This document shows positions 1 to 64,000 of a stretch of DNA of 64,000 bases, piece by piece; positions within the stretch are counted from its first letter, which is position 1, and the number at the start of each line of letters is the position of its first letter. The position numbers and the translations under genes are program-made. The notes beneath the pieces are model-generated. The model saw only the letters and a list, made by a program, of their open reading frames with translations. It made no database searches and had not been told where the DNA came from. Source of the stretch: Candidatus Nomurabacteria bacterium (lineage in GTDB: Bacteria; Patescibacteriota; Patescibacteriia; HK-STAS-PATE-3); the NCBI GenBank assembly GCA_023898465.1, contig CP060223.1, positions 256,001-320,000 on the forward strand. The letters run 5' to 3'.

Positions 1-5
1 TAGTT

Positions 6-365
6 ATGAGCACACATTTAATGCACAAACAAGCAAAATTACAGCGACGAAAGCGCCGAGTTCGCGCGCGAGTTTCTGGCACTGCTGAACGACCTCGTTT
101 AAGCGTCAGCCGCAGCGTGAAACACGTGCTTGTTCAGTTAATTGATGACACTACGCATCGCACACTTTTAACTATGACTGATCGTGGAGCAAAAGATATC
201 ACCGGTACGAAGACCGAACGAGCTCGCGAATTAGGAAAGCGTTTTGCCAAGGCCGCCCAAGAAAAGGGTCTTACCCAAGCAGTTTTTGATCGAGGCGGAC
301 GACTTTATCACGGCCGTGTCCAAGCAATCGCTGAAGGCGCCCGAGAAGCCGGACTTAAATTATAA
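6..365 (+). CDS. rplR: 50S ribosomal protein L18 (uL18)
   Basis: 119-aa ORF with a basic N-terminus and a C-terminal FDRGGRLYHGRVQAIAEGAREAGLKL typical of uL18. It lies directly upstream of S5, as in the spc operon. Confidence 0.9.
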   Translation: MSTHLMHKQAKLQRRKRRVRARVSGTAERPRLSVSRSVKHVLVQLIDDTTHRTLLTMTDRGAKDITGTKTERARELGKRFAKAAQEKGLTQAVFDRGGRLYHGRVQAIAEGAREAGLKL

Positions 366-369
366 GACT

Positions 370-885
370 ATGAGCAATCAGCAACGACGATCTCGACGAG
401 ATGTAGAACAAAAAGACCGCGAATTTGAGCAGCGGGTTGTAGAAATTAGTCGTGTTACCCGTGTGGTAGCCGGCGGTAAGCGCATGCGATTTCGTGCTAC
501 GGTTGTGTTGGGTGATGCCAAGGGTCGGGTTGGTTACGGTACTCGGAAAGGTCTCGATGTCAGTGGTGCAGTCAGTAAGGCTTCTGCGGCAGCGCGTAAA
601 ACCATGATGCGAGTTCCGATGCAAGAGACTACCATTCCTCATGAAGTAAATACGCATTACGGTGCCGCTCATGTGCTTTTGAAGCCAGCTCCAGCCGGTC
701 GTGGTGTTATTGCTGGTGGTGCGGTCCGCATTGTCATGGAATTAGCAGGCGTTAAGGATGTGGTGGCAAAAATGTTTGGCTCACGTAATAAATTGAACAA
801 CATTAAGGCTACGTTCCGTGCCTTAGAGCAACTCCGTCCACCAAAGCCAAAGAAGACGGAAGAGAAGGAGAAGTCACATGACTAA
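370..885 (+). CDS. rpsE: 30S ribosomal protein S5 (uS5)
   Basis: The ORF track gives 244..885. The S5-like sequence starts at the ATG at 370 (MSNQQRRSRR..VVEISRVTRVVAGGKRMRFRATVVLGD..GYGTRKG), just after the L18 stop. The upstream extension overlaps rplR. Confidence 0.9.
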   Translation: MSNQQRRSRRDVEQKDREFEQRVVEISRVTRVVAGGKRMRFRATVVLGDAKGRVGYGTRKGLDVSGAVSKASAAARKTMMRVPMQETTIPHEVNTHYGAAHVLLKPAPAGRGVIAGGAVRIVMELAGVKDVVAKMFGSRNKLNNIKATFRALEQLRPPKPKKTEEKEKSHD

Positions 886-1357
886 AGGTTTGCACACACT
901 TCGCCAACCAAAAGGTGCTAAGTCTGGCAAGCGACGAGGTCGCGGTCATGGCAGCGGTTTAGGTACCTATTCCGGACGCGGTATGAAGGGTCAGCGAGCT
1001 CGTACTGGTGGACGCCAAGGAACCCTGCGACGTACCATGAAGCAGTTGATTGCTCGCATACCAAAGACGCGAGGTTTTTCCAGCGGCAAAAAAGCAGCAA
1101 CTGAAGTATACCTCAGTCAGCTCAATGTTTTTCCTGAGGGCAGTGAAGTATATCCTGGCTTATTGAAGAAACAGGGGATTATTCAGAGTGATCGACTCGT
1201 GAAGGTGATCGGCAACGCTGGATTGGAAAAAAGGCTTGATGTGAAGGCACATCGCTTTTCTGAAGGTGCTCGACGTGCTATAACTGAAAAAGGTGGCAAA
1301 GTTGTTCTCCTTCCTTTACCAATCGGTCCGCAACCAAAGCGACATCAAAGCTCATAG
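878..1357 (+). CDS. rplO: 50S ribosomal protein L15 (uL15)
   Basis: 159 aa with a glycine/arginine-rich N-terminus (GKRRGRGHGSGLGTYSGRGMKGQRAR) typical of uL15. Overlaps the S5 3' end by 8 nt. Confidence 0.9.
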   Translation: MTKGLHTLRQPKGAKSGKRRGRGHGSGLGTYSGRGMKGQRARTGGRQGTLRRTMKQLIARIPKTRGFSSGKKAATEVYLSQLNVFPEGSEVYPGLLKKQGIIQSDRLVKVIGNAGLEKRLDVKAHRFSEGARRAITEKGGKVVLLPLPIGPQPKRHQSS

Positions 1358-1360
1358 CCC

Positions 1361-2638
1361 ATGTGGGAAAAAATCTCACTCATCTGGCGAATTCCTGAAA
1401 TACGAAAAAAGATTCTGATTGTACTCGGACTCTTAGTTGTTTTTCGTGTCGCCGCACACATTCCAATTCCTGGCGTGAACACCTCTGAGTTGCAGAGTTT
1501 TTTTAATTCAAACCAATTCCTCGGACTCCTCAATATTTTTTCTGGAGGAGCCTTAGAGAATTTCTCCATTGTCATGTTGGGCGTAGGTCCATACATTACA
1601 GCTTCAATTATTTTCCAATTGTTGGTGATGATTATCCCTCGCTTAGAAGAGTTGCAAAAAGAAGGCGAGCGTGGACAGCAAAAAATCAACCAATGGACGC
1701 GTCTGCTTACTGTGCCGCTGGCCGTGTTGCAGGGCTATGCCACTATTACTTTTTTGAAACAGCAGCAGGGTGCCCAACTCATTGGCACACTCAGTAGCTT
1801 TGATCTCGTTGTTGCGCTTGTTACCGTTACTGCTGGTACTATTTTCTTAATGTGGATTGGTGAATTGATTTCTGAGCAGAAAGTAGGCAACGGTATTTCC
1901 TTACTTATTTTTGCCGGTATTGTTGCGCAAATTCCATTACAAATTCAACAACTCGCTGCCACCTTTGATGCAACCCAGATACTCAATGTTGGTGTCTTTG
2001 TCCTCATTGGACTTATCACCATCGCTGGGGTGGTCTATGTGACTGAAGCGCAACGAAACATTCCGGTGTCCTACGCTCGCCGCATTCGTGGTAATCGTAT
2101 GTTTGGTGGCGTCAATACCCATTTGCCTTTGCGCGTGAACCAGGCTGGTGTGATTCCAATCATCTTCGCAGTTTCGCTTGTGCTTTTTCCATCCTTGATT
2201 GCGCAGTTTTTTGTGAATTCAACTAATGCTACGGTGGCGGGTATTGCGCAATGGGTGACAACCGCTTTTCAAGGTGGATGGCTCTATGGCACTCTTTATT
2301 TCATCCTCGTGTTTGCCTTTACCTACTTCTACACCTCAGTAGTTTTCCATCCCAATCAGGTTGCAGAGAATTTGCAGAAGCAAGGCGGCTTTATTCCCGG
2401 CATCCGGCCTGGTCGACATACCGAAGAGTACCTAGGCTATGTTTCTAATCGCATCATTTTAGCCGGTGCGCTTTTCCTAGGTATCGTGGCAGTATTACCA
2501 ATTGCCCTCCAATCAGCCGCTCCATCTCAATCCCTCGTGATTGGTGGCACTAGCTTGCTGATTGTGGTAAGCGTGGTCATCGAAACCGTGCGACAAATTG
2601 AGTCCCAGTTGATTGTCCGGGACTACGAAGGATTTTAA
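1361..2638 (+). CDS. secY: Preprotein translocase subunit SecY
   Basis: 425-aa polytopic membrane protein. SecY motifs are present (GVNTSELQ, LGVGPYITASIIFQLL, GISLLIFAGI) and it holds the canonical position after rplO. Confidence 0.95.
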   Translation: MWEKISLIWRIPEIRKKILIVLGLLVVFRVAAHIPIPGVNTSELQSFFNSNQFLGLLNIFSGGALENFSIVMLGVGPYITASIIFQLLVMIIPRLEELQKEGERGQQKINQWTRLLTVPLAVLQGYATITFLKQQQGAQLIGTLSSFDLVVALVTVTAGTIFLMWIGELISEQKVGNGISLLIFAGIVAQIPLQIQQLAATFDATQILNVGVFVLIGLITIAGVVYVTEAQRNIPVSYARRIRGNRMFGGVNTHLPLRVNQAGVIPIIFAVSLVLFPSLIAQFFVNSTNATVAGIAQWVTTAFQGGWLYGTLYFILVFAFTYFYTSVVFHPNQVAENLQKQGGFIPGIRPGRHTEEYLGYVSNRIILAGALFLGIVAVLPIALQSAAPSQSLVIGGTSLLIVVSVVIETVRQIESQLIVRDYEGF

Positions 2639-2646
2639 CTACGCCT

Positions 2647-3246
2647 ATGGACACTACTTCAACGAGTGCGTCGTCTGAGCAGTCGAGTGCTTTGCATATT
2701 ATCATTTTAGGGCCGCAAGGTTCTGGCAAGGGCACCCAGGCTGAGGTGTTGGCGCAAAAGTATAACCTTTTTCACTTAGAAACAGGTAAATTAATGCGAG
2801 CAGCTGCTCAGGAAGAGAGCGACTTAGGTCGTCAGGTGAATGAATACATCAACGTGAAGGGAGAACTTGTGCCCTTCGATATTGTGATGGAAATTTTCCG
2901 GCGAGAAGTTGAACGTGTACCGCTCACTCAAGGAATTGTTTTTGATGGTACACCACGGCGAATGCCAGAAGTGGCATATTGGGATAAAGAGCTGCCCAAG
3001 TTGGGCCGGCGATTTACGCACATCTTTTCGCTGAGTTTATCCGAAGAGAAAACCATGGAGCGACTCATGCTGCGGAAACGAGAAGACGATACTGAGGAAA
3101 CTATTCGCAAGCGCTTGGATGAATACTATCGACAAACTGCTCCAGTATTAGCGCACTATAAAGAGGCAGGGGAGTTGATTGAAATTAACGGCGATCAAAG
3201 TATTGAAGAGGTATTTCGCGACCTTGAAAAGCATTTTCAAGTATGA
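2647..3246 (+). CDS. adk: Adenylate kinase
   Basis: P-loop ILGPQGSGKGTQ; 199 aa; canonical position after secY. There is no obvious zinc-binding lid. Confidence 0.9.
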   Translation: MDTTSTSASSEQSSALHIIILGPQGSGKGTQAEVLAQKYNLFHLETGKLMRAAAQEESDLGRQVNEYINVKGELVPFDIVMEIFRREVERVPLTQGIVFDGTPRRMPEVAYWDKELPKLGRRFTHIFSLSLSEEKTMERLMLRKREDDTEETIRKRLDEYYRQTAPVLAHYKEAGELIEINGDQSIEEVFRDLEKHFQV

Positions 3247-4016
3247 GTCAATTGAAGCAGCCAAATGAAATAAAGAAAATGGCTGCGTCTGGTCGTCAGC
3301 TGGCTGAGATATTAGACGAAGTCAAAAAGCATGTGCGGGTTGGGATAAGCACAGGCGAGCTTGATCGGATTGCCGCAAAACTGATGCAAGATGCCGGCGT
3401 GAAGCCAGCCTTCTTGGGATATCGCGGTTACCCCGGCGTATTGTGTACCTCACGCAATGAACAGGTGGTGCATGGAATTCCTTCAAACGATGAAATATTA
3501 CAGAACGGTGACTTACTGAGTATCGATATCGGCATAGTGAAAGAAGGTTGGTATGCTGACATGGCTGAAACGGTCGCAGTTGGGAACATAAGCTATGCGG
3601 CAGAGCGTTTAATGAGTACCACTCGCGAAGCGCTGCAACGTGGTATTGCCGCTTTAAAAATCGGTGAGCCATTAGGCAGGGTTGGTGCTGCGGTACAGAG
3701 CTTTAGCGAATCGCGTGGTTACGGAGTTGTGCGAGATCTTTGCGGACACGGCATTGGCCGAGCTATGCACGAGGATCCCATGGTGCCGAACTACGGTAGT
3801 GCGGAGAGTGGTCCTATTGTGCAGCCGGGTCTAGTTATTGCGATTGAGCCAATGATCACGGCAGGAAAATGGCAGGTAAAAACTTTAGCCGATGGATGGA
3901 CAGTGGTCACTGCCGATGGAGGCTTAAGCGCCCATTTTGAAAAAACAGTAGCGGTGACCGAACACGGTGTGGAGATATTAACCGGACTCAGCCATGGCAA
4001 GAATTCTCGCGCTTGA
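3243..4016 (+). CDS. map: Methionine aminopeptidase type I
   Basis: 257 aa. Metal-ligand context is present (DIGIVKEGWYADMA, GHGIGRAMHEDP, IEPMI). The start is an ATGA overlap with the adk stop. Confidence 0.9.
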   Translation: MSQLKQPNEIKKMAASGRQLAEILDEVKKHVRVGISTGELDRIAAKLMQDAGVKPAFLGYRGYPGVLCTSRNEQVVHGIPSNDEILQNGDLLSIDIGIVKEGWYADMAETVAVGNISYAAERLMSTTREALQRGIAALKIGEPLGRVGAAVQSFSESRGYGVVRDLCGHGIGRAMHEDPMVPNYGSAESGPIVQPGLVIAIEPMITAGKWQVKTLADGWTVVTADGGLSAHFEKTVAVTEHGVEILTGLSHGKNSRA

Positions 4017-4398
4017 TCTAGGTAAACAAAAGACCGGTCTTGCTTTATCAGACCCTGATCAGCGCTGGGCCTTTGGACGTGGTATCGTCAAGGGCAGTAT
4101 TGAAGATGTAGTAAAGGCGATTACTGACATTCGGACTACTGATGAGATTGAGCGCGTGGTAATTGGCTTACCGCTTTCTCTGCAAGGTACGGGTATAGGG
4201 GAGCAAGAGCAGTGGGTCCGCGAACAGGCTGAAAAGATTCGCCAAGGTGTGCAATTGCCCGTAGAGTTTATGGAAGAACGTTTTAGCAGCGAGATGGGGA
4301 GGCGTTTGCAGCAAGAGGCGGGCAAAAAAGGGGACGATGATGAGGCGGCAGCGAAAATTATTTTGCAGTCTTATTTAGATCAGCGTTTTCGCACATGA
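3994..4398 (+). CDS. ruvX: YqgF/RuvX-like putative pre-16S rRNA nuclease / Holliday junction resolvase
   Basis: 134 aa. The N-terminal ILALDLGKQKTGLALSD and later VIGLPLSLQG match the YqgF family pattern. Confidence 0.8.
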   Translation: MARILALDLGKQKTGLALSDPDQRWAFGRGIVKGSIEDVVKAITDIRTTDEIERVVIGLPLSLQGTGIGEQEQWVREQAEKIRQGVQLPVEFMEERFSSEMGRRLQQEAGKKGDDDEAAAKIILQSYLDQRFRT

Positions 4399-5495
4399 GT
4401 TTTTGGCTTGTCAACGGTATTTTTTTCCTAAGCAGTTTTGTGCTGGCTGCCTTGAGCACGCCGCTTTTTCGCCGGATCGCATATCGATTTCATTTACTTG
4501 ACACCCCGGCCAGCGCACCAGAACGAAAACTGCAGACTCAGCCAATTCCTTTACTTGGAGGTTGGGCGATTTTCTTTTCCTTTACCATGGTTATTCTTTT
4601 GGGTGCGTGGCTCGGCTGGTTTCAGGATGGAGTCATAAGCGCAAAAGCCTTGTATGGTGTGCTCCTCGGTGGTGGACTCATTATGGTTGGCGGTACAATA
4701 GATGATAAGTGGGGAGTAGGCCCGGCTAAGCAACTTATTTGGTCCTTCCTCGCTTGTGCTATTGTTGTGGTTTCAGGAATTGGCATCAGCTTCATTACCA
4801 ATCCATTTGGGGGTGAGTTACGCTTAGACACGCTTTCCTGGTCCGTGTTCACCATGAATGATATTTCTTATCAATTTGTGGTGTGGGCTGATCTGCTCAC
4901 TTTAGCTTGGCTCATGGGCATGATGTATACGACCAAGCTGCTTGATGGTTTAGATGGACTAGTGTCCGGAGTTGGTGCAATTGCCAGCCTTATTCTTTTT
5001 GGCGTCACCCAACTGCAAGATGTGCAGCAAGCGACCACGGGATATATTGCGCTCGCGCTGGCCGGGGCTTGTCTGGGTTTCCTTATATATAATTTTTCGC
5101 CAGCGAAGATATATTTGGGACAAGGTGGAAGTTTGCTTATCGGATTTTTCTTAGGTGTGCTTTCCATCGTGAGTGGAGGAAAAATTGCTACCGCACTTCT
5201 GGTGATGGGGATTCCGATACTGGATGTGGCGTGGGTGATTCTTCGTCGAGTGATTATCGAAAAGCGTTCGCCGCTCTCGGCAGATCGTAAGCATTTGCAT
5301 TTTCGTTTACTCGATGTTGGCTTTAGTCATCGCGGCGCCGTTCTTTTTCTCTATCTGCTCACAGCATTATTCGGTAGTGCGACATTATTCTTCCGAGGAG
5401 TGGCCAAGCTATACGCGCTCGGAGCGCTTCTCTTGGTTATGTGTGCCTTGGGTATCTGGCTCGTACGTCGATATCAAGGTTTCAATAAATCGTAG
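4395..5495 (+). CDS. Glycosyltransferase family 4 polyprenyl-phosphate HexNAc-1-phosphate transferase (WecA/MraY superfamily)
   Basis: 366-aa protein with about 10 TM helices. It has the DDKWG loop, TTKLLDGLDGL, and NFSPAKIYLGQGGSLLIG, characteristic of the MraY/WecA family. Confidence 0.75.
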   Translation: MSFWLVNGIFFLSSFVLAALSTPLFRRIAYRFHLLDTPASAPERKLQTQPIPLLGGWAIFFSFTMVILLGAWLGWFQDGVISAKALYGVLLGGGLIMVGGTIDDKWGVGPAKQLIWSFLACAIVVVSGIGISFITNPFGGELRLDTLSWSVFTMNDISYQFVVWADLLTLAWLMGMMYTTKLLDGLDGLVSGVGAIASLILFGVTQLQDVQQATTGYIALALAGACLGFLIYNFSPAKIYLGQGGSLLIGFFLGVLSIVSGGKIATALLVMGIPILDVAWVILRRVIIEKRSPLSADRKHLHFRLLDVGFSHRGAVLFLYLLTALFGSATLFFRGVAKLYALGALLLVMCALGIWLVRRYQGFNKS

Positions 5496-5498
5496 TCT

Positions 5499-5993
5499 AT
5501 GCAGCGACGTTTTTTCATTGGCCTCATTGTCGTGCTGCTAGGGCTGGCGGCCGGCATAGTTTGGTGGCTTTGGTTCGCGCCAGTGAGCACAAGCGGTACG
5601 CCGACGAGTGGCGATGGTCAGGCAAAGCTGACTATTCATGAACATGAGTTCCTTGTTGATCTAGCTATTCGATCAGAAACGCAAGCTACTGGCTTAGCCT
5701 ATCGTGATGATTTGGCGAGTGACAGGGGAATGTTGTTCCTTTTTACCGAGCCGCAGAGATTGAGTTTTTGGATGAAAGGTATGCGTTTTCCTCTTGATAT
5801 TATTTGGATACGAGATCAGCGGGTCATCGCTATTAGCCCTGAGGTCCCGCTAGCGCCTCGACGGGGCATTTTGCCAACCTATGCACCAAAAAGCCCAGCC
5901 GATGCCGTGCTTGAGGTCAGAGCGGGATTAGCAAAAAACCTAGGAATTTCGGTCGGTGACACAGTTTCTTGGGAGATATTGACGTCAGAGTGA
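5499..5993 (+). CDS. DUF192 domain protein (N-terminal membrane anchor)
   Basis: 164 aa with an N-terminal TM helix. It carries RGMLFLF..FWMKGMRFPLDIIWI, typical of DUF192. Confidence 0.7.
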   Translation: MQRRFFIGLIVVLLGLAAGIVWWLWFAPVSTSGTPTSGDGQAKLTIHEHEFLVDLAIRSETQATGLAYRDDLASDRGMLFLFTEPQRLSFWMKGMRFPLDIIWIRDQRVIAISPEVPLAPRRGILPTYAPKSPADAVLEVRAGLAKNLGISVGDTVSWEILTSE

Positions 5994-6016
5994 GTGCGTG
6001 CTAGCATACTGCCGTT

Positions 6017-6346
6017 ATGCCTAAAGAAGAAAACAAGCAACTCGCGGTTATTGCCCAGGGCGGACGTCAATATGTAGTTCGGCCAAACGCAAAAATTACG
6101 GTCAATTCTTTCACCCATGAAGGCGACACTGTCACGCTCGATAATGTGCTTTTAGTGCATGATGGAAAAACCACCAAGGTTGGTAAGCCTCAAGTGGAGG
6201 GTGCCACGGTTACCGCAAAAGTGCTGAAAGTAGGCAAAGGTAAAAAAGTAGTTATTCAAAAGTACAAGCCAAAGGTACGATACCGTCGCAAGACCGGTCA
6301 TCGCCAAGGTATTGTTGAATTGCAGATACAGGATATTCATTCCTAA
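6017..6346 (+). CDS. rplU: 50S ribosomal protein L21 (bL21)
   Basis: 109 aa. AVIAQGGRQYVV...KVLKVGKGKKVVIQKYKPKVRYRRKTGHRQ matches the bL21 pattern. Confidence 0.9.
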   Translation: MPKEENKQLAVIAQGGRQYVVRPNAKITVNSFTHEGDTVTLDNVLLVHDGKTTKVGKPQVEGATVTAKVLKVGKGKKVVIQKYKPKVRYRRKTGHRQGIVELQIQDIHS

Positions 6347-6382
6347 GCACGAAGTTCGAATTTCGAAACAATATTAAAACAC

Positions 6383-6407
6383 GAATGTTTCAAACATTCT
6401 GTTTTTT
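6383..6407. terminator. Bidirectional rho-independent terminator between rplU (+) and recR (-)
   Basis: GAATGTTT-C-AAACATTC hairpin flanked by a T-run on the plus strand (tgttttttg) and by a run of A residues on its 5' side (aaaac), which reads as a T-run downstream of the hairpin on the minus strand. Confidence 0.6.
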
Positions 6408-6434
6408 GTAATAAAGCTTGTTAGTATTTCGAGA

Positions 6435-7058
6435 TTAGGAATTTTGAGTTTGGTCAGCCTGCATGGCACTTCTCCCTTTTATCGCATTGGAGAGCGTTAC
6501 CTCGTCAGTGTATTCCAAATCGCTTCCCATTGGTAAGCCACGGGCCAGGCGGGTGACTTTTACATGCAGGGGTTTTAACTGCTGATGAAGATATAAGCCG
6601 GTTGCCTCACCCTCCATATCGGGGTTTGTAGCGATAATAAGTTCCTCGATAGATTCTTTCTGCACTCGATCAAGGAGTTGAGTCACGCGCAGTTGCTCAG
6701 GACCGATGCCGTCAATTGGATTGAGTACGCCGCCTAAAACATGATAGCGTCCCTGATACTCACCAGTACTCTCAATAGCCAGCATGTCAGCGCTGGTTGC
6801 TACTACACAGAGGGTATGCAAATCGCGTTGCGTGTCACGGCAAATGCGACAGGGAGAGGATTCAGTATAGGTTCCACAGATCTCGCAGCTGCGCACCTGC
6901 TCTTTAAGCACGCGCAAACTATCCACCAGATGTTCAATCTGTTCCGGGGGCCGAGTGAGGAGATAGAGCACATAGCGCTCGGCGGTTTTACGACCAACAC
7001 CGGGCAGACGAGCAAAATCCTCGATCAAATCATGAATCGGGGCGGGGAATTGCGTCAT
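6435..7058 (-). CDS. recR: Recombination protein RecR
   Basis: 207 aa with an HhH region (LPGVGRKTAERY), a C4 zinc finger (CEICGTYTESSPCRIC) and a Toprim region. Confidence 0.9.
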   Translation of the reverse strand: MTQFPAPIHDLIEDFARLPGVGRKTAERYVLYLLTRPPEQIEHLVDSLRVLKEQVRSCEICGTYTESSPCRICRDTQRDLHTLCVVATSADMLAIESTGEYQGRYHVLGGVLNPIDGIGPEQLRVTQLLDRVQKESIEELIIATNPDMEGEATGLYLHQQLKPLHVKVTRLARGLPMGSDLEYTDEVTLSNAIKGRSAMQADQTQNS

Positions 7059-7067
7059 ACACGTACG

Positions 7068-7364
7068 CTAGCCTAAGCCAGGGATCTGCATGCCTGAGGA
7101 ACGCATTTTCATTGCTACAGCTTTTTGTACTTTTTTTGTAGCCTCAGAAAAAAGTTCCTTGAGAGCCTTTTCCAGTTCATCCTTTTTCTCAGGATTGAGA
7201 AATTCCGGATCAATGGATAGGGAGAGCACTTCTTGATTTCCATCCATGACCAGGGAGATTTTTCCACCCTTTACGTCGTGGTGGATAGTTTCTTGTGCCA
7301 GCATATTTTGCAGCACTTTTGCTTGGTCTCGGAGGTCTTTGATTTGCTTGAGTTTGTTGAACAT
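7068..7364 (-). CDS. ybaB: YbaB/EbfC nucleoid-associated protein
   Basis: 98 aa; KQAKVLQNMLAQ...GGKISLVMDGNQEVLSLSIDPE. Shows the conserved pairing upstream of recR. Confidence 0.85.
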   Translation of the reverse strand: MFNKLKQIKDLRDQAKVLQNMLAQETIHHDVKGGKISLVMDGNQEVLSLSIDPEFLNPEKKDELEKALKELFSEATKKVQKAVAMKMRSSGMQIPGLG

Positions 7365-7436
7365 AGTATGGGAAGTTTAGCAAAAATACCCAATTCTGTC
7401 ACTCTGAAACAAGTTCAGGGTGACAACTGCTTGTGT

Positions 7437-8786
7437 TTAAAATGGTTCCTGAACTCGGGTTTCGAGGTTTTTGAAACTCACCGTGTTCTCATCGAAGAAC
7501 ATTTGCACGATGCCGGTAGGGCCATTACGGTGCTTGGCAATGTGAATTTCAGCCACATTGCGTCGGTCGGTCTCGGGCTTATAGAGTGCTTCACGATAGA
7601 TAAACATCACCACGTCGGCATCTTGCTCAATAGAACCGGATTCGCGCAGGTCGGCCAGCTTTGGTATCGGAGGAGTGCGGGATTCCACTGCACGAGAAAG
7701 CTGAGAAAGTGCTAAGACCGGCACATCGAGCTCTTTTGCAATACCCTTGAGTCCACGCGTGATTTCCGCAACCTGCTGCACACGGCTCTCTGAATCAACA
7801 CGTCCTTCCATTAACTGGAGGTAGTCGACAACAAGTAAGCCGAGGCCGTGTTCAGTTTTGAGGCGACGGGCCTTGGTGCGCATTTCCATGACCGAGGTCA
7901 CTGCTGAGTCATCGATGAAAATTTGTGCTTCGGATAGCGTACCAATCGCGTGGCCAATGCGAGGGAAGTCATCATCCTGTTCATCAGATGAGAGTTTACC
8001 AGTACGCATTTTCCAAAGGCTAACACCAGCTTCAGCACAGATCATACGATCGACCAATTGCTCCTTGGACATTTCTAAGCTGAAAATGCCAACCGGTTGC
8101 TTGCTCTTAATCGCCACATTACGGGCCAGGTCCATTGCCAGCGAAGTTTTACCAACTGATGGACGGGCAGCTAAAATAATGAGGTCAGAACGTTGTAAGC
8201 CCGCCAGGATATTATCAAGATCAGTGTAGCCAGTTGGTAAACCGCGCAGAGTACCACTTTGCTTATGCAGCTCGTCGATGCGTTCAAAAGCATCTGATAG
8301 GGCGCTTTGCAGACTGATAAACTGCTGGCGCATGTATTTTTGCGAGACCTCGAAGAGTCGCTGTTCAGCTTGGTCCAGCAGAATATCAACCTCGTCGGTT
8401 TCTTTATAGCCCAGCGCATTAATTTCCTGAGAAGCACCAATCAAGCGACGCAGCGTAGCCTTGCGTTGCACAATATTGGAATGATGCACGATATTTGAGG
8501 CAGTTGCTACGGCGTTAGAAAGTTCCGCCAAATAACTACGTCCGCCAATCATCTCGAGCTGTTTTCGCTCATTCAGGCGATTGGTGAGCGAGAGGATGTC
8601 GATAGGCTCCTGCTTGGCATAGAGCTCCAACATAGCCTCAAAAATCATTCGATGCGTGTCCTTATAAAAGTCCTCTGGCCGCAGCTGGTCCGCAATCTTA
8701 ATAATGGCGTCTTTATCTATAAGTAGACTGCCAAGAGTGGCCTGCTCTGCTTCGATATTCTGGGGTGGGATGATTTCCTGTGGCAT
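7437..8786 (-). CDS. dnaB: Replicative DNA helicase DnaB
   Basis: 449 aa with PQNIEAEQATLGSLL at the N-terminus, Walker A (ARPSVGKTS), and VVDYLQLM. No intein is present. Confidence 0.95.
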   Translation of the reverse strand: MPQEIIPPQNIEAEQATLGSLLIDKDAIIKIADQLRPEDFYKDTHRMIFEAMLELYAKQEPIDILSLTNRLNERKQLEMIGGRSYLAELSNAVATASNIVHHSNIVQRKATLRRLIGASQEINALGYKETDEVDILLDQAEQRLFEVSQKYMRQQFISLQSALSDAFERIDELHKQSGTLRGLPTGYTDLDNILAGLQRSDLIILAARPSVGKTSLAMDLARNVAIKSKQPVGIFSLEMSKEQLVDRMICAEAGVSLWKMRTGKLSSDEQDDDFPRIGHAIGTLSEAQIFIDDSAVTSVMEMRTKARRLKTEHGLGLLVVDYLQLMEGRVDSESRVQQVAEITRGLKGIAKELDVPVLALSQLSRAVESRTPPIPKLADLRESGSIEQDADVVMFIYREALYKPETDRRNVAEIHIAKHRNGPTGIVQMFFDENTVSFKNLETRVQEPF

Positions 8787-8914
8787 AGGCGTGGGTTGAT
8801 TGTAGGCTGAGCCGGCGGCAAAGGCAAGTCAGCGCTCCACAGCTTTTTCCCCATAATTTTCCCCTGTTTCTCCTGCTTGAAAAGGTGGGAGCTCTTCAGT
8901 ATAATGATCCGGTT

Positions 8915-9442
8915 ATGGGGCAAAATAATCTTGAACTCGTCGTCCTGGATGTAGAAACATCAGGCATGCGGCCAGAAGATGGTCATTGCGTGATTGAATT
9001 GGGCGCCCAACGCTTACGGGGCACCGAAATATTGGCGTCTTTTGATTATCTTATCAAGCCCTCACGTCCATTAGACCCTGAGTCGCAGGCCGTGCACGGT
9101 ATTACCGAAGCGGAATTGCTAGAAAAGGGGAGAGAGCCGGCCGAGGTCTTTGCAGAGTTTCGGGAATTTAGCAAGGATGCAGTTTTAGTGGGACACAATG
9201 TAGGTTTTGATCTTGCCTTCATAAATGCTGAATATCGCCGTTTAGGGCAGGAAGCCTTAACAAACGAAATTCTCGATACTATTGCCTTAGCACGACGTTA
9301 TCTTATTTTACCAAGCTACAGCTTAAAAAACGTCGCAGCATATTTGAAAGTGCCTCAACCAAGCGCCCACCGAGCCTTAGCCGACGTGCAAACAACAACC
9401 GAAGTGCTACTCAAATTGATTGAGCGGGCGAAGCAGCGTTGA
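8915..9442 (+). CDS. DnaQ-like DEDDh 3'-5' exonuclease (DNA polymerase III epsilon family)
   Basis: Exo motifs are present: VVLDVETSG, GHNVGFDLAFI, HRALADV. The ORF track starts at the GTG at 8885; the ATG at 8915 is preferred. Confidence 0.8.
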   Translation: MGQNNLELVVLDVETSGMRPEDGHCVIELGAQRLRGTEILASFDYLIKPSRPLDPESQAVHGITEAELLEKGREPAEVFAEFREFSKDAVLVGHNVGFDLAFINAEYRRLGQEALTNEILDTIALARRYLILPSYSLKNVAAYLKVPQPSAHRALADVQTTTEVLLKLIERAKQR

Positions 9443-9523
9443 GAGAGGTTTCCCTTGCTAGGACTTGAAAAAATATCAGCATTTTGCTATGTTCCCTACG
9501 ATTTAAGGGAAACATAAGAATCT

Positions 9524-9598
9524 GGGTCCATAGCTCAATGGTAGAGCAACTGCCTTTTAAGCAGTGGGTTGGTGGTTCGAGCCCACCTGGACCCACCA
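9524..9598 (+). tRNA. tRNA-Lys (anticodon UUU), CCA encoded
   Basis: Cloverleaf read by eye. Acceptor GGGTCCA/TGGACCC, anticodon stem ACTGC/GCAGT with loop CTTTTAA, T-arm GGTGG-TTCGAGC-CCACC, discriminator A plus CCA. Confidence 0.9.
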
Positions 9599-9662
9599 GT
9601 CATATCGCGCTTTTTGCATACCCAAGAAGCGAGACCCAGCATAGCGTGGGTCTCGTGTGAGT

Positions 9663-10079
9663 TCAGACGCCTTTGCGGGCGTGGGGATTGTGGCGATAGA
9701 TCGCCATTCCCGGCTTTGCGGTACTGGGAACCTCGATCAGGATATCTCCGCTAGCACCGAAGACGTTTCGCGTCGTTGCCCCGAGGTCAACACGCAGGGT
9801 TGTCAGAGGCGCTGCTCCGAGCGGATCCCCGAGACAAATAATGTCTCGATCATGCAGCGTCACTCCTTGTTTGAGGCTGGCCGTATGCGTTCGTTGGAAC
9901 TGCACACTGCCGAGTACGCCAATCTTGATCCAGTCGGTCTGCGTAGCCGCTTGCGTCGACATAGTACCCCCATTCTTCCAGTGAAAGGCACGCACGGATC
10001 TCATCCTGAGAATGTGCAAATCTTGCCACGGAGTGTAGCGCTGTGGATTTTCTTTGTCAAGCAAAACGGACACACTCAA
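9663..10079 (-). CDS. Hypothetical protein (GC-rich island)
   Basis: The 138-aa ORF starts at a TTG. An internal ATG at 9962 (MSTQAATQTDWIKIG...) has a G-rich Shine-Dalgarno-like sequence and may be the real start. A 9-bp hairpin at 9631-9657 lies downstream. I recognised no family. Confidence 0.4.
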   Translation of the reverse strand: MSVSVLLDKENPQRYTPWQDLHILRMRSVRAFHWKNGGTMSTQAATQTDWIKIGVLGSVQFQRTHTASLKQGVTLHDRDIICLGDPLGAAPLTTLRVDLGATTRNVFGASGDILIEVPSTAKPGMAIYRHNPHARKGV

Positions 10080-10100
10080 GTGAGGTGTCCGTAGTTGGGG

Positions 10101-10898
10101 TTAGTTGACGGAGGCGATCTCTTCATCAGGGATTGCGGCTATCAAGCGTCCGAGCGCCTTTTGCAGCGAAAGATTAGAGCGGGCTAAGCGTTCATCATAT
10201 CGGAAGAAGTGAAAGGGGATAGCAGAGGGGTCGGTCAACGCCATTTGTCCAAGCGCTCCAAGCTGCTGGAATACTGCCCCAAGATCGAGTTCGAGGTCGA
10301 ACAGGAGCTCCCAATCAATGCAAGATCGAAGCGCTTCCCAGGGTAGTGGCTCTTCCATGCAGCATGAGCGCCCGGCCAGCATTCTGACAAAGTGGCAGAG
10401 CCCAGGGTTGAAGAAGCTTTTTCTCCTTTGATCAGTCAGCAAGGTGCTTCTTGGGTCAAAGGGGTACACGGTGTCGTCCTCTCCCTGCATGAGCCATCCC
10501 TTGAGCAGCTCAAGATCAACCACGCTGGTGACCAAATCTTGGGTGGCGAGGGCCTTGCGATCAAAGCTCACGATGTCGCCCCAGGGGATCGGCAGACAGA
10601 TTGAGGCAACAAGTTCCACCCAAGCACCTAGTGTGTCTTGGCGATCCTCTGGGACAACCAAGAGAAAAGAATCAAGAGTTCTGGGAAGTGCCATAGCACC
10701 AAGGGCGGAGAGAAAGTTCCCGGCTTTTTTTCCTACAGCGTCGATGATGAGGCTTCGTATAGGCTCACCATCAGTATCTTCCAAGATGCTTTGAGAATCC
10801 TCAAGACTTGAGCAGACGGTGATGGTGTGGCAGTTGATCCGAGCTGCCAAATGGCGGGCTCGTTTCTGACTACCAGAAAAAACCAAGAGGTGTGCCAT
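10101..10898 (-). CDS. Hypothetical protein with receiver-like (CheY-fold-like) N-terminus
   Basis: 265 aa. The N-terminal pattern LLVFSG...ITVCSS...SLIIDAVG resembles the beta1/beta2/beta3 pattern of REC domains. The C-terminal 150 aa are unrecognised. Divergent from the CHAP lipoprotein gene. Confidence 0.5.
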   Translation of the reverse strand: MAHLLVFSGSQKRARHLAARINCHTITVCSSLEDSQSILEDTDGEPIRSLIIDAVGKKAGNFLSALGAMALPRTLDSFLLVVPEDRQDTLGAWVELVASICLPIPWGDIVSFDRKALATQDLVTSVVDLELLKGWLMQGEDDTVYPFDPRSTLLTDQRRKSFFNPGLCHFVRMLAGRSCCMEEPLPWEALRSCIDWELLFDLELDLGAVFQQLGALGQMALTDPSAIPFHFFRYDERLARSNLSLQKALGRLIAAIPDEEIASVN

Positions 10899-10972
10899 AC
10901 TCAGACCTCCGTTGAGTTATGAAGGTGCTTCCTCCTATAGAGAAGTGTAGACGCATTGCGCATCTTCGACAA

Positions 10973-11391
10973 TACTTGACAACCCACTTCACAGGAGTAC
11001 ACTAAATGCACAATTGGTGGCGATCTCTGCCTGGCACTGACCAGGTTGTCCGGAGACGCCATGTTTTTGTATGCGCGTGTTCTTCCTCCTTGCCGCAGGG
11101 TGTAGCTCGGCTCCGCTCGCTACCCATTTCTCGGCATCGGTCTCTTTGCGATGATCGAAACGAAGAGCGTCTTTTTCTACTCTCCTGCAGGGGCGGTGCG
11201 GGAGCGCGGAATAGTTCCGGGCTTCATTTCCTCACATGAGGAAAGCGGCTTTGTTGCCGTTTTGCACCTTGAAATGCATGGAGGTTCGCCATGACTTGGC
11301 GTTTCCGACTCTTCCTGCTCATGGCCATCGCGTTGACCATGACACCCCTCGCTTTCATGACCGGCTGCCAGGAGCTGCCGACGGAGGGGGA
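10973..11391 (+). repeat. Copy A of a duplicated promoter + leader + lipoprotein signal-peptide module
   Basis: Near-identical to 14570..14894, except for a block of about 94 nt present only in copy A and a few substitutions. It ends 33 codons into the downstream CDS. Confidence 0.9.
10976..11003 (+). promoter_or_regulatory. Sigma70-like promoter (TTGACA-N16-TACACT) of module copy A
   Basis: Consensus -35 hexamer and a near-consensus -10, conserved base for base in copy B (14573..14600). Confidence 0.5.
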
Positions 11392-12028
11392 TTCACAGGA
11401 TCAAGTGGTTGAGAGTCCGGAAGCTCAACCCGGTCCAGCGATTCAGTCTACTGGGCCCGAATGGTATAATCAGGTCGTAAGTGAAGCAAAGTACACATTG
11501 TGCCAGCTTCGAAACGGCACATCGCATGAGGTCTATCAGGGTAAGGCTATGGGTGATTGGCCCTACCCACATCAAGGGGATTGTTGTAACGCCCTTGGTG
11601 TAGTCCGTCAATATATGTACGGTGGTGGCTCTCCAGGACCGCTTGGCGAATGGAATGGCTTCCAGCAAGGCGGTTGGTGCAAGTTCTTTGTCAACTTGGT
11701 GCTCTACCGCTCTAGCTATGGCTACCCGGGCGGACATTTGCTCTTGCCCACTTCTACGTATCGTTACAATAATCCACGCCCGGTTTCCGAAGCACAACCT
11801 GGATGGATCTTGCAGTCAGAAACACTACCTCATACTGCGATCGTAGTAGAACGACTAGGCGGTGGCTTGGATGTAATCGATTCAAACTGGATCGGAACTT
11901 ACAAGCGTCCGGACGGAAGTTATTACTACTCATATGCCATCGCAAGGCATGAAATCACAAATACGGAGTTGGATCGCTACGATTTCATGGCATATCGTCC
12001 GCATGAGGCGTGCGTGCTGCATAACTAG
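11291..12028 (+). CDS. Lipoprotein, CHAP / NlpC-P60 superfamily peptidoglycan amidase/peptidase
   Basis: Signal peptide with lipobox (LAFMTGC). Candidate catalytic Cys in GGWCKFFVNLV and His in LPHTAIVVE...DVIDSNW, the CHAP-like Cys/His/polar arrangement. Shine-Dalgarno GGAGG lies 7 nt upstream. Confidence 0.75.
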   Translation: MTWRFRLFLLMAIALTMTPLAFMTGCQELPTEGDSQDQVVESPEAQPGPAIQSTGPEWYNQVVSEAKYTLCQLRNGTSHEVYQGKAMGDWPYPHQGDCCNALGVVRQYMYGGGSPGPLGEWNGFQQGGWCKFFVNLVLYRSSYGYPGGHLLLPTSTYRYNNPRPVSEAQPGWILQSETLPHTAIVVERLGGGLDVIDSNWIGTYKRPDGSYYYSYAIARHEITNTELDRYDFMAYRPHEACVLHN

Positions 12029-12101
12029 ATAGTGGGGGGTGCTGGAAAGTTTTTCAGTTCCCCCCACCTCCCACAAAGTCAATTATTTACTTCATAAGTA
12101 T

Positions 12102-12617
12102 ATGAAAAAAATCCAAATAGTCTTTCTCTTATTTTCAAGCATTGTTCTTGCGTCGGTGATTTTTTATTCCGGACATGCTATTTCATATAAAAATACAACC
12201 TACGGATATTCTTTTAGTACAATAAAAAAGTCTAATATTAAAGTTCTTGATCCAGCGCTTGTTCAAGTTTCAATTATAGGAGAAGAGGTTATTGAGGAGA
12301 GTCCAATAATAAACATATATGCTATTAAGTTGGAGCAAGATTCTTTGTCTGCAACCCAAGAACTTGAAACGTGGGTAGGGGAAGATCTTAATGGTTTCTC
12401 TGATATTAATATTCAGAGTACAACGACCGAAACAGAAAAAATAATTAACGTTACTTATACGGGAGGGGGGATGTCTGGAAGTATTAAATACGTCGGATTT
12501 TATGTTTTCAATCAGGAAGAAAAAACAATAATTAAGGTAGTAGCTTCTCAGTATAATGATAATATGGAATTGTTTGAGGCCTACAAAAAAATTCTTTCTT
12601 CCTTTCAGTTAATATAA
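12102..12617 (+). CDS. Hypothetical membrane-anchored/exported protein (AT-rich)
   Basis: The ORF track starts at the GTG at 12039. The ATG at 12102 gives MKKIQIVFLLFSSIVLASVIFYSG, a signal anchor. No family recognised. Confidence 0.55.
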   Translation: MKKIQIVFLLFSSIVLASVIFYSGHAISYKNTTYGYSFSTIKKSNIKVLDPALVQVSIIGEEVIEESPIINIYAIKLEQDSLSATQELETWVGEDLNGFSDINIQSTTTETEKIINVTYTGGGMSGSIKYVGFYVFNQEEKTIIKVVASQYNDNMELFEAYKKILSSFQLI

Positions 12618-13255
12618 TGACCACCACTCATCGTCTCCTCATATTACTCATTGTCGTAGTTGCCGCAGGCTTTCTCTATCTTGGATTAAGATCAGATTCC
12701 TCCGATGTAACAACGACGAACAAAACAGTCAACAAAGATTTCCGTGAACTTGAAATGCTCAGTTCAGCTGGTCACAAGGTGTTTCAATCAGAGAATTATG
12801 ATTTCACCTATACGATTGATCATGGTGTTGACTGGAGCGTTAGCGAGGCTGCAGAGCCGACTTTGCTCACCACTTGGTTTTCTTTACCAAATCCAAATAG
12901 TGAAGAGGAAGAAAGAGATGATATTCCGAATGGGTTTAATACCTTTGAAAAAAATAGTTTTCGACTTGATGTATATCCTAACTCAGGTTCAGTAAGTCCA
13001 AATGGAGAAGCGGAGCTAAAAGATTGGTTAAAAAATGATCTTAATAGTGAGTATATTCCTGGAAGCTTTTTAACCTTATCCATTGCAAGAAACCGTTTAT
13101 TCAAAGTAGTTGATTTTCAGGGGATTGATGTGCGAGAGGCGCATTATTATCTATTTGGCTCTGCATTTGTATATGTCTTTTCAAGCGGTGATTTCACTGA
13201 GCAAGAAATGCGCGAGTTTATTAGCGGTTTTACCTACGAAAGAGCGCCTTTATAA
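12617..13255 (+). CDS. Hypothetical membrane-anchored/exported protein (AT-rich)
   Basis: 212 aa with an N-terminal TM helix (LLILLIVVVAAGFLYLGL). The start is a TAATG overlap with the upstream gene. Confidence 0.55.
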   Translation: MTTTHRLLILLIVVVAAGFLYLGLRSDSSDVTTTNKTVNKDFRELEMLSSAGHKVFQSENYDFTYTIDHGVDWSVSEAAEPTLLTTWFSLPNPNSEEEERDDIPNGFNTFEKNSFRLDVYPNSGSVSPNGEAELKDWLKNDLNSEYIPGSFLTLSIARNRLFKVVDFQGIDVREAHYYLFGSAFVYVFSSGDFTEQEMREFISGFTYERAPL

Positions 13256-13462
13256 GCGCTTCATCTCATCTTTATTTCTTTACTTGACGCATCTCAGTAG
13301 TCCGAGCATAATCATTTTTGGGTAGTAACCCACGTTTTGATAAGCAGGAGAAGTACGGTAGATTCGATGGATGCGCCATGCGCACCCCATCTGCGTTGGA
13401 TTGTCACACTGAACCTCGGGTCAGGATAGCACCCTGACAAATCTGGAAAGAAAGGAGGCGTC

Positions 13463-14470
13463 ATGAACCGCCTGTTTGTCGTACTCGCGCTGATCACCAT
13501 CGGGGCTCTGGGTTTTGTTGGCTGCGGCGGTAAGGACGCCGCTACGAAGCCGGAAGAAATCCGCAGTCCAGATCAGATCGTGCAGTCTGAGATTGTCTAT
13601 ACCGTGAACCCAGACTACTCAGGGGTGAATGTTTCGTGGAAAACAAACATCCCGACAGTTGGAAGGGTGTACTATGGTAGGACTCCTCAACCAACTGACT
13701 ACGTCATCGAGGAGGTGAGCACTACTCAACATTTGTTGTGTGCACCTCGACTCAGGGGAGATGCGCTCTTCTACTTCCAAGTGCAATCATCCTTTTCCGA
13801 GGAAGTGATTAGCGCTCGGGAACCGAGCGAAGGCGATACACTTCGCACCCCACGATGGGTTGATTGGTCTCCACCTACCGTAAGATGGGTCGATCCTCGA
13901 GAAGGCGCAATAAAGGGCGGGACGATTGATCTCACTGTTTCGGCAAACGAATACGTTGTCAACGGGGTGGTAGAGGTGAAATTCTTTATCGATGGCAGGG
14001 TCATCGCTGTAGTGACTGAACCCGATGACGGTGATAAGATCTTCGTCGTGCATGACTTCAATACTACCCAGCTCACCGATGGCTTGCATAGCTTTCACGC
14101 GTTGGCAACAGATGTAAACGGTAACAGAGAGTCAAGGGGAATTACGGTCGACATCGACAACTCGAAGCCGGTCATCTATCGATGGGATGCTCCGAGAAAT
14201 CAGCGGGAGATCGGGAATTCTATCAATTTGCGAGTGGTGGCTCAGGACTTTCGTGGTGAACACGTCGATGATGTGTACATCACCCTCGATGGTCAACCAT
14301 TTGCGAGGCTTGAGGTGTGTGAACTGCGAGCTAGCGGCGTAGGAGATGTGTGGTGTAGAGACGTTGATACGTCGACGCTGTCACCCGGTCAGCACTACTT
14401 CGGTGCCGTTTCAGTAGATCATGCTGGCAACGAGTCAGATCCGGTCTACATCGGCGTCATCAAGCAGTAG
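13463..14470 (+). CDS. Lipoprotein with two tandem Ig-like (bacterial Ig / Big-like) domains
   Basis: Signal peptide with lipobox (LGFVGCGG). Two similar modules of about 90 aa (IDLTVSAN..VKFFIDG..TDGLHSFHALATDVNGN and INLRVVAQ..VYITLDG..SPGQHYFGAVSVDHAGN). Shine-Dalgarno AAGGAGG. Confidence 0.6.
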   Translation: MNRLFVVLALITIGALGFVGCGGKDAATKPEEIRSPDQIVQSEIVYTVNPDYSGVNVSWKTNIPTVGRVYYGRTPQPTDYVIEEVSTTQHLLCAPRLRGDALFYFQVQSSFSEEVISAREPSEGDTLRTPRWVDWSPPTVRWVDPREGAIKGGTIDLTVSANEYVVNGVVEVKFFIDGRVIAVVTEPDDGDKIFVVHDFNTTQLTDGLHSFHALATDVNGNRESRGITVDIDNSKPVIYRWDAPRNQREIGNSINLRVVAQDFRGEHVDDVYITLDGQPFARLEVCELRASGVGDVWCRDVDTSTLSPGQHYFGAVSVDHAGNESDPVYIGVIKQ

Positions 14471-14569
14471 CCTTTCCAGTCCGTCAGGAATCCAACAGAG
14501 CCTGGGATCATCGATCTCGGGCTCTTCTCTTTTTGATACGCTCCAGAATGAAAAAGTGAAGTTTACTAT

Positions 14570-14894
14570 TACTTGACAACCCACTTCACAGGAGTACACT
14601 AAATGCACAATTGGTGGCGATCTCTGCCTGGCACTGACCAGGATGTCTGGAGACGCCATGTTTTTGTATAGGCGTATTCCACCCTCCCTTGCCGTGGCGT
14701 TGGGGAGCGCGGAATAGTTCCGGGCTTCATTTCCTCACATGAGGAAAGCGGCTTTGTTGCCGTTTTGCACTTTGAAATGCATGGAGGTTCGCCATGACTT
14801 GGCGTTTCCGACTCTTCCTGCTCATGGCCATCGCGTTGACCATGACACCCCTCGCTTTCATGACCGGCTGTCAGGAGCTGCCGACGGAGGGGGA
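14570..14894 (+). repeat. Copy B of the duplicated promoter + leader + lipoprotein signal-peptide module
   Basis: See copy A. The two copies are offset by 3597 nt at the 5' end. The first 33 codons (MTWRFRLFLLMAIALTMTPLAFMTGCQELPTEG) are identical at protein level. Confidence 0.9.
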
Positions 14895-15492
14895 GACTTC
14901 GGTGATCTCTGATGAGTTGCCGGATGCTTCACCCTCAGCTCAGTCAAGCCCGATGACTTGGCCCTCTTCGATCCAGGATTTCAAACTCCCTTATGATGGG
15001 ATCCGGGATGCATGCGGGGGTCAGATTTGGAAGGTTGTTTGCGGGTACGGATGTGGTTATCATCACAACACAAACTACATGGCCGCCGCGTACCATTCGA
15101 TTGATCTTGTACGGCAGGATGCGCCGACCACTCATAGCGCAGTACTCGCTCCGGCGCGTGGCATCGTTTCGTTTGTCGGATGGAGGAATGGGTACGGTTG
15201 GTGCGTGGAGATGGATCATCGAAACGGCTGGAAGTCGCTTGTGGCCCATCTCGAAACGGATCCTTGGGAATTCGTCCATACCTATGACGACCTGCGGCAG
15301 GGGACTTTCCTGGGCTATGCAGGGAACAGCGGAGCGAGTACGACACCCCACATTCACTTCTCGGTGTGGCGGAACAACGTCACTCATACGCTCGATGGCG
15401 TATCGTTGATCAACCCGCGTCTAAATGGGCGATACAATTCCGGCAATGATTATGTTGCGCCACCGACGGGAAATCCGAACCCGATTCCTTAA
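14794..15492 (+). CDS. Lipoprotein, M23 (LytM/lysostaphin-type) metallopeptidase
   Basis: The N-terminal 33 aa are the same as in the CHAP protein. GNSGASTTPHIHFSV matches the M23 HxH motif. An upstream YHSIDL stands where HxxxD is expected, with spacing one residue short. Confidence 0.8.
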   Translation: MTWRFRLFLLMAIALTMTPLAFMTGCQELPTEGETSVISDELPDASPSAQSSPMTWPSSIQDFKLPYDGIRDACGGQIWKVVCGYGCGYHHNTNYMAAAYHSIDLVRQDAPTTHSAVLAPARGIVSFVGWRNGYGWCVEMDHRNGWKSLVAHLETDPWEFVHTYDDLRQGTFLGYAGNSGASTTPHIHFSVWRNNVTHTLDGVSLINPRLNGRYNSGNDYVAPPTGNPNPIP

Positions 15493-15498
15493 CACGAT

Positions 15499-15535
15499 AG
15501 CGGAGAAGGTTTTTCATTAGAAAGCCTTCTCCGCT
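15499..15535 (+). terminator. Hairpin terminator after the M23 gene
   Basis: 11-bp stem AGCGGAGAAGG/CCTTCTCCGCT with a weak T-rich tail. Confidence 0.45.
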
Positions 15536-15668
15536 GTCTCTCCTCTCTATGAATAGTCATGTTGCTATTCTTTCTGTTAGCGATCACCATCCTTTTAGTT
15601 GATTTAGGATTAAAACTATAATTACGTTATTCTGGAGCATTTTCTCATAATATCGTAATCTTACTACT

Positions 15669-16682
15669 ATGAATCGTTTTTCTATCTTCATCGCAGTGTT
15701 CGTTCTTATCAGCGCAGTGGTTTATGCTTTCTTTTTTGCTACATTATTTGGGGAAAAGAAAGCTATTGAAGGAGTGCAGGGACCTGCTTTTATGTTTGCA
15801 ACCCTGCCTGACTCAGATGCATCTGCCGCGATAAGCATTTTTGAGATTCCTACAATGTCGAAGCGAAAGGCTGAAGACACATCTTTGCCAATGCATTTTC
15901 TTAAAAAACTAGGAGATCCGAGAGAGTATTTTGATCCCATACTTTCTTCAAGTGGTGCATATTTGGCTTTTAATCGTAATATTGGGGAGCCGAAACAGGA
16001 TAAGACAAATTTAGTAATACTTGCAGCTGACGGAAAAGAAAGGAGCGTGGAGAGCGGCTCTGCTGGAGATATAGGAATAGGAATGCTCACGCCCTTGCAG
16101 TGGAGTGCTGATGAAAAAACGCTCTACGCTTTTTATACACACGCAACTGAAGGTAATATCGTAGGCCTGGTGGCAATTGATGTGGCAACTTTAAGCCAAC
16201 AACGAATTGAAAAAATTGATGATCTACGTGTAAGTAACTACGTCTTTGATGAAGTCGGAAATACCTACGGTTTTGAACCGCACTATCGATTCCGCCCTGA
16301 AGACGAGGCTCAAACAACCTTTTATCGAATTTCTTTGACTAGTGGCGAAACAAAAAGCTTTACACTCCAGCAATCGAGTTTGGACGATCTCTTGACCGTA
16401 GATCCAAGCGGGAGATACCTCGTGTACGCAAACGGAGATGATTTTAATTCTCGTAACATTTGGATGTATGACATGGAAACCGGTGAGGAGCGCGCGTTGA
16501 CTGAAAATGCTGTTGTTAATGAAATTTTGCCCTGGAAAGATGGATATTTGGTATTTCTGGAGGAAAGTGTAAACACCCCCGCAGAAAAAACACTTGTATC
16601 ATACGATGTAAATTCTGGCATTCGCAAAGTTCTTTTAGAAAATGTTACAGGGACGTTCCGGCTTCTTGGTTGGTATCCCTAA
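15669..16682 (+). CDS. Membrane-anchored beta-propeller-like protein (TolB/PD40-like repeats)
   Basis: 337 aa with an N-terminal TM helix. Repeated D-P-S-G-x-Y-L-(V/A)-(Y/F) type segments (LSSSGAYLAFN, DPSGRYLVYANGD...IWMYDMETGEERALT) resemble WD40-like/PD40 blades. Confidence 0.5.
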   Translation: MNRFSIFIAVFVLISAVVYAFFFATLFGEKKAIEGVQGPAFMFATLPDSDASAAISIFEIPTMSKRKAEDTSLPMHFLKKLGDPREYFDPILSSSGAYLAFNRNIGEPKQDKTNLVILAADGKERSVESGSAGDIGIGMLTPLQWSADEKTLYAFYTHATEGNIVGLVAIDVATLSQQRIEKIDDLRVSNYVFDEVGNTYGFEPHYRFRPEDEAQTTFYRISLTSGETKSFTLQQSSLDDLLTVDPSGRYLVYANGDDFNSRNIWMYDMETGEERALTENAVVNEILPWKDGYLVFLEESVNTPAEKTLVSYDVNSGIRKVLLENVTGTFRLLGWYP

Positions 16683-16940
16683 TTTCATATATCAGTTGGG
16701 AGGTTTTTATTAAACCTTGCCCCTCCCCTTAAAAAGTGGTATAGTCATTGAGCTATTCTGAATATCTCAATATTCTAGCAACCGCGTGAAAATGTCAGCA
16801 AAAACAGACATCGCGGAGGGGGAAATCACTCAAGAGCAGCACATACTCTTGTATACTCAAGCGTCCCTAGTAAAAAGGGATGTTTTTTGTGTGCAAAGTA
16901 GCCTCGTAGCTGCCACAAGTTCTGAAAGGAGCGAAGGCGC

Positions 16941-17600
16941 ATGTTAGGTTATCTTTTGCTCATTATATCGGTTGTAGAGTTTTTTATTGGCCTGTACCTT
17001 ATTTTTCGCTATGAAAAAAGCCAGGCAACAACATATTACGGTCTCTTTGCAATAAGTGTTGCGATCTATGTTGCCGCGAACGGTTTCGGATTTACCCGAG
17101 CTTCTGATAACGAGTTTATTTTTGAGCAACTTGCTTGGTTTGGCGGCTTACTTAGCGCCCCATTTATCCTTGGCTTCAGTTATAGCTTTCCTAGCCCTAA
17201 AAAATATCCCACTGAGCTATTTCCGTGGGTAATTTGGCCAGTAGTGTTATTTGGCGCAGGAATTTTTACTTCAAATATTTTCCTGGAGAAAACGTATATT
17301 TATTCCTTTGCCGAAGGCTACACTGCGCCAATCGGTGTCTTTTTCTGGTTCGCCATTGCAGTATTTGCGATGTATTGGATATGGGCAATACGAAACCTGC
17401 TGTATACGAGATTGCACACAAGCGGTTTTTATAGGAATTTTCTTACCATTGTGCTCATAGGGCTTTTTTCATCACTGCTTATTTCAGCAATTTTTGATAT
17501 TTACATTCCCTTAGTTTCAGTCACGCGCTACGGATATATTGGAGCATTATTCTCGTCTATTTGGCTGTTTACTACCGCGTATTTAATGGTGAGGAAGTAA
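16941..17600 (+). CDS. Stand-alone 7TM module, paralog 1 (histidine-kinase N-terminal 7TM-like)
   Basis: 219 aa with about 7 hydrophobic helices. Aligns by eye with the first 230 aa or so of the kinase at 23014. Ends ...TTAYLMVRK* where the kinase reads ...ISYAIIRHR and continues. Confidence 0.8.
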   Translation: MLGYLLLIISVVEFFIGLYLIFRYEKSQATTYYGLFAISVAIYVAANGFGFTRASDNEFIFEQLAWFGGLLSAPFILGFSYSFPSPKKYPTELFPWVIWPVVLFGAGIFTSNIFLEKTYIYSFAEGYTAPIGVFFWFAIAVFAMYWIWAIRNLLYTRLHTSGFYRNFLTIVLIGLFSSLLISAIFDIYIPLVSVTRYGYIGALFSSIWLFTTAYLMVRK

Positions 17601-17601
17601 G

Positions 17602-18261
17602 ATGATTGGATATATATTACTCATTATCTCAGTTGTTGAAGTAATACTCGGTTTTTATTTGATTTTTCGATATGTAAAAAGTCCAGCAACTATATATTAC
17701 GGCCTATTCGCGCTAAGTGTAGCACTCTATGTAGGTGCAAACGGGTATGGTTTTAGTCCGTTTTCAGAAAATGATATATGGCTGGAAATAATTGCCTGGA
17801 TTGGCGGGACCTTTACCGCTCCTTTTATTCTTGGCTTCAGTTACTCATTCCCTTATCCACGTAAGTCCAATAAGGAAATACTGTCTTTAGTTCTTAGTCC
17901 ACTCGTTTTTTTCTTCGTCGTAATACTTTTTTCTAATACTTTTGTAGATCATAATAGTGTTATCAGCTTTGATGAAGGATTTCAAAGACCTGTCGGGGAG
18001 TTACACTGGTTTGTATTATCAGTATTCTTTTTCTATTGGGTTTGGTCTTTTATTGAACTAGTAAAGAGTCGAAAAAAATCCGACGGCTTTAATAAGAATT
18101 TTCTTCTTATTTTAATTATAGGCTTAGTTTTTTCTTTGTTGGTTTCGGTATTTACTAACATCATTCATCCACTTGTCGATGTTTCAAAGTTAGGTTATAT
18201 GGGCCCCTTAGCCTCTTCAATCTGGCTATTTATTACTGGGTACTTGATATTGAGGAAGTAA
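17602..18261 (+). CDS. Stand-alone 7TM module, paralog 2
   Basis: 219 aa, collinear with paralog 1 (LLIISVVE..YLIFRY.KS.AT.YYGLFA, APFILGFSYSFP, SSIWLF). Starts 1 nt after the upstream stop. Confidence 0.8.
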   Translation: MIGYILLIISVVEVILGFYLIFRYVKSPATIYYGLFALSVALYVGANGYGFSPFSENDIWLEIIAWIGGTFTAPFILGFSYSFPYPRKSNKEILSLVLSPLVFFFVVILFSNTFVDHNSVISFDEGFQRPVGELHWFVLSVFFFYWVWSFIELVKSRKKSDGFNKNFLLILIIGLVFSLLVSVFTNIIHPLVDVSKLGYMGPLASSIWLFITGYLILRK

Positions 18262-18932
18262 TGAACACCTTTCATTTAGTTTTACTTTTTACACTTTTCT
18301 TTATTCACGCGACTCTCGCAATATGGATGTTGCGTAGATATGTGCAGACGCTATCCATTCGTTATTACTCAGGCTTTTTATTTGGACTAGCACTTATTGC
18401 ACTATTAAATGGTTTATTGCTGTTATTTGGCGGTCAGGAGAGTCAAACAGTCCTTCATAAGATCGGCTTTATCTCAGGCACCTTCACTTTTGTGATGTTC
18501 TTTATGTTTAGTAAGTACTTTCCAATTTCTACTGCAAGACCAAACTCCCGCGACATTCTTTTTTGGGTAATTCCGATTACATTTTTTATTCCATTCATAC
18601 TTTTTAATCAGCAGTTTATCCAGTCTGTGATTATAGAAAATGGAATAAGTAAGCCTACATTTGGAGTCTGGTATACACCATTTATGTTAGTTTTGGCCAC
18701 CTTTGTTCTGGGGGCTATCTATAATCTCATACAGAAATATAAAATAACCACTGAACTTGAAATTAGGAAGAACATTAGAGACATTACGGCAGTATTTTTC
18801 GTATCAGGACTCCTTGGCTTTTTGTTGGACGTTGTGTTGCCAAGGTTTAATGTTTATACGGCACATTACTTTGCCATTGAATCTTCACTTTTTGTTGCGC
18901 TAACTACTGCAATTATTATTGCAAAGAAGTAA
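18261..18932 (+). CDS. Stand-alone 7TM module, paralog 3 (divergent)
   Basis: 223 aa with the same helix layout. TAATG overlap with paralog 2. Ends ...AIIIAKK*. Confidence 0.75.
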   Translation: MNTFHLVLLFTLFFIHATLAIWMLRRYVQTLSIRYYSGFLFGLALIALLNGLLLLFGGQESQTVLHKIGFISGTFTFVMFFMFSKYFPISTARPNSRDILFWVIPITFFIPFILFNQQFIQSVIIENGISKPTFGVWYTPFMLVLATFVLGAIYNLIQKYKITTELEIRKNIRDITAVFFVSGLLGFLLDVVLPRFNVYTAHYFAIESSLFVALTTAIIIAKK

Positions 18933-18933
18933 G

Positions 18934-19605
18934 ATGAAAGAGTTTCTCATCATTGCAAATTATCTGGTTGGAATAGGGGAGTTGATGCTCGCTGGATATT
19001 TTTGGAAAACAAACAGCGGCAGCGCAATTCGGAAGGTGATGGTGTTGTTGGCGTTTTCGACTGGTATGTGGGTCATTTTTACCGGAACCTTTACCTACCG
19101 CTGGATTTTGCTTGATTACTTTGATCTCGGCATATCATTTGTATATTTCTTTGGAATTTTGTTCCTTACCGCCTTACTTCATTTAGTAATTCTCTTTCCT
19201 CACAAGATTTTCCCGTTTGATAGGCTACATACAGTTTTGTTGTATATTCCAACACTCATATTAGGTTTTGCCGCTTTTACTCCAGCGATAATTAAAGAAA
19301 ATATCACTCCGTCGAGCGGGTATACCACAAGTTATCCCGGACCAGCACATTGGATGTTTAATAGCTATCTTTTTCTCATGTATGCAATGGTGATAATCCT
19401 ACTCATTGTTAAGATCAAGCGTTTTGATGGATTTAGCAGAGATAACGCAAAAACTTTGCTTTGGGGTATTATTTTAGGCGGCCTACCCATCGTTTTCTTA
19501 GATTTGGTTTTGACAACTTTGGGCATCTACCCAAATGCTGCCGTTGCCAGCCTTTTCACAGTTGTCTGGCTTGGGTTTACTACTTACATAATTGTACGGA
19601 AATGA
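18934..19605 (+). CDS. Stand-alone 7TM module, paralog 4
   Basis: The ATG at 18934 lies 1 nt after the paralog 3 stop (ORF track start is 18919). Ends ...TTYIIVRK*. Confidence 0.75.
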   Translation: MKEFLIIANYLVGIGELMLAGYFWKTNSGSAIRKVMVLLAFSTGMWVIFTGTFTYRWILLDYFDLGISFVYFFGILFLTALLHLVILFPHKIFPFDRLHTVLLYIPTLILGFAAFTPAIIKENITPSSGYTTSYPGPAHWMFNSYLFLMYAMVIILLIVKIKRFDGFSRDNAKTLLWGIILGGLPIVFLDLVLTTLGIYPNAAVASLFTVVWLGFTTYIIVRK

Positions 19606-20288
19606 ACGGAGAAATAGTATTTTTTGATTTAATTTTACTTAGCGTTGTTGGATTATTAGAATTAGCCTTTGGGATTTATTTAATAGTCCGTTATGTGAGG
19701 ACAAGTTCGATAGTATTTTTTGCACTTTTCGTTTTCTTTCTTTCTTTGTGGGTGCTTACAAATGCGGCTGCTTTCGTAATACCAATACATAATGTCTTCT
19801 TTGATATTGATTCAAAGTTGAGTTTTGTTTTTGCAATATTACTTTTTCCAGCGCTATACTTATATGTAATTAATTTTCCCATCCCTACAATATTAATAAA
19901 TTGGCGTTTAATACTTTTTGTGTTTACTGCGCCAATACTTCTTAGTACAATGATTTTAGGGTCGGGAACGGTTGTATTTGGATTTGATAAATTGATAGAG
20001 AATCAGCCAACTATATTTGGAGAAGCTTTTTGGGCCTATTCTTTTTATATGTTGTTCATGTATGCAATTATTTTATTTGAATTAATAAGGCAGATTAATA
20101 AGTCCAAGGGTTCTCACAGATGGTATGCACAAATTTTATTTTTTGCTGTTTTCATTTCTGGCGCAATAGGGCTATTATTTAATCTTGTTCTGCCTTCGAT
20201 GTTCGATATTAGAATTGCTTATTGGATAGCCCCATCTAGTTCAATTATTTGGCTTGCTCTTGTTTGGTGGGCGACGCAGAGGAAATAA
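19602..20288 (+). CDS. Stand-alone 7TM module, paralog 5
   Basis: ATGA overlap with paralog 4. The ORF track start at 19461 runs inside paralog 4. Ends ...SSSIIWLALVWWATQRK*. Confidence 0.75.
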   Translation: MNGEIVFFDLILLSVVGLLELAFGIYLIVRYVRTSSIVFFALFVFFLSLWVLTNAAAFVIPIHNVFFDIDSKLSFVFAILLFPALYLYVINFPIPTILINWRLILFVFTAPILLSTMILGSGTVVFGFDKLIENQPTIFGEAFWAYSFYMLFMYAIILFELIRQINKSKGSHRWYAQILFFAVFISGAIGLLFNLVLPSMFDIRIAYWIAPSSSIIWLALVWWATQRK

Positions 20289-20290
20289 TT

Positions 20291-20959
20291 ATGGATTATG
20301 GTGTATACTTATTATTAGTTATTGCGGGCCTAGAACTTTGGTTGACAATATACATATTTACTCGCTACCAAAGAACAAAAGCTATTTTTTTCTTTGGACT
20401 CTTTACTGCTTGTGTGACTGGATGGGTGCTAACTAATTCTATTCCGCTTCTTTTTTCCTATTCAAGTTGGCAATCTGATTTTTTGCAACGCCTCTCGTTT
20501 TCTTTTGCTGCATTTATTTTTCCTTTTCTTTATTATTATATTCTTTTACATCCATTTCCAAGCATTGATATCAACAAGCGATTCATATTATTCACATCCC
20601 TCCCGGCCTTCTTTGTTTCTATTGCCACTCTCTTTGATAAAAACTTTGTTATAGGATTCTATGATACCTCAGTAAGGGCAACAATATACGGCGACTCTTT
20701 TTGGATGTATGCGGTAGTTATGTTGCTATTTGCAATTCTTATTCCTGTGGAAATAATTTTAAAAAGAAGAAGACTGGATGGATATTATCGCTACCAATTC
20801 AAATTATTATTCAGCGCCTATTTGTTTTCAGCGGCAGTAGGATTACTAATTAATTTAATATTGCCATATTTTTTCGACTTAAAAATTAACTATTGGCTTG
20901 GGCCCGCGTCATCGATTATTTGGGTGAGTATGGTTTGGTGGGTTATTAATAGAAGGTAA
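20291..20959 (+). CDS. Stand-alone 7TM module, paralog 6
   Basis: The ATG lies 2 nt after the paralog 5 stop. Closest to paralog 5 (..ASSIIWVSMVWWVINRR*). Confidence 0.75.
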   Translation: MDYGVYLLLVIAGLELWLTIYIFTRYQRTKAIFFFGLFTACVTGWVLTNSIPLLFSYSSWQSDFLQRLSFSFAAFIFPFLYYYILLHPFPSIDINKRFILFTSLPAFFVSIATLFDKNFVIGFYDTSVRATIYGDSFWMYAVVMLLFAILIPVEIILKRRRLDGYYRYQFKLLFSAYLFSAAVGLLINLILPYFFDLKINYWLGPASSIIWVSMVWWVINRR

Positions 20960-20981
20960 TGTTTAATTGCGATTTTCAAAA

Positions 20982-21641
20982 ATGACAATAGGACATGTAG
21001 TTGAAGAATTTAAAAGTCGGTATATTAAAAGACAACTAGATCATAATTTTATTGTTTTAGAGACTCAAAATAACAACCAACTAAATTTATCATATAGATT
21101 AAGATACGAAGTATATTGTCTAGAATGTAAATATTTAGACGTGAATAATTATCCCAATAGGTCTGAAAAGGATGAGTATGATGATTGTTCAATACATTTC
21201 ATCGCAATAAATAAAAAGACAAAAAATGTTGTTGGCACAATTCGACTTATTAAACGCACTAATAGGAATTTGCCAATAGAGCATGATTTTGGAATTTCTC
21301 TGAATGGATCAATTAGTTCTAAAAAAGTTGTGGAGATTTCTAGACTAGCGGTTGATAAAAAATTTAGGAAGTCGAGTTTAAAGCATCCAAGTATTATGTT
21401 AGGTTTATTAAAAGCATGCTATAGATACGCCGAAGAAAATGGAATTGCAATGTTTGTAGCGGCAATAGATCAAAATGTATATAATATGTTAAAAAAGTTT
21501 CGTTTTTCATTTAATTTATTAGGGGAACCAAAACATTATATGGGTTCAATCTCAGTACCCGTGTTAATTGATATCGAAAAAGAATCGCAGTGGTTAAAAA
21601 TAGTAAATCCTGGACTATGGACATTTCTTTCAAGCAATTAG
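20982..21641 (+). CDS. GNAT-fold N-acyl amino acid / acyl-homoserine-lactone-synthase-like acyltransferase (FeeM / PEP-CTERM-associated acyltransferase-like)
   Basis: LSYRLRYEVYCLECKYLD, IHFIAI...VVGTIRLI, VVEISRLAVDKKFR and MFVAAID follow the pattern I recall for the LuxI-related Acetyltransf_5/N-acyl amino acid synthase family. The ORF track starts at the TTG at 20967; the ATG at 20982 is preferred. Confidence 0.55.
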   Translation: MTIGHVVEEFKSRYIKRQLDHNFIVLETQNNNQLNLSYRLRYEVYCLECKYLDVNNYPNRSEKDEYDDCSIHFIAINKKTKNVVGTIRLIKRTNRNLPIEHDFGISLNGSISSKKVVEISRLAVDKKFRKSSLKHPSIMLGLLKACYRYAEENGIAMFVAAIDQNVYNMLKKFRFSFNLLGEPKHYMGSISVPVLIDIEKESQWLKIVNPGLWTFLSSN

Positions 21642-22276
21642 CTCATAAAATTGTATTATTCTATTTAAGACGGGCTAGCCACAAAAAATACCTAACATTT
21701 AGCTTTAGCGATCTTATTATACTCTGTCCCCCAAACGTGTTCCCGCCTAATTCGTTTACCACTGACCTAATGGCTAAGTGGCTAGTAAACGAAGAGATGG
21801 AAGGTAAACAGGTTTTAGAGATGGGTTGTGGAAGTGGATACATTTCGATTATTGCCGCACGAAAAGGGGCAAAAGTAATTGCAAGCGACATCAGCCCTAT
21901 CGCGGTTGATGCCGCAAAAATCAATACCATAATAAATAAGATAAAAAATGTCGAATGTTATTGCTCGGACTTATTTTCTAACTTAGAAGGAAAGTTTGAT
22001 TTAATTCTCTTCAACGCACCTTTTTTTCATGGAGAACCCACTTCTTTATTAGATAACAATTGGATGAGTAAGGATGGGGAGGTGGTCAGTAAATTTTTTA
22101 AAGACGCAAGAGAATATATTAATCCAATGGGGAAGGTAGTTATTACTAGTTCGACTCTAGTTAATCAAGATGCTCTGAAAATATTAATTAAAGAAAGCGG
22201 ATTTAATATTGAAAACGTGAAAACAAAAAATATTATTATTGAAAAATTTTTCTTGTATGAATGTAGAGCTTTTTAA
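21617..22276 (+). CDS. Class I SAM-dependent methyltransferase (HemK/PrmC-like amino-methyltransferase pattern)
   Basis: Motif I is VLEMGCGSGYISI, the acidic loop is ASDIS, and motif IV is FNAPFF (an NPPY-like variant). The start is ambiguous (GTG at 21590 or ATG at 21617) and overlaps the upstream gene. Confidence 0.7.
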   Translation: MDISFKQLAHKIVLFYLRRASHKKYLTFSFSDLIILCPPNVFPPNSFTTDLMAKWLVNEEMEGKQVLEMGCGSGYISIIAARKGAKVIASDISPIAVDAAKINTIINKIKNVECYCSDLFSNLEGKFDLILFNAPFFHGEPTSLLDNNWMSKDGEVVSKFFKDAREYINPMGKVVITSSTLVNQDALKILIKESGFNIENVKTKNIIIEKFFLYECRAF

Positions 22277-23021
22277 TAGAAATCAACCATTTATAACTAA
22301 AAAAGAACAAAAAATTCTCACAAAACAGAAAGTTTGTTTTATTGGATGTGGTCTTGCAAGTCAAGCCGCACTCCTTATTGCCAGGACAGGTATTGGAAAA
22401 ATAGTACTTTGTGATGGAGACAAGGTCGAGTTGAGTAATCTTAACAGGCAAGCATTTGACATTGGTGATATTGGAGAAAACAAAGCAGAAAGCTTAATGA
22501 GAAAGATATTAAGCATCAATTCAAATATTGAAGTGGAGCAGTATCCGGTTTTTTTAAAAAAATCGATTATTTCAAATGTAATAAAAGATTCAGATATTGT
22601 AGTGAGCACAGTTGATGCGGGTCCTTTATATTTTGAAATTCAGGAATATATTAATAAAAAAGGCATTATGGGAATATTCCCCATGAATATTGCCTTTGGA
22701 TCACTCGTATTCGTATCAAAAAATGGAAAGGGTGATTTTAAATCGTTATTTGGGGAGAAATTACCTGAAAATAATTCTGAATTTTTTTATCAACTTTACA
22801 ATAAACTTAAACAAAATGTACCAAGCTATTTATCTCCTCATATTGAAATCTTATTAAGTGGATTTAAAACAAACAGTCCAATTCCACAGCTAGGATTAAC
22901 GACTTTACTTACCGCATCTTTGATTACTGAGATAATACTGGCTGGGAACAGGGCTGAGCAATTATTGTTAACTCCAAGATTCTATTATTTTGATATTCGT
23001 GAATTCGTTCGAAATGGATAA
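22257..23021 (+). CDS. ThiF/MoeB/HesA-family E1-like adenylyltransferase
   Basis: KVCFIGCGLASQAALLIARTGIGKIVLCDGDKVELSNLNRQ carries the canonical ThiF nucleotide-binding signature. The protein is about 254 aa with no rhodanese or CxxC tail. It overlaps both neighbours. Confidence 0.75.
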   Translation: MNVELFNRNQPFITKKEQKILTKQKVCFIGCGLASQAALLIARTGIGKIVLCDGDKVELSNLNRQAFDIGDIGENKAESLMRKILSINSNIEVEQYPVFLKKSIISNVIKDSDIVVSTVDAGPLYFEIQEYINKKGIMGIFPMNIAFGSLVFVSKNGKGDFKSLFGEKLPENNSEFFYQLYNKLKQNVPSYLSPHIEILLSGFKTNSPIPQLGLTTLLTASLITEIILAGNRAEQLLLTPRFYYFDIREFVRNG

Positions 23022-25785
23022 ATTGCTAATCCCACAAAATTTAGCACTTATTATATTGCTCTTCGGATATTTAAGTCTGATAATTCTTCTTTTGAGACGC
23101 GAGAACACAAGTAGTAGATTATTTGGTGCTACCGTTATTACTCTCTCTCTTTGGATATTATCAATTTTACTTTTAAATATCAGCTCCTCAAAAGAAGAAA
23201 TTTTATTCTTTTCGCGATCGTCATTTATCGGGCCAATTATTCTCATACCAACATTCCTTCTTTTTTCTTGGTATTTTCCGAAAAAAACTATACATCTAAG
23301 GAAAAGTATTATTATTGTCGTTTCTTTAACGGCATGCTTCTTTTTAATTGCGACGTTTACGCCGTATGTAATTCAAGATGTCACAATAAAAGTAGGTGAA
23401 GGAGTCAGTCTAACCTATCAACTTGGAACACTATATTTTTTCCAATTTATTTTTTTAGCATTCTCATTACTTTATTCTTTTTTTATTCTTTATAAAAAAT
23501 ATAAAAAATCAAAAGGCCTAGAAAAATTACAAATTAGATATCTTTTTCTTGGCACCGTTATTACTGCAGTATTGACCTTGAGTACTAACGTAATTTTACC
23601 AATTTTTAATTTTTCATCTCTTGCTGGATTTGGCCCTCTTAGTACTCTATTTCTCTTATTTTTTATTTCATATGCCATCATCCGCCACCGCCTCCTCGAC
23701 ATCCGTCTTGTTATCACGCGTTCCTTAATTTATTTTTTCCTTATCCTGTTCGTCGCAGGATCATTTACTGGAATTACCTTACTCGCAAAGTTATTATTTG
23801 AAGAATTTGTTGGTGAAATAACCGCTACAATACTTGTTTCTCTCATCATCGTTATTGGTTTCGAGCCATTGAAGCGATGGGTCTCTCGTTCTACTGACTC
23901 GGTTTTTTATAAGGCAAAAATTGACTACGCTGATGTGTTGCGGGAAATCAGCGAAATTATTAACCGTGAAATTGTCCTGGATCCGCTCGTCACCTCCATC
24001 AGCGCCACGCTTGAGAGTAGGCTCAAGCTCAAGCACGCGGGCATTGCATTGAAAAGCGCCAAGGGGGATTTTGTTGAATACATAAACCACGATCACTTTG
24101 ATCCCAAAACCTTTTCCAGCCGATCCGGTATGATCGGATTCTTACGTTTCACATCTCGTATCACCATTTTAGAATCGCTCGAGCGCAAAATTCAGGACAC
24201 GAGCGAAGGGGACGAATTAAAAGAGTTGAAGCGATCGCGCGAGGAAATGGAAACGAACCACATTGCCTTAGCTGCTCCGATTGTGGCGCAAGGCAAATTC
24301 AACGCAGTCCTCATCCTGGGGCCGAAACTTTCCGGTGATAGCTTCTCGACCGAAGAGTTGAAGATGATTGAAACGTTGACTCCGCAGATCGGATCAGCGA
24401 TTGAGAAATCCATGCTCTTCGAAGAGGTGAAGAACTTCTCCAGTCAATTAAAGGTGAAAGTTGATGAGGCGACAAAGGAGTTGAAAGAGCGCAATCGTTT
24501 CCTTGGCGCTTTGCAGGATATCACGAGCACCATTACGCACTCTCTTGATTACAAAAAAGTAGGACAGGACATTGTGGACGGAGTAGCCAAGAAGCTCGGT
24601 TACATCGGTGCCGTGCTCCTGCTCTATGATCCAAAGACTGGCCAGTCATGGGCTGAGGCAATTACGCAAACGCCGGTTACTCGCGCGGCAATGAAATTAC
24701 TGCCCAAGCCGGTGAACGAATACCATGGGCACGTGGATGAGAATTCCATGACCGACCAAGTTATTTTGACTGGTGAAATGCGCGAAAGTGATTCACTAGC
24801 TGAATTCTTAGCACCGGCCGTGCCTAAAGCTTTTTGTTTCGCCATGCAGAAGTTGATTCGCGCAAAGTATATTGTGGCAGTGCCAATCTATGCCGAGGGT
24901 GAAATTCTCGGTGCCTTGGTTTTTGTGCTCGGGAAGAAGAAAGAGGAGATCAGTAGTCAGGAGCGGGCTATGATGATCGCTTTAGGTGACCAGGCCGGAA
25001 TCGTGCTGCACAATATTAAACTCTTTGATCGCATCCAGGATACGAATAAGCAGTTGGAGCAGGCGAATGAACACTTGAAGCAGCTTGATCAAGCTAAGTC
25101 GGAATTCGTCTCCATTGCCTCGCACCAATTACGCACGCCGATGACTGGCATTATGGGCTATCTTTCCATGATGGTGCAGGGGGATTTCGGTAAAATGGAG
25201 CCGGAGCACACCAAACTGCTGACTGAATTGTTGAGTGAGAGTCAGCGCATGATTCGTCTCATCAACCTCTTCTTGAACGTCTCAAAGATTGAGTCAGGTA
25301 AGATGACGATTAACAAGCAGCCGACGCAGATTAAGGATCTCATTGACCAACAGATTAAGGATCAGAAAAAGCCAGCCGAGGATAAAGGATTGGTGCTGAA
25401 AGTGGAAGTTGATAAAGAGCTGCCGATAATTGAAGCTGACGGTGATAAGCTCATGAACGTGGTGCAGAACCTGATTGATAACGCTATCAAATATACAGAG
25501 CGGGGAAGCGTGACTGTTCGCGCCTTTCAGACCGATGGCCATATCCAGGTAGAAATTCAAGACACTGGCGTTGGTATTAAGCGCGAAGATGTGCATGAAC
25601 TCTTTGGTAAGTTTGTGCGCGGGTCTGGCATTGCGCAGATCAATCCTGATGGCTCCGGTCTCGGACTCTTTATTGCCAAGTCAATTGTGGAAATGCACGG
25701 CGGTAAGATTTGGGTAGAATCAGAAGGTGAAGGGAAAGGTACTAAATTCGCATTCACGATACCAATTACACAGCCGAAAAAATGA
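23014..25785 (+). CDS. Sensor histidine kinase: N-terminal 7TM module + GAF-like regions + HisKA + HATPase_c
   Basis: About 230 aa of 7TM region, then long soluble GAF-like regions. H-box FVSIASHQLRTPMT, N-box NLIDNAIKYT, G-boxes DTGVGI and GSGLGL. The ATG at 23014 overlaps the ThiF stop by 8 nt. Confidence 0.9.
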   Translation: MDKLLIPQNLALIILLFGYLSLIILLLRRENTSSRLFGATVITLSLWILSILLLNISSSKEEILFFSRSSFIGPIILIPTFLLFSWYFPKKTIHLRKSIIIVVSLTACFFLIATFTPYVIQDVTIKVGEGVSLTYQLGTLYFFQFIFLAFSLLYSFFILYKKYKKSKGLEKLQIRYLFLGTVITAVLTLSTNVILPIFNFSSLAGFGPLSTLFLLFFISYAIIRHRLLDIRLVITRSLIYFFLILFVAGSFTGITLLAKLLFEEFVGEITATILVSLIIVIGFEPLKRWVSRSTDSVFYKAKIDYADVLREISEIINREIVLDPLVTSISATLESRLKLKHAGIALKSAKGDFVEYINHDHFDPKTFSSRSGMIGFLRFTSRITILESLERKIQDTSEGDELKELKRSREEMETNHIALAAPIVAQGKFNAVLILGPKLSGDSFSTEELKMIETLTPQIGSAIEKSMLFEEVKNFSSQLKVKVDEATKELKERNRFLGALQDITSTITHSLDYKKVGQDIVDGVAKKLGYIGAVLLLYDPKTGQSWAEAITQTPVTRAAMKLLPKPVNEYHGHVDENSMTDQVILTGEMRESDSLAEFLAPAVPKAFCFAMQKLIRAKYIVAVPIYAEGEILGALVFVLGKKKEEISSQERAMMIALGDQAGIVLHNIKLFDRIQDTNKQLEQANEHLKQLDQAKSEFVSIASHQLRTPMTGIMGYLSMMVQGDFGKMEPEHTKLLTELLSESQRMIRLINLFLNVSKIESGKMTINKQPTQIKDLIDQQIKDQKKPAEDKGLVLKVEVDKELPIIEADGDKLMNVVQNLIDNAIKYTERGSVTVRAFQTDGHIQVEIQDTGVGIKREDVHELFGKFVRGSGIAQINPDGSGLGLFIAKSIVEMHGGKIWVESEGEGKGTKFAFTIPITQPKK

Positions 25786-26216
25786 AACAGGTAAGGGGGA
25801 AACAACCAAAACGCATCCTACTTGTCGAGGACGAGCCGCTCTTAGCAACGATGTATATGTTGGCGTTGCAGCAACGAGTAAAGGCTGAGGTGTACGGGGC
25901 TAAGACACGCGAAGAAGCGGAGCGCATTATTGAGCGTGTGAAGCCGGATTTAGTGCTGCTTGATCTCATGATTCCCTCGATTACCATCCAAGACACGGAG
26001 CAGGATTTTCATCATCCAGTAGGGCTGCAATTCTTAGCCCAAATTCGGAAGAGTCCAAAGACGCGTTCAATCAAGGTAATGATTCTCTCCAACCTTGATG
26101 CGGATGAGCAACGCAAGCGGGCCATTGATTTAGGTGCCGAGGATTACCTATTAAAAGCCAGTCTGCAGCCGCACGCGATTGTGGAAAAGGTAAAGCATAG
26201 TTTAGGGATAAAATAA
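25782..26216 (+). CDS. Stand-alone response-regulator receiver (CheY-like) protein
   Basis: ILLVEDEP, DLVLLDLMIP and a lysine in ..LLKAS. There is no output domain. ATGA overlap with the kinase stop. Confidence 0.85.
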   Translation: MKQVRGKQPKRILLVEDEPLLATMYMLALQQRVKAEVYGAKTREEAERIIERVKPDLVLLDLMIPSITIQDTEQDFHHPVGLQFLAQIRKSPKTRSIKVMILSNLDADEQRKRAIDLGAEDYLLKASLQPHAIVEKVKHSLGIK

Positions 26217-26333
26217 GCCAGTCAATAATCTCATCCTTGACAGAGCCGGTGGTTTTTGTATACTTTCTGGCCCTGTTCTTTCCCATCGCGAATATCGGCA
26301 ACGGCCTCATTCTTAACATGTTTGGGAGGCCGT

Positions 26334-26531
26334 ATGTCGATTGCGTTTACTCCCACTGAGCTTATTCTCCTCGGAGGATTTCTCGTCTGGATCATGGCCC
26401 AAATCTATGCTCCAATGAAAGGTCGCCGCAAAGCTGTCAGCTTCGGCGCCATCGAGATTGTCTTCCTGCTCGTGGGTCTCGCGGTATTGCTCCTCGGAGC
26501 AATCACCCTTGCACAGAATCCTGCCTTCTAG
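26334..26531 (+). CDS. Small two-TM membrane protein, hypothetical
   Basis: 65 aa from an ATG with GGGAGG 5 nt upstream. Preceded by TTGACA-N16-TATACT (26236-26263). The ORF track start at 26256 is less likely. Confidence 0.5.
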   Translation: MSIAFTPTELILLGGFLVWIMAQIYAPMKGRRKAVSFGAIEIVFLLVGLAVLLLGAITLAQNPAF

Positions 26532-26547
26532 GCGGGATTCTTTTTTT
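26516..26547 (+). terminator. Rho-independent terminator
   Basis: GAATCCTGCC / GGCGGGATTC stem followed by TTTTTTT. Confidence 0.7.
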
Positions 26548-26568
26548 AAAAGATGCTAGAGTATAGCT

Positions 26569-27003
26569 ATGAAAAATATTTTTCCAAAAGGGGTCGAGGT
26601 AGTAGCGGGGGTAATAATATTCCATAAAGGGAAGATTCTGATTGCACGCTCACCGAAGTGGTCAGATAAATGGACATTGCCGGGCGGCCATATTGATCCC
26701 GGAGAAACAATTGCAGAGGCGGCTATGCGAGAAGCGGAAGAAGAGACGGGCTTAAAGGTTCATCCACTTGGTTTTGTGAAAGCAGGTGAACTTATTTATT
26801 CAAAGGATTTTCACCGGCCTGCGCATTTTCTCTATTTTGATTATGCTGTTGAAGCAGATGATGGTAATGCAACACTTGATAAGCGCGAATTAACGGAAAT
26901 GCAATGGTGTTCTCCAAAAGAAGCGCTCCAGATGGACTTAGCAGAAAGTTTTTCTGAATCAATCCAAGCTTTTTTAGAAAAGTTTCCGCAATACGCCGGG
27001 TAG
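26569..27003 (+). CDS. NUDIX hydrolase
   Basis: Nudix box GGHIDPGETIAEAAMREAEEETGL. Confidence 0.85.
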   Translation: MKNIFPKGVEVVAGVIIFHKGKILIARSPKWSDKWTLPGGHIDPGETIAEAAMREAEEETGLKVHPLGFVKAGELIYSKDFHRPAHFLYFDYAVEADDGNATLDKRELTEMQWCSPKEALQMDLAESFSESIQAFLEKFPQYAG

Positions 27004-27045
27004 TGCTGCTTTTCTGAAGCGCGAAAAAATGGTATAGTAGGGCGC

Positions 27046-29721
27046 ATGACAGGGGGGCAAACCTGGCACAAATACAGCACAAAAGACACAATACAAAAAC
27101 TGCGGGGGAGCCGACAGGGTCTTCGTTCTAAGCAAGCGCAGCAACGGCTCAAGCAGTACGGACCAAATGTGTTACCCGCGGCAGCTGGACGTACCGCGCT
27201 GCAAATTTGGGGTAGGCAATTTGCCAGTCCATTGATGTTGTTATTGATCGCGGCAGCTGGAGTGAGCTTTGCCCTGCGCGATACCATCGATGCACAAGTA
27301 ATTCTCGCCGCAGTTGTTTTAAATGTGGTGGTAGGATTTATCCAGGAGTATCGAGCCGAACGTACTTTGGAATCTTTGCGCAAGGTGGTTACTTTTGATG
27401 CGCTGGTGTTGCGCGATGGAGTAGAGCGGAGCGTGGCGGCGCAGGATATTGTGCCCGGTGATGTTTTGGTAGTGCGGGCCGGGATGCGAGTGGTGGCTGA
27501 TGCGCGTCTTCTCGAAGTAAATGATTTGCAGGTAAATGAAGCAAGTCTCACCGGTGAAAGCACGCCAGTAGAGAAAATACATAGTGCCCTCGACGGACAT
27601 TTGGGTTTAGGCGACCAGCACAACATGCTTTTTAACGGAACAACGGTTATTGCCGGTTCAGGTCAGGCAATAGTCGTAGCGACCGGCACCTCGACCGAGT
27701 TCGGTCAAATTGCTCAAACCGTGCAGAATGTAAAAGAGGATGCGACACCCTGGCAGCAGCGTTTGCAACGATTTAGCCGTTTTATTACCCTGGTCGTCCT
27801 GGGCGTTGCGGCAGCAATTTTCATATTAGGTGCTTTTACTGGCCGTTCCTTGCCTGAAATGTTTGCTGTGTCGGTAGCCATCGCTGTTGCCGCAATTCCG
27901 GAGGGTTTGGCTATTGGGGTAACTGTGGTGCTGGTGATTGGCATGCGACGTATTTTGCAGCAGCAAGCGCTGACTCGACAGCTGGTCGCCGTGGAAACGC
28001 TCGGTGCAATCAGTGTGCTGTGCTTTGATAAGACAGGCACGGTGACTGAAGGCAACATGGCTGTAGTGCGCGTGGTAACCGAAAACCATGATCTGCACGC
28101 CTCCTCCGACGAGCTGCACGCGCATAGTAAAGATGTGGCTTCAACCAAGAGCACTGTCCGACTTTTCAAAATCGCTCTGCTCTGCAATGACGCGCATATT
28201 GAAAATGAAGATAAAGCGCTGGAGCATCGCCTGGTCACGGGTAATCCCACTGAGCGCGCGCTCGTAAATGCAGCCCACGCTCTAGGATTGACTCGACATG
28301 CCCTCGAATCTGACGCGCCTCGAGTCGCCAGCATACCCTTTAGCTCAAATCGTAAATTCATGCTAACCGTGCATCATGATGCGCAAGGCGATGTGGCCTA
28401 TGCAAAAGGCGCGCCAGAGGTAATTTTACAGGCCACGCATGCTATAGATTTGGATGGGAAGGAAGTAAAGATACACAATGATCGTCGTCGTGAGCTTCTC
28501 CAACGCGCTGAGACTTTGAGTCGCGAAGGCCTCCGCGTCCTCGCTTTTGCCTATGCACGCTTGCCTGATCATAAGAATGACGAGCCAAGTGCGCTGCCGC
28601 AACTCACCTTTGTCGGATTTGCCGGCTTAAAAGATCCACTCCGCGCTGAGGCAAAAACAGCTGTGCAGGCGCTCCAACACGCTGGCATTCACGCTGCCAT
28701 GATTACCGGTGATCACAAATTTACTGCTCAGGCAATTGCGAAAGAGTTAGGCTTACCCATTGCGGCAAAACACATCCTAACTGGCCAGGACCTAGAGCGA
28801 CTCAGCGATGCGGACCTGCAAAAGAAAATTCGCGGCATCCATGTGTACGCTCGCGTGTCGGCAAAAGACAAGATACGCATTGTAAAAGCCTGGAAAGCCT
28901 TAGGCGAGGTGGTGGCTATGACCGGCGATGGTATCAACGACGCCGCAGCCTTGAAAGCAGCTGACGTTGGCATTGGTTTAGGGTCAGGTACTGAGGTAGC
29001 CAAAGAAGCTGCTAAGGTAATTCTGCTCAACGATAATATTCAAACGATTGAGTCAGCAGTGGAGCAGGGGAGGATAATTTTTGAAAATATTAAAAAGGTG
29101 ACGCTGTATTTACTTTCCGATGCCTTTTCCGCAGTTATTTTAGTCGCACTCAGTTTACTTGGCGGTTTACCACTGGCGCTTTCAGCTGCGCAGATACTCT
29201 GGATAAACCTTGTTACCGACGGCCTGCCAAACATGGCCCTGACTATTGAGCCAAAGGAGCGTAATGTGATGGCAGAAAAACCGCGTCCACGCAGCGAGCC
29301 ACTGCTTGATCAGACCGGTAAAATCTTTGTCGCCAGTATCAGTGCAGTTACGGGCGTGTTGTCTTTCATACTCTTCTTCATTGTGTTGCGGGAAAGTGGC
29401 AATGAAATTCTGGCTCGCTCGGTTGCCTATGCCGCCTTAGGCACTACGACTTTGCTATACGCCTTTAGCCTGCGTCATATCCGACAAGGCTTATTTAGTG
29501 GTAATCCATTTCAGAATCGTTGGCTCAATCTCGCGGTCGGTGTTGGACTCATTCTCCAAATCGGCGTGTTGTATTGGGCTCCTTTGCAGCATTTCCTTGG
29601 CACAACTGCGATTGACTGGACGCATTGGAAGTTAATTTTTGTTATGAATATCACGGTCTTGCTCTTTATTGAAGCGTTGAAGCTTTTTGTCCACAGTGGA
29701 AAGAAAAAGGCAGCTGCGTAG
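27046..29721 (+). CDS. P-type cation-transporting ATPase (type II, Ca2+/Mg2+-like)
   Basis: 891 aa with TGES, the phosphorylation site CFDKTGTVT, MITGDH and GDGINDAAALKAADVG. Confidence 0.9.
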   Translation: MTGGQTWHKYSTKDTIQKLRGSRQGLRSKQAQQRLKQYGPNVLPAAAGRTALQIWGRQFASPLMLLLIAAAGVSFALRDTIDAQVILAAVVLNVVVGFIQEYRAERTLESLRKVVTFDALVLRDGVERSVAAQDIVPGDVLVVRAGMRVVADARLLEVNDLQVNEASLTGESTPVEKIHSALDGHLGLGDQHNMLFNGTTVIAGSGQAIVVATGTSTEFGQIAQTVQNVKEDATPWQQRLQRFSRFITLVVLGVAAAIFILGAFTGRSLPEMFAVSVAIAVAAIPEGLAIGVTVVLVIGMRRILQQQALTRQLVAVETLGAISVLCFDKTGTVTEGNMAVVRVVTENHDLHASSDELHAHSKDVASTKSTVRLFKIALLCNDAHIENEDKALEHRLVTGNPTERALVNAAHALGLTRHALESDAPRVASIPFSSNRKFMLTVHHDAQGDVAYAKGAPEVILQATHAIDLDGKEVKIHNDRRRELLQRAETLSREGLRVLAFAYARLPDHKNDEPSALPQLTFVGFAGLKDPLRAEAKTAVQALQHAGIHAAMITGDHKFTAQAIAKELGLPIAAKHILTGQDLERLSDADLQKKIRGIHVYARVSAKDKIRIVKAWKALGEVVAMTGDGINDAAALKAADVGIGLGSGTEVAKEAAKVILLNDNIQTIESAVEQGRIIFENIKKVTLYLLSDAFSAVILVALSLLGGLPLALSAAQILWINLVTDGLPNMALTIEPKERNVMAEKPRPRSEPLLDQTGKIFVASISAVTGVLSFILFFIVLRESGNEILARSVAYAALGTTTLLYAFSLRHIRQGLFSGNPFQNRWLNLAVGVGLILQIGVLYWAPLQHFLGTTAIDWTHWKLIFVMNITVLLFIEALKLFVHSGKKKAAA

Positions 29722-29784
29722 TCATTAGGGTAAAGTTGACGTTTCGCTTCAGAATAAGTACAATTTTAAGGTATTTACTGAACT

Positions 29785-31077
29785 ATGCCGACACTTCGGA
29801 TATCGGATATTGCTGAGCGTACCGGAGAGGAAATCACGCTCAAGGGTTGGGTAGCGAACCTGCGTTCCTCAGGTTCCATACTTTTTGTGCAGTTTCGTGA
29901 CGGAAGCGGCTTATTGCAGGCAATAGTGAGCAAAGACGCAGTTGGCGAGGAGCTTTTTCAGCAGGCAAAAACACTTACCATAGAGTCGTCCCTTAGCTTA
30001 ACCGGCGTCGTGCAGCAGGATGATCGCGCTCCGGGCGGCTATGAAATGCAGGTAAGTGCCTTGCACATCGTGCAGGTAGGTCAGGAATACCCCATAGGTA
30101 AAAAGGAGCACGGCGTTGATTTCCTCATGGATCATCGCCATTTGTGGCTGCGTTCACCGCGTCAGACTGCGATTTTGCGTATTCGCGACGAGATTATTTG
30201 GCAGTTGCGCAAATGGATGAAGGAAAACGGTTTTGTGTTAACTGATACGCCGATTCTCACTCCAACCTCTTGCGAAGGAACTACTACGCTTTTTGAAACT
30301 GATTACTTTGGCGAACCAGCGTATCTCGCACAGTCAGGTCAACTCTATTTAGAGGCAACCACTGCGGCCTTTGGGCGCGCCTATGACTTTGGACCGACCT
30401 TCCGGGCAGAAAAATCCAAAACCCGTCGCCATTTAACCGAATTCTGGATGCTCGATGCTGAAGCGGCTTTTGTGGACTTTGCCGGCAACATGGAAATTCA
30501 AGAGCAAATGATTTCGGCGGTCGTGCAAAATGTGTTACGGGAGCGTCAAAGTGATTTTGCCTTACTTGAACGCGATACCAGCTTCCTCGAAAAAGTAAAA
30601 GCGCCATTTCCACGACTCCGTTACGACGATGCCGTGAAAAAACTTCAGGAATTAGGAAATCCCATTAAAGTTGGTGACGATATTGGGGCTGACGAGGAAA
30701 TGCTTTTAACTAAGGAGTACGACACACCTTTCTTCCTCACGCATTTCCCCGCAGCGATTAAGGGATTTTATTTCCAGCCTGAGGAGGGGAACCCAGAGCG
30801 CGTCTTGGGCAGTGATTTACTCGCTCCTGAGGGTTATGGAGAGATTATTGGCGGCGCCCAGCGTATTCATGATCTCGCTTTACTCGAACAAAAAATGAAG
30901 GAATATAAGTTGCCGGTCAAAGACTACCAATGGTATCTCGACCTGCGTCGCTATGGTTCTTTCCCACATTCCGGTTTTGGACTCGGCTTGGAGCGAGTTG
31001 TGGCCTGGATGTGTGGATTGGATCACGTGCGAGAGAGTATTCCTTTTCCTCGACTCTTAACCAGACTACGCCCATGA
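29785..31077 (+). CDS. asnS: Asparaginyl-tRNA synthetase
   Basis: 430-aa class IIb enzyme. [27 protein letters not shown] matches AsnRS rather than archaeal-type AspRS. Motif 3 is GFGLGLERV. Confidence 0.8.
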
Positions 31078-31487
31078 ACAAACAATGGATCATCTCCATC
31101 GTGAGTATTGCAGTTCTTTCTTTTGCTGCTGGCGTTTTCTTACTTGCTCGCGAGCAAAATAACTCTATCGATGCAGAAGTGCGCGGAGCAACCGATACGC
31201 GCGGTGTGTACAGTGTCTTAGTGCAAGCACATAGCCAAACAAGCGCTGATTTAAGCGGAATTCAGATTGAGGCGAGTCAATTAGGGACTGTGCAAGGTGA
31301 AAATCCTTTTTCTCAAATCTTAGCGATTGATACACAAAACGAGATTGTTTTTTCTCTTCCTGAAGGCAAATATTTACTGCATCCGGTGGATCAGGAATCC
31401 TATGCCGGTAGCACAGTTGTCGAGTTAAAGGGAAATACTACGGTTGATTTACGACTTGTTATGAAAACCCAAGAGGAAGCGCAATGA
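31074..31487 (+). CDS. Hypothetical membrane-anchored protein
   Basis: 137 aa from an ATG in an ATGA overlap with the asnS stop. N-terminal TM helix ([21 protein letters not shown]). Its own stop overlaps the aspS start, again as ATGA. Confidence 0.5.
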
Positions 31488-32893
31488 ATCGACGATTAAC
31501 TCGGGAAACGCCGGAACTTGTTGGCGAGGAAATAGTCTTAAAAGGATGGGTACATGCTCGCCGAAACATGGGTAAGCTTGTGTTTGTAGATTTGCGCGAC
31601 CGCTCTGGACTTGTACAGCTGGTTTTTTCGCAGGAAAACGCTGAGGTATACGCGATTGGTAAAAGTTTCCGCTCTGAGTTTGTGGTGAGCGTGCAAGGCA
31701 AGGTAGTGGAAAGAGAGGCAAATCGCGTTTCTGATGCGCCAAATGGTAAAGTTGAGGTGCTAGTGGAAAAAGCCGAGATTATCAGCCAATCTGAAACGCC
31801 TCCCTTTGAAATCGTGAATGAGGATCGCCAGGCAAATGACGAGCTGCGCTTGCAATATCGCTATCTAGATTTGCGACATGAACGCATGCAGCGAAATATC
31901 AAGAAGCGACATCAGATGGCACAGTTTGTTCGCCGCTATTTAAGCGAGCAGGATTTCACTGAAATTCACACGCCGATTTTATCGAAATCGACTCCAGAAG
32001 GCGCTCGTGACTTCCTGGTGCCGTCGCGATTACAAGCTGGTAAATTTTTTGCCCTACCGCAGTCTCCTCAACAGTATAAGCAGCTTTTGATGGTAGCCGG
32101 CTTTGAGCGCTATTTCCAAATCGCTCCATGCTTCCGCGATGAAGATGCTCGAGTCGATCGAGCGCCGGGCGACTTTTATCAAATTGATATGGAGTTGTCG
32201 TTTGTGACCCAGGATGAAATCCTTCGCTTGACTGAGGAAATGTTCACCAAGCTAATCGCTGAAGTATTTCCAGAAAAGAAAATCCTGCAATCGCCCTGGC
32301 CGCGGCTCACACACGCTGAGGTGATGGAGAAATACGGCACGGACAAACCTGATTTGCGTAAGAATAAAGACGACGATAATGAGCTGGCTTTTGCCTGGGT
32401 GCTTGATTTCCCGCTTTTTGTCACGCAGTCTGAGGAAGATTTCTTTCACGGTTCTGGGAAATCTCGTTACGCGCCTTCGCACCACATGTTCACCGCGCCC
32501 AAGGAAGAGGATATTCCTATGCTCGACAGCGATCCTGGCAAAGTGCGCTCATACCAGCATGATTTAGTGCTGAATGGCTTTGAAGTCGGTGGGGGAAGTA
32601 TGCGTATTCATCAACCAGAGATTCAGGAAAAAGTGTTTGACATCATTGGTTTTACCAAGGAGCAAAAAAAAGAATTCCGTCACTTACTCACTGCGTTTAA
32701 ATACGGCGTGCCTCCGCACGGTGGTATTGCTCCAGGCTTTGATCGCTTACTTTTCCGTTTATTGGGCGAGACAAGCATTCGGGAAATTATTCCTTTCCCG
32801 CTCACGTCAGATGGCCGTGATCCAATGATGGGATCGCCTTCAAAAGTCGCTCCAAATCAACTTCGCGATTTACATATTCGTGTAGAGAAGTAA
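31484..32893 (+). CDS. aspS: Aspartyl-tRNA synthetase, bacterial type lacking the GAD insertion domain
   Basis: QSPQQYKQLLMVAGFERYFQIAPCFRDEDARVDRAPGDFYQIDMELSF and GGIAPGFDRL are present. At 469 aa, the sequence runs from DKPDLR almost straight into FAWVLDFPLF. Confidence 0.9.
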   Translation: MNRRLTRETPELVGEEIVLKGWVHARRNMGKLVFVDLRDRSGLVQLVFSQENAEVYAIGKSFRSEFVVSVQGKVVEREANRVSDAPNGKVEVLVEKAEIISQSETPPFEIVNEDRQANDELRLQYRYLDLRHERMQRNIKKRHQMAQFVRRYLSEQDFTEIHTPILSKSTPEGARDFLVPSRLQAGKFFALPQSPQQYKQLLMVAGFERYFQIAPCFRDEDARVDRAPGDFYQIDMELSFVTQDEILRLTEEMFTKLIAEVFPEKKILQSPWPRLTHAEVMEKYGTDKPDLRKNKDDDNELAFAWVLDFPLFVTQSEEDFFHGSGKSRYAPSHHMFTAPKEEDIPMLDSDPGKVRSYQHDLVLNGFEVGGGSMRIHQPEIQEKVFDIIGFTKEQKKEFRHLLTAFKYGVPPHGGIAPGFDRLLFRLLGETSIREIIPFPLTSDGRDPMMGSPSKVAPNQLRDLHIRVEK

Positions 32894-32895
32894 GT

Positions 32896-33228
32896 ATGGG
32901 CCTCTCGCGCCTGCAGAAATATATCCTGAGGGAATTGGCGCAGACTCGACAAAAACAGGTGCCGAGCCAGCAGTTTCGTAAGTATTACACGAAGCAGTCA
33001 GCCAAGCCCAAGCAGAACGACATCGTTTCCATTGTCAGCACTTCCATTGAGCGTTTAATTGAGAGGGGGCTAGTCGTTGGCTACGGACGTCGCACCAAAG
33101 AGAAGTGGTTTATTGAAACGATTAGTCTGACTCCGAACGGTCGACATATCGCCAGAGCCTTACTCGGTCAACAACAGCGCTTGCCGCTCTTCCGCAGAAA
33201 AAAACATTCATCATCTTCCCATGCCTAA
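32896..33228 (+). CDS. Hypothetical basic protein (possible winged-helix)
   Basis: 110 aa, lysine/arginine/glutamine-rich. No family recognised. Confidence 0.4.
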   Translation: MGLSRLQKYILRELAQTRQKQVPSQQFRKYYTKQSAKPKQNDIVSIVSTSIERLIERGLVVGYGRRTKEKWFIETISLTPNGRHIARALLGQQQRLPLFRRKKHSSSSHA

Positions 33229-33814
33229 AAAAACTCCAAAGATTCCTCCCAAAGTAGATCGTTACCTTAGCCAAGCTGAATATCGCTTCGAGGCTTTTGT
33301 ACACCGAACGGTTTTTACGGCCTATGATTTAGCGCAGACCCTGAAATTTCCTTTAGAGAAAATCGCGAAAGTATTGCTGGTGCGGGCTGATAAGGACTTC
33401 GCGCTTATTGTGGTGGCAGCTAAGCGACGCCTGGACATGGCCAAAATCAAGAAGGCGCTCAAAGTAAAAAGCGTGAAAATTGCCAGCGAGAAAGATATGG
33501 TGAAGTACTTTAAGGTAAAAGCCGGTGCGATGACTGCCTTTGCCAAACTGCACGGCATTACCATGGCGCTGGATCGCGGATTAGCCAAAGAGTCGCAGGT
33601 GCTTTTCCCCAGTGGTGATTTTCAAATCGCCTTGCGGCTTTCTCCTAAGCAAGTGGTGAAGAATGAAGAGGCTATCCTGGCTGATTTGAGCGTTGCCACT
33701 AATCTGAAACTGCAGACACCCAAAAAGCCTCAGAAGAAATCCCGCCCAAAGAAAAAGGCGCGTCCCAGCAAAAAGAAAGTTTCATCGCCTAAACGGAAGA
33801 AGGGGAAGCGCTAG
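33221..33814 (+). CDS. YbaK/ProX-type aminoacyl-tRNA deacylase domain protein with polybasic C-terminal tail
   Basis: The core (KVLLVRADKDFALIVVAAKRRLDMAKIKKAL...GAMTAF) resembles the YbaK/EbsC family. The last 35 aa or so are PKKPQKKSRPKKKARPSKKKVSSPKRKKGKR. Confidence 0.65.
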   Translation: MPKKTPKIPPKVDRYLSQAEYRFEAFVHRTVFTAYDLAQTLKFPLEKIAKVLLVRADKDFALIVVAAKRRLDMAKIKKALKVKSVKIASEKDMVKYFKVKAGAMTAFAKLHGITMALDRGLAKESQVLFPSGDFQIALRLSPKQVVKNEEAILADLSVATNLKLQTPKKPQKKSRPKKKARPSKKKVSSPKRKKGKR

Positions 33815-34533
33815 TGTATCAAATCAAGCTGCAGCAATTTGAAGGGCCGCTTGATCTGCTTTTGCGTTTGATTGAGCAGAATCAGCTGGATATTTCTCAA
33901 TTAGCCCTGGCGGAAGTCACCGAGCAGTTTATTGCAGAGATTGAAGCGGCTGAGTATATGAGTCCGGAGGAGCTGGCTGACTTCTTAGTCGTGGCTGCTA
34001 AACTGCTCTACATCAAGTCAAAAATACTCTTACCGCGTGATGAAGAGGATGAGGAAGAAGACCCGGGCATTTCCTTAGAGCAGCAGCTACGTCTTTACCG
34101 AGCCTACATTGATGCAGCCAAGCATATTGCCGAGCGCTGGCAAAAAGGCGATCGTATGTTTGTGCGCGAGCAGGCTAGTTTGCCTGAATCAATTTTCTTA
34201 CCACCACCGGGTGTGACACCAACCTTGCTCCAAGAGTTACTCTTGCACGTGATTGCCGGTATTGAGCCGATTGTGAATGTGAACGAAGGTGTGGTGCGCG
34301 CCACCGTAAACATCCGCGAAAAAATTACGCAAATTCGCGACATGCTGACTGCACAGCCCGACATTCGCTTCAATTCCTTGCTCGAAAAAATTACCACCAA
34401 GACTGAACTCGTTGTTACCTTCTTAGCCATGCTGGAGTTGGTCAAGCAGCGTTCAGTATTGCTGCACCAAGAAGATAATTTTTCCGACATTGTTATTTCC
34501 AGTTATAATGAAAGTCCTAACGAAAACGTATGA
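33814..34533 (+). CDS. scpA: Segregation and condensation protein A
   Basis: GTG start. FEGPLDLLLRLIEQNQLDISQLALAEVTEQF is the typical ScpA N-terminus. Confidence 0.85.
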   Translation: MYQIKLQQFEGPLDLLLRLIEQNQLDISQLALAEVTEQFIAEIEAAEYMSPEELADFLVVAAKLLYIKSKILLPRDEEDEEEDPGISLEQQLRLYRAYIDAAKHIAERWQKGDRMFVREQASLPESIFLPPPGVTPTLLQELLLHVIAGIEPIVNVNEGVVRATVNIREKITQIRDMLTAQPDIRFNSLLEKITTKTELVVTFLAMLELVKQRSVLLHQEDNFSDIVISSYNESPNENV

Positions 34534-35237
34534 CACTTGAAGCCCAAATCGAAGCATTACTTTTTGCCAGCGCCCGATCTATCAGCCTGAAAAAAATCAG
34601 CGAGCTTACGCAGCAAGACACTGAGAAGGTGCAAAGCGCGGTAGAGCAGCTTATTGAAAAATATCGCAGCGAAGAGCGAGGGATTCGACTTATTCGTCAG
34701 GCGCAATCCGTCCAAATGGCCACCAGCGCTGAGGCCAGCGACATTGTCACCGCTCTGGTAAAGGATGATCAGCGGGCTGAGCTGACCAAACCGGCCCTGG
34801 AAACACTCACCATCATTGCTTACCGTGGACCGATTACCAAGGCAGAGCTCGACACTATCCGTGGTGTGAACTGCAGTTTGATTCTCCGCAACCTGATGAT
34901 TAAGGGCTTGGTGGAAACAGCGGAACGCGGACAAAAAATAATGACGAGCTATCAAGTGACCAATGATTTTCTGAGCTTCCTTGGATTGGAAAATATTGAT
35001 CAACTGCCTGACTATGCTACCTTGCATAGTGAAGAGCACATGAATAAGCTCCTGGAAAACGACGCAAAAGCCGCTACAGAAGCAGAAAAGACTGCTGAGG
35101 AAGGCGAGGACAAGCCTCAGGAGCAGTCTGAAGAGCCGACTCAAGCTATAGAGGACGAGACAAGCTCCAGTGAACATGCTTCATCAGATGGAAACGATGA
35201 GGCGAGCGAAGGGGAACATGATCAAAACACCAACTGA
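34530..35237 (+). CDS. scpB: Segregation and condensation protein B with acidic C-terminal tail
   Basis: IEALLFAS, LETLTIIAYRGPITKAELDTIRGV. The C-terminal region is glutamate/aspartate/serine-rich. Confidence 0.85.
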   Translation: MTLEAQIEALLFASARSISLKKISELTQQDTEKVQSAVEQLIEKYRSEERGIRLIRQAQSVQMATSAEASDIVTALVKDDQRAELTKPALETLTIIAYRGPITKAELDTIRGVNCSLILRNLMIKGLVETAERGQKIMTSYQVTNDFLSFLGLENIDQLPDYATLHSEEHMNKLLENDAKAATEAEKTAEEGEDKPQEQSEEPTQAIEDETSSSEHASSDGNDEASEGEHDQNTN

Positions 35238-36051
35238 ATTTACCAAGCGCAATGAGCCCTTCTTTGTGTTGGGCAATTGGAAAATGCATTTACGCGCCAG
35301 TGAGAGTGCGCGCATAGCCAAGGGTTTGGTGAGCACGGCCAAGCGCGTGCAGGGCAAGGTGACGACGGTGGTCTTCCCTAGCTTTCCCGCATTAGAGAAG
35401 GTCCACACCCAGGTAAAAAAGAGCGCGGTGCAGCTGGGAGCGCAAAATATGTCTTGGGAACTAGATGCCAGTGATACTGGTGAGGTTTCGGCTGAGCAGA
35501 TTAAGGAATTTGGTGCGTCCTGGGTTATTATTGGCCATTCTGAACGGCGCTTAAAACTGGCTGAGTCAGATGAAATGATAGAGCGTAAATTGGCTGCAGC
35601 GCTTTTGCGCGGGTTGCAGCCGGTCTTATGCGTGGGCGAGTCTGCACTTGAGCGTAACCAAGGCAGGGGATTATTGCATATCATGCATCAAGTTGAATCA
35701 GCCATGCGTTACGTGCAGCCGCAAAAAGATCAGGTGATTACCATTGCCTATGAGCCAATCTGGGCTATTTCACCTGGTAAACCCTGCGAGCCGGCTGATG
35801 CTGATGAAATGACGCAAAATATCCGACAAGTTCTCATTGACCGCTACGGGGTAAAACCAGCCTACCAACATTTCCGGATTCTCTATGGCGGGAGCGTCGA
35901 TGCCAACAATATTGCCTCGTATTTACGCTTAGATGAAGTTTCCGGCGTACTTGTCGGCAGCGCCTCGCTGAAAATTCCTTCATTTCGTGCTATGCTAGTG
36001 AAAGCTGCTCAGCTTCGGCAGTCGTTAGTAAAGAAGCGCACTCATTCCTAA
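35218..36051 (+). CDS. tpiA: Triosephosphate isomerase
   Basis: GNWKMH, IIGHSERR, YEPIWAI, YGGSV. The ATG at 35218 has GAAGGGGA upstream; the ORF track starts at 35170. Confidence 0.85.
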   Translation: MIKTPTEFTKRNEPFFVLGNWKMHLRASESARIAKGLVSTAKRVQGKVTTVVFPSFPALEKVHTQVKKSAVQLGAQNMSWELDASDTGEVSAEQIKEFGASWVIIGHSERRLKLAESDEMIERKLAAALLRGLQPVLCVGESALERNQGRGLLHIMHQVESAMRYVQPQKDQVITIAYEPIWAISPGKPCEPADADEMTQNIRQVLIDRYGVKPAYQHFRILYGGSVDANNIASYLRLDEVSGVLVGSASLKIPSFRAMLVKAAQLRQSLVKKRTHS

Positions 36052-36064
36052 TACTCCCGTATCC

Positions 36065-37090
36065 ATGCCACGTAAGACTTCTGCAAAACGACGACTCGCC
36101 ATTAACGGATTTGGCCGAATTGGACGAGCTGCTTTTAAAATTGCTTTAGAAAGTAAAAAGTTTGATATTGTCGCGATTAACGACCTGACTGATACCGAAA
36201 GTCTGGCCATGCTCCTGAAGCATGATTCGGTGTATCGCAACTTCAATCACAAGGTTGGCTTTACCAAGGATTCCCTTATTGTGGATGGTAAAAAAATTCG
36301 CATTCTGGCTGAAAAAGATCCGGCTATGTTGCCTTGGAAGCGTCTGAAGATTGACGTGGTGCTCGAATGTACTGGCCGCTTTGTGAAGGATGGCGCTGCC
36401 CGGGCCCATATCAAAGCAGGTGCCAAAGCAGCTGTCGTTTCTGCGCCAACCAAGGGCGGAGACATCCCAACAGCCTTACTCGGTGTGCGTCAACCAAAGC
36501 CCGGCGAGCAGGTCGTTTCTAACGCTTCTTGCACTACGAATAACGTCGCACCGGTCACTCGAGTGATTATGGAGAATTTCGGCGTGTTGCGAGCAGCCAT
36601 GACCACGATTCACTCCTACACGGCTGAGCAAAACTTGGTTGACGGCCCACCGCCACCATTGCACCGCGATTTACGACGTATGCGAGCTGCTGCGGTTAAC
36701 CTCGTACCAACCACTTCTGGCGCGGCTATTGCCACGACCGAGGTGATTCCTGAGCTTAAGGGCTCCTTTGATGGTTTTGCTATTCGCGTGCCAACACCAG
36801 TGGTGTCCTTGTCTGACTTCACTTTCCTGGTAAAGAAAAAGACCACTATCGAAGAAGTAAACCGAGCCATGAAAAAGGCGGCTGAGGATCCTTCCTACAA
36901 AAATGTGCTGGCCGTAAATGAAGAACCACGCGTCTCTAGCGACTTTATTGGCGACCCACATTCTGCAATAGTTGACTTACCGCTCACGAATGTGATAGGT
37001 GGCGACCTTGTCAAAATCGTGGCTTGGTATGATAATGAATGGGGATATTCAACGCGGCTGGTAGAGATGGCACAGAAAGTGCATATCTAA
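36065..37090 (+). CDS. gap: Glyceraldehyde-3-phosphate dehydrogenase
   Basis: INGFGRIGR, the active site SNASCTTN, and WYDNEWGYS. Confidence 0.95.
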   Translation: MPRKTSAKRRLAINGFGRIGRAAFKIALESKKFDIVAINDLTDTESLAMLLKHDSVYRNFNHKVGFTKDSLIVDGKKIRILAEKDPAMLPWKRLKIDVVLECTGRFVKDGAARAHIKAGAKAAVVSAPTKGGDIPTALLGVRQPKPGEQVVSNASCTTNNVAPVTRVIMENFGVLRAAMTTIHSYTAEQNLVDGPPPPLHRDLRRMRAAAVNLVPTTSGAAIATTEVIPELKGSFDGFAIRVPTPVVSLSDFTFLVKKKTTIEEVNRAMKKAAEDPSYKNVLAVNEEPRVSSDFIGDPHSAIVDLPLTNVIGGDLVKIVAWYDNEWGYSTRLVEMAQKVHI

Positions 37091-37126
37091 AAGCACGCAA
37101 AAAACGAAAGGGGGTGTATTCCGTAC

Positions 37127-37312
37127 ATGTTACAGCTTAATTCATCAATGCTCGCCAGAGCCTTTCTCTGGTTCGGCCTCGTTTGTGGGTTGTTTGCCGT
37201 ATTAACCCAGCTGTCTGGTAAGACTTTCTTTGCCAGCTCGTTTTTCTATCTACAGGCCGGTATTTTAGGCGTCTTAGCCAGCATTGCCGTCCGAATGGAT
37301 AAGAATAAGTAG
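37127..37312 (+). CDS. Small two-TM membrane protein, hypothetical
   Basis: 61-aa hydrophobic ORF. Confidence 0.35.
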   Translation: MLQLNSSMLARAFLWFGLVCGLFAVLTQLSGKTFFASSFFYLQAGILGVLASIAVRMDKNK

Positions 37313-37381
37313 TTTGAGCAGGGCCATAATGAAGGGCTTGGCGAATTGCGTAGTTTTTGTTACCCTACGCTGGTATTTCGG

Positions 37382-37456
37382 GGCCCTATCGTCTAGTGGC
37401 TAGGACGCATGGTTCTCATCCATGTAACAGGGGTTCGATTCCCCTTAGGGCTACCA
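37382..37456 (+). tRNA. tRNA-Glu (anticodon CUC), CCA encoded
   Basis: Acceptor GGCCCTA/TAGGGCT (G1-U72), D-stem GTCT/GGAC, anticodon stem CATGG/CCATG with loop TTCTCAT, T-arm AGGGG-TTCGATT-CCCCT, and ACCA. Confidence 0.85.
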
Positions 37457-37522
37457 GCCCGCTTAGCGGGCTCTGCTGATAAGGATAGAAGAAAGTAAAA
37501 GTGGAATGTTTAGCATGTTGTT

Positions 37523-37860
37523 TTATAAGTTAAGGAATCGAACGGGCGAGGACGTCTGCCAGCGGCAGGCGACCGCAAGCCCCGGCCTGAAGTCCCGATA
37601 GGGACGGAATGGTCGATTCCCCTTAGGGCTACCACGGGCCATTGCGCCGTGCGGACTGCGTCCGACCAGGTCGGACTCCGCCCTTACGGCGCATGTCCCT
37701 TTCCCCATTGCAAACAGTCCCTCTCGGCAGCCTCGAGGTCCTTGGTTTGCAACGGGGGCCCCGATAAGAGTGCGGGCCCAAGTGCTCGGCATTACAAAGC
37801 GTCCCAGAAAAAATGCCAGACACAAGTCTTCGGCATTTAATGAGAAGAAGACGTAGGTCA
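37523..37860 (+). other. GC-rich, hairpin-dense noncoding segment (candidate structured RNA or remnant of foreign DNA)
   Basis: Only overlapping, low-complexity ORFs on both strands. Successive strong hairpins include GTCCC-GATA-GGGAC and a stem of about 19 bp at 37642-37690. Strand assignment is tentative. Confidence 0.3.
37613..37634 (+). repeat. Exact 22-nt direct repeat of the tRNA-Glu 3' end (att-like)
   Basis: TCGATTCCCCTTAGGGCTACCA occurs at 37435-37456 (inside the tRNA) and again at 37613-37634. The second copy has no upstream tRNA body. Confidence 0.85.
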
Positions 37861-37927
37861 ACTTCAGAGTGAGTCACCACAAACATCGTCGCTGCGCTAG
37901 AGGCAGCATAATTCAGGAGGAAAAAAT

Positions 37928-38467
37928 ATGTCACGTAGCGTACTCATTTTCATCGTACTCCTCGTTATCCTCGCAGTAGGCGGTGGAATTGTTTGGTGGA
38001 TGGTCACCAACCCAAGCGAAAATAGCAACACAAATAATGCCGTTGTCGCGAATACCAACACTGAGGTGAATGCAAATGCTGCACCGAATATTGATGTACA
38101 GGCCGGTGCGGTGGATGTAGGACGAGAAGCCTTGCTGACCAGTGCGAACTTCCGCGCCAGCTCAGCTTCATTGCTCAGCGAATTTGACGGCCTAAGCGCC
38201 GCTGAAGATAAAAGCTACCTGGTTGTCTATTACATGTTGACGCCTTACGAAGGATCAAGCGAAAACGTGCCAAATCTGAACGATCAAAACGTTTCAGTCA
38301 GCAGCGGTGACACTTCCTATACACTGCAAGCAATTGGCACCACCCAGAGCGAAACTGATGGCGAAGAACTTGGCTATCTGCGTTTCGAAGTGCCTGTTGA
38401 CGCAAGCGGATTTGTCCTAACGATTTTAGACGGCGACATAGAGCAGACGATTGATCTGGGCTTTTAA
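37928..38467 (+). CDS. Hypothetical membrane-anchored exported protein
   Basis: 179 aa with an N-terminal TM helix and an asparagine/threonine-rich linker. Shine-Dalgarno AGGAGG. Confidence 0.55.
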   Translation: MSRSVLIFIVLLVILAVGGGIVWWMVTNPSENSNTNNAVVANTNTEVNANAAPNIDVQAGAVDVGREALLTSANFRASSASLLSEFDGLSAAEDKSYLVVYYMLTPYEGSSENVPNLNDQNVSVSSGDTSYTLQAIGTTQSETDGEELGYLRFEVPVDASGFVLTILDGDIEQTIDLGF

Positions 38468-38520
38468 CCTATTGAGTGCCGGGTGAGTAACGGGGGATTG
38501 GCATTAGCGCAGGAGATGGC

Positions 38521-39633
38521 ATGAAGATTGGCATAGTTACGCAGAGCTTTTTCCCCATTCGCGGAGGTGTCGCAGAACACGTCTATCATACAGCGCATGC
38601 TTTAGAGCGGCGCGGACACGAGGTCGTTATTATTACGGCCAATTTTAGTCGTTTTGATGAGGATAGGGGATGTCGGGTCGAGCGCATCGGCCGCGATTTA
38701 ACCATTCCCTTTAATCAGGCTTTTGTAAACCTGACCATTAGCTGGAATATCCCGCAGGAGTTACGCCACCTAGAGCGCAAGTACGGCTTCGACGTGGTGC
38801 ATATTCACGGACCCTACGAACCATTTTTACCTGCCCTGGCGCTGAAGAATATCGAGTGCCCAAAGGTTGGCACTTTTCATGCCTTTAACGCGCATCCCTC
38901 GTTGGGCTATCGCGTGTTTGAAAATTACATCCGAACCTTTAAGGATCGTTTGTCAGCCCGCATCGCGGTTTCGCAAGCCGCTAAGGACTTTATCTCGCAT
39001 CATTTCCCGGATGATTATGAAATCATCCCAAACGGCGTGGATGTGCAGCGCTTTAGTCCGCAGGTCAAACCCTTCCCTTGGTATAACCCAGAGAAATTCA
39101 CCATCCTCTTTGTCGGTCGTATGGATCCGCGCAAAGGTTTGAAATATCTCTTACGCGCCTTCACCATGATCGCGTCCGAGTTCCCGCAGGCCGAGGTGGT
39201 GGTTGTCGGCAATGGTATATTGCGTCGCTATTACGAAACCTTTTTAGAGCCGAGCCTGAAAGATCGCGTGCGTTTCGAGGGCTTTGTCTCGGCTGCAGAT
39301 TTACCGCGCTACTATGCCTCCAGCGATGTGTATGTGTCGCCAGCCACCGGCAATGAGAGTTTCGGCATTGTCTTGCTCGAGGGTATGGCCAGCGGCAAGC
39401 CGGTGATTGCGTCGGATATTGACGGGTATCGGGATGTGATTCGCCATGGCCAGGATGGGATTTTGGTGCCAAAATCTGACCCAGCCGCCCTAGCCCAGGC
39501 TCTCCGCACCCTGGCCCGTGACCCGCAAGAAAGAGCAAAATACCAGCAGGCCGGCCGTCAGCGGGCTGAGGAATTCTCCTGGGAGTCTATTACTGACCGC
39601 TTGGAGGAGGTGTATAGGAGGGTGGTGTATTGA
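38521..39633 (+). CDS. Glycosyltransferase family 4 (GT-B, PimA-like)
   Basis: GGVAEHVYHTAHAL at the N-terminus. The C-terminal E-x7-E region is PATGNESFGIVLLEGMASGKPVIASD. Confidence 0.85.
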   Translation: MKIGIVTQSFFPIRGGVAEHVYHTAHALERRGHEVVIITANFSRFDEDRGCRVERIGRDLTIPFNQAFVNLTISWNIPQELRHLERKYGFDVVHIHGPYEPFLPALALKNIECPKVGTFHAFNAHPSLGYRVFENYIRTFKDRLSARIAVSQAAKDFISHHFPDDYEIIPNGVDVQRFSPQVKPFPWYNPEKFTILFVGRMDPRKGLKYLLRAFTMIASEFPQAEVVVVGNGILRRYYETFLEPSLKDRVRFEGFVSAADLPRYYASSDVYVSPATGNESFGIVLLEGMASGKPVIASDIDGYRDVIRHGQDGILVPKSDPAALAQALRTLARDPQERAKYQQAGRQRAEEFSWESITDRLEEVYRRVVY

Positions 39634-39666
39634 ACGTAGCAATGGAAGAATTATTAAAGTAAAAGA

Positions 39667-42600
39667 ATGGACTCTGCCCCATTAACACTACAAACGAAGA
39701 CACTGCAGAGGTCTTCCGATCTAAATAATTACAGACTCTATCGCGCAGCTCTTGAATGGGAGTTGATTGATCCTATTGTCATAGAAGACCGGGATGACAT
39801 GCATTCCGAAAGTAGTTGGCGTGATCGTCTTGAGCCGTATCATCATCAAGTAACTAACCTAATAACTTTTTGTCGTCGCCTACCTGTTACTTTACTGGCG
39901 GATGATGTCGGGTTAGGAAAAACAATTAGTGCTGGCCTAGTTTTAAGCGAGTTAATTTCGCGCGGGAGAATTTCAAAAATATTAATAGTTTGCCCAAAAA
40001 TACTTCGAGATCAGTGGAAAGAAGAATTGGAAATAAAGTTCCGAATTCCGTCCACAATTGTGACAGGAAGAGAATTAATTACGGCAAAGCCTCCTGAAGA
40101 ACCAGGAGCGGTAATTACCACATACAATACGGCCAGACTGTATTTAGATAGAATTGACCAGAATGGTTTTGAAATATTGATACTTGATGAGGCGCATAAA
40201 TTGCGGAATCTATATGGTGTTGACCCAACACCTCAAGTTGCAATTAAATTCCGTAAAGCTCTGGCTGACCGGATGTTTAAGTACGTATTAATGTTAACTG
40301 CAACGCCGATCCAGAACAGACTATGGGATCTCTACTCGTTGGTTGACTTATTAACCGTTGCACGCGGCCATGAAAATCCCTTTGGAACGCCAGGTATTTT
40401 TGCGAGAAAATTTATTGCAGATAGTCGCACACAAGCGCGTCAGCTTAATCCGGAGATGCGGGATGAGTTTCGCTCAATTATTTACGGTTATATGTCTCGG
40501 GTTCGTCGTGGAGATGCAAAACTCCACTTCCCAGAGCGGGTAGTACAGTTGCATAAAGTTGACCCAACACCAGAAGAATTGCAGTTGATCGGTGTGGTCG
40601 GAAAATCTATACAACAACTGAATGCGCTTACACAAATTGTAATCCTCCAAGCTTTGGTGAGTAGTCCAGAAGCGCTAATAAAGATGTTAGAAGGAATGGC
40701 TAAAAAAGGAACCGTACCGCGTGAGGTGTTGGCGAACGTTAAGGAATCAGCCAAAGAAATTCAAATCACTACAAAACTAAAAGGTTTGGGCGCGTTAGTT
40801 GAAAAACTTAGAAAGGAGCAACCCAATACTTGGCGGGTGGTAGTTTTTACAAGATGGCGAGAAACTCAAACAACTATCGAAACTTTTCTTGAAAAGCAAG
40901 GAGTAAAATGCGGCTTGATAAATGGCGATTCAAGTAAGCGAAATCAGGAAACAATCCAAAGATTTAAAAAAGACTTACCAGACATTAATGTAATTATTTC
41001 TACTGAAGCAGGTTCGGAGGGCGTTAACCTTCAGGCCGCTAATGTTTTGGTTAATTACGATCTCCCCTGGAATCCAATGATAGTGGAACAAAGAATAGGT
41101 CGTATTCAAAGACTTGCTTCTAATTATGCAAATGTTTCTATTTTTAATATTGTTTTGCAAAATACCTTTGAAGAATATATTGTAGGGCGCTTGATGGAAA
41201 AGTTGCAGATGGCTTCTCATGCAATTGGGGATATTGAAGCACTATTGGAAGCATCCGGCATTGATGAAGGTGAAGAAAATGGCTCAAGTGGTTTTGAAGA
41301 AAAAATTCGCCAGTTAGTAGTTGCATCTTTAGCTGGAAAAGATGTTGAGCAGGCAACTCGTAAAGCTGAACAGAGTATTTCAGAAGCTAAAACAGAATTA
41401 GACCATGAAGAAAAGAACATTAATGCTTTACTTGGGGGGATGAGTGATTCTCTAGATTCTGGTCCAAGATGTCCGAAGCTTCCTCAAACTACTAAGTCGA
41501 TGGATGTCCGTGATTTTACTACGGCTGCTCTTATGAGCTTAGGCGCGGAACTACATCCAAAAAAGGATGGTTTATTAGTTTCACAACTTGCTGGGAAAAA
41601 AGAATTAATCCGATTTGATAATAACACTCTGAGCAGTGAAGAGGAGAGTGTCTTATATGCACCGGGAACTTCAACTTTTGAACGCTTAGTCCATAAAGTT
41701 GCAAATGTAGGAAAACACATTGTTGAAGACCTTGATAAAAACCCCCAACAGCAAATTGAGAAAGTAAGTCGTCAATGGGTCGAAAGTTTTGGCGGAGACT
41801 TCGAAAATGTAACGGTAGAGGACGTTTCTCGATGTTTTGCAGGAGTAGCAATAATTCGTGCAAGATCAACAGTAGCTCACGATAGTTATGAGCGTCTCAT
41901 TGAGGTTTCGTGCGCTCCCACTGAGCATTTCAGTTTTGTGACAAGAACGGGATTGGAACCCATCGGAGACTATATTGAAAATCCGACATCTGTTGGTGCG
42001 CTTTCAGAAAAATTAATTGAAAAAGCCAGCCAAGACTCGAGTATTCTTGAGTTCTGTAGATTTTATTTAGAACGAAGATCTCAAGAAATTGCCTCCGCAG
42101 GAAATGACGAAAGAAAAAAGAAAAAGCTTGAGGATGAGTTTACGCCCCGTCTTGAATTTTCCCTAGTCGGTCTTGAGGGCAAGGTTCATCGGATAGTTAA
42201 AAATCAGGTCTCTTATAGAATTGAACGTGAGGGCCAATACAAAAGTACCCTCATGATAACCCCCTCTTCTGGGCAAGTTGATATGCCGGGGATGGGACAA
42301 TGCATGAAAACAGGTAAGACTGTACCGAGCGATTGCTTAGCAAAGTGCGAAATAAGCGGACTTATAGTATTGCGGCATTTTCTTGATCAATCAGAGATCA
42401 GTAATCGACTGGCGCTCCCTGAGCACATCGTTTTATGTACGTTAAGCAACAAGCGAGTGCTAGCGGACGAAGCTATAAAATCAGATGTTACGGGCAAACT
42501 AGTCGCAAAGAAGTTTTTAAAAACATCTTCTCTGAGTGGCAAATTCGCTGAACCACAGTTCATTAACACTTGTGAGTTTACAAAAACAGAAGTTCTGGAA

Positions 42601-43194
42601 AGCGAAATTGCGGTCAGCCAGATTTCAGGAAAAAGATATCGCATTGATGAGCAACTTAAATCCGCAGTTTCAGGAAAACTAGGCCATCGACAAGAATTTG
42701 TAGCAAGTAGTATTTCATCAGCCCCACTTCTTGAAGAAGAAGCCATTCGTTCGGTCACTGGAAAATTTTGTGCACCAATGGAAGCGAGGCCCTGCACTTG
42801 GAGTGGTCGAAAGTGTCACCCCGAAGACCTTAGGACTTGCGAGTTGACCGGAGTCCAAATTCATTCAGAGTACGTAACGCTCGAACCACCAATTCGTTTA
42901 GAAACCCTAAATAATCTTTTGAATGGCACGAGGAGCAAATCTGACAAATTGGAAGTATGGCCTTCACTTTCAAATAGCGTTACAGCTTTATTAAAAGCAA
43001 AACGTTGTAAAATTGAAACAGCAGAAGTTTCACCTAGTGACGATATTTTGGCCGCTTCTATAGAGCTTCGAACTTTTCTAGGCCTGCGCGTGAGTCACAT
43101 TGGCGTACTTTATTCAATAAAGGATGGATCCGTAGTCGGGCGTGTTGCTAGAGGCAAGCGTGGTGATAAGGGCTGGAATCAAACTAAGAACTAA
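39667..43194 (+). CDS. SNF2-family helicase/translocase with a long C-terminal extension containing 15-residue repeats
   Basis: Motif I LADDVGLGKT, motif II LILDEAHKLRN, motif III LMLTATPIQN, helicase-C STEAGSEGVNLQ and QRIGRIQRL. About 650 further aa follow. AT-rich relative to the flanks. Confidence 0.85.
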   Translation: MDSAPLTLQTKTLQRSSDLNNYRLYRAALEWELIDPIVIEDRDDMHSESSWRDRLEPYHHQVTNLITFCRRLPVTLLADDVGLGKTISAGLVLSELISRGRISKILIVCPKILRDQWKEELEIKFRIPSTIVTGRELITAKPPEEPGAVITTYNTARLYLDRIDQNGFEILILDEAHKLRNLYGVDPTPQVAIKFRKALADRMFKYVLMLTATPIQNRLWDLYSLVDLLTVARGHENPFGTPGIFARKFIADSRTQARQLNPEMRDEFRSIIYGYMSRVRRGDAKLHFPERVVQLHKVDPTPEELQLIGVVGKSIQQLNALTQIVILQALVSSPEALIKMLEGMAKKGTVPREVLANVKESAKEIQITTKLKGLGALVEKLRKEQPNTWRVVVFTRWRETQTTIETFLEKQGVKCGLINGDSSKRNQETIQRFKKDLPDINVIISTEAGSEGVNLQAANVLVNYDLPWNPMIVEQRIGRIQRLASNYANVSIFNIVLQNTFEEYIVGRLMEKLQMASHAIGDIEALLEASGIDEGEENGSSGFEEKIRQLVVASLAGKDVEQATRKAEQSISEAKTELDHEEKNINALLGGMSDSLDSGPRCPKLPQTTKSMDVRDFTTAALMSLGAELHPKKDGLLVSQLAGKKELIRFDNNTLSSEEESVLYAPGTSTFERLVHKVANVGKHIVEDLDKNPQQQIEKVSRQWVESFGGDFENVTVEDVSRCFAGVAIIRARSTVAHDSYERLIEVSCAPTEHFSFVTRTGLEPIGDYIENPTSVGALSEKLIEKASQDSSILEFCRFYLERRSQEIASAGNDERKKKKLEDEFTPRLEFSLVGLEGKVHRIVKNQVSYRIEREGQYKSTLMITPSSGQVDMPGMGQCMKTGKTVPSDCLAKCEISGLIVLRHFLDQSEISNRLALPEHIVLCTLSNKRVLADEAIKSDVTGKLVAKKFLKTSSLSGKFAEPQFINTCEFTKTEVLESEIAVSQISGKRYRIDEQLKSAVSGKLGHRQEFVASSISSAPLLEEEAIRSVTGKFCAPMEARPCTWSGRKCHPEDLRTCELTGVQIHSEYVTLEPPIRLETLNNLLNGTRSKSDKLEVWPSLSNSVTALLKAKRCKIETAEVSPSDDILAASIELRTFLGLRVSHIGVLYSIKDGSVVGRVARGKRGDKGWNQTKN

Positions 43195-43195
43195 T

Positions 43196-44686
43196 ATGAA
43201 CCCTCTACTTACAAAAACCGATTATCTTCTTTACCGGGAATGCCCAAAGAATGTTTGGTATAAAATCCAAAAACCTGAATTGTATGCTACATCGGAGCTA
43301 ACAGAGTTTGAAAAATCGATAATGGAAACAGGTAATGAGGTTGAAAAGATTGCAAGGCAACTTTTTCCAAACGGGGTGTTAGTAACTTATCGTGATGCGC
43401 GCGGTCAAGCTGAGACACAAAAGCTATTGGCGGAGAACAAGGATGTGATTTTTCAGCCAGTTTTTGTCAAAAATAACTTTTTGGCTGCTATTGATGTTCT
43501 ACAAAAAGAAAAGAATGGCAAGGGCTACAATGTTTACGAAATAAAATCGACTAGTGATGTAGATAAGAAAACACATTTTCACGACCTAGCATTTCAAGTA
43601 AACGTTCTCAGAATGACAGGCCTGGGAATTAATAAATCATTTGTCATTCATCTAAACTCTGAATATATTCGAAAGGGAGAAATTGAGCTGGATCAGTTAT
43701 TTAAAGTATCAGATGTGACGGATGAAGTAGAAAGTCTTTTACCGGATGTTGCGACTGAGGCGGAAGAAGCATTGAAGTATATTAGCCAAACTTCTGAACC
43801 AGAGGGGTACTGCTGCTGTATTTATAAAGGTCGATCAAGGCATTGTTCAACCTTTCAGCTAGCGAACCCCGAAGTACCCGAATATAGTGTCCACGATATT
43901 TCTAGGATAGGGGTAAGCAAGGCTAAATTAAAAGAGCTAATTGACGGAAGTATTTTTCACCTGGACAAGATTCCGCCACACATTAAATTAAGCGAAATTC
44001 AACAAGGTCAAGTTGAAACCTATAAATTGAATAAGGTATTAGTAGATAAGGAAAGAATTGCGGAAGAATTTAGTGGTCTCACATTCCCACTTTATTTTCT
44101 TGATTATGAAACATTTCCATCAGCAATACCAAGATATGATGGCTTTTCACCATATAAACAAATTCCGTTCCAGTATTCTGTTTACAAACTAGATTCAGTC
44201 GAGAGTGAGCCAACTCATTTTGATTTTTTGTACTCTGGTCCCGAAGACCCCAGCAAGCACTTTGCCGAGTCTTTAAGGGAACATATCGGGGATAAAGGCT
44301 CGATCATCGTTTGGCATAAAGACTTCGAGTGTGGCAGAAATAATGAAATAGGTAGTCGAATTCCTACTTCGAAGGCTTTTTTTGACTCTGTTAATCAGCG
44401 AGTATACGATCTCGAAGACATTTTCAAGAAACAATACCACGTTCATCGAGATTATAAGGGAAGCACATCTATTAAAAACGTATTGCCTGTTTTAGTGCCA
44501 GAATTAACGTATAAAGACCTTGAAATTCGTGATGGTGGCAGTGCAGCGGATAGTTGGGACAAAATAATTAGTGGTGTATATAACGAGACAGAGAAAGAAA
44601 AGGTAATAAAAGATTTAAAGATTTATTGTGGTCTTGATACATTTGCAATGTATGCTATTTGGAATTGCTTGAACAAGCTACTCTAA
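43196..44686 (+). CDS. DUF2779-like dual nuclease (N-terminal Cas4/RecB-like PD-(D/E)XK with Cys cluster + C-terminal DEDD-type exonuclease-like half)
   Basis: The ATG lies 1 nt after the SNF2 stop. YRECPKNVW ... AAIDVL ... VYEIKS ... GYCCCIYKGRSRHC gives a D..ExK motif plus four Cys. The C-terminal half has YFLDYET, WHKDFE, and YCGLDTFAMY. Confidence 0.65.
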   Translation: MNPLLTKTDYLLYRECPKNVWYKIQKPELYATSELTEFEKSIMETGNEVEKIARQLFPNGVLVTYRDARGQAETQKLLAENKDVIFQPVFVKNNFLAAIDVLQKEKNGKGYNVYEIKSTSDVDKKTHFHDLAFQVNVLRMTGLGINKSFVIHLNSEYIRKGEIELDQLFKVSDVTDEVESLLPDVATEAEEALKYISQTSEPEGYCCCIYKGRSRHCSTFQLANPEVPEYSVHDISRIGVSKAKLKELIDGSIFHLDKIPPHIKLSEIQQGQVETYKLNKVLVDKERIAEEFSGLTFPLYFLDYETFPSAIPRYDGFSPYKQIPFQYSVYKLDSVESEPTHFDFLYSGPEDPSKHFAESLREHIGDKGSIIVWHKDFECGRNNEIGSRIPTSKAFFDSVNQRVYDLEDIFKKQYHVHRDYKGSTSIKNVLPVLVPELTYKDLEIRDGGSAADSWDKIISGVYNETEKEKVIKDLKIYCGLDTFAMYAIWNCLNKLL

Positions 44687-44690
44687 ACCT

Positions 44691-45392
44691 ATGAGCTTTC
44701 TTAAGATTTTTAGTGATGATTCTAAAGACAAGCCAAAAGAAAATGATAGTCGGAAACCTGAATGTCCATACTGTCAGGGCGTTTTAGTTAAAATTCCTGC
44801 TAGAAAAACAAAATGTTTTCACTGTGGGAAATATATTTTTGTACGAACACAGACAAAGGACAGAAAGCTCGTTTTGGTTACTGAAGAAAATTCGGCCGCG
44901 ATAGACTCTGAATGGGAGTCAAAACAAGCCGCTACGATCACTTCATTGGTGGAGAAAGTAGATTTTACAAAGAAAAAAGAAGGTCTGCGCGAAGGGTTTG
45001 GGGACAAGGAACCCTCCGTTAGTGACATAAAGTGGGGCTTGTGGAACAAGAGGCTTCAGGAAGCAATGAAACGCAATGATTTTTCAGAACTTTCAGGAAT
45101 ATATTTTCAAATGGCTCTGCGCTTGCACGAAAGTGGAAAAGACAGCTTTAAACTTCAGGGCCAGGCTCAAAAAATGTTTTTGTTTAAAGAAAAGCAAAGC
45201 GGTGTTGTTTCTAGCGTAGAGGTTTTTTCTAGAGATGGCTGTGAAGAATGTAAGAAAATAAACGGAAAGAAATTTGTTATTTTTGAAGCACTAAAACTCA
45301 TGCCACTACCCGTTCAATCCTGCACAAACAAACTGAATAAGAATGCGCCCAATGGTTGGTGTCGATGCACTTTTCTTCCTTTTATAGATTAA
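44691..45392 (+). CDS. Hypothetical protein with N- and C-terminal zinc-ribbon-like Cys motifs
   Basis: CPYCQG-x17-CFHCGK at the N-terminus. CEECKK ... SCTN ... GWCRCTF at the C-terminus. The middle is predicted helical. Confidence 0.5.
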   Translation: MSFLKIFSDDSKDKPKENDSRKPECPYCQGVLVKIPARKTKCFHCGKYIFVRTQTKDRKLVLVTEENSAAIDSEWESKQAATITSLVEKVDFTKKKEGLREGFGDKEPSVSDIKWGLWNKRLQEAMKRNDFSELSGIYFQMALRLHESGKDSFKLQGQAQKMFLFKEKQSGVVSSVEVFSRDGCEECKKINGKKFVIFEALKLMPLPVQSCTNKLNKNAPNGWCRCTFLPFID

Positions 45393-45546
45393 GACTTTGC
45401 CACCAATACTTTTGTTTCGGTCGCTGAGCATCCACCCTTTTTATCCCCCTCTGCCGATCTTCTAAAAAGAAACGGGAATTTAATCACGTAAAAAATAAAG
45501 AGGACCCATTATAACCCCTTGCCTCCGTCATTCGCGAACGACGGGG

Positions 45547-45575
45547 TTGACAGGGCTTTTTTGTTATACTATTCT
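45547..45575 (+). promoter_or_regulatory. Putative sigma70-type promoter of the hrcA operon (TTGACA-N17-TATTCT)
   Basis: A consensus -35 sits 17 nt from TATTCT. CIRCE begins 5 nt downstream. Confidence 0.4.
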
Positions 45576-45579
45576 TGTT

Positions 45580-45606
45580 TTAGCACTCAAATATTGAGAG
45601 TGCTAA
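45580..45606 (+). promoter_or_regulatory. CIRCE operator (HrcA binding site)
   Basis: A perfect TTAGCACTC-N9-GAGTGCTAA inverted repeat lies 10 nt upstream of the hrcA start. Confidence 0.9.
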
Positions 45607-45615
45607 TTCAAGCCC

Positions 45616-46341
45616 ATGAAGCTCTCAGAACGACAACAACACATATTACAGGCCGTGATTCAAGAACACCTGGTGCAGGGGAAGCCGGTTGGTTCGCAGC
45701 AACTGGTGACGGCCGGTGGATTCGACGTGTCGAGCGCGACTATGCGCAATGAAATGGCTGAATTAGAGGAAAAGGGCTTTTTAACGCATCCCCACACCTC
45801 AGCCGGTCGGATTCCGACGGAGCAGGGTTGGCGCTACTACCTCGACCATATCATTGAAAAAAAAGAGCTAAGTAAAAAGGAAGAAAGCTATCTGCAGCAG
45901 CAAGTGAAAAGCAGCGAGCCAGCTGGTCCGCAAAAAGTGAAAACCTTAGCCAAAGCACTGGCTGAGCTGTCAGAAGAAGCCATCATGATCGGTTTCGCGC
46001 CAAATGATGTGTACTACACCGGCTTGCGTAACCTTTTCTCTAAACCGGAATTCCAGGATTTTGCCGTGGTGACGCAGTTGTCTGAAGTGATTGACCATTT
46101 GGACGAGGCCTTGTCTCGCTTATTTCTACGAAAAGAAAAGTCCCAGCAGGATGTAACAGTATTAGTGGGACAGGAGCATCCTTTTGGCGCTGACTGCAGT
46201 GTCATTATGACGCAGATTCCGGTGGCCAAGGGGAATGCGACCGGTATACTCGGTATCCTGGGCCCGATGCGGCAGCAATATGCAGACAACATTGCTCGAT
46301 TAGATTATTCTCGTCATTTACTTACTGAATTATTTTCCTAA
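45616..46341 (+). CDS. hrcA: Heat-inducible transcription repressor HrcA (short form, 241 aa)
   Basis: LSERQQHILQAVIQEHLVQGKPVGSQ...SSATMRNEMAELEEKGFLTHPHTSAGRIPT is the canonical HrcA N-terminus. It is about 100 aa shorter than typical HrcA. Confidence 0.85.
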   Translation: MKLSERQQHILQAVIQEHLVQGKPVGSQQLVTAGGFDVSSATMRNEMAELEEKGFLTHPHTSAGRIPTEQGWRYYLDHIIEKKELSKKEESYLQQQVKSSEPAGPQKVKTLAKALAELSEEAIMIGFAPNDVYYTGLRNLFSKPEFQDFAVVTQLSEVIDHLDEALSRLFLRKEKSQQDVTVLVGQEHPFGADCSVIMTQIPVAKGNATGILGILGPMRQQYADNIARLDYSRHLLTELFS

Positions 46342-46344
46342 AGC

Positions 46345-46848
46345 ATGAGCACGAACGAAAACGAAGTCCAAGAAGACACTTCACCTGAAATGAGCACCCT
46401 GCAAAAGAAGGCGGAAGAGTACCTAGCCGGCTGGCAGCGCGCCAAGGCAGACTATCAAAACCTGAAGCGTCAGAATGAAAAAGAGCGCGAAGAGCTCATG
46501 AGTATGACCACTGGTGCGCTCATCCTCGACCTCCTGCCCGTGAAAACCAACTTTGACCTAGCCTGGCAACATCTGCCAGAGGATCTGAAAGACCACGCCT
46601 GGGTAAAGGGCATGGAACACGTGCAAAAGCAGTTTACCGAATTTTTACAAACCCTGGGTATTAGTTCCTATCAACCATCACATGAAGCCTTTGACCCCAG
46701 TAGCATGGAAGCGATCGAGCACACGGCTGACGCAGAAGTGCCCGAGGGTCAGGTGATCCGCACCACTGAGCCAGGCTATCGGATGCGCGACAAAGTCATC
46801 CGTCCGGCCAAAGTGGTGGTCAGCTCAGGTCCTAGTCAAGAATCGTAA
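46345..46848 (+). CDS. grpE: Nucleotide exchange factor GrpE
   Basis: RAKADYQNLKRQNEKE and the C-terminal beta domain GYRMRDKVIRPAKVVV. Confidence 0.9.
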   Translation: MSTNENEVQEDTSPEMSTLQKKAEEYLAGWQRAKADYQNLKRQNEKEREELMSMTTGALILDLLPVKTNFDLAWQHLPEDLKDHAWVKGMEHVQKQFTEFLQTLGISSYQPSHEAFDPSSMEAIEHTADAEVPEGQVIRTTEPGYRMRDKVIRPAKVVVSSGPSQES

Positions 46849-46883
46849 TCTTCTCTCAACATTAACCCTTAAGGAGAAACACT

Positions 46884-47294
46884 ATGGCAATTATCAAATG
46901 GAGTCCTTTTGCAGACATGCTTGGCGAAGATTTCTTCGAAGACATGCCGCTGGCTCGTAATTATCGCTTTGTCCCGGCCCTCGACATTTATGAGGATAAG
47001 GACAACATCGTAGTAGAAACCCCACTCTCGGGCATTGATCCAAACAAAGTAAATATTGAGATCGAGGACAACATCCTCAAAATCTCTGGATCAACCGAAA
47101 AGAAATCCGAAGTGGATGAAAAAAACTACTACCGCAAAGAAGTCCGCAGTGGACAATTCTTCCGCTCGGTTGCCCTGCCAAAAGCAGTGGATGCAGATAA
47201 GGCTGATGCGCAATATCACGACGGTATCCTGAAAATCACCGTGCCAAAGCGCGAAGAAGCCAAGCCAAAGACTATTTCCGTTCAAGTAAAGTAA
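46884..47294 (+). CDS. Hsp20/alpha-crystallin family small heat-shock protein
   Basis: PALDIYEDKDNIVVETPLSGIDP...FFRSVALP...A.YHDGILKITVPK. Confidence 0.9.
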   Translation: MAIIKWSPFADMLGEDFFEDMPLARNYRFVPALDIYEDKDNIVVETPLSGIDPNKVNIEIEDNILKISGSTEKKSEVDEKNYYRKEVRSGQFFRSVALPKAVDADKADAQYHDGILKITVPKREEAKPKTISVQVK

Positions 47295-47358
47295 ATTCGC
47301 CGTTTGAGCAGCCCCGCCTACGCTAAAAGCTTTGGCGGGGAACTGAGACGAGGAACCT

Positions 47359-47715
47359 ATGTCACAACAACGTATACCAGCCCCGCAATTTAATAACCCG
47401 CTCCTGCGGATGAATGGTCGCTGTCCGGTCTGCAATAGTTTGTACGACGTTCAGCAGCTGCGCATCCTGGCTGAAAAAGAGCAGTCTATCCTGGCGCACC
47501 TCGAGTGCAGCAACTGCTCAACCGCGGTGCTGTCTTATCTGCAGTTGAGCGGCATGGGCTTATCCAATCACGCATTGATTACGGATTTAACTCCGGATGA
47601 GGTGCACGATCGGATGGGAAGCTCGCCGCCTATTTCCAGCGATGACATCATTCTCTTCCACAGCTATCTGGAGAATGAGGTCAAGGCGACTGATCTCTAC
47701 AGTGAAGATAGCTAA
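47359..47715 (+). CDS. Hypothetical zinc-ribbon protein inside the heat-shock cluster
   Basis: 118 aa with CPVCNS...CSNCST. Confidence 0.45.
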   Translation: MSQQRIPAPQFNNPLLRMNGRCPVCNSLYDVQQLRILAEKEQSILAHLECSNCSTAVLSYLQLSGMGLSNHALITDLTPDEVHDRMGSSPPISSDDIILFHSYLENEVKATDLYSEDS

Positions 47716-47751
47716 CACTTATTTGTAAATCTCTTTAATCTCAACACACCT

Positions 47752-49686
47752 ATGGCAAAAATTCTCGGAATCGATCTCGGTACGACCAACTCAGCAATGG
47801 CTGTAGTGGAGGGTGGTGAACCGAAAATCATTGAAAACAACGAAGGCAATCGCACGACACCTTCTATGGTGGCGATGGCCAAAAACGGCGAGCGCTTAGC
47901 TGGACAGCTGGCCAAGCGACAAGCGGTTACCAATCCAGAAAACACAATTTTCTCGGTCAAGCGTTTAATTGGACGCCACTGGGATGATGCAGAAGTGCAG
48001 CGTGATGTAAAAACCATGCCCTACAAGATTACTCAGGGCGGTGAAGGCGTGAAAGTGAAGCTGGGTGATAAGGAATACACCCCGCAGGAAATTTCCGCCA
48101 TGATCCTGCAGAAGTTAAAGGCAGACGCTGAGGAGCGCTTGGGCGAAAAAATCACTGAAGCGGTCATTACGGTTCCAGCCTACTTTGATGACAGTCAGCG
48201 CCAAGCTACCAAAGACGCGGGTCGCATTGCCGGCTTTGACGTGAAGCGCATTATTAACGAGCCAACTGCTGCAGCCTTGGCCTATGGCTTTAACAAGAAA
48301 AAGGATGAGAAGATCGCCGTGTATGACCTTGGCGGCGGTACTTTTGACATCTCTATTCTCGAAGTGTCAGCTGACACGGTGGAAGTGAAATCCACCAATG
48401 GTGACACGCACTTGGGCGGTGATGACTTTGACCAAGTGATTATTCACTGGATCATTGATGAGTTTAAGAAACTGGAAGGCATTGATCTGTCTAAGGACAC
48501 CCAAGCGCTCCAACGCTTAAAGGATTCAGCAGAAAAAGCCAAGCATGAGCTTTCCACTGCTATGGAAACAGAAATCAGTCAGCCTTTCATCACCACTGAT
48601 GCCAGCGGTCCAAAGCACTTGAGCTTGAAATTGACCCGGGCCAAACTCGAAGGCCTGGTAGGCGAGCTGGTTGAAAAAACCCTGGTGCCGGTCAAGCAGG
48701 CGCTGAAGGATGCCGGCCTAGAAGCCAGCGATATCAATGAAGTCATTATGGTTGGTGGACAGACACGCATGCCTTTGGTGCAAAAAACCGTTGAGCAATT
48801 CTTTGGCAAGAAACCACACCTGGGCGTGAACCCTGACGAAGTGGTCGCCCTCGGTGCTGCAGTGCAGGCCGGCGTGCTCCAAGGTGATGTGAAAGACGTG
48901 CTGCTACTCGACGTCACACCTTTGACCCTTGGCTTAGAAACCCTGGGCGGTGTAGCGACTCCTTTAATCGAGCGTAACACGACTGTGCCGACCTCGAAGT
49001 CGCAAACCTTCTCCACCGCAGCTGATAATCAGACCTCAGTGGAAATCCATGTGCTGCAGGGTGAGCGACCAATGGCCAGCGATAACAAGACCTTAGGCAA
49101 ATTTATCCTCTCTGGTATTCCACCAGCTCCTCGAGGTGTGCCGCAGGTTGAAGTGACCTTTGATATTGACGCCAATGGTATCCTGAACGTGAAGGCAAAA
49201 GATAAGGCCTCGGGCAAAGAGCAGTCGATTACCATTACTGCTTCCACGCAGCTCTCCAAAGATGAAATTGAGCGCATGCGTACCGAAGCTGAGTCACATG
49301 CGGAAGAGGATAAGAAAAAGCGCGAGTCAATTGAGCTGAAGAACCAGGCTGAAACCCTTATCTACACGGCTGAGAAAGCGCTCAAAGACGCTGGCGATAA
49401 AGTTACTGATGATGTGAAAAAAGAAGTGCAAGAGAAGATTGATGCCCTGAAGAAGGCGCAAGAAAGTGATGACGCCGCGCAAATCCAGCCAGCCCTTGAT
49501 GTGCTCAATCAAAGCATGCAAAAAATCGGCCAAGCCATGTACGGCCAGCAGCAGCCAGGTCAGCCCGGCGCTGAACAAGCTGGTCAAGATGCTGGAGCAG
49601 CCGGTCAGGCCTCTGAAGAACCCAAAACTGATAACGCCAAAGATAGCGATACGGTAGAGGGGAACTACGAGGAAGTAAAAAAATAA
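47752..49686 (+). CDS. dnaK: Chaperone DnaK (Hsp70)
   Basis: [25 protein letters not shown]; 644 aa. Confidence 0.97.
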
Positions 49687-49755
49687 GCGCACTAACCCCG
49701 CCGTGTCTGCAAAGGCACGGCGGGATCGCAAATAATCTTCATAACTAGGAATACT

Positions 49756-50085
49756 ATGGCCAACAATTACAATATGCCCCCACAACAACAACGCCCGCAG
49801 ATTCAGATTAAGATTGCTGATGAGCAATTAAAAGGTGCTTACACCAACTCGGTGGCAGTTTTTCACTCCAAAGAGGAGTTTGTGCTTGATTTCATGAACG
49901 TGTATCCACCGCAAGGCATGGGCACGGTTGTCAGTCGCGTGATCACCAGCCCGGGACACATGAAGCGCCTCCTGGCAGCTCTGCAGGACAATATTGCCAA
50001 ATATGAGAAGCAACATGGTAAAATAGAAGAGGCAAAAACGCCTGACGCATCATTTGGCTTTAATACCGAAGAAAAGGATAAATAA
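49756..50085 (+). CDS. DUF3467-like protein
   Basis: 109 aa. GAYTNSVAVFHSKEEFVLDFMNV matches my recollection of the DUF3467 core. Confidence 0.6.
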   Translation: MANNYNMPPQQQRPQIQIKIADEQLKGAYTNSVAVFHSKEEFVLDFMNVYPPQGMGTVVSRVITSPGHMKRLLAALQDNIAKYEKQHGKIEEAKTPDASFGFNTEEKDK

Positions 50086-50337
50086 ATGGAAGAAGATAGT
50101 GAAAATAAATTAGTAAGCTGGAAAATAAAATTTATTTTTGGAGCCGTGATCGTGTCACTTTTTGCGGTTGAGGTAGGTGCTTTGTATGAACATGCGCCGA
50201 TGAATGATCATACAGGACCATGTAAGGTTATTGATTGCCATCAGGATCATACTGAAGAGTCTATATTTAACGGGGCAGTAAGTGGTATTTCTCCGTCAGG
50301 AACCATGGATTATACTGACCTTAACATTCCAAGCTAG
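50086..50337 (+). CDS. Small membrane-anchored hypothetical protein
   Basis: 83 aa with one TM helix. Its start abuts the upstream stop. Confidence 0.4.
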   Translation: MEEDSENKLVSWKIKFIFGAVIVSLFAVEVGALYEHAPMNDHTGPCKVIDCHQDHTEESIFNGAVSGISPSGTMDYTDLNIPS

Positions 50338-50351
50338 TAGTTATAGTTATT

Positions 50352-51419
50352 ATGGCCTCGAAGCAAAACAAAAAAAAGAAAGAAGAGCCAGTCGCGCCTT
50401 TGCAATACCATCAGCGTAATCGTTTGATAGGGATATACGCCTTTGCGATTCTTGCTTGGGCAGGCTTTTGGTGGCTCATCCGGACGGCCTTTGCTGCAGA
50501 GATGCTACTTAGCGCAGAAACGCTTTGGCTCGTCAGTGGTGCTTTTGTGCTGTTTGGGCTTTCCCTTGGACTCTTTGGCTTGATGGCGGCAGTTGTTCGC
50601 ATACCGCGTTGGGGCGTTCTCTATGCCGCCGGAGCTGGGCTATTGCCGATCGCGTTTTTCCCTTTGAACCTTTTTACTTTGGCCGGAGCTTTACTGCTCA
50701 TGGCAGTGTGGTTTCGCTATTGGGCCATGGTAACGGAGGAGTCTGAGCATCGCATTCGCTTCAATCTAGTAAAAAGTGTTACCCACGGACTTGGTACGAT
50801 AATTTACCTGACCGTATTAAGTGTGGCCGTGTTTTATCTGGCCGTGACCAGTCAGTCGAATCAAACAAGCACGACATTTATTGATAACGTAACAAACTCC
50901 GCCTCTGATGCCGTCTTAGCAGTGCTGGATAATCAGCTGCCGGAATTTGATGCACAAATGACTTTGGATGCATTTATTACGCAGTATAGCGACCAGGATA
51001 TCACCGCCCTTTTACCTGAAAACTTTTTACCGGAAGACGTAAATAAATCCTTATTGGAAGAAAACACGCAGCAGAATATTGAAAACCTGGACGAAACCGC
51101 GCGGCAAGCAGCTATTGAAGAAGCGCGTACGCAGTTATTGCAAGCCTTGAATATTCACGCTGAGGGTAGTGACAGTATGGAAACGGTGGTGCGTCGCTTA
51201 GTGGAAGATAAACTGCAGCCGTTACTTGAGCGTTATGATACTGTTATCCCGCCAGTGCTCGCCTTAGCACTTTTCTCAGTCCTTTCCATCCTGGGCCTGG
51301 TGTATTTCTGGTGGATCGTGTTGTGGGCTTTCATTTGCTATGGTATCCTGCGAATTCTTCGCTGGGTGGAATTTGTTGAACATACGCAGACCGTCACCCG
51401 CGCGGAAATAAAGAACTGA
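50352..51419 (+). CDS. Hypothetical polytopic membrane protein
   Basis: 355 aa with several TM helices flanking an acidic soluble loop. Confidence 0.55.
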
Positions 51420-51423
51420 AGCT

Positions 51424-52530
51424 ATGGCTAGAGATTATTACGAAATCCTCGGCGTCAGCCGCAACGCCTCGCAGGATGATATTAAAAAAGCATATCGCAA
51501 ATTAGCGCATCAACACCACCCAGATAAAAAGGGCGGGGATGAGGCAAAGTTTAAAGAGGTAAACGAGGCCTACCAGGTATTAGGCAACGCGGACAAACGG
51601 GCCAAGTACGATCAATTTGGCAGTGCTGTGTTCCAAGGTGGCGGAGCAGGCCCGGGCGGCGCCCAGTGGTCTGATTTCGCGCGCGGTGGTGGTTTCGGCG
51701 GCGGACAAGCCTATGGCAATGTTGATTTTGGTGACCTGGGAGATATTTTTGGCGACATTTTTGGTTTTGGTGGGCAGCGAGGCGGCCGCGGGAGTCGTCA
51801 GCAGCGCGGGAATGACGTGGAAACTGAAGTCCATATCTCCTTGAAAGACGCTGCTTTTGGTGTAAGTAAGTCTTTAGAGCTGACACAAGATTTGCCTTGC
51901 AGCACCTGTAAAGGAAACGGCGCTAAGCCAGGCTCAAAAGTGGATACCTGCTCGACCTGCGGAGGCAGCGGGCAAGTCGCTCAAGTGCGTAACACCTTAT
52001 TCGGTGCTATGCAGACCGTGGGTGCCTGTCCAAATTGCCAGGGCGAGGGGACTATCGTGAAAGAAGCCTGTACCACCTGCCGAGGCAGTGGAGTTGAGCG
52101 ACGGAAGCGCACACTAAAAGTACAGATCCCGGCCGGAATCGCTGATGGGCAGAGTATACGTTTGAACGGCGAAGGACAGGCAGGCAAGCGGGGAGTCGCA
52201 CCTGGAGATTTATATGTCCGAGTACGCGTTGATATGGATGCGAGTTTCGAGCGACAAGGCGATGATCTCTACATGCGCGTTCCCGTGTCGGTTTCCCAAG
52301 CTGCCTTAGGCGATAGCATTCAGATTGCCACCATCGATGGAGAAGTGAAGCTTGATATCCCGTCCGGTACGCAGCCAAATAGCAAGATACGCCTGAAGGG
52401 TAAGGGTATGACTCATCTGCGCTCCCGCGGCCGCGGCGATCTTTACGTTGTGGTGAAAGTGGAGATTCCAAAGAAGCTGAGCAAGGAAGCGAAAAAGGCG
52501 CTGGAGGTGTTGCGCGGCGAGGGGGTTTAG
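51424..52530 (+). CDS. dnaJ: Chaperone DnaJ (Hsp40), type I
   Basis: J-domain with HPD, a G/F region, and four CxxCxGxG zinc motifs. Confidence 0.95.
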
Positions 52531-52757
52531 TTTCATAGACAAGGCGTCCCGGCCTTGTCGTAGTTTTTTGTTATTCCATCCCGCCCTCACCGTGTTGTTA
52601 TAAGTAACTGCTCAAAGTACCACCTTTGAGCAGTAGTAGCGCTCCTCCCTGAACGTGGTAGTTCATGGAGTTGGGTAGTTCTTGCGTGAAGGTATGCGCT
52701 CTGCTACCATACGGGCGTTTTCACGTTCCTTAGGAGTGAATCAAGAGGAGGGAGCAC

Positions 52758-53081
52758 ATGTCCTGCACTTTTACCTTTCCCGTACCCAAGGGCGTCACGG
52801 AGTTTCGGATCACCACACCCAATTCTGAGAAACTGGCCGGCACCGGACCTCGCTGGGTGGAGGTCAAGGAAGGCTGGACCAGATCCTACAAGCCGATCGA
52901 GGGTGGGCCTGGTACCATCAGAGTGACCAAGGTTGGTCAGGTGCGAGGCGGACACCGTATGGTGACCGTCGAGCTGGTCGACATGACCGCCACCTACGAG
53001 GCGGTGCTGCACTGCAAGCCGGCACCGAGCCAGGCAGTGCAGGAGGCCAGACAGGAGGTCCCGGTCGCCCAAGCATCCTAG
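52758..53081 (+). CDS. Hypothetical protein in a GC-rich micro-island
   Basis: 107 aa. Shine-Dalgarno AGGAGGGAG upstream. A terminator-like hairpin (AACGGCC/GGCCGTT plus T-run) lies at about 53106-53140. Confidence 0.45.
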   Translation: MSCTFTFPVPKGVTEFRITTPNSEKLAGTGPRWVEVKEGWTRSYKPIEGGPGTIRVTKVGQVRGGHRMVTVELVDMTATYEAVLHCKPAPSQAVQEARQEVPVAQAS

Positions 53082-53199
53082 CTTCTCGACGCGCATAGTC
53101 CACAACGGCCTAGTATTGCACTGGGCCGTTTTCTTTTACGCGTTCATTGCAGCAGATTCGCGATTGTGGTATAATGCAAATAGATAAACACATACACAC

Positions 53200-53745
53200 A
53201 TGGGGGAAGCACAACAATTTGTCGCAAATATTGACTGGGCCACGCCTACTTGGGATTTATTCATCATCCTCTTCTTTGTGGTGGCTGGTTTGCTCTATGG
53301 TTTGAGTCTTGGTCGCGATCGCATTGTGGTTATCTTGGTGTCGATTTATATGGCTATGGCAGTGGCAACTACCGCGCCCTATATTGGCGAGTTAAATGCG
53401 CAAATCGGCATTCAGAATGTGTTTGTGTTCCAAATCTCCGCCTTCCTCGTTGCCTTTATTGCGCTTTTTCTGCTCTTGTCGCGCTCAGCCTTGCTCAAAA
53501 CAATTGCTGTTGGTGATGCGCAAGGCAGCTGGTGGCAGGTGCTGGTCTTCAGCATTCTCCATGTTGGCTTATTGGTGAGCATTACTTTGTCCTTTTTGCC
53601 GCCTGAAGCAGCTGAGGGTCTGTCACCACTCACACGTCAAATGTTTGCCTCCGAGGGCGCTCGCTTTGGCTGGATTATTGCGCCGATTATCTTAATGGTG
53701 CTCTTGCGCACGGATAACAAAAAGAAGTTTAAGTACGATATGTAG
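53200..53745 (+). CDS. Hypothetical 4-5 TM membrane protein (weak CvpA-like look)
   Basis: 181-aa hydrophobic ORF. Confidence 0.5.
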   Translation: MGEAQQFVANIDWATPTWDLFIILFFVVAGLLYGLSLGRDRIVVILVSIYMAMAVATTAPYIGELNAQIGIQNVFVFQISAFLVAFIALFLLLSRSALLKTIAVGDAQGSWWQVLVFSILHVGLLVSITLSFLPPEAAEGLSPLTRQMFASEGARFGWIIAPIILMVLLRTDNKKKFKYDM

Positions 53746-53829
53746 GAGAAATTCGAAATACTAATTTCGAAAATCAAAACAAATACTAAATCCGAATAAT
53801 ACAGAAGGAGGAATTGAGTCCCTAGAAAT

Positions 53830-54828
53830 TTATTTTTCCACTGCTGTGACCTCCTGCGGGAGGATTTTTTCTATTTGCTCAACTGATTCCACTTGTACGA
53901 GTTTTTGACGCAAGGCAGAGGCGCCTTCGATTCCGCGGATGTACCAGGTGAGATGCTTGCGAATTTCAAACATGCCGCGGCGTCCTTTTCGTTCATAGAG
54001 TAGTTCAGCATGTCGGAGCATGAGCGCGCGGATTTCCGGCCAGCTGATTGGATCGTAGGATCCACTTTCTAAATACTGACGCGTTTGACGGAAAATCCAC
54101 GCCTGTCCCTGGCTGCCACGGGCAATACCCACTCCATCAGCACCAGTTTGCTCGAGCATGCGTTTTGTATCCTCAGGTGTTTTAATACCCCCGTTCGCGA
54201 GTACTAATCCTTTGAAACGCTGCTTCACTGCTTGAATCATTTCAGTGTCTACTTCGCCACTATGACCCATTTCATATGAACGTCCGTGGATCATGATAGT
54301 GCTGACCGGGAGATCTTCAATTGCCTCGACGAGATCTAGGGCAGTATAACGCTCTTGGCATCCCGGGTCTTCTTCCTTACTTCGCTTGCGTATACTCGAA
54401 CGCACTTTAATAGAGAGGGGGATGGATACGCTGCCTAAAACAGATTCAATAAGCGCACGACAATAGGCTGGTTTGCGAAGCAGTGCCGCGCCAGAGCCGT
54501 GGCCCACCACCTTACGAGCCGGGCAGCCAAAGTTAATATCAATGCCGGAAAATCCGCGCGCCTCCACCTCTTTAGCTGCTTTTGCAAAAGCCTCGATGTC
54601 GTGTCCAAAGATTTGACAGACCACCGGTTGCTCAGCCGGATCAAAATCCATTTTCGCCAAAGCGGTGCGACCGCGATGTGCGATTGCGTCAGAAGAAATA
54701 AATTCGGTATATGCAACGGCAGCTCCTTGTTCGCGACAAAGCTGACGAAATGCCGAATCAGTCACGCCCTCCATGGGTGCCAGGGCGATAATCGGCTGCT
54801 TGAGTTGTGTCCAAAAGTTAGTAGCCAT
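53830..54828 (-). CDS. dusB: tRNA-dihydrouridine synthase
   Basis: LAPMEGVTDSAFR, DINFGCPARKV, and IMIHGR. Confidence 0.9.
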   Translation of the reverse strand: MATNFWTQLKQPIIALAPMEGVTDSAFRQLCREQGAAVAYTEFISSDAIAHRGRTALAKMDFDPAEQPVVCQIFGHDIEAFAKAAKEVEARGFSGIDINFGCPARKVVGHGSGAALLRKPAYCRALIESVLGSVSIPLSIKVRSSIRKRSKEEDPGCQERYTALDLVEAIEDLPVSTIMIHGRSYEMGHSGEVDTEMIQAVKQRFKGLVLANGGIKTPEDTKRMLEQTGADGVGIARGSQGQAWIFRQTRQYLESGSYDPISWPEIRALMLRHAELLYERKGRRGMFEIRKHLTWYIRGIEGASALRQKLVQVESVEQIEKILPQEVTAVEK

Positions 54829-54949
54829 ACGCAGATGCCCACTTTTCCTACCACGTTTTTGCTCTGCCGGTCAATACAAAGCGTGTGTGTCATTGACTTT
54901 TCGCTTGAGGCGAGTTAGCGTTTTGTTAGACCTTTACAGGGAGGGAAGT

Positions 54950-55216
54950 ATGGCTTCACTGCAGGTTTTTGTGCAAGAGGGCTCCAGGAAGCTCGTGCCT
55001 TTGGAAATCGTACTGGACGGAGGGCGTTTGACCTTCCGGGTGATTACCTCGCTCGGAGAAATGGGGGATACTGAGGCGCGCAGTGTGCTTGCCTCCTTGG
55101 TGGAGACCTGCCAAGGCGAGGGCTTGGCGTATACTCCAGAGTGCATTCGGGATGGAGATCGGCATGTGATCGACATGCTCTTTTTTACCCTGAATGCAAA
55201 GCCCACCACCTCGTGA
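54950..55216 (+). CDS. Hypothetical small protein in a GC-rich micro-island
   Basis: 88 aa from an ATG with AGGGAGGGA upstream. The longer ORF-track start at 54773 overlaps the dus 5' end. Confidence 0.4.
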   Translation: MASLQVFVQEGSRKLVPLEIVLDGGRLTFRVITSLGEMGDTEARSVLASLVETCQGEGLAYTPECIRDGDRHVIDMLFFTLNAKPTTS

Positions 55217-55264
55217 GTGGAGGAGATGATCAGAAACGTCTCGGTTATACCGGGGCGTTTTCCT

Positions 55265-56362
55265 TTAGACGTCGCGTACTCGGAATGACTTCCAGGCCAG
55301 TAAGAAGGACAGGAGAATCCAGCCACCCAGGATGCTGAACTCATAACCGAAGTCACTTATTGGGCTGCCATTTACTGCTACGCCACGTAAGACCTTGAGC
55401 AGTGAAGTGAGTGGCAAGAAGTCAACAATCCGTTCCACAGCTGGTGGTAACATGTCAGGCGAGAAAAAGACGCCAGACAAGAACATCATCGGCGTGGTGA
55501 AAGCATTAGACATTGCCTCAGCAGTATTCACTGTTTTTGCTTGTCCAGCCACAAAGAATCCGATGTTGAGGAAGACGATTGTGCCAATAAGTGTAACCAG
55601 AGTAAGCAGTAACAAGCTGCCGTGAATTTCGACACCAAAGACTAAGCGGGCCACGCTGAGAATTACCGTGATCTGCATTAAAGACAGCACGAGATAAGAT
55701 CCAACCTCAGCCACTAAGAAATTTCGTACCTTAATCGGCGTAGCTAATAAACGCTTGAGGATTTTTCGTTCACGATAGCGCGTAATGCCCACAGCAATAC
55801 CAATGATGGCCGAGAACATGATAGCCATGCCCAGGATGCCCGGGGTAAGGAAATCGAGGTATTTCACATCTTGACCCTGCACACCCTCGGTTGCCACGGT
55901 GAAAATAGGTTGGGCGCCCGCGATTTGCAGATTTACCTTATTTAAAAAGTCATTAAGCACGCTGACGATAATACCGCTCTGCTGATTTGTTTCATCCAGT
56001 ATAACGGTGAAGTTGAGCGGCTCAGTTACTTCATTTTGGGGGACTTGGCCATAGGCGTCTGGGATAACAATAATCCCATCGAGCTCACCATCTTTCATGC
56101 TTTGCACCGCCTCATCCTTATTCGTAATATCGGATTCAGTGAAAATTTCTAAGGAGAACATTTGCTCGCGCAGCATTTGAGAGGATTCAGTTTGTGCCTC
56201 ATCAATCACTGCAATATCAAAGGAGGCTGGAGCATCAAAATTAAATAAGCCAAAAATAACTAGGAAGAGCAGGGGAAAGACCAGCGACCAAAAGAGAGAC
56301 TGCCGGTCGCGAAACAGCATTTTGAGGTTGGAAAGGAAAAGCCTCCAGGTAGGGTTATTCAC
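55265..56362 (-). CDS. ABC-2 type transporter permease
   Basis: 365 aa: one N-terminal TM helix, a large external loop, then a C-terminal bundle of 5 TM helices. Overlaps the ATPase gene. Confidence 0.8.
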   Translation of the reverse strand: MNNPTWRLFLSNLKMLFRDRQSLFWSLVFPLLFLVIFGLFNFDAPASFDIAVIDEAQTESSQMLREQMFSLEIFTESDITNKDEAVQSMKDGELDGIIVIPDAYGQVPQNEVTEPLNFTVILDETNQQSGIIVSVLNDFLNKVNLQIAGAQPIFTVATEGVQGQDVKYLDFLTPGILGMAIMFSAIIGIAVGITRYRERKILKRLLATPIKVRNFLVAEVGSYLVLSLMQITVILSVARLVFGVEIHGSLLLLTLVTLIGTIVFLNIGFFVAGQAKTVNTAEAMSNAFTTPMMFLSGVFFSPDMLPPAVERIVDFLPLTSLLKVLRGVAVNGSPISDFGYEFSILGGWILLSFLLAWKSFRVRDV

Positions 56363-57296
56363 GGAGTTTGCTCCCGGTTAAGTGCAAGAAGACATCCTCC
56401 AAGGTTGCTCGAGTGACTTCAATATCTTCCAAGTGCATTTGATGCTGCTCAGCCCAACGGATGAGTGGAGGGAGTACGGCTGAGGCGTGAGTTATTTGTA
56501 ATCGGTATGAGTTTGGCTCACCGTTCATTTCAGCTTTGATGACACCTTCCATGTTAGTGAATTCACTCACTTCTACAGCCTGCGGTGTTTTAAAAGCAAG
56601 ATGGGCAGACGCGTCCAGCTGATCAATCAGTGCCTTAGGCGTATCCAAAGCTACAATCTTACCGTGATCTATGACGCCAATACGATCACAAAGCTCCTCA
56701 GCTTCTTCCATATAGTGGGTGGTGAGGACGACGGTCTTGCCTTGTTCCTTAATCTTGCGAATGAATTGCCACATATGCCGACGCGCCTGTGGGTCCAGAC
56801 CAGTGGTCGGCTCATCCAAGAATACAATCTCCGGATCATTCACTAGGCTAACGGCAATTGAGAAACGTTGCTGCTGACCGCCGGATAATTCCTTTACCAG
56901 TGCTTTTCGCTTTTCGTAGAGGTCAACAATCTTCAGTAGCTCCTCAGCATTTTTTTGCTTTGGGTAAAAAGTGCCAAACAGTTTCAAAATTTCTTCCAGT
57001 GACAGGTAATCGTAAAAAGATGATGACTGTAGTTGGATACCAATGCGTTGCTTTACTTTTTCTACCTCGTGATGAGAATCAAAGCCAAGCACCTTGGCTG
57101 AGCCTCGGGTGGGTACTTGCAGGCCTTCAATTATTTCCAGTGTGGTGGTTTTCCCGGCGCCATTAGGACCCAGGAAGCCAAAAATTTCACCTTGGGCCAC
57201 TTGGAAACTAATGCCGTCCACTGCAGTAAGTTTGCCTGAGCCTTTACCCGGGAGAGGAAATTCTTTGACTAGTTCTTGTACTTCGATGACAGACAT
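56355..57296 (-). CDS. ABC transporter ATP-binding protein
   Basis: Walker A GPNGAGKTT, signature LSGGQQQR, Walker B VFLDEP. The start is either the ATG at 57296 or the one at 57320. Confidence 0.9.
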   Translation of the reverse strand: MSVIEVQELVKEFPLPGKGSGKLTAVDGISFQVAQGEIFGFLGPNGAGKTTTLEIIEGLQVPTRGSAKVLGFDSHHEVEKVKQRIGIQLQSSSFYDYLSLEEILKLFGTFYPKQKNAEELLKIVDLYEKRKALVKELSGGQQQRFSIAVSLVNDPEIVFLDEPTTGLDPQARRHMWQFIRKIKEQGKTVVLTTHYMEEAEELCDRIGVIDHGKIVALDTPKALIDQLDASAHLAFKTPQAVEVSEFTNMEGVIKAEMNGEPNSYRLQITHASAVLPPLIRWAEQHQMHLEDIEVTRATLEDVFLHLTGSKLRE

Positions 57297-57409
57297 AAAG
57301 CAAAGGGGAGTGTAGTACATTCAAATGTGGGTGTAAAGGGAGCATTTGACATATTTTCATATTGTTTTATCCTTAGTCAGGATCTTTCGAAGAAATCAAT
57401 AGAGATGGC

Positions 57410-57818
57410 CTAACCCGCTCTTGGGGTTGAAGTCAACGTTGTTGCATTTCTCGGGTCCCTTTGGGACTCATGCAACCGATCGACAAACTGTTCTTCGGAA
57501 CAGGGGTCTGAGCCAAAACCAGTGTCGTGTACGTTGTACGACGTTGCGACTCTGGGGTTGTGGGGCATGCAGTAGAGTTCCGTACAGAAACTCATCGAGT
57601 AAGAAAATCGAGGGTTGAGAAGCCCCACGATCTCGACTAGCATGTACCCTGGACTTCGGTCCGCTGGGTGTTCGTCCCTTCGTGGTATATCGGCCTTCAT
57701 GGTCGAGCGCACATCCATGGCTAAACAATAGAAAGATCCTTTTGACCAGGACCTAGTCCTGTGCTCTCGAGGGGTGACACCACGTGTGCTCACCCCTCTC
57801 TTTCTTGCTTGTTTTCTG
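57410..57818 (+). ncRNA. Candidate structured RNA of unknown class ending in an intrinsic terminator
   Basis: Two UUCG-tetraloop hairpins on the plus strand (57488-57503 CTGTTC-TTCG-GAACAG; 57651-57662 GGAC-TTCG-GTCC). Nested helices (GTGGGGC 57560 / GCCCCAC 57622). A terminal 9-bp stem GAGGGGTGA/TCACCCCTC plus a T-rich tail. Only implausible ORFs overlap it. Confidence 0.35.
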
Positions 57819-57871
57819 CTTCTCGCCTAGACTGACCATAGCTCTTTTGTTTCGTCGATCGAGGAGGGACC

Positions 57872-58051
57872 ATGAGGTTGTTTCTTCTTTGTGTCACCAT
57901 CGTCGCCCTGCCAAGCATGTTTGGCTATGCGGTGCTATGGGCGAGTGCTCGAGGAGCAAAGGCCATCGAGGATGAGCTCCCTGACGACAGGGAAGGGCGG
58001 CGGGCAGCTCATTTGGCCAGATCGCTTGATCCACCTTTTCCTGACTACTAA
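57872..58051 (+). CDS. Unlisted 59-aa ORF, putative small membrane-anchored protein
   Basis: MRLFLLCVTIVALPSMFGYAVLWA... with GAGGAGGGA 2 nt upstream. A hairpin terminator (AGACGACT/AGTCGTCT plus TTTT) lies at about 58070-58098. It is below the 60-aa cutoff of the ORF track. Confidence 0.35.
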   Translation: MRLFLLCVTIVALPSMFGYAVLWASARGAKAIEDELPDDREGRRAAHLARSLDPPFPDY

Positions 58052-58147
58052 GTCAGGTGCATTCCATTGAGACGACTTTGCCCGGAGTCGTCTTTTCATA
58101 GCGTCTTTTCGAGAAAATTGCTATAGTGGAAGCTGAATTACGGGGGT

Positions 58148-59980
58148 ATGACGCAAAAATTTTCTTCATTAGAAAAAATAGCTGCCCAGCTTCGTTATGA
58201 TGTGCTCACCATGACGTCGCGGGCCGGATCAGGTCATCCATCATCTTGCTTATCCGCAGTCGAGATAATGACTGCTTTGTTTTTTGGAGGAGTATTTCAC
58301 GCTGATCTGACGAAGCCGGAGTATGCGAATAACGACCGACTTATTTTTTCAAAAGGTCATGCTGCTCCATTGCTCTATGCGCTCTACGCAAGTGCAGGTC
58401 AAGTAACGGAAAAAGAGCTGCTGAGTTTGCGTGCGTTCCAAAGTCCGCTGGAGGGGCACCCTAGTCGCGCTTTTCCTTACACTGAGGTGCCGACCGGATC
58501 GCTAGGACAAGGTTTATCCAATGGCATAGGTATGGCTGAGTACGCACACCGTCATCGTTTGTCGTATCACACCTATGTGCTTCTTGGTGACAGTGAAATG
58601 AGTGAAGGTTCAAACTGGGAGGCAATGGAGTATGCGGCCTCGCATAAGTTGAGTGCACTCGTGGCGCTTATTGACCTGAATGATTTAGGTCAAAGCATGC
58701 GCACTCTGCCACTCGCTAAGGCGGAACAATTAGCTGCTCGGATAAAGTCATTTGGATGGCAAGTCTATGTTGTTGATGGGCATACTATCCCACAACTCTT
58801 GTCCGTGTTGAGTAAGGCAAAAAAGAGTCTCCAAAAACCCGTAGCGATTATTGCTCGGACGGTAAAAGGGAAAGGCGTCTCTTTTATCGAGGGGCGTCAA
58901 GGCTGGCATGGAAAAGCGCTGAGCAATGAAGAGCTGGAAAAAGCTTTAAAAGAAATTCCGTATCCAAAAAATAGAGTGCGAGGAAAGCTAGCCCAGCCGC
59001 AGAAAAAATCCCTGCCAGAATCAACAGCACGTCCAGTGCCGAATTGCCAGTACCGTAAGAGCACTTCAGTTTCCACTCGACGGGCGGCTGCCCATGCACT
59101 TGTCCGATTGGCGCCAAAGTATCCGGAGCTGCTTGTCCTAGACACTGAGGTAGGAAACTCAACGCATACGGAAGACTTTGCCGAAGTGTATCCTGAGCGT
59201 TTTTTGCAGTGTGGCATAGCTGAACAAAATGCCGTTGGCATGGTTAATGGCTTAGCGCGTCGCGGCGCTTTACCAGTCTACGCTACCTTTAGCGCCTTTC
59301 TCACACGAGCCTTTGATCAGCTGCGCATGAATCAATACAGCGACACGCGTCAGGTGTATATTGGTACGCATTCGGGTGTTTCTATTGGCGCGGATGGTCC
59401 ATCGCAAATGGGTCTGCAGGACATTGCCATGTTTCGTTCGCTGGAAAAAAGCGTGGTGCTTTATCCATCTGATGCCTTTGCAGCTGAGCGCTTAGTTGAG
59501 GAGGCTATGAAGCAGAGCGGTATGGTCTATATCCGCGCGACCCGGCCTCGAGTACCTATACTGTACAGCGCAGGGACAAAGTTTATTGTCGGCGGCAGTC
59601 AGACTTTGCGTCAAAGTACAAATGATAAACTCACCATTCTCGCCGCTGGCATCACTGTGTTTGAGGCATTAAAAGCTGCTGATGCATTAGCTGGCAGGGG
59701 CGTTAAGGTGCGAGTGATCGACCTCTATAGTGTGAAGCCGCTTGATGTGTCAACCTTACGCAAGGCGGCTAAGCAAACGAAAGCCTTCATCGTTGTAGAG
59801 GATCATAACCCTGAGGGCGGTATTGCCGAAGCAGTGCGTAGTGCTTTTATCCAATGCCCAGTACCCATCTATAGCCTAGCGGTGCAAAAACGACCCAAGA
59901 GCGGAACGCCAGAAGAACTTTTAAAATATTGCAATATTGATGCCAGTGCCATACTTCGTAAAGCGCAGACACTCATATGA
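58148..59980 (+). CDS. tkt: Transketolase (single-chain)
   Basis: 610 aa with GHPSSCLS, SKGHAAP, GDSEMSEGSNWEA, and a C-terminal pyrimidine-binding region. Confidence 0.9.
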   Translation: MTQKFSSLEKIAAQLRYDVLTMTSRAGSGHPSSCLSAVEIMTALFFGGVFHADLTKPEYANNDRLIFSKGHAAPLLYALYASAGQVTEKELLSLRAFQSPLEGHPSRAFPYTEVPTGSLGQGLSNGIGMAEYAHRHRLSYHTYVLLGDSEMSEGSNWEAMEYAASHKLSALVALIDLNDLGQSMRTLPLAKAEQLAARIKSFGWQVYVVDGHTIPQLLSVLSKAKKSLQKPVAIIARTVKGKGVSFIEGRQGWHGKALSNEELEKALKEIPYPKNRVRGKLAQPQKKSLPESTARPVPNCQYRKSTSVSTRRAAAHALVRLAPKYPELLVLDTEVGNSTHTEDFAEVYPERFLQCGIAEQNAVGMVNGLARRGALPVYATFSAFLTRAFDQLRMNQYSDTRQVYIGTHSGVSIGADGPSQMGLQDIAMFRSLEKSVVLYPSDAFAAERLVEEAMKQSGMVYIRATRPRVPILYSAGTKFIVGGSQTLRQSTNDKLTILAAGITVFEALKAADALAGRGVKVRVIDLYSVKPLDVSTLRKAAKQTKAFIVVEDHNPEGGIAEAVRSAFIQCPVPIYSLAVQKRPKSGTPEELLKYCNIDASAILRKAQTLI

Positions 59981-60807
59981 ATATAGTTTTTGACATTGGT
60001 GGTACAAACATTCGCATTGCGCGAGTAAAAGGCACTCGCCTTGATCGAATTGAGAAATTTTCCACTCCCTCAAAGCCACAAGCTGCATTTACCTTGATGG
60101 TAAAGCACATTGATGCGCTTCGAGGTGAGGAAAAAGTCACACGGATTATCGGTGGCGTACCCGGGTCAGTGGATAGTACACGTCAACAGTTAGTCCGGGC
60201 AGCTAATTTAACGCAATGGAAAAAATTCGCCCTGGGAAAAAAACTTGCCCAGCATTATTCCGCTCGTGTACAACTTTATAATGATGCTGATCTCGCAGGA
60301 TTAGGTGAAGCATATTATGGCGCGGGAAAAGGCAAAGAAGTGTTTGCTTACCTTACCCTGAGCACCGGCATCGGCGGCACGAGAATCGTGAAAGGGAAAA
60401 TTGACCAGGCAAGTGGAACATTTGAACCTGGACACCACGTGATAGATGCTGCAACTGTCCTTCGGAAGGGCCCACGGTCAGAAGGCTATTGGGAAAAATT
60501 CGTTTCTGGTTCAGCTCTGCAGCGCCGCTTCCATAACCCAGCTGAAAAAATACATGATGCCAAAGTGTGGCAGGAATTTCATGCATATATTGCCCTGGGT
60601 TTGGTCAACGTCAGTATTTTTTGGTCACCGGAGGCCATAGTCTTAGGTGGCGCGCTTATGCAGAATACGCACGTTTCCATATCCCGTTTGCAAAAACTTT
60701 TACAAAAGTATTATTACATTTCCAGTCCTACACCCAAGCTCATCCGAGGCAAGTTAGGGGATAGAGCGGGCTTGTATGGCGCAATGAGTTTACTTCGTCA
60801 TATTTAA
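59977..60807 (+). CDS. ROK-family sugar kinase (glucokinase-like)
   Basis: FDIGGTNIRIA, NDADLAGLGE, and LSTGIGG. Confidence 0.75.
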   Translation: MNIVFDIGGTNIRIARVKGTRLDRIEKFSTPSKPQAAFTLMVKHIDALRGEEKVTRIIGGVPGSVDSTRQQLVRAANLTQWKKFALGKKLAQHYSARVQLYNDADLAGLGEAYYGAGKGKEVFAYLTLSTGIGGTRIVKGKIDQASGTFEPGHHVIDAATVLRKGPRSEGYWEKFVSGSALQRRFHNPAEKIHDAKVWQEFHAYIALGLVNVSIFWSPEAIVLGGALMQNTHVSISRLQKLLQKYYYISSPTPKLIRGKLGDRAGLYGAMSLLRHI

Positions 60808-60816
60808 GGAGCGTAT

Positions 60817-61251
60817 ATGCTTTATCTCGCATCCGACCACGGTGGATATCAACTCAAAGAGAAGTTAAAAAAACAATTAGGCAAGGCAAATATTTCTTTT
60901 GTCGACTTGGGTGCAAAAACAGTGAAGCCGGATGATGATTATCCCATCATTACCAAGCAGCTGGCCGAGGCGGTGGCAAAGTCCTCGAAGCATCAGGGCA
61001 TACTGGTCTGTCGATCTGGTACTGGGGTGTGCATTGCCGCGAATAAGATGAAAAAGATTCGAGCAGTGGCAGCGGGCGATGCGTGGACAGCCAGACGCGG
61101 CAAACGCGATGAAAATGCAAACGTGCTTTGTCTAGGATCTGAGCATCCTAATGCGGCCCAGAGCTGGAGCATTGTCCAGGCTTGGTTAAAGCAAGCATTT
61201 CGTAATAGCACTCGGGATAAGCGTCGCCTCATTCAGATAAGTACTTTGTAA
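60817..61251 (+). CDS. rpiB: Ribose-5-phosphate isomerase B
   Basis: ASDHGGYQLKEKL and GILVCRSGTGVCIAANK. Confidence 0.9.
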   Translation: MLYLASDHGGYQLKEKLKKQLGKANISFVDLGAKTVKPDDDYPIITKQLAEAVAKSSKHQGILVCRSGTGVCIAANKMKKIRAVAAGDAWTARRGKRDENANVLCLGSEHPNAAQSWSIVQAWLKQAFRNSTRDKRRLIQISTL

Positions 61252-61890
61252 ATGGCGAAGGTCCTGCTTACTCCATCAATTCTCACTGCCTCGATCGCGG
61301 TTGCGCAAAAGCAAGTAAAACTTTTTCATAGCTTTTGCCCTCGACTGCACTTGGATTTAATGGACGGCGTCTTTGTTGCGCAGCGATCATTCAGTCCGAA
61401 GCAGCTCATGAAGCTGCGTTTGCCGCGGCAGACAAGTGCGCATTTAATGGTGCATGATCCCAGCGAATGGATGAGCCAAGGGGTGCAGGCGGGGATTCGT
61501 AGTTTTATCTTACATACCAGCTCTGACTTCACTCCAGTCTTGTTACGCGAGTTGTCTGCGCAATATACATTGCGTCTGGCTGTCCGGCCGGGCGTTTCCT
61601 TGAGCGAGGTGAAGAAGCTGGCCAAGTATGCAAAAGGTCTACATGTGATGACAGTTGAGCCGGGCCGTCAGGGTGGACCCTTTTTGCCTGCTCAGATAAG
61701 CGTGCTGAGGCGTTTGCGTAAGCTTTATCCGCGCATGTCGATCAGCGTAGATGGACACATGAATGCTGATACCATACCACTCGCCGTTGAGGCAGGGGCA
61801 AACGAGATCATTTTAGGTTCAGTATTGACTCGGTCTCGTGAGCCAAAGAAAGTGTTTCACGCTTTGCAAAAAATAGCCCAGGCAGTTTAG
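61252..61890 (+). CDS. rpe: Ribulose-phosphate 3-epimerase (divergent)
   Basis: PSILTAS...HLDLMDG.F....F, HLMV, and the VDG.. pattern; 212 aa. Confidence 0.7.
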   Translation: MAKVLLTPSILTASIAVAQKQVKLFHSFCPRLHLDLMDGVFVAQRSFSPKQLMKLRLPRQTSAHLMVHDPSEWMSQGVQAGIRSFILHTSSDFTPVLLRELSAQYTLRLAVRPGVSLSEVKKLAKYAKGLHVMTVEPGRQGGPFLPAQISVLRRLRKLYPRMSISVDGHMNADTIPLAVEAGANEIILGSVLTRSREPKKVFHALQKIAQAV

Positions 61891-61932
61891 GAGATTGCGC
61901 CGCCGGCAGACTTCCAGTATAGTAGCCACTGT

Positions 61933-63807
61933 ATGAACGCCCAGTCTATTCGTAAGGAATTTCTAGAATATTTTGCGTCCAAAGGTCACGCGGTAGTGCC
62001 CTCATCTTCGCTCATACCAGATAATGATGCGTCAGTATTGCTGACCACGGCTGGAATGCAACAGTTTAAGCCATACTTCTTAGGGCAGCGTGATCCTAAA
62101 GAAGACTTTGGTGCGAATCGTCTTTGCTCGGTACAGAAGTGTTATCGCACGAGTGATATTGAGCCGGTCGGCGATGCCTCGCATCACACCTTTTTTGAAA
62201 TGCTGGGTAACTTCGCCATGCATGATTATTTTAAACCCGAAGCAATTGCTTTTGCCTGGGAGTTTCTGACCAAGAAAATGCACCTCCACAAGGATCGACT
62301 TTGGGCAACCTATTATGCCGGAGACGAGTTGGTGGGTGAGGATAGTGAGGCGGCAAAGCTATGGGAAGAGTATTTACCAAAAGAACGCATCCAGGGCTTT
62401 GGTCGCGATGCCAACTGGTGGGGTCCACCAGGTAATACCGGGTCTTGCGGTCCTTGCGCTGAGCTGCACTATGACATGACGGAAAAGGCCTGTGCCCTGG
62501 GAGAACAGTGTAAGCCAAACTGTGCCTGCGGTCGTTTCGTAGAGCTCTGGAATCTTGTGTTCACGGAGTACGAAAAAAATGAGAAAGGCGAATTCACTCC
62601 TTTGCCAACCAAGAATATTGATACCGGCATGGGTTTAGAGCGCCTGGCGACCGTTGTCCAAAAAAAGCAGAGCAACTACGAAACAGATTTATTTGCACCA
62701 ATTTTCGAGTTTCTAGAAAAAGACGAACACTTTGGTCAATTGGAATTTGCTTCAGAGAATTTGAAGCGCATGCGTATTGTGGCTGATCATATTCGAGGCG
62801 CGGTTTTCTTATTAGCTGATGGTGTGCGCTTTAGTAATAAGGATCGGGGATATGTGTTGCGTCGTGTGGTCCGTCGAGCAATTGATCAGTATGCATCGCT
62901 TGAACTTACTTTTGCCGGCATTGTTGAAACGATAGTGAGCATGTACGAAATGCCATATCCGTACTTGCGAGAGCATCAGTCAGAAATAGTGAGCTTGTTG
63001 GAAAAAGAGCTCGAAGGCTACCGTCGAGTATTAAAAGCTGATGTCACGGTGGTGTATAAGAAAGTGCAGAAGCAGCTTGGGTCGCAAGAGCTTGAAGAAA
63101 TGACAGAGCGGACACCGAGCGAACGGGACATAAGTGCTGAAGAAGCTTTTCGACTATTTACTAGCTACGGCTTTTCACCTGATCGATTAAAGAAAGAGGG
63201 CTATCGTTTTGATGAGGCAGCCTTCCAAGAGTTTCTCAAGCAGCATCAGGATGTTTCACGATCGCAGTCAGGGAAGGTGACTGGATTCCATGGAGGTTTA
63301 GCAGACACCAAGCCAAACACTGTGCGCGGGCATACTGCAACACACTTACTCCAAGCGGCTTTGCGTGAAGTGCTGGGGAATCATGTGGCACAAAAGGGAA
63401 GTAATATCACTACTGAACGCGTGCGTTTTGACTTCCTGCATCCTGATAAAATGACACCTGAGCAGATTCAGCAAGTTGAGCAGATTGTGAATGAAAAGAT
63501 CAAGGCGGATTTACCGGTCTATAAGAAGTGGTACACGGTAGCTGAAGCCAAAGAGATTGGCGCCTTAGGTTTATTTGAAGAGCGCTACGGCGATAAGGTG
63601 TCAGTATATTTAATGGGAAGTGAAGATCCGGCAAAAGTTTTTTCAAAAGAGTTTTGTGGAGGCCCTCACGTTGCGCACACCGGCTTAATCGGCAGCTTTA
63701 AAATAAGCAAGGAAGAATCTTCTAGTGCTGGGGTGCGCCGTATTAAAGCCTTGGTGGGGGAGAGTCTTGACCCTTCTTTGGCTGGAAAAGAAATCGAAAC
63801 GCTCTAA
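61933..63807 (+). CDS. alaS: Alanyl-tRNA synthetase, short form lacking the C-terminal C-Ala/DHHA1 region
   Basis: FFEMLGNF, WGPPGNTGSCGPCAELHYD, and the editing-domain motifs HTATHLL and CGGPHV. It ends at 624 aa. Confidence 0.9.
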   Translation: MNAQSIRKEFLEYFASKGHAVVPSSSLIPDNDASVLLTTAGMQQFKPYFLGQRDPKEDFGANRLCSVQKCYRTSDIEPVGDASHHTFFEMLGNFAMHDYFKPEAIAFAWEFLTKKMHLHKDRLWATYYAGDELVGEDSEAAKLWEEYLPKERIQGFGRDANWWGPPGNTGSCGPCAELHYDMTEKACALGEQCKPNCACGRFVELWNLVFTEYEKNEKGEFTPLPTKNIDTGMGLERLATVVQKKQSNYETDLFAPIFEFLEKDEHFGQLEFASENLKRMRIVADHIRGAVFLLADGVRFSNKDRGYVLRRVVRRAIDQYASLELTFAGIVETIVSMYEMPYPYLREHQSEIVSLLEKELEGYRRVLKADVTVVYKKVQKQLGSQELEEMTERTPSERDISAEEAFRLFTSYGFSPDRLKKEGYRFDEAAFQEFLKQHQDVSRSQSGKVTGFHGGLADTKPNTVRGHTATHLLQAALREVLGNHVAQKGSNITTERVRFDFLHPDKMTPEQIQQVEQIVNEKIKADLPVYKKWYTVAEAKEIGALGLFEERYGDKVSVYLMGSEDPAKVFSKEFCGGPHVAHTGLIGSFKISKEESSSAGVRRIKALVGESLDPSLAGKEIETL

Positions 63808-63827
63808 ATTTTTTCTTAAGAAAAAGT

Positions 63828-63850
63828 AAGCCCTCCCAAGGGCTTTTTTG
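63828..63850 (+). terminator. Rho-independent terminator after alaS
   Basis: AAGCCCT-CCCA-AGGGCTT followed by TTTT. Confidence 0.65.
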
Positions 63851-64000
63851 TATTGACGAAACCATTTTAAGTGATAAAATACTTGCGTAATAAGCCGTCG
63901 CATATAAAGCGCGACGGCGCACAAAAAAGAAATATTCGCTCTCTTACAAAGTTCTCAAAACATTTATTACAAAATCCGCGCCGTCGCAATGTGAGCGCCG

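What the first reader, a model, noticed from the sequence alone, without database searches (positions are those of the whole stretch)
9524..26216. tRNA-Lys marks the start of a 16.6-kb accessory region with a three-way compositional mosaic
Composition departs from the backbone immediately 3' of tRNA-Lys. Segments at 9.6-12.0 kb and 13.3-15.5 kb are visibly GC-rich. Segments at 12.0-13.3 kb and 15.5-23.7 kb are strongly AT-rich. Backbone-like composition resumes only inside the kinase gene. None of the genes here is a recognisable housekeeping gene. tRNA 3' flanks are classic integration hot spots, but I found no integrase and no repeat of the tRNA-Lys 3' end, so this looks like an old, repeatedly remodelled island.
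Basis: partly seen in the sequence, partly recalled or inferred. Interest (0 to 1): 0.5.

Follow-up and report, generated by a model that had tools for sequence, protein, structure and literature searches.

The report
Swappable signal-and-sensor cassette, not tRNA island
The odd-composition stretch after tRNA-Lys is mostly a signalling operon conserved across ultra-small Patescibacteria, and its AT-rich core (signal-making enzymes plus the membrane sensor half of a kinase) is swapped as a unit between strains, much like the strain-specific "dialect" loci of quorum sensing.

Summary
The compositional mosaic is real. The AT-rich blocks lie 5.7-7.9 SD below the backbone GC. Tetranucleotide distance reaches z about 20. 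Third-codon-position GC (GC3) jumps from 0.12-0.30 to 0.55-0.68 inside the kinase gene. There is no integrase and no second copy of the tRNA-Lys 3' end.

The tRNA-island reading does not hold for the main part. Positions 16941-26216 form one tightly packed 11-gene operon of a Candidatus Nomurabacteria MAG:
- six stand-alone HisKA_7TM membrane paralogs
- a LuxI/FeeM-type acyltransferase
- a HemK-like methyltransferase
- a ThiF-like enzyme
- a 7TM-GAF-GAF histidine kinase
- a receiver-only response regulator

The same architecture, and the same AT-rich trough ending at the 7TM/cytoplasm junction of the kinase, recurs in other Patescibacteria. All 22 long orthologous kinases show it (mean GC3 0.27 versus 0.61).

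Two natural genome pairs with 85-99% identical flanks share no DNA homology across exactly [synthase genes + kinase 7TM domain]. Among 58 orthologs, sensor-domain similarity is uncorrelated with kinase-core similarity.

I read this as a pherotype-like, recombining synthase/sensor cassette, analogous to agr and comQXP. That function is inferred, not shown.

The left 7 kb is a variable neighbourhood of secreted wall-hydrolase and lipoprotein genes. tRNA-Lys adjacency looks incidental.

The parts
9524..9598 (+). tRNA-Lys (anticodon TTT). It marks the left edge of the odd-composition stretch. Its adjacency is probably incidental.
   Evidence: ARAGORN and Rfam RF00005 at 75 bits. No repeat of its 3' end in the window. 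No tRNA near the cluster in 19 of 20 other loci.
10101..10898 (-). 265-aa ORF of unknown function, GC3 0.57.
   Evidence: No Pfam, NCBIfam or PHROG hit. No homolog in the fetched loci.
10973..11391 (+). Copy 1 of a duplicated promoter + leader + lipoprotein signal-peptide module. It starts at TTGACA-16-TACACT.
   Evidence: Direct repeats D1/D2 at 95-99% identity. Alignment A3 with a 94-nt indel. Promoter-like site at 10976.
11291..12028 (+). 245-aa predicted lipoprotein. Its first 33 residues are identical to those of the M23 peptidase.
   Evidence: Translation. Homologs at 37-41% identity lie next to the kinase cluster in L086, L087, L088 and L017.
12039..13255 (+). Two AT-rich ORFs (192 and 212 aa, GC3 0.29-0.32). 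They follow the lipoprotein gene after an 11-nt gap, and the stop of the first shares one base with the start of the second.
   Evidence: The 212-aa ORF has weak homologs (24-28% identity) within 10 kb of the kinase in L008, L010 and L016.
13463..14470 (+). 335-aa secreted protein with a bacterial Ig domain (Big_7).
   Evidence: Pfam PF17957, E 5e-10. Terminator-like hairpin at 14497-14525.
14570..14894 (+). Copy 2 of the promoter + leader + signal-peptide module.
   Evidence: A Logan contig of the same organism ends about here: the 22,212-bp contig carrying the operon, read to its end.
14794..15492 (+). 232-aa M23 peptidoglycan peptidase lipoprotein.
   Evidence: Pfam PF01551, E 2e-18. 51% identical homologs lie beside the kinase cluster in L086 and L087.
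15669..16682 (+). 337-aa membrane-anchored ORF of unknown function with intermediate composition (GC3 0.36).
   Evidence: No family hit.
16941..20959 (+). Array of six stand-alone HisKA_7TM paralogs of about 220 aa: 16941-17600, 17602-18261, 18261-18932, 18985-19605, 19602-20288, 20291-20959. Each ends where the kinase's 7TM domain ends.
   Evidence: Pfam PF16927 above its cut-off for copies 1 and 2 and below it for copy 4. All six match a custom HMM and align with each other. Gene calls. Each best-hits stand-alone copies of other loci at 35-45% identity. AF2 model of copy 2 has pLDDT 90.4 and seven helices.
20967..21641 (+). LuxI/FeeM-type acyltransferase, the putative signal synthase. First gene of the hypervariable cassette. 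GC3 0.22.
   Evidence: Pfam FeeM, Acetyltransf_5 and Autoind_synth. NCBIfam TIGR03694 at 139.8 bits against a cut-off of 111.95. Profile hits to the AHL synthases BjaI, RpaI and LasI and to FeeM in the PDB. Invariant R41, E62, D64, D67, R88, E118, R121.
21617..22276 (+). HemK2/MTQ2-like SAM methyltransferase, a putative tailoring enzyme within the cassette.
   Evidence: Pfam MTS, E 1.3e-19. TIGR00537 at 109 bits against a cut-off of 87.
22257..23021 (+). ThiF/E1-like adenylyltransferase, a putative tailoring enzyme within the cassette. GC3 0.235.
   Evidence: Pfam PF00899, E 3.8e-29. Below all NCBIfam equivalog cut-offs. Homologs occupy the same position in L003, L086 and L087.
23014..23680 (+). 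Hypervariable 7TM sensor domain of the histidine kinase (codons 1 to about 222). Right end of the cassette. GC3 0.12-0.30.
   Evidence: Pfam HisKA_7TM, E 6.7e-16. Only 29-30% identical to the closest orthologs, against 68-83% for the domains just after it and for the kinase core. GC3 profile.
23681..25785 (+). Conserved part of the kinase: two further hydrophobic helices, GAF-GAF, HisKA and HATPase_c. Backbone composition.
   Evidence: Pfam. Hydropathy. More than 60 Patescibacteria orthologs at 42-57% identity over about 98% of the length. H-box invariant in A2.
25782..26216 (+). 144-aa receiver-only response regulator. Its start overlaps the kinase stop by 4 nt.
   Evidence: Pfam PF00072, E 3.8e-16. 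62-65% identical orthologs sit directly after the kinase in L003 and L005.
26334..26531 (+). 65-aa ORF that marks the conserved right flank. A promoter-like site lies at 26237 and a terminator-like hairpin at 26515-26541.
   Evidence: Gene call. 55.6% identical ORF lies just before the P-type ATPase in L003. Promoter and terminator scan.

Best explanation
The 16.6-kb stretch is two things placed side by side, not one tRNA-borne island.

(A) Positions 9.6-16.7 kb are a variable neighbourhood of secreted proteins. These are a lipoprotein, two AT-rich ORFs, an Ig-domain protein, an M23 wall peptidase and a 337-aa unknown. Two of these genes share a 95-99% identical promoter, leader and signal peptide.

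(B) Positions 16941-26216 are one 11-gene operon that is conserved across Patescibacteria:
- six stand-alone 7TM paralogs
- a LuxI/FeeM-type acyltransferase
- a methyltransferase
- a ThiF-like enzyme
- a 7TM-GAF-GAF histidine kinase
- a receiver-only regulator

The deepest AT-rich part (20967 to about 23680) consists of the enzymes plus the 7TM sensor domain of the kinase. It corresponds to a cassette that is replaced as a unit in related genomes. The right breakpoint there lies at or shortly after the end of the kinase's 7TM domain. The left one lies just after the last stand-alone 7TM gene. This explains why composition 'resumes inside the kinase gene'.

Inferred mechanism:
1. The acyltransferase, with its tailoring enzymes, makes a lipophilic acylated signal.
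2. The membrane-embedded 7TM bundle of the cognate kinase senses it.
3. The two conserved helices and the GAF domains transmit the signal to the kinase core.
4. The core phosphorylates the receiver-only regulator.

Because synthase and sensor are exchanged together, strains carry different signal/receptor 'dialects'. This resembles agrBDC and comQXP pherotypes (own knowledge for agr). The stand-alone 7TM proteins probably act as accessory receptor subunits of the same complex.

Shown: operon conservation, the family-wide composition trough, cassette replacement in two genome pairs, and the decoupled history of the sensor and the kinase core.

Inferred: the signal chemistry, the ligand-receptor relation, the role of the stand-alone copies, and why the cassette pool is AT-rich.
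For: Operon structure: the 11 genes overlap or lie at most 52 nt apart. No strong terminator-like site lies inside. Promoter- and terminator-like sites flank the operon.

Conservation: the kinase architecture is shared by more than 60 Patescibacteria proteins. The closest kinases all have 3-5 tandem stand-alone 7TM genes plus an enzyme or enzymes, then kinase and regulator.

Trough: in all 17 orthologous loci first tested, GC3 of the 7TM domain is 0.18-0.39 against 0.39-0.74 for the cytoplasmic part. For the 22 long kinases the means are 0.27 and 0.61. 71 of 74 HisKA_7TM kinases show the same sign. FeeM-like genes have GC3 0.17-0.36. The membrane-segment control is negative. The bias also reaches amino-acid composition: F+Y+M+I+N+K (AT-rich codons) make up 0.38-0.40 of the cassette enzymes, against 0.17-0.28 in backbone soluble proteins.

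Cassette replacement:
- L086 and L087 have flanks 95-99% identical. There is no blastn homology between L086 7818-10654 and L087 7293-10639. One carries a 184-aa ORF, FeeM, ThiF and kinase codons 1-218. The other carries a 505-aa PaaK-like ligase, a longer ThiF and kinase codons 1-213.
- L088 and L089 have flanks about 85% identical. Homology is lost over [methyltransferase, FeeM, kinase codons 1-269] versus [150-aa ORF, GNAT-like ORF, kinase codons 1-275]. The stand-alone arrays stay 80-83% identical.

Decoupling across 58 orthologs: 7TM-domain identity does not correlate with any cytoplasmic domain (Spearman -0.07 to 0.01). The cytoplasmic domains correlate with each other at 0.52-0.77. Nearest neighbours agree in 1 of 58 cases, against 25-27 of 58. 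Example pairs are core 98% / sensor 18%, core 95% / sensor 28%, and the reverse, sensor 63% / core 48%.

Synthase: it passes the TIGR03694 cut-off. Its profile hits AHL synthases BjaI at 9e-10 and RpaI at 5e-9. Synthase similarity is discordant with the kinase core: L003-L005 have core 72% and synthase 30%, while L005-L086 have synthase 59% and core 49%.

Other cassettes: another cassette carries a BioF/Kbl-family PLP enzyme. That enzyme also matches the CqsA-type autoinducer-synthase model, below its cut-off.

Stand-alone copies linked to the kinase: kinases with 2-4 fused HisKA_7TM modules exist.

Literature: Bernard et al. 2020 (PMC7567580) already list CPR LuxI homologs next to sensor kinases, including in Nomurabacteria. 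The comQXPA pherotype pattern of a variable N-terminal membrane domain and a conserved cytoplasmic domain is described in PMC4008528.
Against: - No allelic partner of this particular genome was found. Cassette replacement is shown in relatives and only inferred for the window.
- No signal molecule, binding or cross-specificity data exist.
- The regulator has no output domain, so the regulated process is unknown.
- The stand-alone 7TM array is also AT-rich, yet it is conserved between the swapped pairs. Cassette turnover alone therefore does not explain the whole trough.
- At about 25% mean identity the sensor domain is near saturation. This by itself weakens correlations. The pairs with 90-98% identical cores but 18-34% identical sensors are not explained by saturation.
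- Synthase-sensor co-variation is only moderate (Spearman 0.47 on non-independent pairs).
- TIGR03694 is named for an exosortase context that is not seen in this cluster.
Confidence: 0.65

Rival explanations
1. One reading: a single genomic island integrated at the 3' flank of tRNA-Lys, later degraded and remodelled, with integrase and att sites lost. Its right end happens to fall in the kinase gene.
For: Composition departs right after the tRNA. No housekeeping genes lie in the stretch. The genes to the left of the operon differ from those in the closest relative, L003. A second AT-rich block lies about 2 kb downstream of tRNA-Glu in the same window.
Against: There is no integrase, transposase or phage family and no repeat of the tRNA 3' end. 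The right 9.3 kb is a conserved operon whose right flank is syntenic with L003. The intragenic composition step occurs in every ortholog. No tRNA lies within 10 kb in 19 of 20 other loci.
Confidence: 0.1
2. There is no horizontal exchange. The AT-rich trough is maintained in place, either by selection (for example slow translation or regulated low expression of membrane receptors) or by locally AT-biased mutation with weak GC-restoring forces in fast-evolving genes.
For: The trough is present in all orthologous loci, whatever the genome GC. The stand-alone arrays are AT-rich even where they are vertically conserved between pairs. The bias extends to amino-acid composition, so it is old.
Against: Membrane segments of backbone genes are not AT-rich at third positions. 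The soluble enzymes are the most AT-rich. Near-identical genomes carry non-homologous cassettes with different gene content. The same sensor type occurs with divergent kinase cores.
Confidence: 0.15
3. The cluster does not mediate cell-cell signalling. The FeeM/OlsB-like acyltransferase makes membrane aminolipids, and the 7TM kinase with its paralogs monitors or remodels the envelope. Variability would then reflect host or phage pressure on surface lipids.
For: There are weak NCBIfam hits to ornithine-lipid OlsB acyltransferases. The function of TIGR03694 is unknown. FeeM-type enzymes are discussed among aminolipid synthases in PMC11631085 (listed only, not read). M23 and lipoprotein wall-hydrolase genes are recurrent neighbours of the cluster.
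Against: The best structural relatives by sequence profile are AHL synthases, and the LuxI-type charged residues are invariant. The enzyme set at this position changes class between alleles: LuxI-like, alpha-oxoamine synthase, PaaK-like ligase, GNAT. It changes together with the sensor domain, which fits ligand/receptor pairing better than bulk lipid synthesis.
Confidence: 0.15

Closest known systems
Pherotype loci of Gram-positive quorum sensing (B. subtilis comQXPA; S. aureus agrBDCA)
   Same: The signal-producing or processing genes lie directly upstream of a multi-pass membrane histidine kinase on the same strand. The polymorphic block covers those genes plus the N-terminal membrane sensor domain. 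The cytoplasmic kinase domain and the regulator stay conserved (PMC4008528, for comQXPA; agr from my own knowledge). Here the same pattern is seen.
   Different: There is no peptide precursor here. The signal enzymes are LuxI/FeeM-type acyltransferases or other small-molecule enzymes. The sensor is a HisKA_7TM bundle, the regulator is receiver-only, and tandem stand-alone sensor paralogs are present. The organisms are Patescibacteria. Functional pherotypes have not been shown.
Membrane-kinase receptors of lipophilic autoinducers paired with their synthase (LuxM/LuxN, AinS/AinR, CqsA/CqsS; own knowledge)
   Same: An autoinducer synthase sits next to a kinase whose sensor is a multi-helix membrane domain without a large external domain. 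One allele in a relative (L004) carries an alpha-oxoamine-synthase-family enzyme, the superfamily of CqsA.
   Different: There is no sequence membership. The kinase is not a hybrid kinase and no LuxU-type relay is seen. The sensor family is HisKA_7TM, not LuxN or CqsS.
CPR LuxI homologs adjacent to sensory kinases (Bernard et al. 2020, PMC7567580)
   Same: This is the same kind of gene pair in the same phyla. The paper's Table S4 lists Nomurabacteria and Kerfeldbacteria examples.
   Different: In the parts of that paper I searched (main text and held supplements), I found no mention of HisKA_7TM or 7TM. The paper reports the adjacency only. The stand-alone arrays, the cassette replacement and the composition trough are additions here.
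TIGR03694 PEP-CTERM/exosortase-associated acyltransferase with the PrsK/PrsR two-component system
   Same: The acyltransferase scores above the TIGR03694 cut-off and is encoded beside a multi-TM GAF-containing kinase and a regulator.
   Different: The kinase's sensor and GAF part gives no PrsK hit. The regulator is a 144-aa receiver, not an NtrC-type PrsR. No exosortase or PEP-CTERM gene is in the cluster.
7TMR-DISM / HisKA_7TM receptors (Pfam PF07695, PF16927)
   Same: There are Pfam matches. The model is a seven-helix bundle whose nearest solved folds are GPCR bundles.
   Different: Most copies here are stand-alone, without any signalling module. The fold matches are weak (E about 5e-3) and do not show homology.

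Membership tests
tRNA-integrated genomic island | Integrase or recombinase gene next to the tRNA | tested here: not met
   No integrase, transposase or phage family hit among the ORFs scanned in 9.6-26.2 kb (Pfam; PHROGs).
tRNA-integrated genomic island | Direct repeat of the tRNA 3' end at the far boundary | tested here: not met
   Only the tRNA itself matches, with up to 3 mismatches over 25 nt or 2 over 16 nt.
tRNA-integrated genomic island | Atypical composition relative to the backbone | tested here: met
   GC z from -3.5 to -7.9 for the AT-rich parts. Tetranucleotide z up to 20.
tRNA-integrated genomic island | Absent as a block from close relatives, with the flanks joined | tested here: inconclusive
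   No sister genome was found. In the closest relative, L003, the kinase operon is present and joined to the same right flank. This argues against island status for 16.9-26.2 kb.
LuxI/FeeM acyl-synthase superfamily (PF00765, PF21926; NCBIfam TIGR03694) | Score above the curated cut-offs | tested here: met
   FeeM 58 bits (cut-off 27), Autoind_synth 47.3 bits (cut-off 24). TIGR03694 139.8 bits (cut-off 111.95).
LuxI/FeeM acyl-synthase superfamily (PF00765, PF21926; NCBIfam TIGR03694) | Conserved charged residues of the LuxI active site (R, E-x-D-x-x-D, R, E-x-x-R; own knowledge of the LuxI family) | tested here: met
   R41, E62, D64, D67, R88, E118 and R121 are invariant in 9 sequences. The profile aligns to BjaI, RpaI and LasI. 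Residue-by-residue equivalence to LuxI numbering rests on my own reading.
LuxI/FeeM acyl-synthase superfamily (PF00765, PF21926; NCBIfam TIGR03694) | Genome context with a PEP-CTERM/exosortase system (defines TIGR03694) | not tested
   No exosortase is among the cluster genes. The rest of the genome is not available.
LuxI/FeeM acyl-synthase superfamily (PF00765, PF21926; NCBIfam TIGR03694) | The product is an acyl-homoserine lactone or an N-acyl amino acid | not testable with these tools
   Needs expression and mass spectrometry.
PrsK/PrsR two-component system | Kinase matches the PrsK model; the regulator is an NtrC-type PrsR | tested here: not met
   No PrsK hit for residues 1-679 at E <= 1e-3. 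PrsK is not among the top full-length hits. The regulator is 144 aa, receiver only. The PEP-CTERM regulator model scores 28.8 bits against a cut-off of 502.6.
Pherotype-type polymorphic quorum-sensing locus (agr / comQXP kind) | The hypervariable block covers the signal-production genes plus the kinase sensor domain, with a conserved kinase core | tested here: met
   Two genome pairs. 58-ortholog domain statistics. For the window itself: sensor 29-30% identical against 62-83% for the linker, GAF1 and kinase-core domains relative to the closest orthologs (GAF2 42-45%).
Pherotype-type polymorphic quorum-sensing locus (agr / comQXP kind) | Alternative alleles within one species | tested here: inconclusive
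   L086 and L087 have 95-99% identical flanks, which is compatible with one species. No genome-wide ANI is available, and no allele partner was found for this MAG.
Pherotype-type polymorphic quorum-sensing locus (agr / comQXP kind) | Peptide pheromone precursor | tested here: not met
   The genes overlap or abut, leaving no room for a small precursor gene. The enzymes are small-molecule types.
Pherotype-type polymorphic quorum-sensing locus (agr / comQXP kind) | Signal specificity between alleles | not testable with these tools
   Needs biochemical or genetic assays.
HisKA_7TM (PF16927) | Score above the Pfam gathering threshold | tested here: met
   Kinase 59.2 bits, copy 2 41.1 bits and copy 1 34.6 bits, all above the 28.6 cut-off. 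Copy 4 scores 22.4, below it. Copies 3, 5 and 6 are not detected by Pfam. All six join the family through alignment A1 and a custom HMM, E 4e-55 to 5e-76.

The most novel reading that the evidence does not exclude
Patescibacteria (CPR) carry a widespread, pherotype-like communication locus. In it, a small-molecule autoinducer synthase (LuxI/FeeM-like, CqsA-like or others), its tailoring enzymes and the GPCR-like 7TM sensor domain of a dedicated kinase are exchanged together as an AT-rich recombining cassette. The tandem 'orphan' 7TM paralogs would be extra receptor subunits, for example for sensing foreign dialects. This would be the first case of dialect diversification outside peptide systems. 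It would occur in ultra-small episymbionts, next to wall-hydrolase genes that could be the regulated output.
Probability: 0.35. Interest if true: 0.8.

Novelty: new variant of a known kind. Interest (0 to 1): 0.6.

Why it matters
How ultra-small, largely uncultured Patescibacteria recognise kin and hosts is an open question. This locus is conserved and easy to recognise. Its synthase and sensor half are swapped together between near-identical genomes.

Practical consequences:
- It offers concrete, testable pairs of cognate and non-cognate synthase/receptor alleles.
- It points to a possible new receptor type for lipophilic signals: a HisKA_7TM bundle, with fused and stand-alone forms.
- It is a caution for genome scans. 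A sharp composition step inside a gene can mark a recurrent domain-level recombination junction of a conserved operon rather than the edge of an inserted island.
- The 95-99% identical promoter/leader/signal-peptide repeat breaks short-read assemblies of this genome.

Tried and rejected
1. Membrane-protein codon artefact. Rejected: backbone hydrophobic segments have GC3 0.53 against 0.50 elsewhere, and the soluble enzymes are the most AT-rich.

2. Stand-alone 7TM genes as recently displaced former sensor domains, or as silent donors for gene conversion into the kinase. Rejected: all 56 stand-alone copies best-hit stand-alone copies of other loci, never kinase sensor domains. They are only 16-25% identical to the kinase sensor of the same operon. 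They are conserved like the flanks in the swapped pairs.

3. Phage or mobile origin of the left 7 kb. No PHROG hits appear apart from the generic M23 domain, and there are no integrase or transposase hits.

4. Known RNA elements in the duplicated leader or elsewhere. Only the tRNA passes in Rfam.

5. The DnaQ-like anchor found nothing in 185,579 species genomes and one 28%-identical hit in JGI metagenomes.

6. Word-indexed homolog searches with the acyltransferase and with 7TM copy 2. These returned essentially only this MAG's own proteins. Context had to be reached through the kinase.

7. PrsK/PrsR membership. Not met.

8. Direct PDB sequence search. With the single acyltransferase it found nothing; only the 9-sequence profile did. 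The lipoprotein has no PDB relative.

9. Tortosa et al. 2001 on comQXP was not available to read. I therefore make no claim about GC content of the comQXP variable region.

Full report
**1. The observation**

The window carries tRNA-Lys(ttt) at 9524-9598. Outside the two odd blocks, 1-kb GC averages 0.491 (SD 0.022, range 0.447-0.554).

The AT-rich segments are far outside this range:
- 12.0-13.3 kb: 0.366 (z -5.7)
- 16.9-20.96 kb: 0.361 (z -5.9)
- 20.96-23.7 kb: 0.317 (z -7.9)

The 'GC-rich' segments are 0.533 and 0.527 (z +1.9 and +1.6). They are inside the backbone range and atypical only by tetranucleotide distance (z 3.6-4.4).

Tetranucleotide distance starts to rise right after the tRNA. 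It peaks at z about 20 at 21-24 kb and returns to backbone by 24-26 kb.

Inside the kinase gene, GC at third codon positions (GC3) goes from 0.12-0.30 (codons 1-220) to 0.55-0.68 (from about codon 290).

There is no second copy of the tRNA 3' end and no integrase, transposase or phage family hit. The upstream genes are RecR, DnaB and a DnaQ-like exonuclease.

**2. What is encoded**

The sequence belongs to a 'Candidatus Nomurabacteria bacterium' MAG with a 1.08-Mb contig.

From 16941 to 26216 there are eleven + strand genes that overlap or are at most 52 nt apart:
- Six paralogous membrane proteins of about 220 aa. Pfam HisKA_7TM scores above threshold for two of them, and all six are related by alignment and a custom HMM.
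- A LuxI/FeeM-type acyltransferase. It matches Pfam FeeM and Autoind_synth, and NCBIfam TIGR03694 at 139.8 bits against a cut-off of 111.95.
- A HemK2/MTQ2-like methyltransferase.
- A ThiF-like enzyme.
- A 923-aa kinase: HisKA_7TM, two more hydrophobic helices, GAF-GAF, HisKA, HATPase_c.
- A 144-aa receiver-only regulator.

Each stand-alone 7TM protein ends exactly where the kinase's 7TM domain ends, just before its conserved RHRLLDIR loop.

The left part (9.6-16.7 kb) encodes a 265-aa unknown on the minus strand, then on the plus strand:
- a lipoprotein
- two AT-rich ORFs that abut it
- a Big_7 protein
- an M23 peptidase
- a 337-aa unknown

The lipoprotein and M23 genes share a 95-99% identical module that begins at a TTGACA-16-TACACT promoter-like site and runs through the leader and the first 33 codons.

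**3. The operon is conserved, and so is its odd composition**

The full kinase architecture occurs in more than 60 Patescibacteria proteins at 42-57% identity.

The three closest kinases (L003, L004, L005) each sit behind 3-5 tandem stand-alone 7TM genes plus an enzyme or enzymes, and are followed by the regulator.

The composition pattern repeats in these loci. Stand-alone copies have GC3 0.25-0.45, the enzymes 0.17-0.24 and the kinase 7TM domain 0.15-0.30. The kinase then steps up to 0.5-0.9.

A scan of species-representative genomes with a kinase alignment extended the comparison to 17 orthologous loci, counting the window and L003-L005. All of them show the step, with a mean difference of 0.33 and a minimum of 0.13. 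With the later loci, the 22 long kinases average 0.27 against 0.61, and 71 of 74 HisKA_7TM kinases show the same sign.

Two checks bear on the cause in the window:
- Membrane segments of backbone genes are not AT-rich at third positions (0.53 against 0.50; ATPase 0.50 and 0.50).
- The bias reaches amino-acid composition. F+Y+M+I+N+K (AT-rich codons) make up 0.38-0.40 of the cassette enzymes against 0.17-0.28 in backbone proteins.

The step inside the kinase is therefore not the scar of an insertion in this genome.

**4. Why the step is there: a replaceable cassette**

Among 58 full-length orthologs, mean pairwise identity by domain is as follows:
- 7TM domain: 25%
- the two conserved helices: 46%
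- GAF1 and GAF2: 44-47%
- kinase core: 64%

7TM-domain identity is uncorrelated with every cytoplasmic domain (Spearman -0.07 to 0.01). The cytoplasmic domains correlate with each other at 0.52-0.77. Nearest neighbours agree in 1 of 58 cases, against 25-27 of 58.

Saturation cannot explain the extreme pairs:
- cores 98%, 95%, 93% and 90% identical, with sensors 18%, 28%, 30% and 34% identical
- conversely, a sensor 63% identical with a core 48% identical

At the DNA level there are two natural genome pairs:
- L086 and L087 come from two assemblies with flanks 95-99% identical. They have no detectable homology between L086 7818-10654 and L087 7293-10639. One carries a 184-aa ORF, a FeeM-like gene, ThiF and kinase codons 1-218. 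The other carries a 505-aa PaaK-like ligase, a longer ThiF and kinase codons 1-213.
- L088 and L089 have flanks about 85% identical. They lose homology over methyltransferase + FeeM-like + kinase codons 1-269 versus a 150-aa ORF + a GNAT-like ORF + kinase codons 1-275. The stand-alone arrays remain 80-83% identical.

In both pairs the replaced unit is the enzymes plus the sensor domain. The right breakpoint lies at or shortly after the end of the 7TM domain (kinase codons about 215 and about 270). The left one lies just after the last stand-alone 7TM gene. The window's equivalent is 20967 to about 23680, which is its GC3 minimum.

Relative to its closest orthologs, the window's kinase is 29-30% identical in the sensor and 68-74% in the next two helices. 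It is 62-63% identical in GAF1, 42-45% in GAF2 and 80-83% in the kinase core.

**5. How it most likely works (inferred)**

The acyltransferase family profile finds the AHL synthases BjaI (9e-10), RpaI (5e-9) and LasI, and also FeeM, in the PDB. Seven charged residues are invariant. I read these as the LuxI-family active-site set, from my own knowledge.

Alternative alleles in relatives carry other small-molecule enzymes at the same place:
- an alpha-oxoamine-synthase-family PLP enzyme, which also matches the CqsA-type autoinducer-synthase model below its cut-off
- PaaK-like ligases
- a GNAT

Synthase similarity is discordant with kinase-core similarity. L003-L005 have core 72% and synthase 30%. 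L005-L086 have synthase 59% and core 49%. Synthase similarity tracks the sensor moderately (Spearman 0.47; the pairs are not independent).

The AF2 model of a stand-alone copy is confident (pLDDT 90.4, pTM 0.88). It is a seven-helix bundle whose nearest solved folds are GPCR bundles, but only weakly (E about 5e-3, TM 0.5-0.7).

The simplest reading is that a lipophilic acylated signal is made by the cassette enzymes and sensed within the membrane by the cognate 7TM domain. The signal would then be relayed through the conserved helices and GAF domains to the kinase and on to the receiver-only regulator. Co-replacement of synthase and sensor keeps the pair matched, as in comQXPA (PMC4008528) and agr (own knowledge).

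The stand-alone 7TM proteins are an old, separate subfamily: 56 of 56 best-hit other stand-alone copies. The domain profile finds 2,422 cluster representatives at E <= 1e-10, and most of the best 150 are about 220-aa stand-alone proteins. In some genomes they are fused, with 2-4 modules in front of a kinase. This argues that they work in the same membrane complex. Their exact role is unknown.

**6. The tRNA and the left block**

No tRNA lies within 10 kb of the cluster in 19 of 20 other loci.

In L003 the kinase and regulator are followed, after two inserted genes, by a homolog of the 65-aa ORF and by the P-type ATPase (63% identity). The operon, not tRNA-Lys, is therefore the ATPase's conserved neighbour.

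The genes left of the operon differ between the window and L003. Even so, homologs of the lipoprotein (37-41% identity) and of the M23 peptidase (51% identity) lie beside the kinase cluster in L086, L087, L088 and L017. Those loci also show repeated 5' modules among such genes.

The left block is best described as a variable neighbourhood of secreted wall-acting proteins linked to the signalling operon. Integration at the tRNA can be neither shown nor excluded there, because no sister genome was found.

**7. Comparison with what is known, and novelty**

Bernard et al. 2020 already reported CPR LuxI homologs adjacent to sensory kinases, including in Nomurabacteria and Kerfeldbacteria.

I found no paper that mentions pherotypes in Patescibacteria. 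HisKA_7TM appears in only two papers, both on archaeal and eukaryotic kinases.

The system is not PrsK/PrsR. It has no peptide pheromone. It is not a sequence member of the LuxN or CqsS families.

I rate it a new variant of a known kind: a polymorphic synthase/sensor signalling locus. The gene pair itself is already known in outline.

**8. Verdict**

Confidence in the structural and evolutionary account is high: a conserved operon, a family-wide trough and a replaceable synthase-plus-sensor cassette. Confidence in the signalling function is moderate. Interest is 0.6.

Noticed in passing
window 39667-45392: A second AT-rich block (GC 0.40, z -4; tetranucleotide z 6-9) lies about 2.2 kb downstream of tRNA-Glu(ctc) at 37382-37456. 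It has three + strand genes: a 1175-aa SNF2/Helicase_C protein, a 514-aa DUF2779 protein and a 233-aa unknown. It sits between a GT4 glycosyltransferase and HrcA, and looks like a small defence-type islet.
   Followed up: partly
window 10973-11391 and 14570-14894: A 95-99% identical direct repeat with a 94-nt indel. It starts exactly at a TTGACA-16-TACACT promoter-like site and covers a long leader plus the first 33 codons (lipoprotein signal peptide) of two different genes. Similar shared 5' modules occur among lipoprotein and M23 genes around the kinase cluster in L086 and L087. No Rfam family matches the leader.
   Followed up: partly
L086 6450-6947; L087 5256-5540: An IS200-type Y1 transposase gene (full length in L086, a fragment in L087) sits inside the stand-alone 7TM array of two related genomes.
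   Followed up: no
proteins P0124, P0128, P0157 (about 1500 aa); P0129, P0133, P0136 (about 1090 aa): Histidine kinases with two to four HisKA_7TM modules fused in tandem ahead of GAF/PAS-HisKA-HATPase. These are natural fusions of what are separate genes in the window.
   Followed up: partly
L004 8462-9670: At the position held by the LuxI/FeeM-like gene in the window, this relative has a BioF/Kbl-family PLP enzyme (alpha-oxoamine synthase). It also matches the CqsA-type autoinducer-synthase model at 195 bits, below the cut-off of 428.
   Followed up: partly
L003 5016-6464; L009 1875-3302 and 4929-6356; L086 4950-6410: Proteins of about 475-486 aa consisting of a 7TM domain plus a GAF-like part without a kinase core. 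They occur upstream of the kinase in several loci, sometimes in place of the stand-alone arrays.
   Followed up: no
window 14.7-14.9 kb: A 22.2-kb Logan contig of the same organism (SRR12358676) ends at the second copy of the 99% repeat. This repeat therefore breaks short-read assemblies.
   Followed up: no
window 9657-10094 (+) and 9663-10079 (-): Two fully overlapping ORFs of 145 and 138 aa on opposite strands, in the GC-rich 500 nt right after tRNA-Lys. Neither has any family hit, so it is unclear whether either is a gene.
   Followed up: partly
window 26334-26531: A 65-aa ORF between the regulator and the NUDIX gene. It has the best promoter-like site of the region (26237, 11 of 12 matches) and a terminator-like hairpin (26515-26541). 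It is conserved at 55.6% identity in front of the ATPase in L003.
   Followed up: no

Follow-up and report, generated by a model that had tools for sequence, protein, structure and literature searches.

Two neighbouring genes that encode cell-wall hydrolases of unrelated fold begin with almost the same DNA in the window (the whole 64-kb stretch analysed here), and the question is how this likeness arose and how it is kept. We consider it probable that the repeat is one case of a cassette design seen repeatedly in Patescibacteria and has been homogenised by gene conversion. The initial annotation had described an expression-and-export cassette in front of unrelated catalytic domains, and we found its parts in both copies: promoter, leader, Shine-Dalgarno site and lipoprotein signal peptide.

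The pairwise alignment that the annotation proposed as a check, together with a repeat search, confirmed the near-identity of the two copies. Copy A (10973-11391) and copy B (14570-14894) are direct repeats 3.6 kb apart and are 95-99% identical. The first alignment block, 10973-11082 against 14570-14679, covers 110 nt with 95% identity, and its five substitutions lie at 11046, 11051, 11073, 11074 and 11079. The second, 11200-11391 against 14703-14894, covers 192 nt with 99% identity and two substitutions: position 11268 falls in the loop of a hairpin, and position 11368 is a synonymous TGC/TGT exchange within the codon of the lipobox cysteine. Between the blocks, copy A holds about 94 nt that are missing in copy B, as had been noted. 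The borders of this extra piece are ambiguous because similar short sequences, CCTTGCCGCAGGG and CTCCTGCAGGGG, lie on its flanks, and no further copy of it was found in the 64-kb window and 27 loci searched. In total, the copies differ by seven substitutions and this one block (~2% difference), and none of the seven disrupts the predicted core helices. Identity begins 3 nt 5' of the -35 hexamer and, as abruptly as annotated, ends at ...GGAGGGGGA, codon 33/34. The repeat search found no other long repeat of such kind within the window. The only other repeat family there is a 52-nt stretch common to paralogous membrane-protein genes.

Both open reading frames start MTWRFRLFLLMAIALTMTPLAFMTGCQELPTEG. 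In gene A, the shared 33 codons (11291-11389, forward strand) encode a lipoprotein signal peptide, MTWRFRLFLLMAIALTMTPLAFMTG, with the lipobox Cys26 (codon 11366-11368), followed by the first seven mature residues, QELPTEG; the same signal peptide and lipobox open gene B (14794-14892, forward strand). At the aligned lipobox position, [GSAM]-Cys was found in 25 of the 29 homologues. The assignment of one gene to a CHAP-type enzyme and the other to an M23 enzyme holds. Gene A (P0001; 11291-12028, forward strand; 245 aa) gave no match in the Pfam search; by its fold, it is an NlpC/P60-CHAP superfamily cysteine hydrolase of a Patescibacteria-restricted family, papain-like in fold and with invariant Cys and His. 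Gene B (P0035; 14794-15492, forward strand; 232 aa) is an M23 metallopeptidase (Pfam PF01551, 66.8 bits), and its matches to PDB M23 structures include the HxH motif. Compared with their homologues, which likewise have signal or lipobox sequences at the N-terminus, both genes keep the frame and the full length. Identity to the nearest homologues is 54%, and none of them comes from a closely related strain. A search of 5.8 billion clustered proteins for the 33-aa N-terminus returned only the products of genes A and B.

The annotated promoter, TTGACA and TACACT with a 16-nt spacer, was recovered by the promoter scan in both copies (10976-11003 and 14573-14600, forward strand), where it is identical. 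Its hexamers and their spacing are conserved, and the spacer sequence is not, in the window and in L003a/b, L005, L006a/b, L010a/b, L016a/b, L021, L022 and L027. The composite TTGAC-N16-18-TAnnnT-N10-14-GTGGC matches twice in the window against 0.03 expected. It matches 12 times in eight other loci, always on the gene strand and upstream of these genes, and the promoter-to-GTGGC distance is the same in the window and in all eight; the comparison thus supports the annotated promoter. With a start site assumed about 7 nt past the -10 hexamer, the predicted leader length is about 281 nt for A and 187 nt for B, in agreement with the 190-285 nt annotated, and leaders reach up to ~400 nt in other genomes.

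The two window leaders gave better folds than shuffled sequence (z = -3.8 and -2.9). Each leader is predicted to open with a hairpin that reaches the 5' end (~+1), carries GGUGGC and ends in a U-run (GUUUUUG). In leader A (11010-11070, forward strand), RNAfold places the core helix at 11017-11022/11057-11062 (GUGGCG/CGCCAU), inner helices at 11024-11028/11052-11056 and 11029-11034/11041-11046, an outer ACAA/UUGU helix at 11010-11013/11067-11070 and the U-run at 11064-11068. In leader B (14607-14667, forward strand), the core lies at 14614-14619/14654-14659 and the U-run at 14661-14665. GGUGGC stands 12 nt past the -10 hexamer, as in other genomes. In the cross-genome alignment, 81% of cells are paired, against 33-50% with the partners slid, and double-sided changes occur in 9 of the 16 hairpin pairs; the covarying 5' hairpin is a feature of the leader family. 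The window hairpins were not significant under covariance model R2, built without the window (A, 11.2 bits, E = 1.5; B, 9.1 bits, E = 5.6), so the family membership of the window leader rests on the promoter-plus-GGUGGC composite, its position and the gene context.

Downstream of the hairpin, leader A has a variable middle (11083-11200, forward strand) that contains a CCUCC anti-Shine-Dalgarno-like stretch at 11085-11089 and the ~94-nt block. Three small hairpins were then predicted by RNAfold at 11201-11225, 11227-11244 and 11245-11260 (forward strand), and the same three in copy B at 14704-14728, 14730-14747 and 14748-14763 (forward strand), with no substitutions between the copies. A Shine-Dalgarno GGAGG is located at 11280-11284, 6 nt before the AUG of gene A, and at 14783-14787 for gene B (both forward strand). 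These leaders did not occlude the ribosome-binding site more strongly than control genes did (p = 0.55), and Shine-Dalgarno occlusion is no family trait.

The repeat had been taken to imply recent recombination. A single recent recombination or duplication might have placed a copy of one hydrolase gene's 5' region before the other gene, with no deeper conservation and no ongoing process. The ~2% difference would suit such an event, as would the lack of a third copy of the module in the 64-kb window or among the genome's proteins, and the indel with its flanking microhomology resembles a young rearrangement. However, at least seven further Patescibacteria assemblies contain the same paired arrangement, with a module sequence peculiar to each: exported proteins are encoded by two neighbouring genes that have a common leader and usually also a common N-terminus. 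In L007, a CHAP-like and an M23 gene have a duplicated leader-plus-N-terminus, MKYFWSIAPPILA.LTLGLIVLAGCS, and in L003 a CHAP-like and an M23 gene share ~90 codons. The duplicated leader-plus-N-terminus precedes two CHAP-like genes each in L006, L010 and L023, and an unassigned 220-aa lipoprotein gene and a CHAP-like gene in L020. In L016, sharing with an unassigned 244-aa lipoprotein gene is limited to the promoter and hairpin. A one-off event would need many independent occurrences, two of the seven with the CHAP-like and M23 pair, and is already weakened by this recurrence; we regard it as unlikely. Because the same paired design is found in seven other assemblies with lineage-specific modules, the comparison points to an arrangement that would be old or recurrent, in which only the last homogenisation is recent. 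Thus, "recent recombination" stands for that last step and is too narrow for the arrangement itself. Gene B and the M23 gene of L007 have 50% identity along the full length of gene B, and gene A and the CHAP-like gene of that locus have 38%, so the same gene pair is present in both lineages.

We therefore favour the view that the hydrolase cassette would be an old design held uniform in each genome, not a one-off recent accident. The cassette would consist of a promoter of sigma-70 type, a long 5' leader with secondary structure, a ribosome-binding site and a signal for secretion or lipoprotein export. It would precede a pair of neighbouring genes whose products are exported cell-wall hydrolases, in this case an NlpC/P60-CHAP-like and an M23 enzyme. 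Module copies are 73-95% identical within a genome; between genomes they cannot be aligned and have only short motifs in common. From this pattern we infer gene conversion as the homogenising process: repeated non-reciprocal recombination between the direct repeats would keep the copies near-identical within a genome and leave the catalytic parts, which are of unrelated folds, untouched. Alternatively, independent recent module transfers may have taken place in each lineage. The direction of conversion was likely from A to B, because the window signal peptide resembles those of the CHAP-like orthologues (FMTGC vs FMQGC). Both enzymes would have promoter type, leader RNA and start region in common, and one signal peptide would serve their export and lipid anchoring, so they would be expected to occur jointly, at one location and with common control. 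Co-regulation of gene A and gene B is thus reasonable to suppose.

Concerted evolution by gene conversion is known in bacteria from tufA/tufB and the rRNA operons. As with the cassette, the copies within a genome are near-identical and orthologues diverge between lineages. However, whole paralogous genes are homogenised in those classical cases, whereas here the module for regulation and export would be the only part converted, and the conversion tract would end where two unrelated proteins start. Upstream homology box (UHB) lipoprotein genes have reportedly been described in the ospE/ospF/elp family of Borrelia burgdorferi. They resemble the window in that a conserved promoter and lipoprotein leader peptide region is common to genes with unrelated mature parts; the sharing has been attributed to recombination, and its function is antigenic diversity and shared regulation. 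The Borrelia families are plasmid-borne spirochaete surface antigens in many copies, without a long structured leader and 5' hairpin, whereas the window holds a syntenic pair of cell-wall hydrolases. The reference for the Borrelia genes is Marconi et al. 1996 (J Bacteriol 178:5615), cited in PMC6719511. The Mycoplasma vlp, vsp and vlhA families (vlhA is mentioned in PMC9386052) likewise have a highly conserved 5' untranslated region and prolipoprotein signal peptide with divergent mature regions at one locus. However, these are phase-variable antigens with paralogous, repeat-built mature parts, unlike two enzymes of different folds. No phase-variation device was found in the window locus, which has direct repeats only and no invertible element.

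In Firmicutes and Actinobacteria, the cyclic-di-AMP (ydaO/yuaA) riboswitch precedes genes for cell-wall hydrolases, NlpC/P60 enzymes among them. The leader could similarly be a ligand-sensing riboswitch or a specific cis-regulator of hydrolases, duplicated to put both genes under one signal. The window leaders are long, fold better than shuffled sequence and, like ydaO/yuaA leaders, place a terminator-type hairpin before genes for secreted peptidoglycan hydrolases. Several blocks are conserved in the leaders of other genomes (the 5' hairpin, GCUUUGUGUUGUC, YCUUACAA and AAGGAGGUGAU). However, no Rfam family matched the leader even at permissive thresholds, the pseudo-symmetric aptamer is missing, and the hairpin lies at the extreme 5' end, leaving no upstream RNA for an antiterminator. 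The window leader lacks most of the conserved blocks, its remainder giving no alignment with them, and an aptamer would be expected to be better conserved in sequence between genomes. The 5' element is also found upstream of non-hydrolase genes, such as SSB in L021, so it is not a hydrolase-specific regulator. We find this explanation improbable.

In the favoured cassette, the predicted hairpin could act as a promoter-proximal attenuator (terminator) or as an mRNA stabiliser that sequesters the 5' end, the two being about equally likely. Among Gram-positive mRNA-stabilising leaders, the aprE 5' stem-loop and STAB-SD are treated in PMC11805744 (Hambraeus 2000/2002 and Agaisse & Lereclus 1996 cited therein), and they are like the window leaders in that a long leader has a stem-loop at its very 5' end. 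As in STAB-SD, most related genomes have an orphan perfect Shine-Dalgarno-like AAGGAGGUGAUCC far upstream of the start codon, but the window leader does not. The conserved U-run after the cassette hairpin is not needed by known stabilisers.

The promoter, 5' hairpin and U-run might also form a separate, duplicated small-RNA gene of ~55-60 nt, with the hydrolases transcribed by read-through or from another promoter. The hairpin and GUUUUUG come within ~60 nt of the promoter, which is the anatomy of a short transcription unit, and the GGUGGC strand of the hairpin is more conserved than its partner strand. However, the homogenised tract always spans the entire leader and enters the coding region, the element always faces and adjoins a protein gene, and no second promoter before the hydrolase genes was evident in the promoter scan of the window; this explanation is very unlikely. 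An assembly artefact, which the initial annotation named as the refuting case, does not apply and is hardly credible: the sequence is a metagenome-assembled genome and the near-identical 192 nt exceed short reads, so that mis-joining, contig-end duplication or junction swaps might be imagined from sequence, but substitutions and an indel distinguish the copies, both reading frames are full-length with the expected N-termini, the repeat sits inside a 1.08-Mb contig away from its ends, independent assemblies from other samples and taxa have the same architecture, and a swap of two near-identical modules would leave the picture unchanged.

The neighbourhood of the repeat is also conserved. Between the copies lie two AT-rich genes for small N-terminally anchored proteins of 171 and 212 aa (12102-13255, forward strand), which have no Pfam match. 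Small genes of this sort also come after the hydrolase genes in L007, L010 and L014, with no homology between loci detectable by phmmer. Next comes a gene for a Big_7 Ig-domain lipoprotein (13463-14470, forward strand), which has its own promoter at 13284-13312 and a ~150-nt leader. Downstream of gene B, a 337-aa anchored propeller-like protein is followed by four tandem ~220-aa HisKA_7TM-type membrane proteins (15669-19605, forward strand), and the same order was found in L006, L010, L019, L021, L026 and L027. The whole locus, from hydrolase through propeller-like protein to HisKA_7TM array, is syntenic, and the propeller orthologue in L026 was matched at E = 1e-94.

We compared the two copies of the promoter, leader and signal-peptide module, copy A (10973-11391) and copy B (14570-14894), by the pairwise alignment proposed in the initial annotation and by a repeat search of the whole window. 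The similarity falls into two blocks, 10973-11082 against 14570-14679 (110 nt, 95% identity) and 11200-11391 against 14703-14894 (192 nt, 99% identity), and the copies differ by seven substitutions, at 11046, 11051, 11073, 11074, 11079, 11268 and 11368. Identity begins 3 nt 5' of a promoter-like site, TTGACA-16-TACACT, which the promoter scan located at 10976-11003 in copy A and 14573-14600 in copy B. It ends after codon 33, and both open reading frames start MTWRFRLFLLMAIALTMTPLAFMTGCQELPTEG. Copy A contains an additional block of about 94 nt, whose borders are ambiguous because similar strings, CCTTGCCGCAGGG and CTCCTGCAGGGG, flank it. Thus, the near-identity of the copies with its borders, the promoter at the start of both, the stop at codon 33 and the extra block, all first read by eye, were confirmed. 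No comparable repeat was found elsewhere in the 64-kb window, and among 5.8 billion protein clusters searched the shared N-terminus occurred in these two proteins only. The 94-nt block was also considered as a mobile mini-element, which was rejected because it has no second copy in the window or in the 27 comparison loci.

Gene B (14794-15492; protein P0035) encodes an M23 metallopeptidase, as had been proposed. Its product matches Pfam PF01551 with 66.8 bits against a cut-off of 28.7 and M23 chains in the PDB at E = 9e-11, and its HxH motif (H186-I-H188) is invariant and aligned with the HLH of solved M23 enzymes. In the search for the HxxxD motif the alignments stopped short of the N-terminal region; the candidate there, HSID, is not canonically spaced, and the closest homologues do not conserve its His.

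Gene A (11291-12028; protein P0001) matched no family in Pfam or NCBIfam. Weak matches to CHAP (Pfam PF05257) were found in 7 of 29 homologues (best E = 1.7e-4), and a profile of the family retrieved only the LytN CHAP domain from the PDB (E = 0.09). Cys130 (GGxCKFF), His181 (PHTAIVV), and Asp197 and Asn199 (VIDSNW) are invariant in the 29 sequences, as is His220. This gives the order Cys, His and polar third residue of CHAP and NlpC/P60 enzymes, and the protein also fits the papain-like alpha+beta fold of that superfamily. We detected 36 relatives, none with a precomputed Pfam domain; the few whose source is named, like the genome loci bearing homologues, are mostly Patescibacteria MAGs. Judged from these residues and the fold, the product is a putative peptidoglycan hydrolase of the papain-like NlpC/P60-CHAP superfamily, outside the Pfam CHAP family. 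The earlier label "CHAP-type" therefore holds for the superfamily and fails for the Pfam family, to which there was no match.

The shared N-terminus, judged by inspection, has the features of a Sec/SPII lipoprotein signal: an n-region MTWRFR with two Arg, an h-region LFLLMAIALTMTPLAF and a lipobox M-T-G-C26, in which Met at position -3 is unusual. At the lipobox column, 25 of the 29 homologues have [GSAM]-C. The window signal (...LAFMTGCQELP) is identical in 13 of 31 residues to that of the CHAP-like orthologue P0006 (...LMFMQGCSEEKP), and the signals of the closest M23 orthologues are unrelated to it. This resemblance weakly suggests that copy A was the donor of the module.

We then explored loci with homologues of gene A or gene B, drawn from GTDB genomes, metagenomes and other assemblies, and sought duplicated modules in each locus by direct-repeat search and pairwise alignment. 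Seven further assemblies have two copies of the leader in the locus, mostly together with the first codons. In L007 (leader and MKYFWSIAPPILA(V/I)LTLGLIVLAGCS) and L003 (leader plus about 90 codons, which encode a non-lipoprotein signal and a linker), it is shared by a CHAP-like and an M23 gene. In L006, L010 and L023, two divergent CHAP-like genes have leader and N-terminus in common, as do the gene of an unassigned 220-aa lipoprotein and a CHAP-like gene in L020; the gene of an unassigned 244-aa lipoprotein and a CHAP-like gene in L016 share the promoter and 5' hairpin only. Pieces of the leader also recur before several lipoprotein genes of L014, NlpC/P60 among them. Between the window and L007, the M23 genes show 50% identity along their whole length and the CHAP-like genes 38% identity, so the same gene pair is present in both lineages, with a private module in each. 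In L010 (Kerfeldbacteria), the second CHAP-like gene lies in two frames (3767-4510 and 4544-4849, within 3767-4849), either by frameshift or by sequencing error. Two loci labelled "uncultured Gammaproteobacteria", L004 (CAZFGG010000016.1) and L005 (CAYNGY010000001.1), carry a Patescibacteria-type hydrolase gene and leader, and their bin labels are probably wrong.

Module copies are 73-95% identical within a genome, whereas modules from different genomes can be aligned only over short motifs. A blastn search with the window module gave only chance matches of 12-20 nt in the related loci, the leader pattern in exact or degenerate form had no match in JGI metagenomes, and a protein-guided metagenome scan added only five loci. 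High identity within a genome and unalignable sequence between genomes are the signature of concerted evolution, a known phenomenon in duplicated genes that are homogenised by gene conversion. In its simplest form, the homogenisation would be repeated gene conversion between direct repeats. We consider it probable that a conserved cassette of promoter, leader and signal, homogenised in this way, links two cell-wall hydrolases, one CHAP-like and one M23, in their expression and export. Independent and repeated transfers of the module are an alternative to gene conversion. An assembly error that created the repeat or the junction is very improbable: copies A and B are not identical, both reading frames are intact and full-length against homologues that likewise have signal peptides, the region is interior to a 1.08-Mb contig, and the design is present in independent assemblies. 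"Recent recombination", as the initial annotation put it, may describe the latest step; it does not give the whole story of a recurrent process with the same design in seven further assemblies. As a whole, that reading is supported in part.

Reuse of an upstream region with a signal peptide has known counterparts. The variable lipoproteins of Mycoplasma have both in common across the family via recombination, and Marconi reportedly found in 1996 that Borrelia lipoprotein genes share an upstream homology box and signal peptide by the same route (cited in PMC6719511). The window resembles both systems in this reuse. It is set apart by its cargo, two enzymes with unrelated folds and a common substrate; by a shared tract that unites a promoter, a long structured leader and a signal peptide; by its host clade, Patescibacteria; and by the conservation of the design across lineages. 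Homogenised wiring in several lineages argues that the matched timing, dosage and location of both enzymes are under selection. At this locus, two complementary hydrolases would be wired to one promoter, leader RNA and lipoprotein export signal. Patescibacteria (Candidate Phyla Radiation) are ultrasmall, mostly uncultured and thought to live attached to hosts (PMC11665869). How they control cell-wall hydrolases matters: the cells require these enzymes to divide and possibly to make contact with the host.

The predicted promoter of the window matches the consensus at 10 of 12 positions. Both hexamers (-35 and -10) and the distance between them are kept in L003, L005, L006, L010, L016, L021, L022 and L027, but the spacer sequence is not. 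Hexamers, a spacing of 16-18 nt and a conserved position before orthologous genes are those of a sigma-70-type promoter. GGUGGC follows the -10 hexamer by 12 nt in the window and by 10-13 nt in 11 of 12 other leaders with a called promoter; the exception is L024 (54 nt). The composite pattern TTGAC-N16-18-TAnnnT-N10-14-GTGGC had two matches in the window against 0.03 expected. It had 12 matches in eight other loci, all on the gene strand and upstream of these genes.

GGUGGC forms the 5' strand of a hairpin followed by a U-run, with a 3' strand that varies (GCCACC, GCUGCC, GUUGCU, GCCUCC or CGCCAU). In the window, the core helix GUGGCG/CGCCAU (11017-11022/11057-11062 in copy A, 14614-14619/14654-14659 in copy B) is followed by G-UUUUU-G, and with an outer pairing of ACAA to UUGU (11010-11013/11067-11070) the helix reaches the base predicted to be transcribed first. 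Two of the substitutions between the copies fall within the hairpin, one at the helix end and one in an internal loop. RNAalifold on a MAFFT alignment recovered only five pairs owing to misalignment, and a hand-specified helix with model-based realignment was then used. In that alignment, pairing holds in 81% of cells against 33-50% with slid partners, and both sides have changed in 9 of 16 pairs; these figures lean towards the hairpin, as the alignment was itself fitted to the structure. The covariance model R2, built without the window, gave scores for the window hairpins that were not significant (11.2 bits, E = 1.5 in copy A; 9.1 bits, E = 5.6 in copy B), and the high scores of the companion model R1 arise by construction. 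The closest version of the window element is GGUGGCGAUCC in L027. The window leader has the GGUGGC distance, the hairpin, the U-run and a downstream gene for an exported protein. Its assignment to the Patescibacterial GGUGGC hairpin element rests on the composite motif, position, likeness to L027 and gene context, the covariance model alone being insufficient.

The best R2 match in the window lies at 37300-37366 (13.7 bits, E = 0.28), with an A-rich flank, hairpin and U-run just upstream of tRNA-Glu (37382-37456), and is probably an ordinary terminator. A GGUGG(C/U) hairpin with a promoter was also observed before genes other than hydrolases: an SSB gene (L021 2023-2089), a gene for a 170-aa secreted protein (L024 1119-1175) and a gene for a 174-aa membrane protein (L026 17-70).

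In the window, the variable segment after the hairpin contains an anti-SD-like CCUCC (11085-11089). Three small hairpins (11201-11260) without substitutions between the copies follow, and then GGAGG (11280-11284), 6 nt 5' of the AUG. Both window leaders gave better folds than their shuffled versions (z = -3.8 and -2.9). Most related hydrolase leaders contain GUUC(U/C)UUACAA, a variable insert (4-50 nt), in some cases with a hairpin of its own, and AAGGAGGUGAUCC, an orphan perfect SD-like motif which the window leaders lack. These elements lie at L001 3876-3899, L002 3822-3841, L003 3434-3456, L004 1573-1596, L006 3790-3812, L007 3861-3890 and 5400-5432, L013 3586-3613, L018 114-139 and L022 4357-4403, and also in L021. 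The motif precedes the real start by 100-200 nt, and no start codon follows it consistently. Its YCUU/AAGG flanks look helix-like, with CUUU-AAAG pairs in L001, L002 and L014 and CCUU-AAGG in L003, L004, L010 and L021. This arrangement may be a STAB-SD-like element.

Several other readings of the leader were rejected. GTTCTTTACAA...AAGGAGGTGA is not a promoter because its spacing ranges from 7 to more than 40 nt. Upstream ORFs were rejected as coding: one (MHNWWRS...) begins no later than the predicted start of transcription, and its truncation differs between the two copies; minus-strand ORFs (10901-11062 and 14435-14659) have only the repeated part in common; and no consistent upstream ORF follows the orphan SD in other genomes.

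Rfam 15 (including ydaO) at the gathering score found only tRNAs, rRNA and tmRNA in the window and in L001-L013, and at E up to 10 it gave only chance-level matches for both window leaders and the L021 leader. In the papers searched, neither promoters nor cis-regulatory RNAs of Patescibacteria were found described. The leader element is uncatalogued. We weighed two functions for its hairpin as about equally likely. The first is that of a promoter-proximal intrinsic terminator acting as an attenuator, consistent with a stable stem and a U-run directly after it in all members. In the window, the hairpin with its flanks was modelled at a dG of about -27 kcal/mol, and G-UUUUU-GU comes after it, as in an intrinsic terminator; related genomes have stems of 20-28 bp followed by U5-7; the consensus terminator scan did not flag the window hairpin because its stem is long and interrupted. 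The second is that of a 5'-terminal stem-loop which would hide the 5' end and stabilise the mRNA, like the stem-loop in the aprE leader of Bacillus subtilis (PMC11805744). Such a role is consistent with a helix that extends to about +1 and leaves no upstream RNA for an antiterminator, and the U-run may do no more than pair with the first bases, which are purine-rich. The orphan AAGGAGGUGAUCC of most related leaders also recalls STAB-SD, but the window lacks it.

A ligand-sensing riboswitch is less likely than either function: in some genomes the hairpin element also precedes SSB and other genes, which suits a general expression or stability leader more than a sensor specific to hydrolases. The ribosome-binding site may be occluded in the window, where the minimum-free-energy structures pair CCUCC (11085-11089) with GGAGG and GGUGGCG with CGCCAUG. 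Occlusion was rejected as a shared mechanism, since the unpaired probability of -14..+3 did not differ between 34 leaders and 36 control genes (p = 0.55). With attenuation and stabilisation both in view, we propose only tentatively that a promoter-proximal GGUGGC attenuator with further conserved blocks constitutes an undescribed cis-regulatory RNA family of Patescibacteria that gates the production of exported hydrolases, and that gene conversion of the whole cassette holds several hydrolase genes together in one RNA-controlled regulon. If true, such a regulon would stand in, in compact form, for operons or dedicated transcription factors in reduced genomes. The locus supplies for the clade a conserved promoter architecture, as predicted, and an uncatalogued 5' leader element. 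This element is a concrete target for dRNA-seq and Term-seq in cultivable representatives, and it could be used as a natural cassette for expression and secretion in the genetic tools emerging for these organisms.

The interval between the copies contains a pair of AT-rich genes encoding small anchored proteins (G+C 37%, compared with about 52%) and a Big_7 lipoprotein gene. The latter has its own TTGACG-17-CATAAT promoter and a leader of about 150 nt (13284-13462), which starts with a small hairpin (13319-13332) and GUUUUG and, apart from the missing GGUGGC, matches the design of the duplicated leaders. Downstream of gene B are the genes for an anchored, propeller-like protein and for four HisKA_7TM-type membrane proteins in tandem. 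The order of hydrolase, small proteins, propeller protein and 7TM array is syntenic in L006, L010, L019, L021, L026 and L027, so the cassette is part of a conserved cell-envelope locus. In a phmmer search against the ORFs of the loci, only the propeller protein was matched; there was no match for the small intervening proteins, for the Big_7 protein or for the 265-aa protein encoded upstream. That divergent 265-aa protein, encoded beside copy A (10101-10898, minus strand), also has no family match. Between its gene and tRNA-Lys (9524-9598), about 500 nt (9600-10100) contain overlapping ORFs on both strands without a family or Rfam match, and may be non-coding or an unrecognised gene.

G+C content is mosaic, at 31-42% in 12000-13000, 17000-24000 and 40000-45000 and about 48-53% elsewhere in the window. 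AT-rich small genes stand directly between the GC-rich hydrolase genes, and L007 shows the same contrast (small gene 4797-5354). The four 7TM paralogues (16941-19605) are about 220 aa long, have a HisKA_7TM-type domain only and no kinase domain, and end ...YI(V/I)(x)RK; such arrays follow the hydrolase and propeller genes in all six syntenic loci. In L025, a full histidine kinase with a HisKA_7TM-type N-terminal domain adjoins the hydrolase. Upstream of the leader, there is a response-regulator receiver gene in L005, and a GAF histidine kinase with a response regulator in L022. These neighbours hint at two-component control nearby.

Follow-up and report, generated by a model that had tools for sequence, protein, structure and literature searches.

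Two lipoprotein genes on the plus strand of a metagenome-assembled genome (MAG) from Candidatus Nomurabacteria, an ultrasmall bacterium of the CPR/Patescibacteria, begin with copies of the same promoter and leader. (The window that we analyzed is a 64,000-nucleotide stretch of this genome; coordinates refer to it unless a related locus is named.) Gene 1 (11291-12028) encodes a lipoprotein of 245 amino acids that has no match in Pfam. Judged by eye, it contains a Cys...His motif that seems to resemble that of CHAP or NlpC/P60 proteins, and it has about 35 homologues in Patescibacteria. Gene 2 (14794-15492) encodes a lipoprotein of 232 amino acids with a Peptidase_M23 domain. In protein searches, apart from an NCBI entry that is 100% identical to the M23 protein, the closest homologues of the gene 1 and M23 proteins were about 50-58% identical.

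Direct repeats and pairwise alignment define the shared module. Copy 1 (10973-11391) comprises a promoter, a leader, and the first 34 codons of gene 1; copy 2 (14570-14894) has the same parts, but its leader is shorter and its 34 codons are those that open the M23 gene. The module aligns in two blocks: 10973-11082 is 95% identical to 14570-14679, and 11200-11391 is 99% identical to 14703-14894. Between the blocks, in the middle of the leader, copy 1 carries an insert of about 93 nt that is specific to it (approximately 11083-11199). The identity begins 3 nt upstream of the -35 element and ends at codon 34, which is the end of the lipoprotein signal peptide; beyond this point the two proteins are unrelated.

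Each copy opens with a sigma-70-like promoter, TTGACA-16-TACACT (a 10/12 match), which is followed by a large hairpin. In copy 1 the promoter lies at 10976-11003, with a predicted start near 11010, and the hairpin at 11017-11062; in copy 2 the identical promoter lies at 14573-14600, with a predicted start near 14607, and the hairpin at 14614-14659. A first-pass annotation of this DNA had put the hairpin about 15 nt past the transcription start. Since the -10 element of copy 1 ends at 11003, the stem instead begins only about 7 nt past the predicted start, or at about +8. No second promoter with a match of at least 9/12 was found between the hairpin and either start codon. (A conserved word in the leader, GTTCTTT, resembles a -35 element, but we dismissed it as there is no -10 element downstream.) Because this stretch has no other promoter-like site, both genes must be transcribed through the hairpin. 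Furthermore, when the +1..+65 regions behind the 14 strong promoter-like sites of the window are compared, those of the two hairpin copies are by far the most structured.

The hairpin sequence had been reported at 11019-11072 and 14616-14669, and we found it there in both copies. It had been described as a stem of about 13 bp with one bulge. The bulge is real, but the stem is longer: folding gives 16-17 bp plus a 5-nt internal loop. In copy 1, the basal pairs are GUGGCG with CGCCAU (11017-22 with 11057-62), followed by a bulged A (A11023); the middle pairs are UCUCU with GGAGA (11024-28 with 11052-56), followed by the internal loop on the 3' side (11047-11051); and the apical pairs are (G)CCUGG with CCAGG(U), which close the loop CACUGA (11035-40). 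The two copies differ at 11046 (T/A) and 11051 (C/T), which are at the edges of the internal loop, in agreement with the earlier statement that the substitutions fall there. In each copy's minimum free energy (MFE) structure, one copy-specific substitution supplies a G-U partner for G11029. The placement of two substitutions has no statistical weight, since n=2 and the module is 95-99% identical.

In 71-nt windows, the predicted folding energy is -28.3 kcal/mol for copy 1 (z = -3.2) and -25.3 kcal/mol for copy 2 (z = -2.4). The 46-nt stem-loops alone, which are G+C-rich and stable, reach -23.5 and -21.2 kcal/mol. The 64-kb window contains 954 T>=4 runs, counting both strands, and of the hairpins that adjoin them the two copies are the most stable and the third most stable; the terminator finder behind this comparison gives many false positives within genes and was used for ranking only.

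The stem is followed by a U-rich tail (11063-11072 in copy 1 and 14660-14669 in copy 2). The tail reads GUUUUUGUAU provided that the weak closing pairs (U-A and G-U) form, or AUGUUUUUGUAU if the stem stops at CGCC, and 7 of 10 tail positions are U. For comparison, the canonical terminators of the window (14497-14525, 26516-26540, 53104-53130, and, on the minus strand, 10067-10091) have perfect stems of 10-13 bp, loops of 3-5 nt, and U5-7 directly after the stem. The leader hairpin is not a compact and uninterrupted stem of this kind: it spans 46 nt and contains a bulge and a 5-nt internal loop. Also, unlike in the canonical terminators, a G (or AUG) stands ahead of its U5 run. Given the interrupted stem and the G or AUG before the U-run, termination at the leader hairpin may be inefficient. 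The first-pass annotation had ascribed the shape of an intrinsic terminator to this hairpin. The stability and the position of the stem bear this out, but its compactness, relative to the canonical terminators of the window, does not, and the terminator interpretation as a whole is partly supported.

Neither copy of the hairpin serves a preceding gene as its terminator: copy 1 has a divergent gene upstream, and the gene that precedes copy 2 ends in its own canonical terminator (14497-14525). We also rejected a coding origin. The plus-strand open reading frame at 11006-11239 (77 amino acids) is not retained in copy 2, and the minus-strand frames at 10901-11062 and 14435-14659 diverge outside of the module and lack a Shine-Dalgarno sequence.

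True homologues of the hairpin are present at three loci from other organisms, which we designate L053, L055, and L001. At L053, the hairpin (740-789 of that locus) is upstream of a gene 1 homologue (54% identity), in the layout TTGACT-16-TACGAT, 10 nt, GGTGGCGATCCTTGTCCCCGGGCTTGTCTCGGGGAACTCCAGGCGTCACT, then TATTTGTTATAT. At L055, the hairpin (approximately 1251 to 1296) is also upstream of a gene 1 homologue, in the layout TTGACG-16-TACGCT, about 30 nt, AGCAAACAACGGTGGCGCACCCTGCGTTGCCGTTTGTTTGCTAT; the stem there begins about 15 nt past the predicted start, and most of the U-rich stretch pairs with an A-rich 5' flank. At L001, the hairpin (25-55) heads an operon, syntenic with the window, that contains a 174-amino-acid gene, two M23 genes in succession, and further genes. 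The layout at L001 is TACACT, 12 nt, GGTGGCGAAGTGCTCATTTGAGCGCGCCACC, then TGTTTTGTATCC, and the spacing from the -10 element to the arm equals that of the window. The proteins adjacent to the homologous hairpins are only 52-54% identical. The homologues surfaced through the gene 1 family and the head of the L001 operon; the leaders of M23 homologues (L001-L017 and L031-L039) had no hairpin of homologous sequence ahead of M23 itself, only a second hairpin type that is described below.

The four lineages share a GGAGTACnnT context for the -10 element, an A-rich flank, the GGUGGCG arm, and a UUUGU-type tail. The -10 region of the window promoter, GGAGTACACT, is kept at all three related loci, with L001 having the variant GGTATACACT. 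The tails that correspond to the window's are UGUUUUGUAU in L001, UAUUUGUUAUAU in L053, and UUUGUUUGCUAU in L055. The 5' arm (11016-11022 and 14613-14619 in the window) is identical in all four lineages. A plain terminator does not need an invariant 5' arm, which hints at another or an additional role for it.

Conservation of the helix at homologous loci, on which the first-pass reading was said to hinge, was found in the four lineages available (the window, L053, L055, and L001), with changes that preserve the pairs. The partner arms are CGCCAU, CGCCACC, CGUCACU, or CGUUGCC, and the differences are all transitions that change G-C to G-U or U-A to U-G. The share of paired cells in the basal helix is 94%, and it drops to 31-74% when the partner strand is shifted by 1-3 columns; of the seven basal pairs, five vary, all between G-C and G-U or between U-A and U-G, on the 3' side only, so these changes are one-sided and all transitions, which G/U-rich arms tolerate anyway, and a shuffle control carries no information here. 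RNAalifold recovered the basal helix along with 3 extra pairs, 2 of which show two-sided compensation.

The apical helices share neither sequence nor length, yet all of them fold: UCUCU/GGAGA and GCCUGG/CCAGG in the window, CCU/AGG and UCCCCGGG/CUCGGGGA in L053, GUGCUC/GAGCGC in L001, and GCGCA/UGCGU in L055. The arms are separated by 16-17 nt in L001, by 34-36 nt in the window and L053, and in L055 by either 7 nt (register of the MFE structure) or 36 nt (register of the MAFFT alignment). In each of the four lineages the plus strand has the more stable predicted fold (-28.3 versus -23.1 kcal/mol for copy 1 of the window, and -26.3 versus -16.8, -31.5 versus -26.0, and -24.8 versus -21.4 kcal/mol for the others), with a gap of up to 9.5 kcal/mol. 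This modeled advantage fits an RNA that is read from the plus strand rather than a DNA palindrome.

We built a covariance model, R1, from five sequences (the two window copies, L053, L055, and L001). It gives the window copies 84-87 bits, by construction. In 175 kb of the window and its relatives, R1 matched just its five source sequences and, weakly, a site in L051 (2157-2226; E=0.12; GAUGACG...CGUCAU followed by U7), which we did not count because it folds poorly (z = -1.2). As R1 finds no other credible copy in these 175 kb, the element is neither a generic terminator nor a dispersed repeat. The first-pass annotation could not match the leader to the ydaO riboswitch, and our Rfam scan of the leaders agrees: between 10700 and 15000, Rfam 15, which includes ydaO/c-di-AMP, gave nothing relevant even at E<=10. 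Across the whole window, only two tRNAs reached the gathering score, and ten related loci yielded nothing relevant.

Other relatives have a second type of hairpin close to the promoter, which consists of AGAAAGAGACGGGC, a variable insert, and CUCUUUUU(G)U (loci L003, L012, L013, L016, and L052). Like the window's hairpin, it lies at about +1..+50 behind TTGACN-16-TAnnnT, is associated with M23 and gene 1 homologues, and has a variable apex and a U-rich tail; unlike the window's hairpin, it has another arm sequence and is not matched by R1. The 5' arm of the AGAAAGAGACGGGC type, AGAGACGGGC, is absent from both window leaders. The window has one site for GAGACGGGC, at 26745, which is inside a coding region, and five sites for GACGGGC, none of which is in the leaders. 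At L016, a perfect 10-bp stem followed by U7 sits between the sole recognizable promoter and the M23 start codon, so this M23 gene too must be read through a terminator-like element. Adjacent genes at L012, L013, and L016 share a duplicated leader module, as they do in the window. L006 and L050 have further terminator-shaped hairpins immediately behind their promoters.

We propose, tentatively and at somewhat less than an even chance, that the hairpin is a conserved promoter-proximal attenuator that causes partial premature termination before the hydrolase genes. We favor the terminator reading because the features that are conserved across lineages, the stem and the U-rich tail, are those that a terminator needs. 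In the motif, an A-rich 5' flank leads into the GGUGGCG arm; next come a variable apical stem-loop, the complementary CGYYRYY arm, and a UUUUGUAU-like tail, and the whole lies directly behind a promoter of the form TTGAC-N15-GGAGTACnnT. Both window copies have the 5' arm, the complementary 3' arm, the variable apex, the tail, the promoter, and a hydrolase locus. Judging by sequence comparison, the element is absent from Rfam, previously undescribed, and conserved in some Patescibacteria.

In the proposed mechanism, RNA polymerase would initiate near 11010 or 14607, and about 55-60 nt later the hairpin would form in the nascent RNA, with the U-rich stretch in the hybrid. Some of the polymerases would then terminate and release an RNA of about 55-62 nt, rather than the 70 nt or so given in the first-pass annotation. 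Only read-through transcripts would carry the structured leader (187 or 281 nt) and the hydrolase gene. Just 7 nt or so of RNA precede the stem, which leaves no room upstream of it for a riboswitch-type or leader-peptide antiterminator. Because there is no competitor in cis upstream of the stem, read-through would be either leaky or dependent on a factor. It could be constitutive: the hairpin would then attenuate a strong promoter to a fixed degree, like the greA leader of E. coli. Or, a trans-acting factor could recognize the invariant 5' arm or the flank, or could modify the polymerase at the conserved promoter. Attenuation by a leader peptide, as in trp or his leaders, does not fit: the sole AUG with a Shine-Dalgarno sequence is part of the 3' arm, and what this arm could pair with instead is located past the U-run.

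There are precedents for both kinds of read-through. In the greA leader of E. coli, two-thirds of transcripts end at a terminator as 50-60-nt GraL RNAs (PMC2836576). As in the window, a stem and a U-rich tract (AU7GCU2 in greA and AUGU5GUAU here) come within about 50-60 nt of a strong promoter, evolution has preserved the stem, and no sensor lies upstream of it. The organism, the gene class, and the sequence are different, the stem described here is longer and is interrupted, and termination here is predicted. In lambdoid phages, transcription from the constitutive promoter PR' is terminated just downstream, at tR', which yields a short 6S or StxS RNA, and the expression of lysis and toxin genes needs a factor, Q, that modifies the polymerase at the promoter; StxS, this short by-product, pairs with a downstream mRNA (PMC7547250). 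The phage terminator is at about +200, versus about +60 here, and we are concerned with chromosomal lipoprotein hydrolases instead of a phage late operon. Also, we did not identify a gene similar to Q or a Q-binding element at this locus.

Cell-wall hydrolase genes are also known to be preceded by riboswitches, including the c-di-AMP (ydaO/kimA) riboswitch. The leaders described here similarly are long and structured, precede peptidoglycan hydrolase genes, and have what looks like a terminator-type expression platform. But they have no match in Rfam, and there is no room for an aptamer upstream of the stem. As the apical part of the hairpin is variable, there is no conserved ligand pocket either.

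The main rival to the attenuator is that the hairpin, with its ACAA/UUGU pairing, shields the 5' ends of the hydrolase mRNAs from 5'-end-dependent RNases and does not terminate transcription. We consider this unlikely. In both E. coli and B. subtilis, stem-loops that leave fewer than about 4 nt unpaired at the 5' end stabilize mRNAs; examples are the 5'-terminal stem-loops of E. coli ompA and of the aprE/ermC leaders in B. subtilis. As in those mRNAs, the hairpin is at the extreme 5' end and the first nucleotides are paired: in the window, ACAA at predicted positions +1..+4 (11010-13) can pair with UUGU in the tail (11067-70), the A-rich flank of L053 can do likewise, and in the second type of hairpin AGAAAGAG (at about +1) pairs with CUCUUUUU. 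However, the stabilizers require neither a U-run nor a conserved sequence, so that the conserved U-rich tail and the conserved arm would be needless. Furthermore, the distance from the hairpin to the predicted 5' end varies among the window-type homologues. The stem is within about 0-4 nt of it in L053 and the window, but the structure of L055 has about 15 unpaired nt ahead of it, and in L016 and L012b the analogous hairpin is 70 nt from the promoter or behind a gene. The start sites themselves are predictions.

The remainder of the leader raises a second alternative. The conserved block that adjoins the start codon (11200-11290 in copy 1 and 14703-14793 in copy 2, from repeats and alignment) contains three small hairpins, then UUGCACCUUGAAA, and then the Shine-Dalgarno sequence GGAGG (11280-11284). 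It is partly homologous to the leader of L001 (GGGAG..CGGAA..UCCGG and TTGCACCTTGAAA). The first-pass annotation had noted a second, weak hairpin here; this hairpin, GCGGC-uuuguu-GCCGU-UUUG (11245-11264), is indeed present in both copies and ends 30 nt before the ATG, and the homologous block of L001 lacks it. In full-leader folds, the 3' arm of the promoter-proximal hairpin, GGAGACGCCAUG, is also predicted to pair with downstream UAUGCGCGUGUUC, which would place the U-run in the loop (11052-11082). This alternative hairpin is retained in copy 2 (14649-14681) despite 5 substitutions.

The 3' arm of the window also mimics the ribosome-binding region of the gene (GGAGACGCCAUG..UUG versus GGAGGUUCGCCAUGACUUG), and because of this resemblance the 5' arm is strongly complementary to the true ribosome-binding site (RBS) and start codon. 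The 5' arm might thus act as an anti-RBS in a translational switch: paired with the 3' arm it would leave the RBS free, and paired with the RBS and start codon it would block them, perhaps with coupling to an upstream open reading frame (uORF). We think this improbable, though slightly less so than the two readings that come after it. The duplex between the 5' arm and the RBS region has a predicted energy of -25.8 kcal/mol and is at the best site in the leader; 4 of 500 shuffles and 0.17% of random window segments reached this value, for an arm segment that was picked after inspecting the fold. Under a fixed definition, the energy is -23.9 kcal/mol, which 0.8% of the background reaches. The long-range helix is present in the MFE and centroid structures of the full leaders of both copies, whose spacers differ by 93 nt. 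On the other hand, the leader ensemble is degenerate: its states lie within 2-4 kcal/mol, which does not permit a thermodynamic choice between folds, and the long-range pairs have a probability below 5% when the folded sequence is extended by 30 nt into the coding region. The AUG in the 3' arm (11061 or 14658) opens a frame of 14 or 19 codons, but the peptides diverge past residue 4 and the frame is shifted between the copies. Also, the complementarity is not kept in L053, L055, or L001, where its energies (-10 to -11 kcal/mol) are reached by 36-55% of the background and are nothing unusual. (Duplex scans of the relatives' leaders against the RBS take the best of many minima and are biased, so we excluded them as support.) The AUG within the 3' arm is absent from L053 and L001, and the only AUG in that part of L055 is downstream of the tail. 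Because these features are not kept in the three relatives and the window's own ensemble is degenerate, we treat the anti-RBS and uORF readings, which come from sequence and predicted folds, as possibilities that are specific to the window rather than as the core function.

A slightly less probable explanation is that the short RNA is itself the product, a cis-encoded RNA of about 55-60 nt that acts, like StxS, on the hydrolase mRNAs or on other targets. GraL and StxS are precedents, the promoter, hairpin, and tail are conserved as a unit, and the arm is complementary to an RBS that both genes share. But the complementary arm is locked within its own stem, the complementarity is not kept in the relatives, and, as the downstream genes lack promoters of their own, read-through would be required regardless. 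Least probable is an element that acts as DNA, with the inverted repeat being a repressor operator just downstream of the start or a functionless passenger of the duplication: it does overlap the promoter region (+8..+53), its half-sites (GGTGGCG/CGCCACC) are perfect in L001, and the near-identity of the window copies would be trivially explained, but the arm spacing varies widely among lineages, unlike in a dimeric operator, C-to-U and A-to-G drift in the 3' arm keeps the RNA pairs and spoils the DNA palindrome, the fold of the plus strand is much more stable than that of the minus strand, and conservation across loci whose proteins are about 50% identical argues against a functionless passenger.

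To return to the attenuator, a more ambitious form of it, which we consider unlikely, is that the hairpin represents an undescribed family of cis-regulatory RNAs. Termination would keep hydrolase operons off until a dedicated factor acts, either by binding the arm or, like Q, at the GGAGTAC promoter, and the RNA of about 60 nt may pair with the shared RBS. If this is true, then lytic enzymes, maybe for the cell's own wall or a host's, would be gated at two levels by one 60-nt element.

Patescibacteria have tiny genomes with few regulators and are largely uncultured. To our knowledge, almost nothing is known about gene regulation in the CPR/Patescibacteria, and little about their transcription; in the literature on CPR leaders, terminators, and the attenuation of hydrolase genes, we found nothing specific. 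The element is small enough to be transcribed in vitro and mutated, and it can seed a covariance-model search of CPR genomes. The conserved RNA element described here, which Rfam does not contain, opens the mRNAs of secreted peptidoglycan hydrolases from the M23 family and a CHAP-like family. A cell that makes these enzymes is itself at risk from them, and they may matter for the attack on a host cell. The copying of the module between adjacent and unrelated hydrolase genes, in the window and in three relatives, suggests a simple route by which they could come under common control.

Besides the GGUGGCG leader hairpin, a second type of leader hairpin is conserved in related Patescibacteria, whose loci around homologues of the window's two hydrolase genes we denote L001-L055. 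It consists of AGAAAGAGACGGGC, an apical insert that varies in length, and CUCUUUUU(G)UUU, and complementarity is kept although the 3' arms vary from copy to copy. We found it in L003 (1509-1550), L012 (806-845 and 2351-2385), L013 (733-805 and 2360-2432), L016 (2424-2462, 3921-3958, and 5541-5600), and L052 (2332-2372). A promoter of the form TTGACN-16-TAnnnT usually lies 6-7 nt ahead of the hairpin, and the downstream genes encode M23 peptidases, proteins like the 245-aa lipoprotein of gene 1, and others. Rfam had no match for this hairpin of the relatives.

Directly 5' of the -35 element, the hydrolase promoters of the relatives repeatedly contain GCCGTCGC/GCGACGGC words, which are palindromic or repeated in many cases; GTGGATAA often comes after them, 7-8 nt ahead of the -35. 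These words are present in L003 (1437-1470), L006 (2790-2815), L013 (660-680), L014 (2208-2320), L016 (2285-2320), L017 (190-235), L051 (2255-2330), and L055 (1105-1185), as well as at the end of the window (63890-64000), behind a TTGACG-16-TAAAAT promoter; both window modules lack them. They look like a putative transcription-factor site or a hairpin repeat. Another strong promoter-like site in the window, TTGACA-17-TATTCT (45547-45610), has a perfect 7-bp hairpin (AGCACUC-N9-GAGUGCU) at its predicted +1. This hairpin has no U-run and lies 34 nt upstream of an ORF; it might act as a 5' stem-loop or as an operator.

Nearly all of these hydrolase leaders also contain the word (C)GTTCTTT, 10-60 nt upstream of a Shine-Dalgarno sequence (window 11073-11085; L003 1619; L012 2378; L016 2453 and 3949; L050 388; L051 2405; L052 2443; L053 849; L054 2328). 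It is usually the 3' end of a small stem with a U-rich tail, and in L050, L051, and L054 a short ORF that has a strong Shine-Dalgarno sequence comes after it. Adjacent to the start codon, the leader block of the window modules (11200-11290 and 14703-14793) is partially homologous to 2005-2075 of locus L001, which carries a syntenic operon; the common parts are a GGGAG..CGGAA..UCCGG hairpin and UUGCACCUUGAAA. In L017 and L014, GCACCTTGTCAACC or GAACCTTGTCAACC lies 40-60 nt upstream of the M23 start. This part of the leader may represent a second conserved element. Module copy 1 carries an insert of its own (11083-11199), with imperfect direct repeats on either side (CCTCCTTGCCGCAGGGTG, 11085-11102; CTCTCCTGCAGGGGCGGTG, 11180-11198) and, within it, a further weak hairpin and U-run (about 11114-11169, then TCTTTTTCT).

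Between the module copies (12039-13255) are two ORFs of 192 and 212 aa, with Lys/Ile/Asn-rich products and no Pfam hits. Because these ORFs appear to be higher in A+T than their neighbours, the segment may, from its composition, be mosaic or acquired. The second module is followed (16941-19605) by a tandem run of four ORFs, each of about 220 aa. The first of these has a match to HisKA_7TM, and a repeated word (repeat families D3 and D4) is common to the first three junctions. The pairing of a hydrolase with a 7TM protein also occurs in L001 and in the gene-1 homologue locus L053.

In three relatives, as in the window, the promoter, leader, and N-terminal module are near-identical in adjacent, otherwise unrelated genes: L012 (858-1025 and 2400-2567), L013 (681-817 and 2308-2444), and L016 (2414-2505 and 3911-4001). 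Thus, the copying of leader-signal-peptide modules among neighbouring genes for exported proteins is recurrent in this group.
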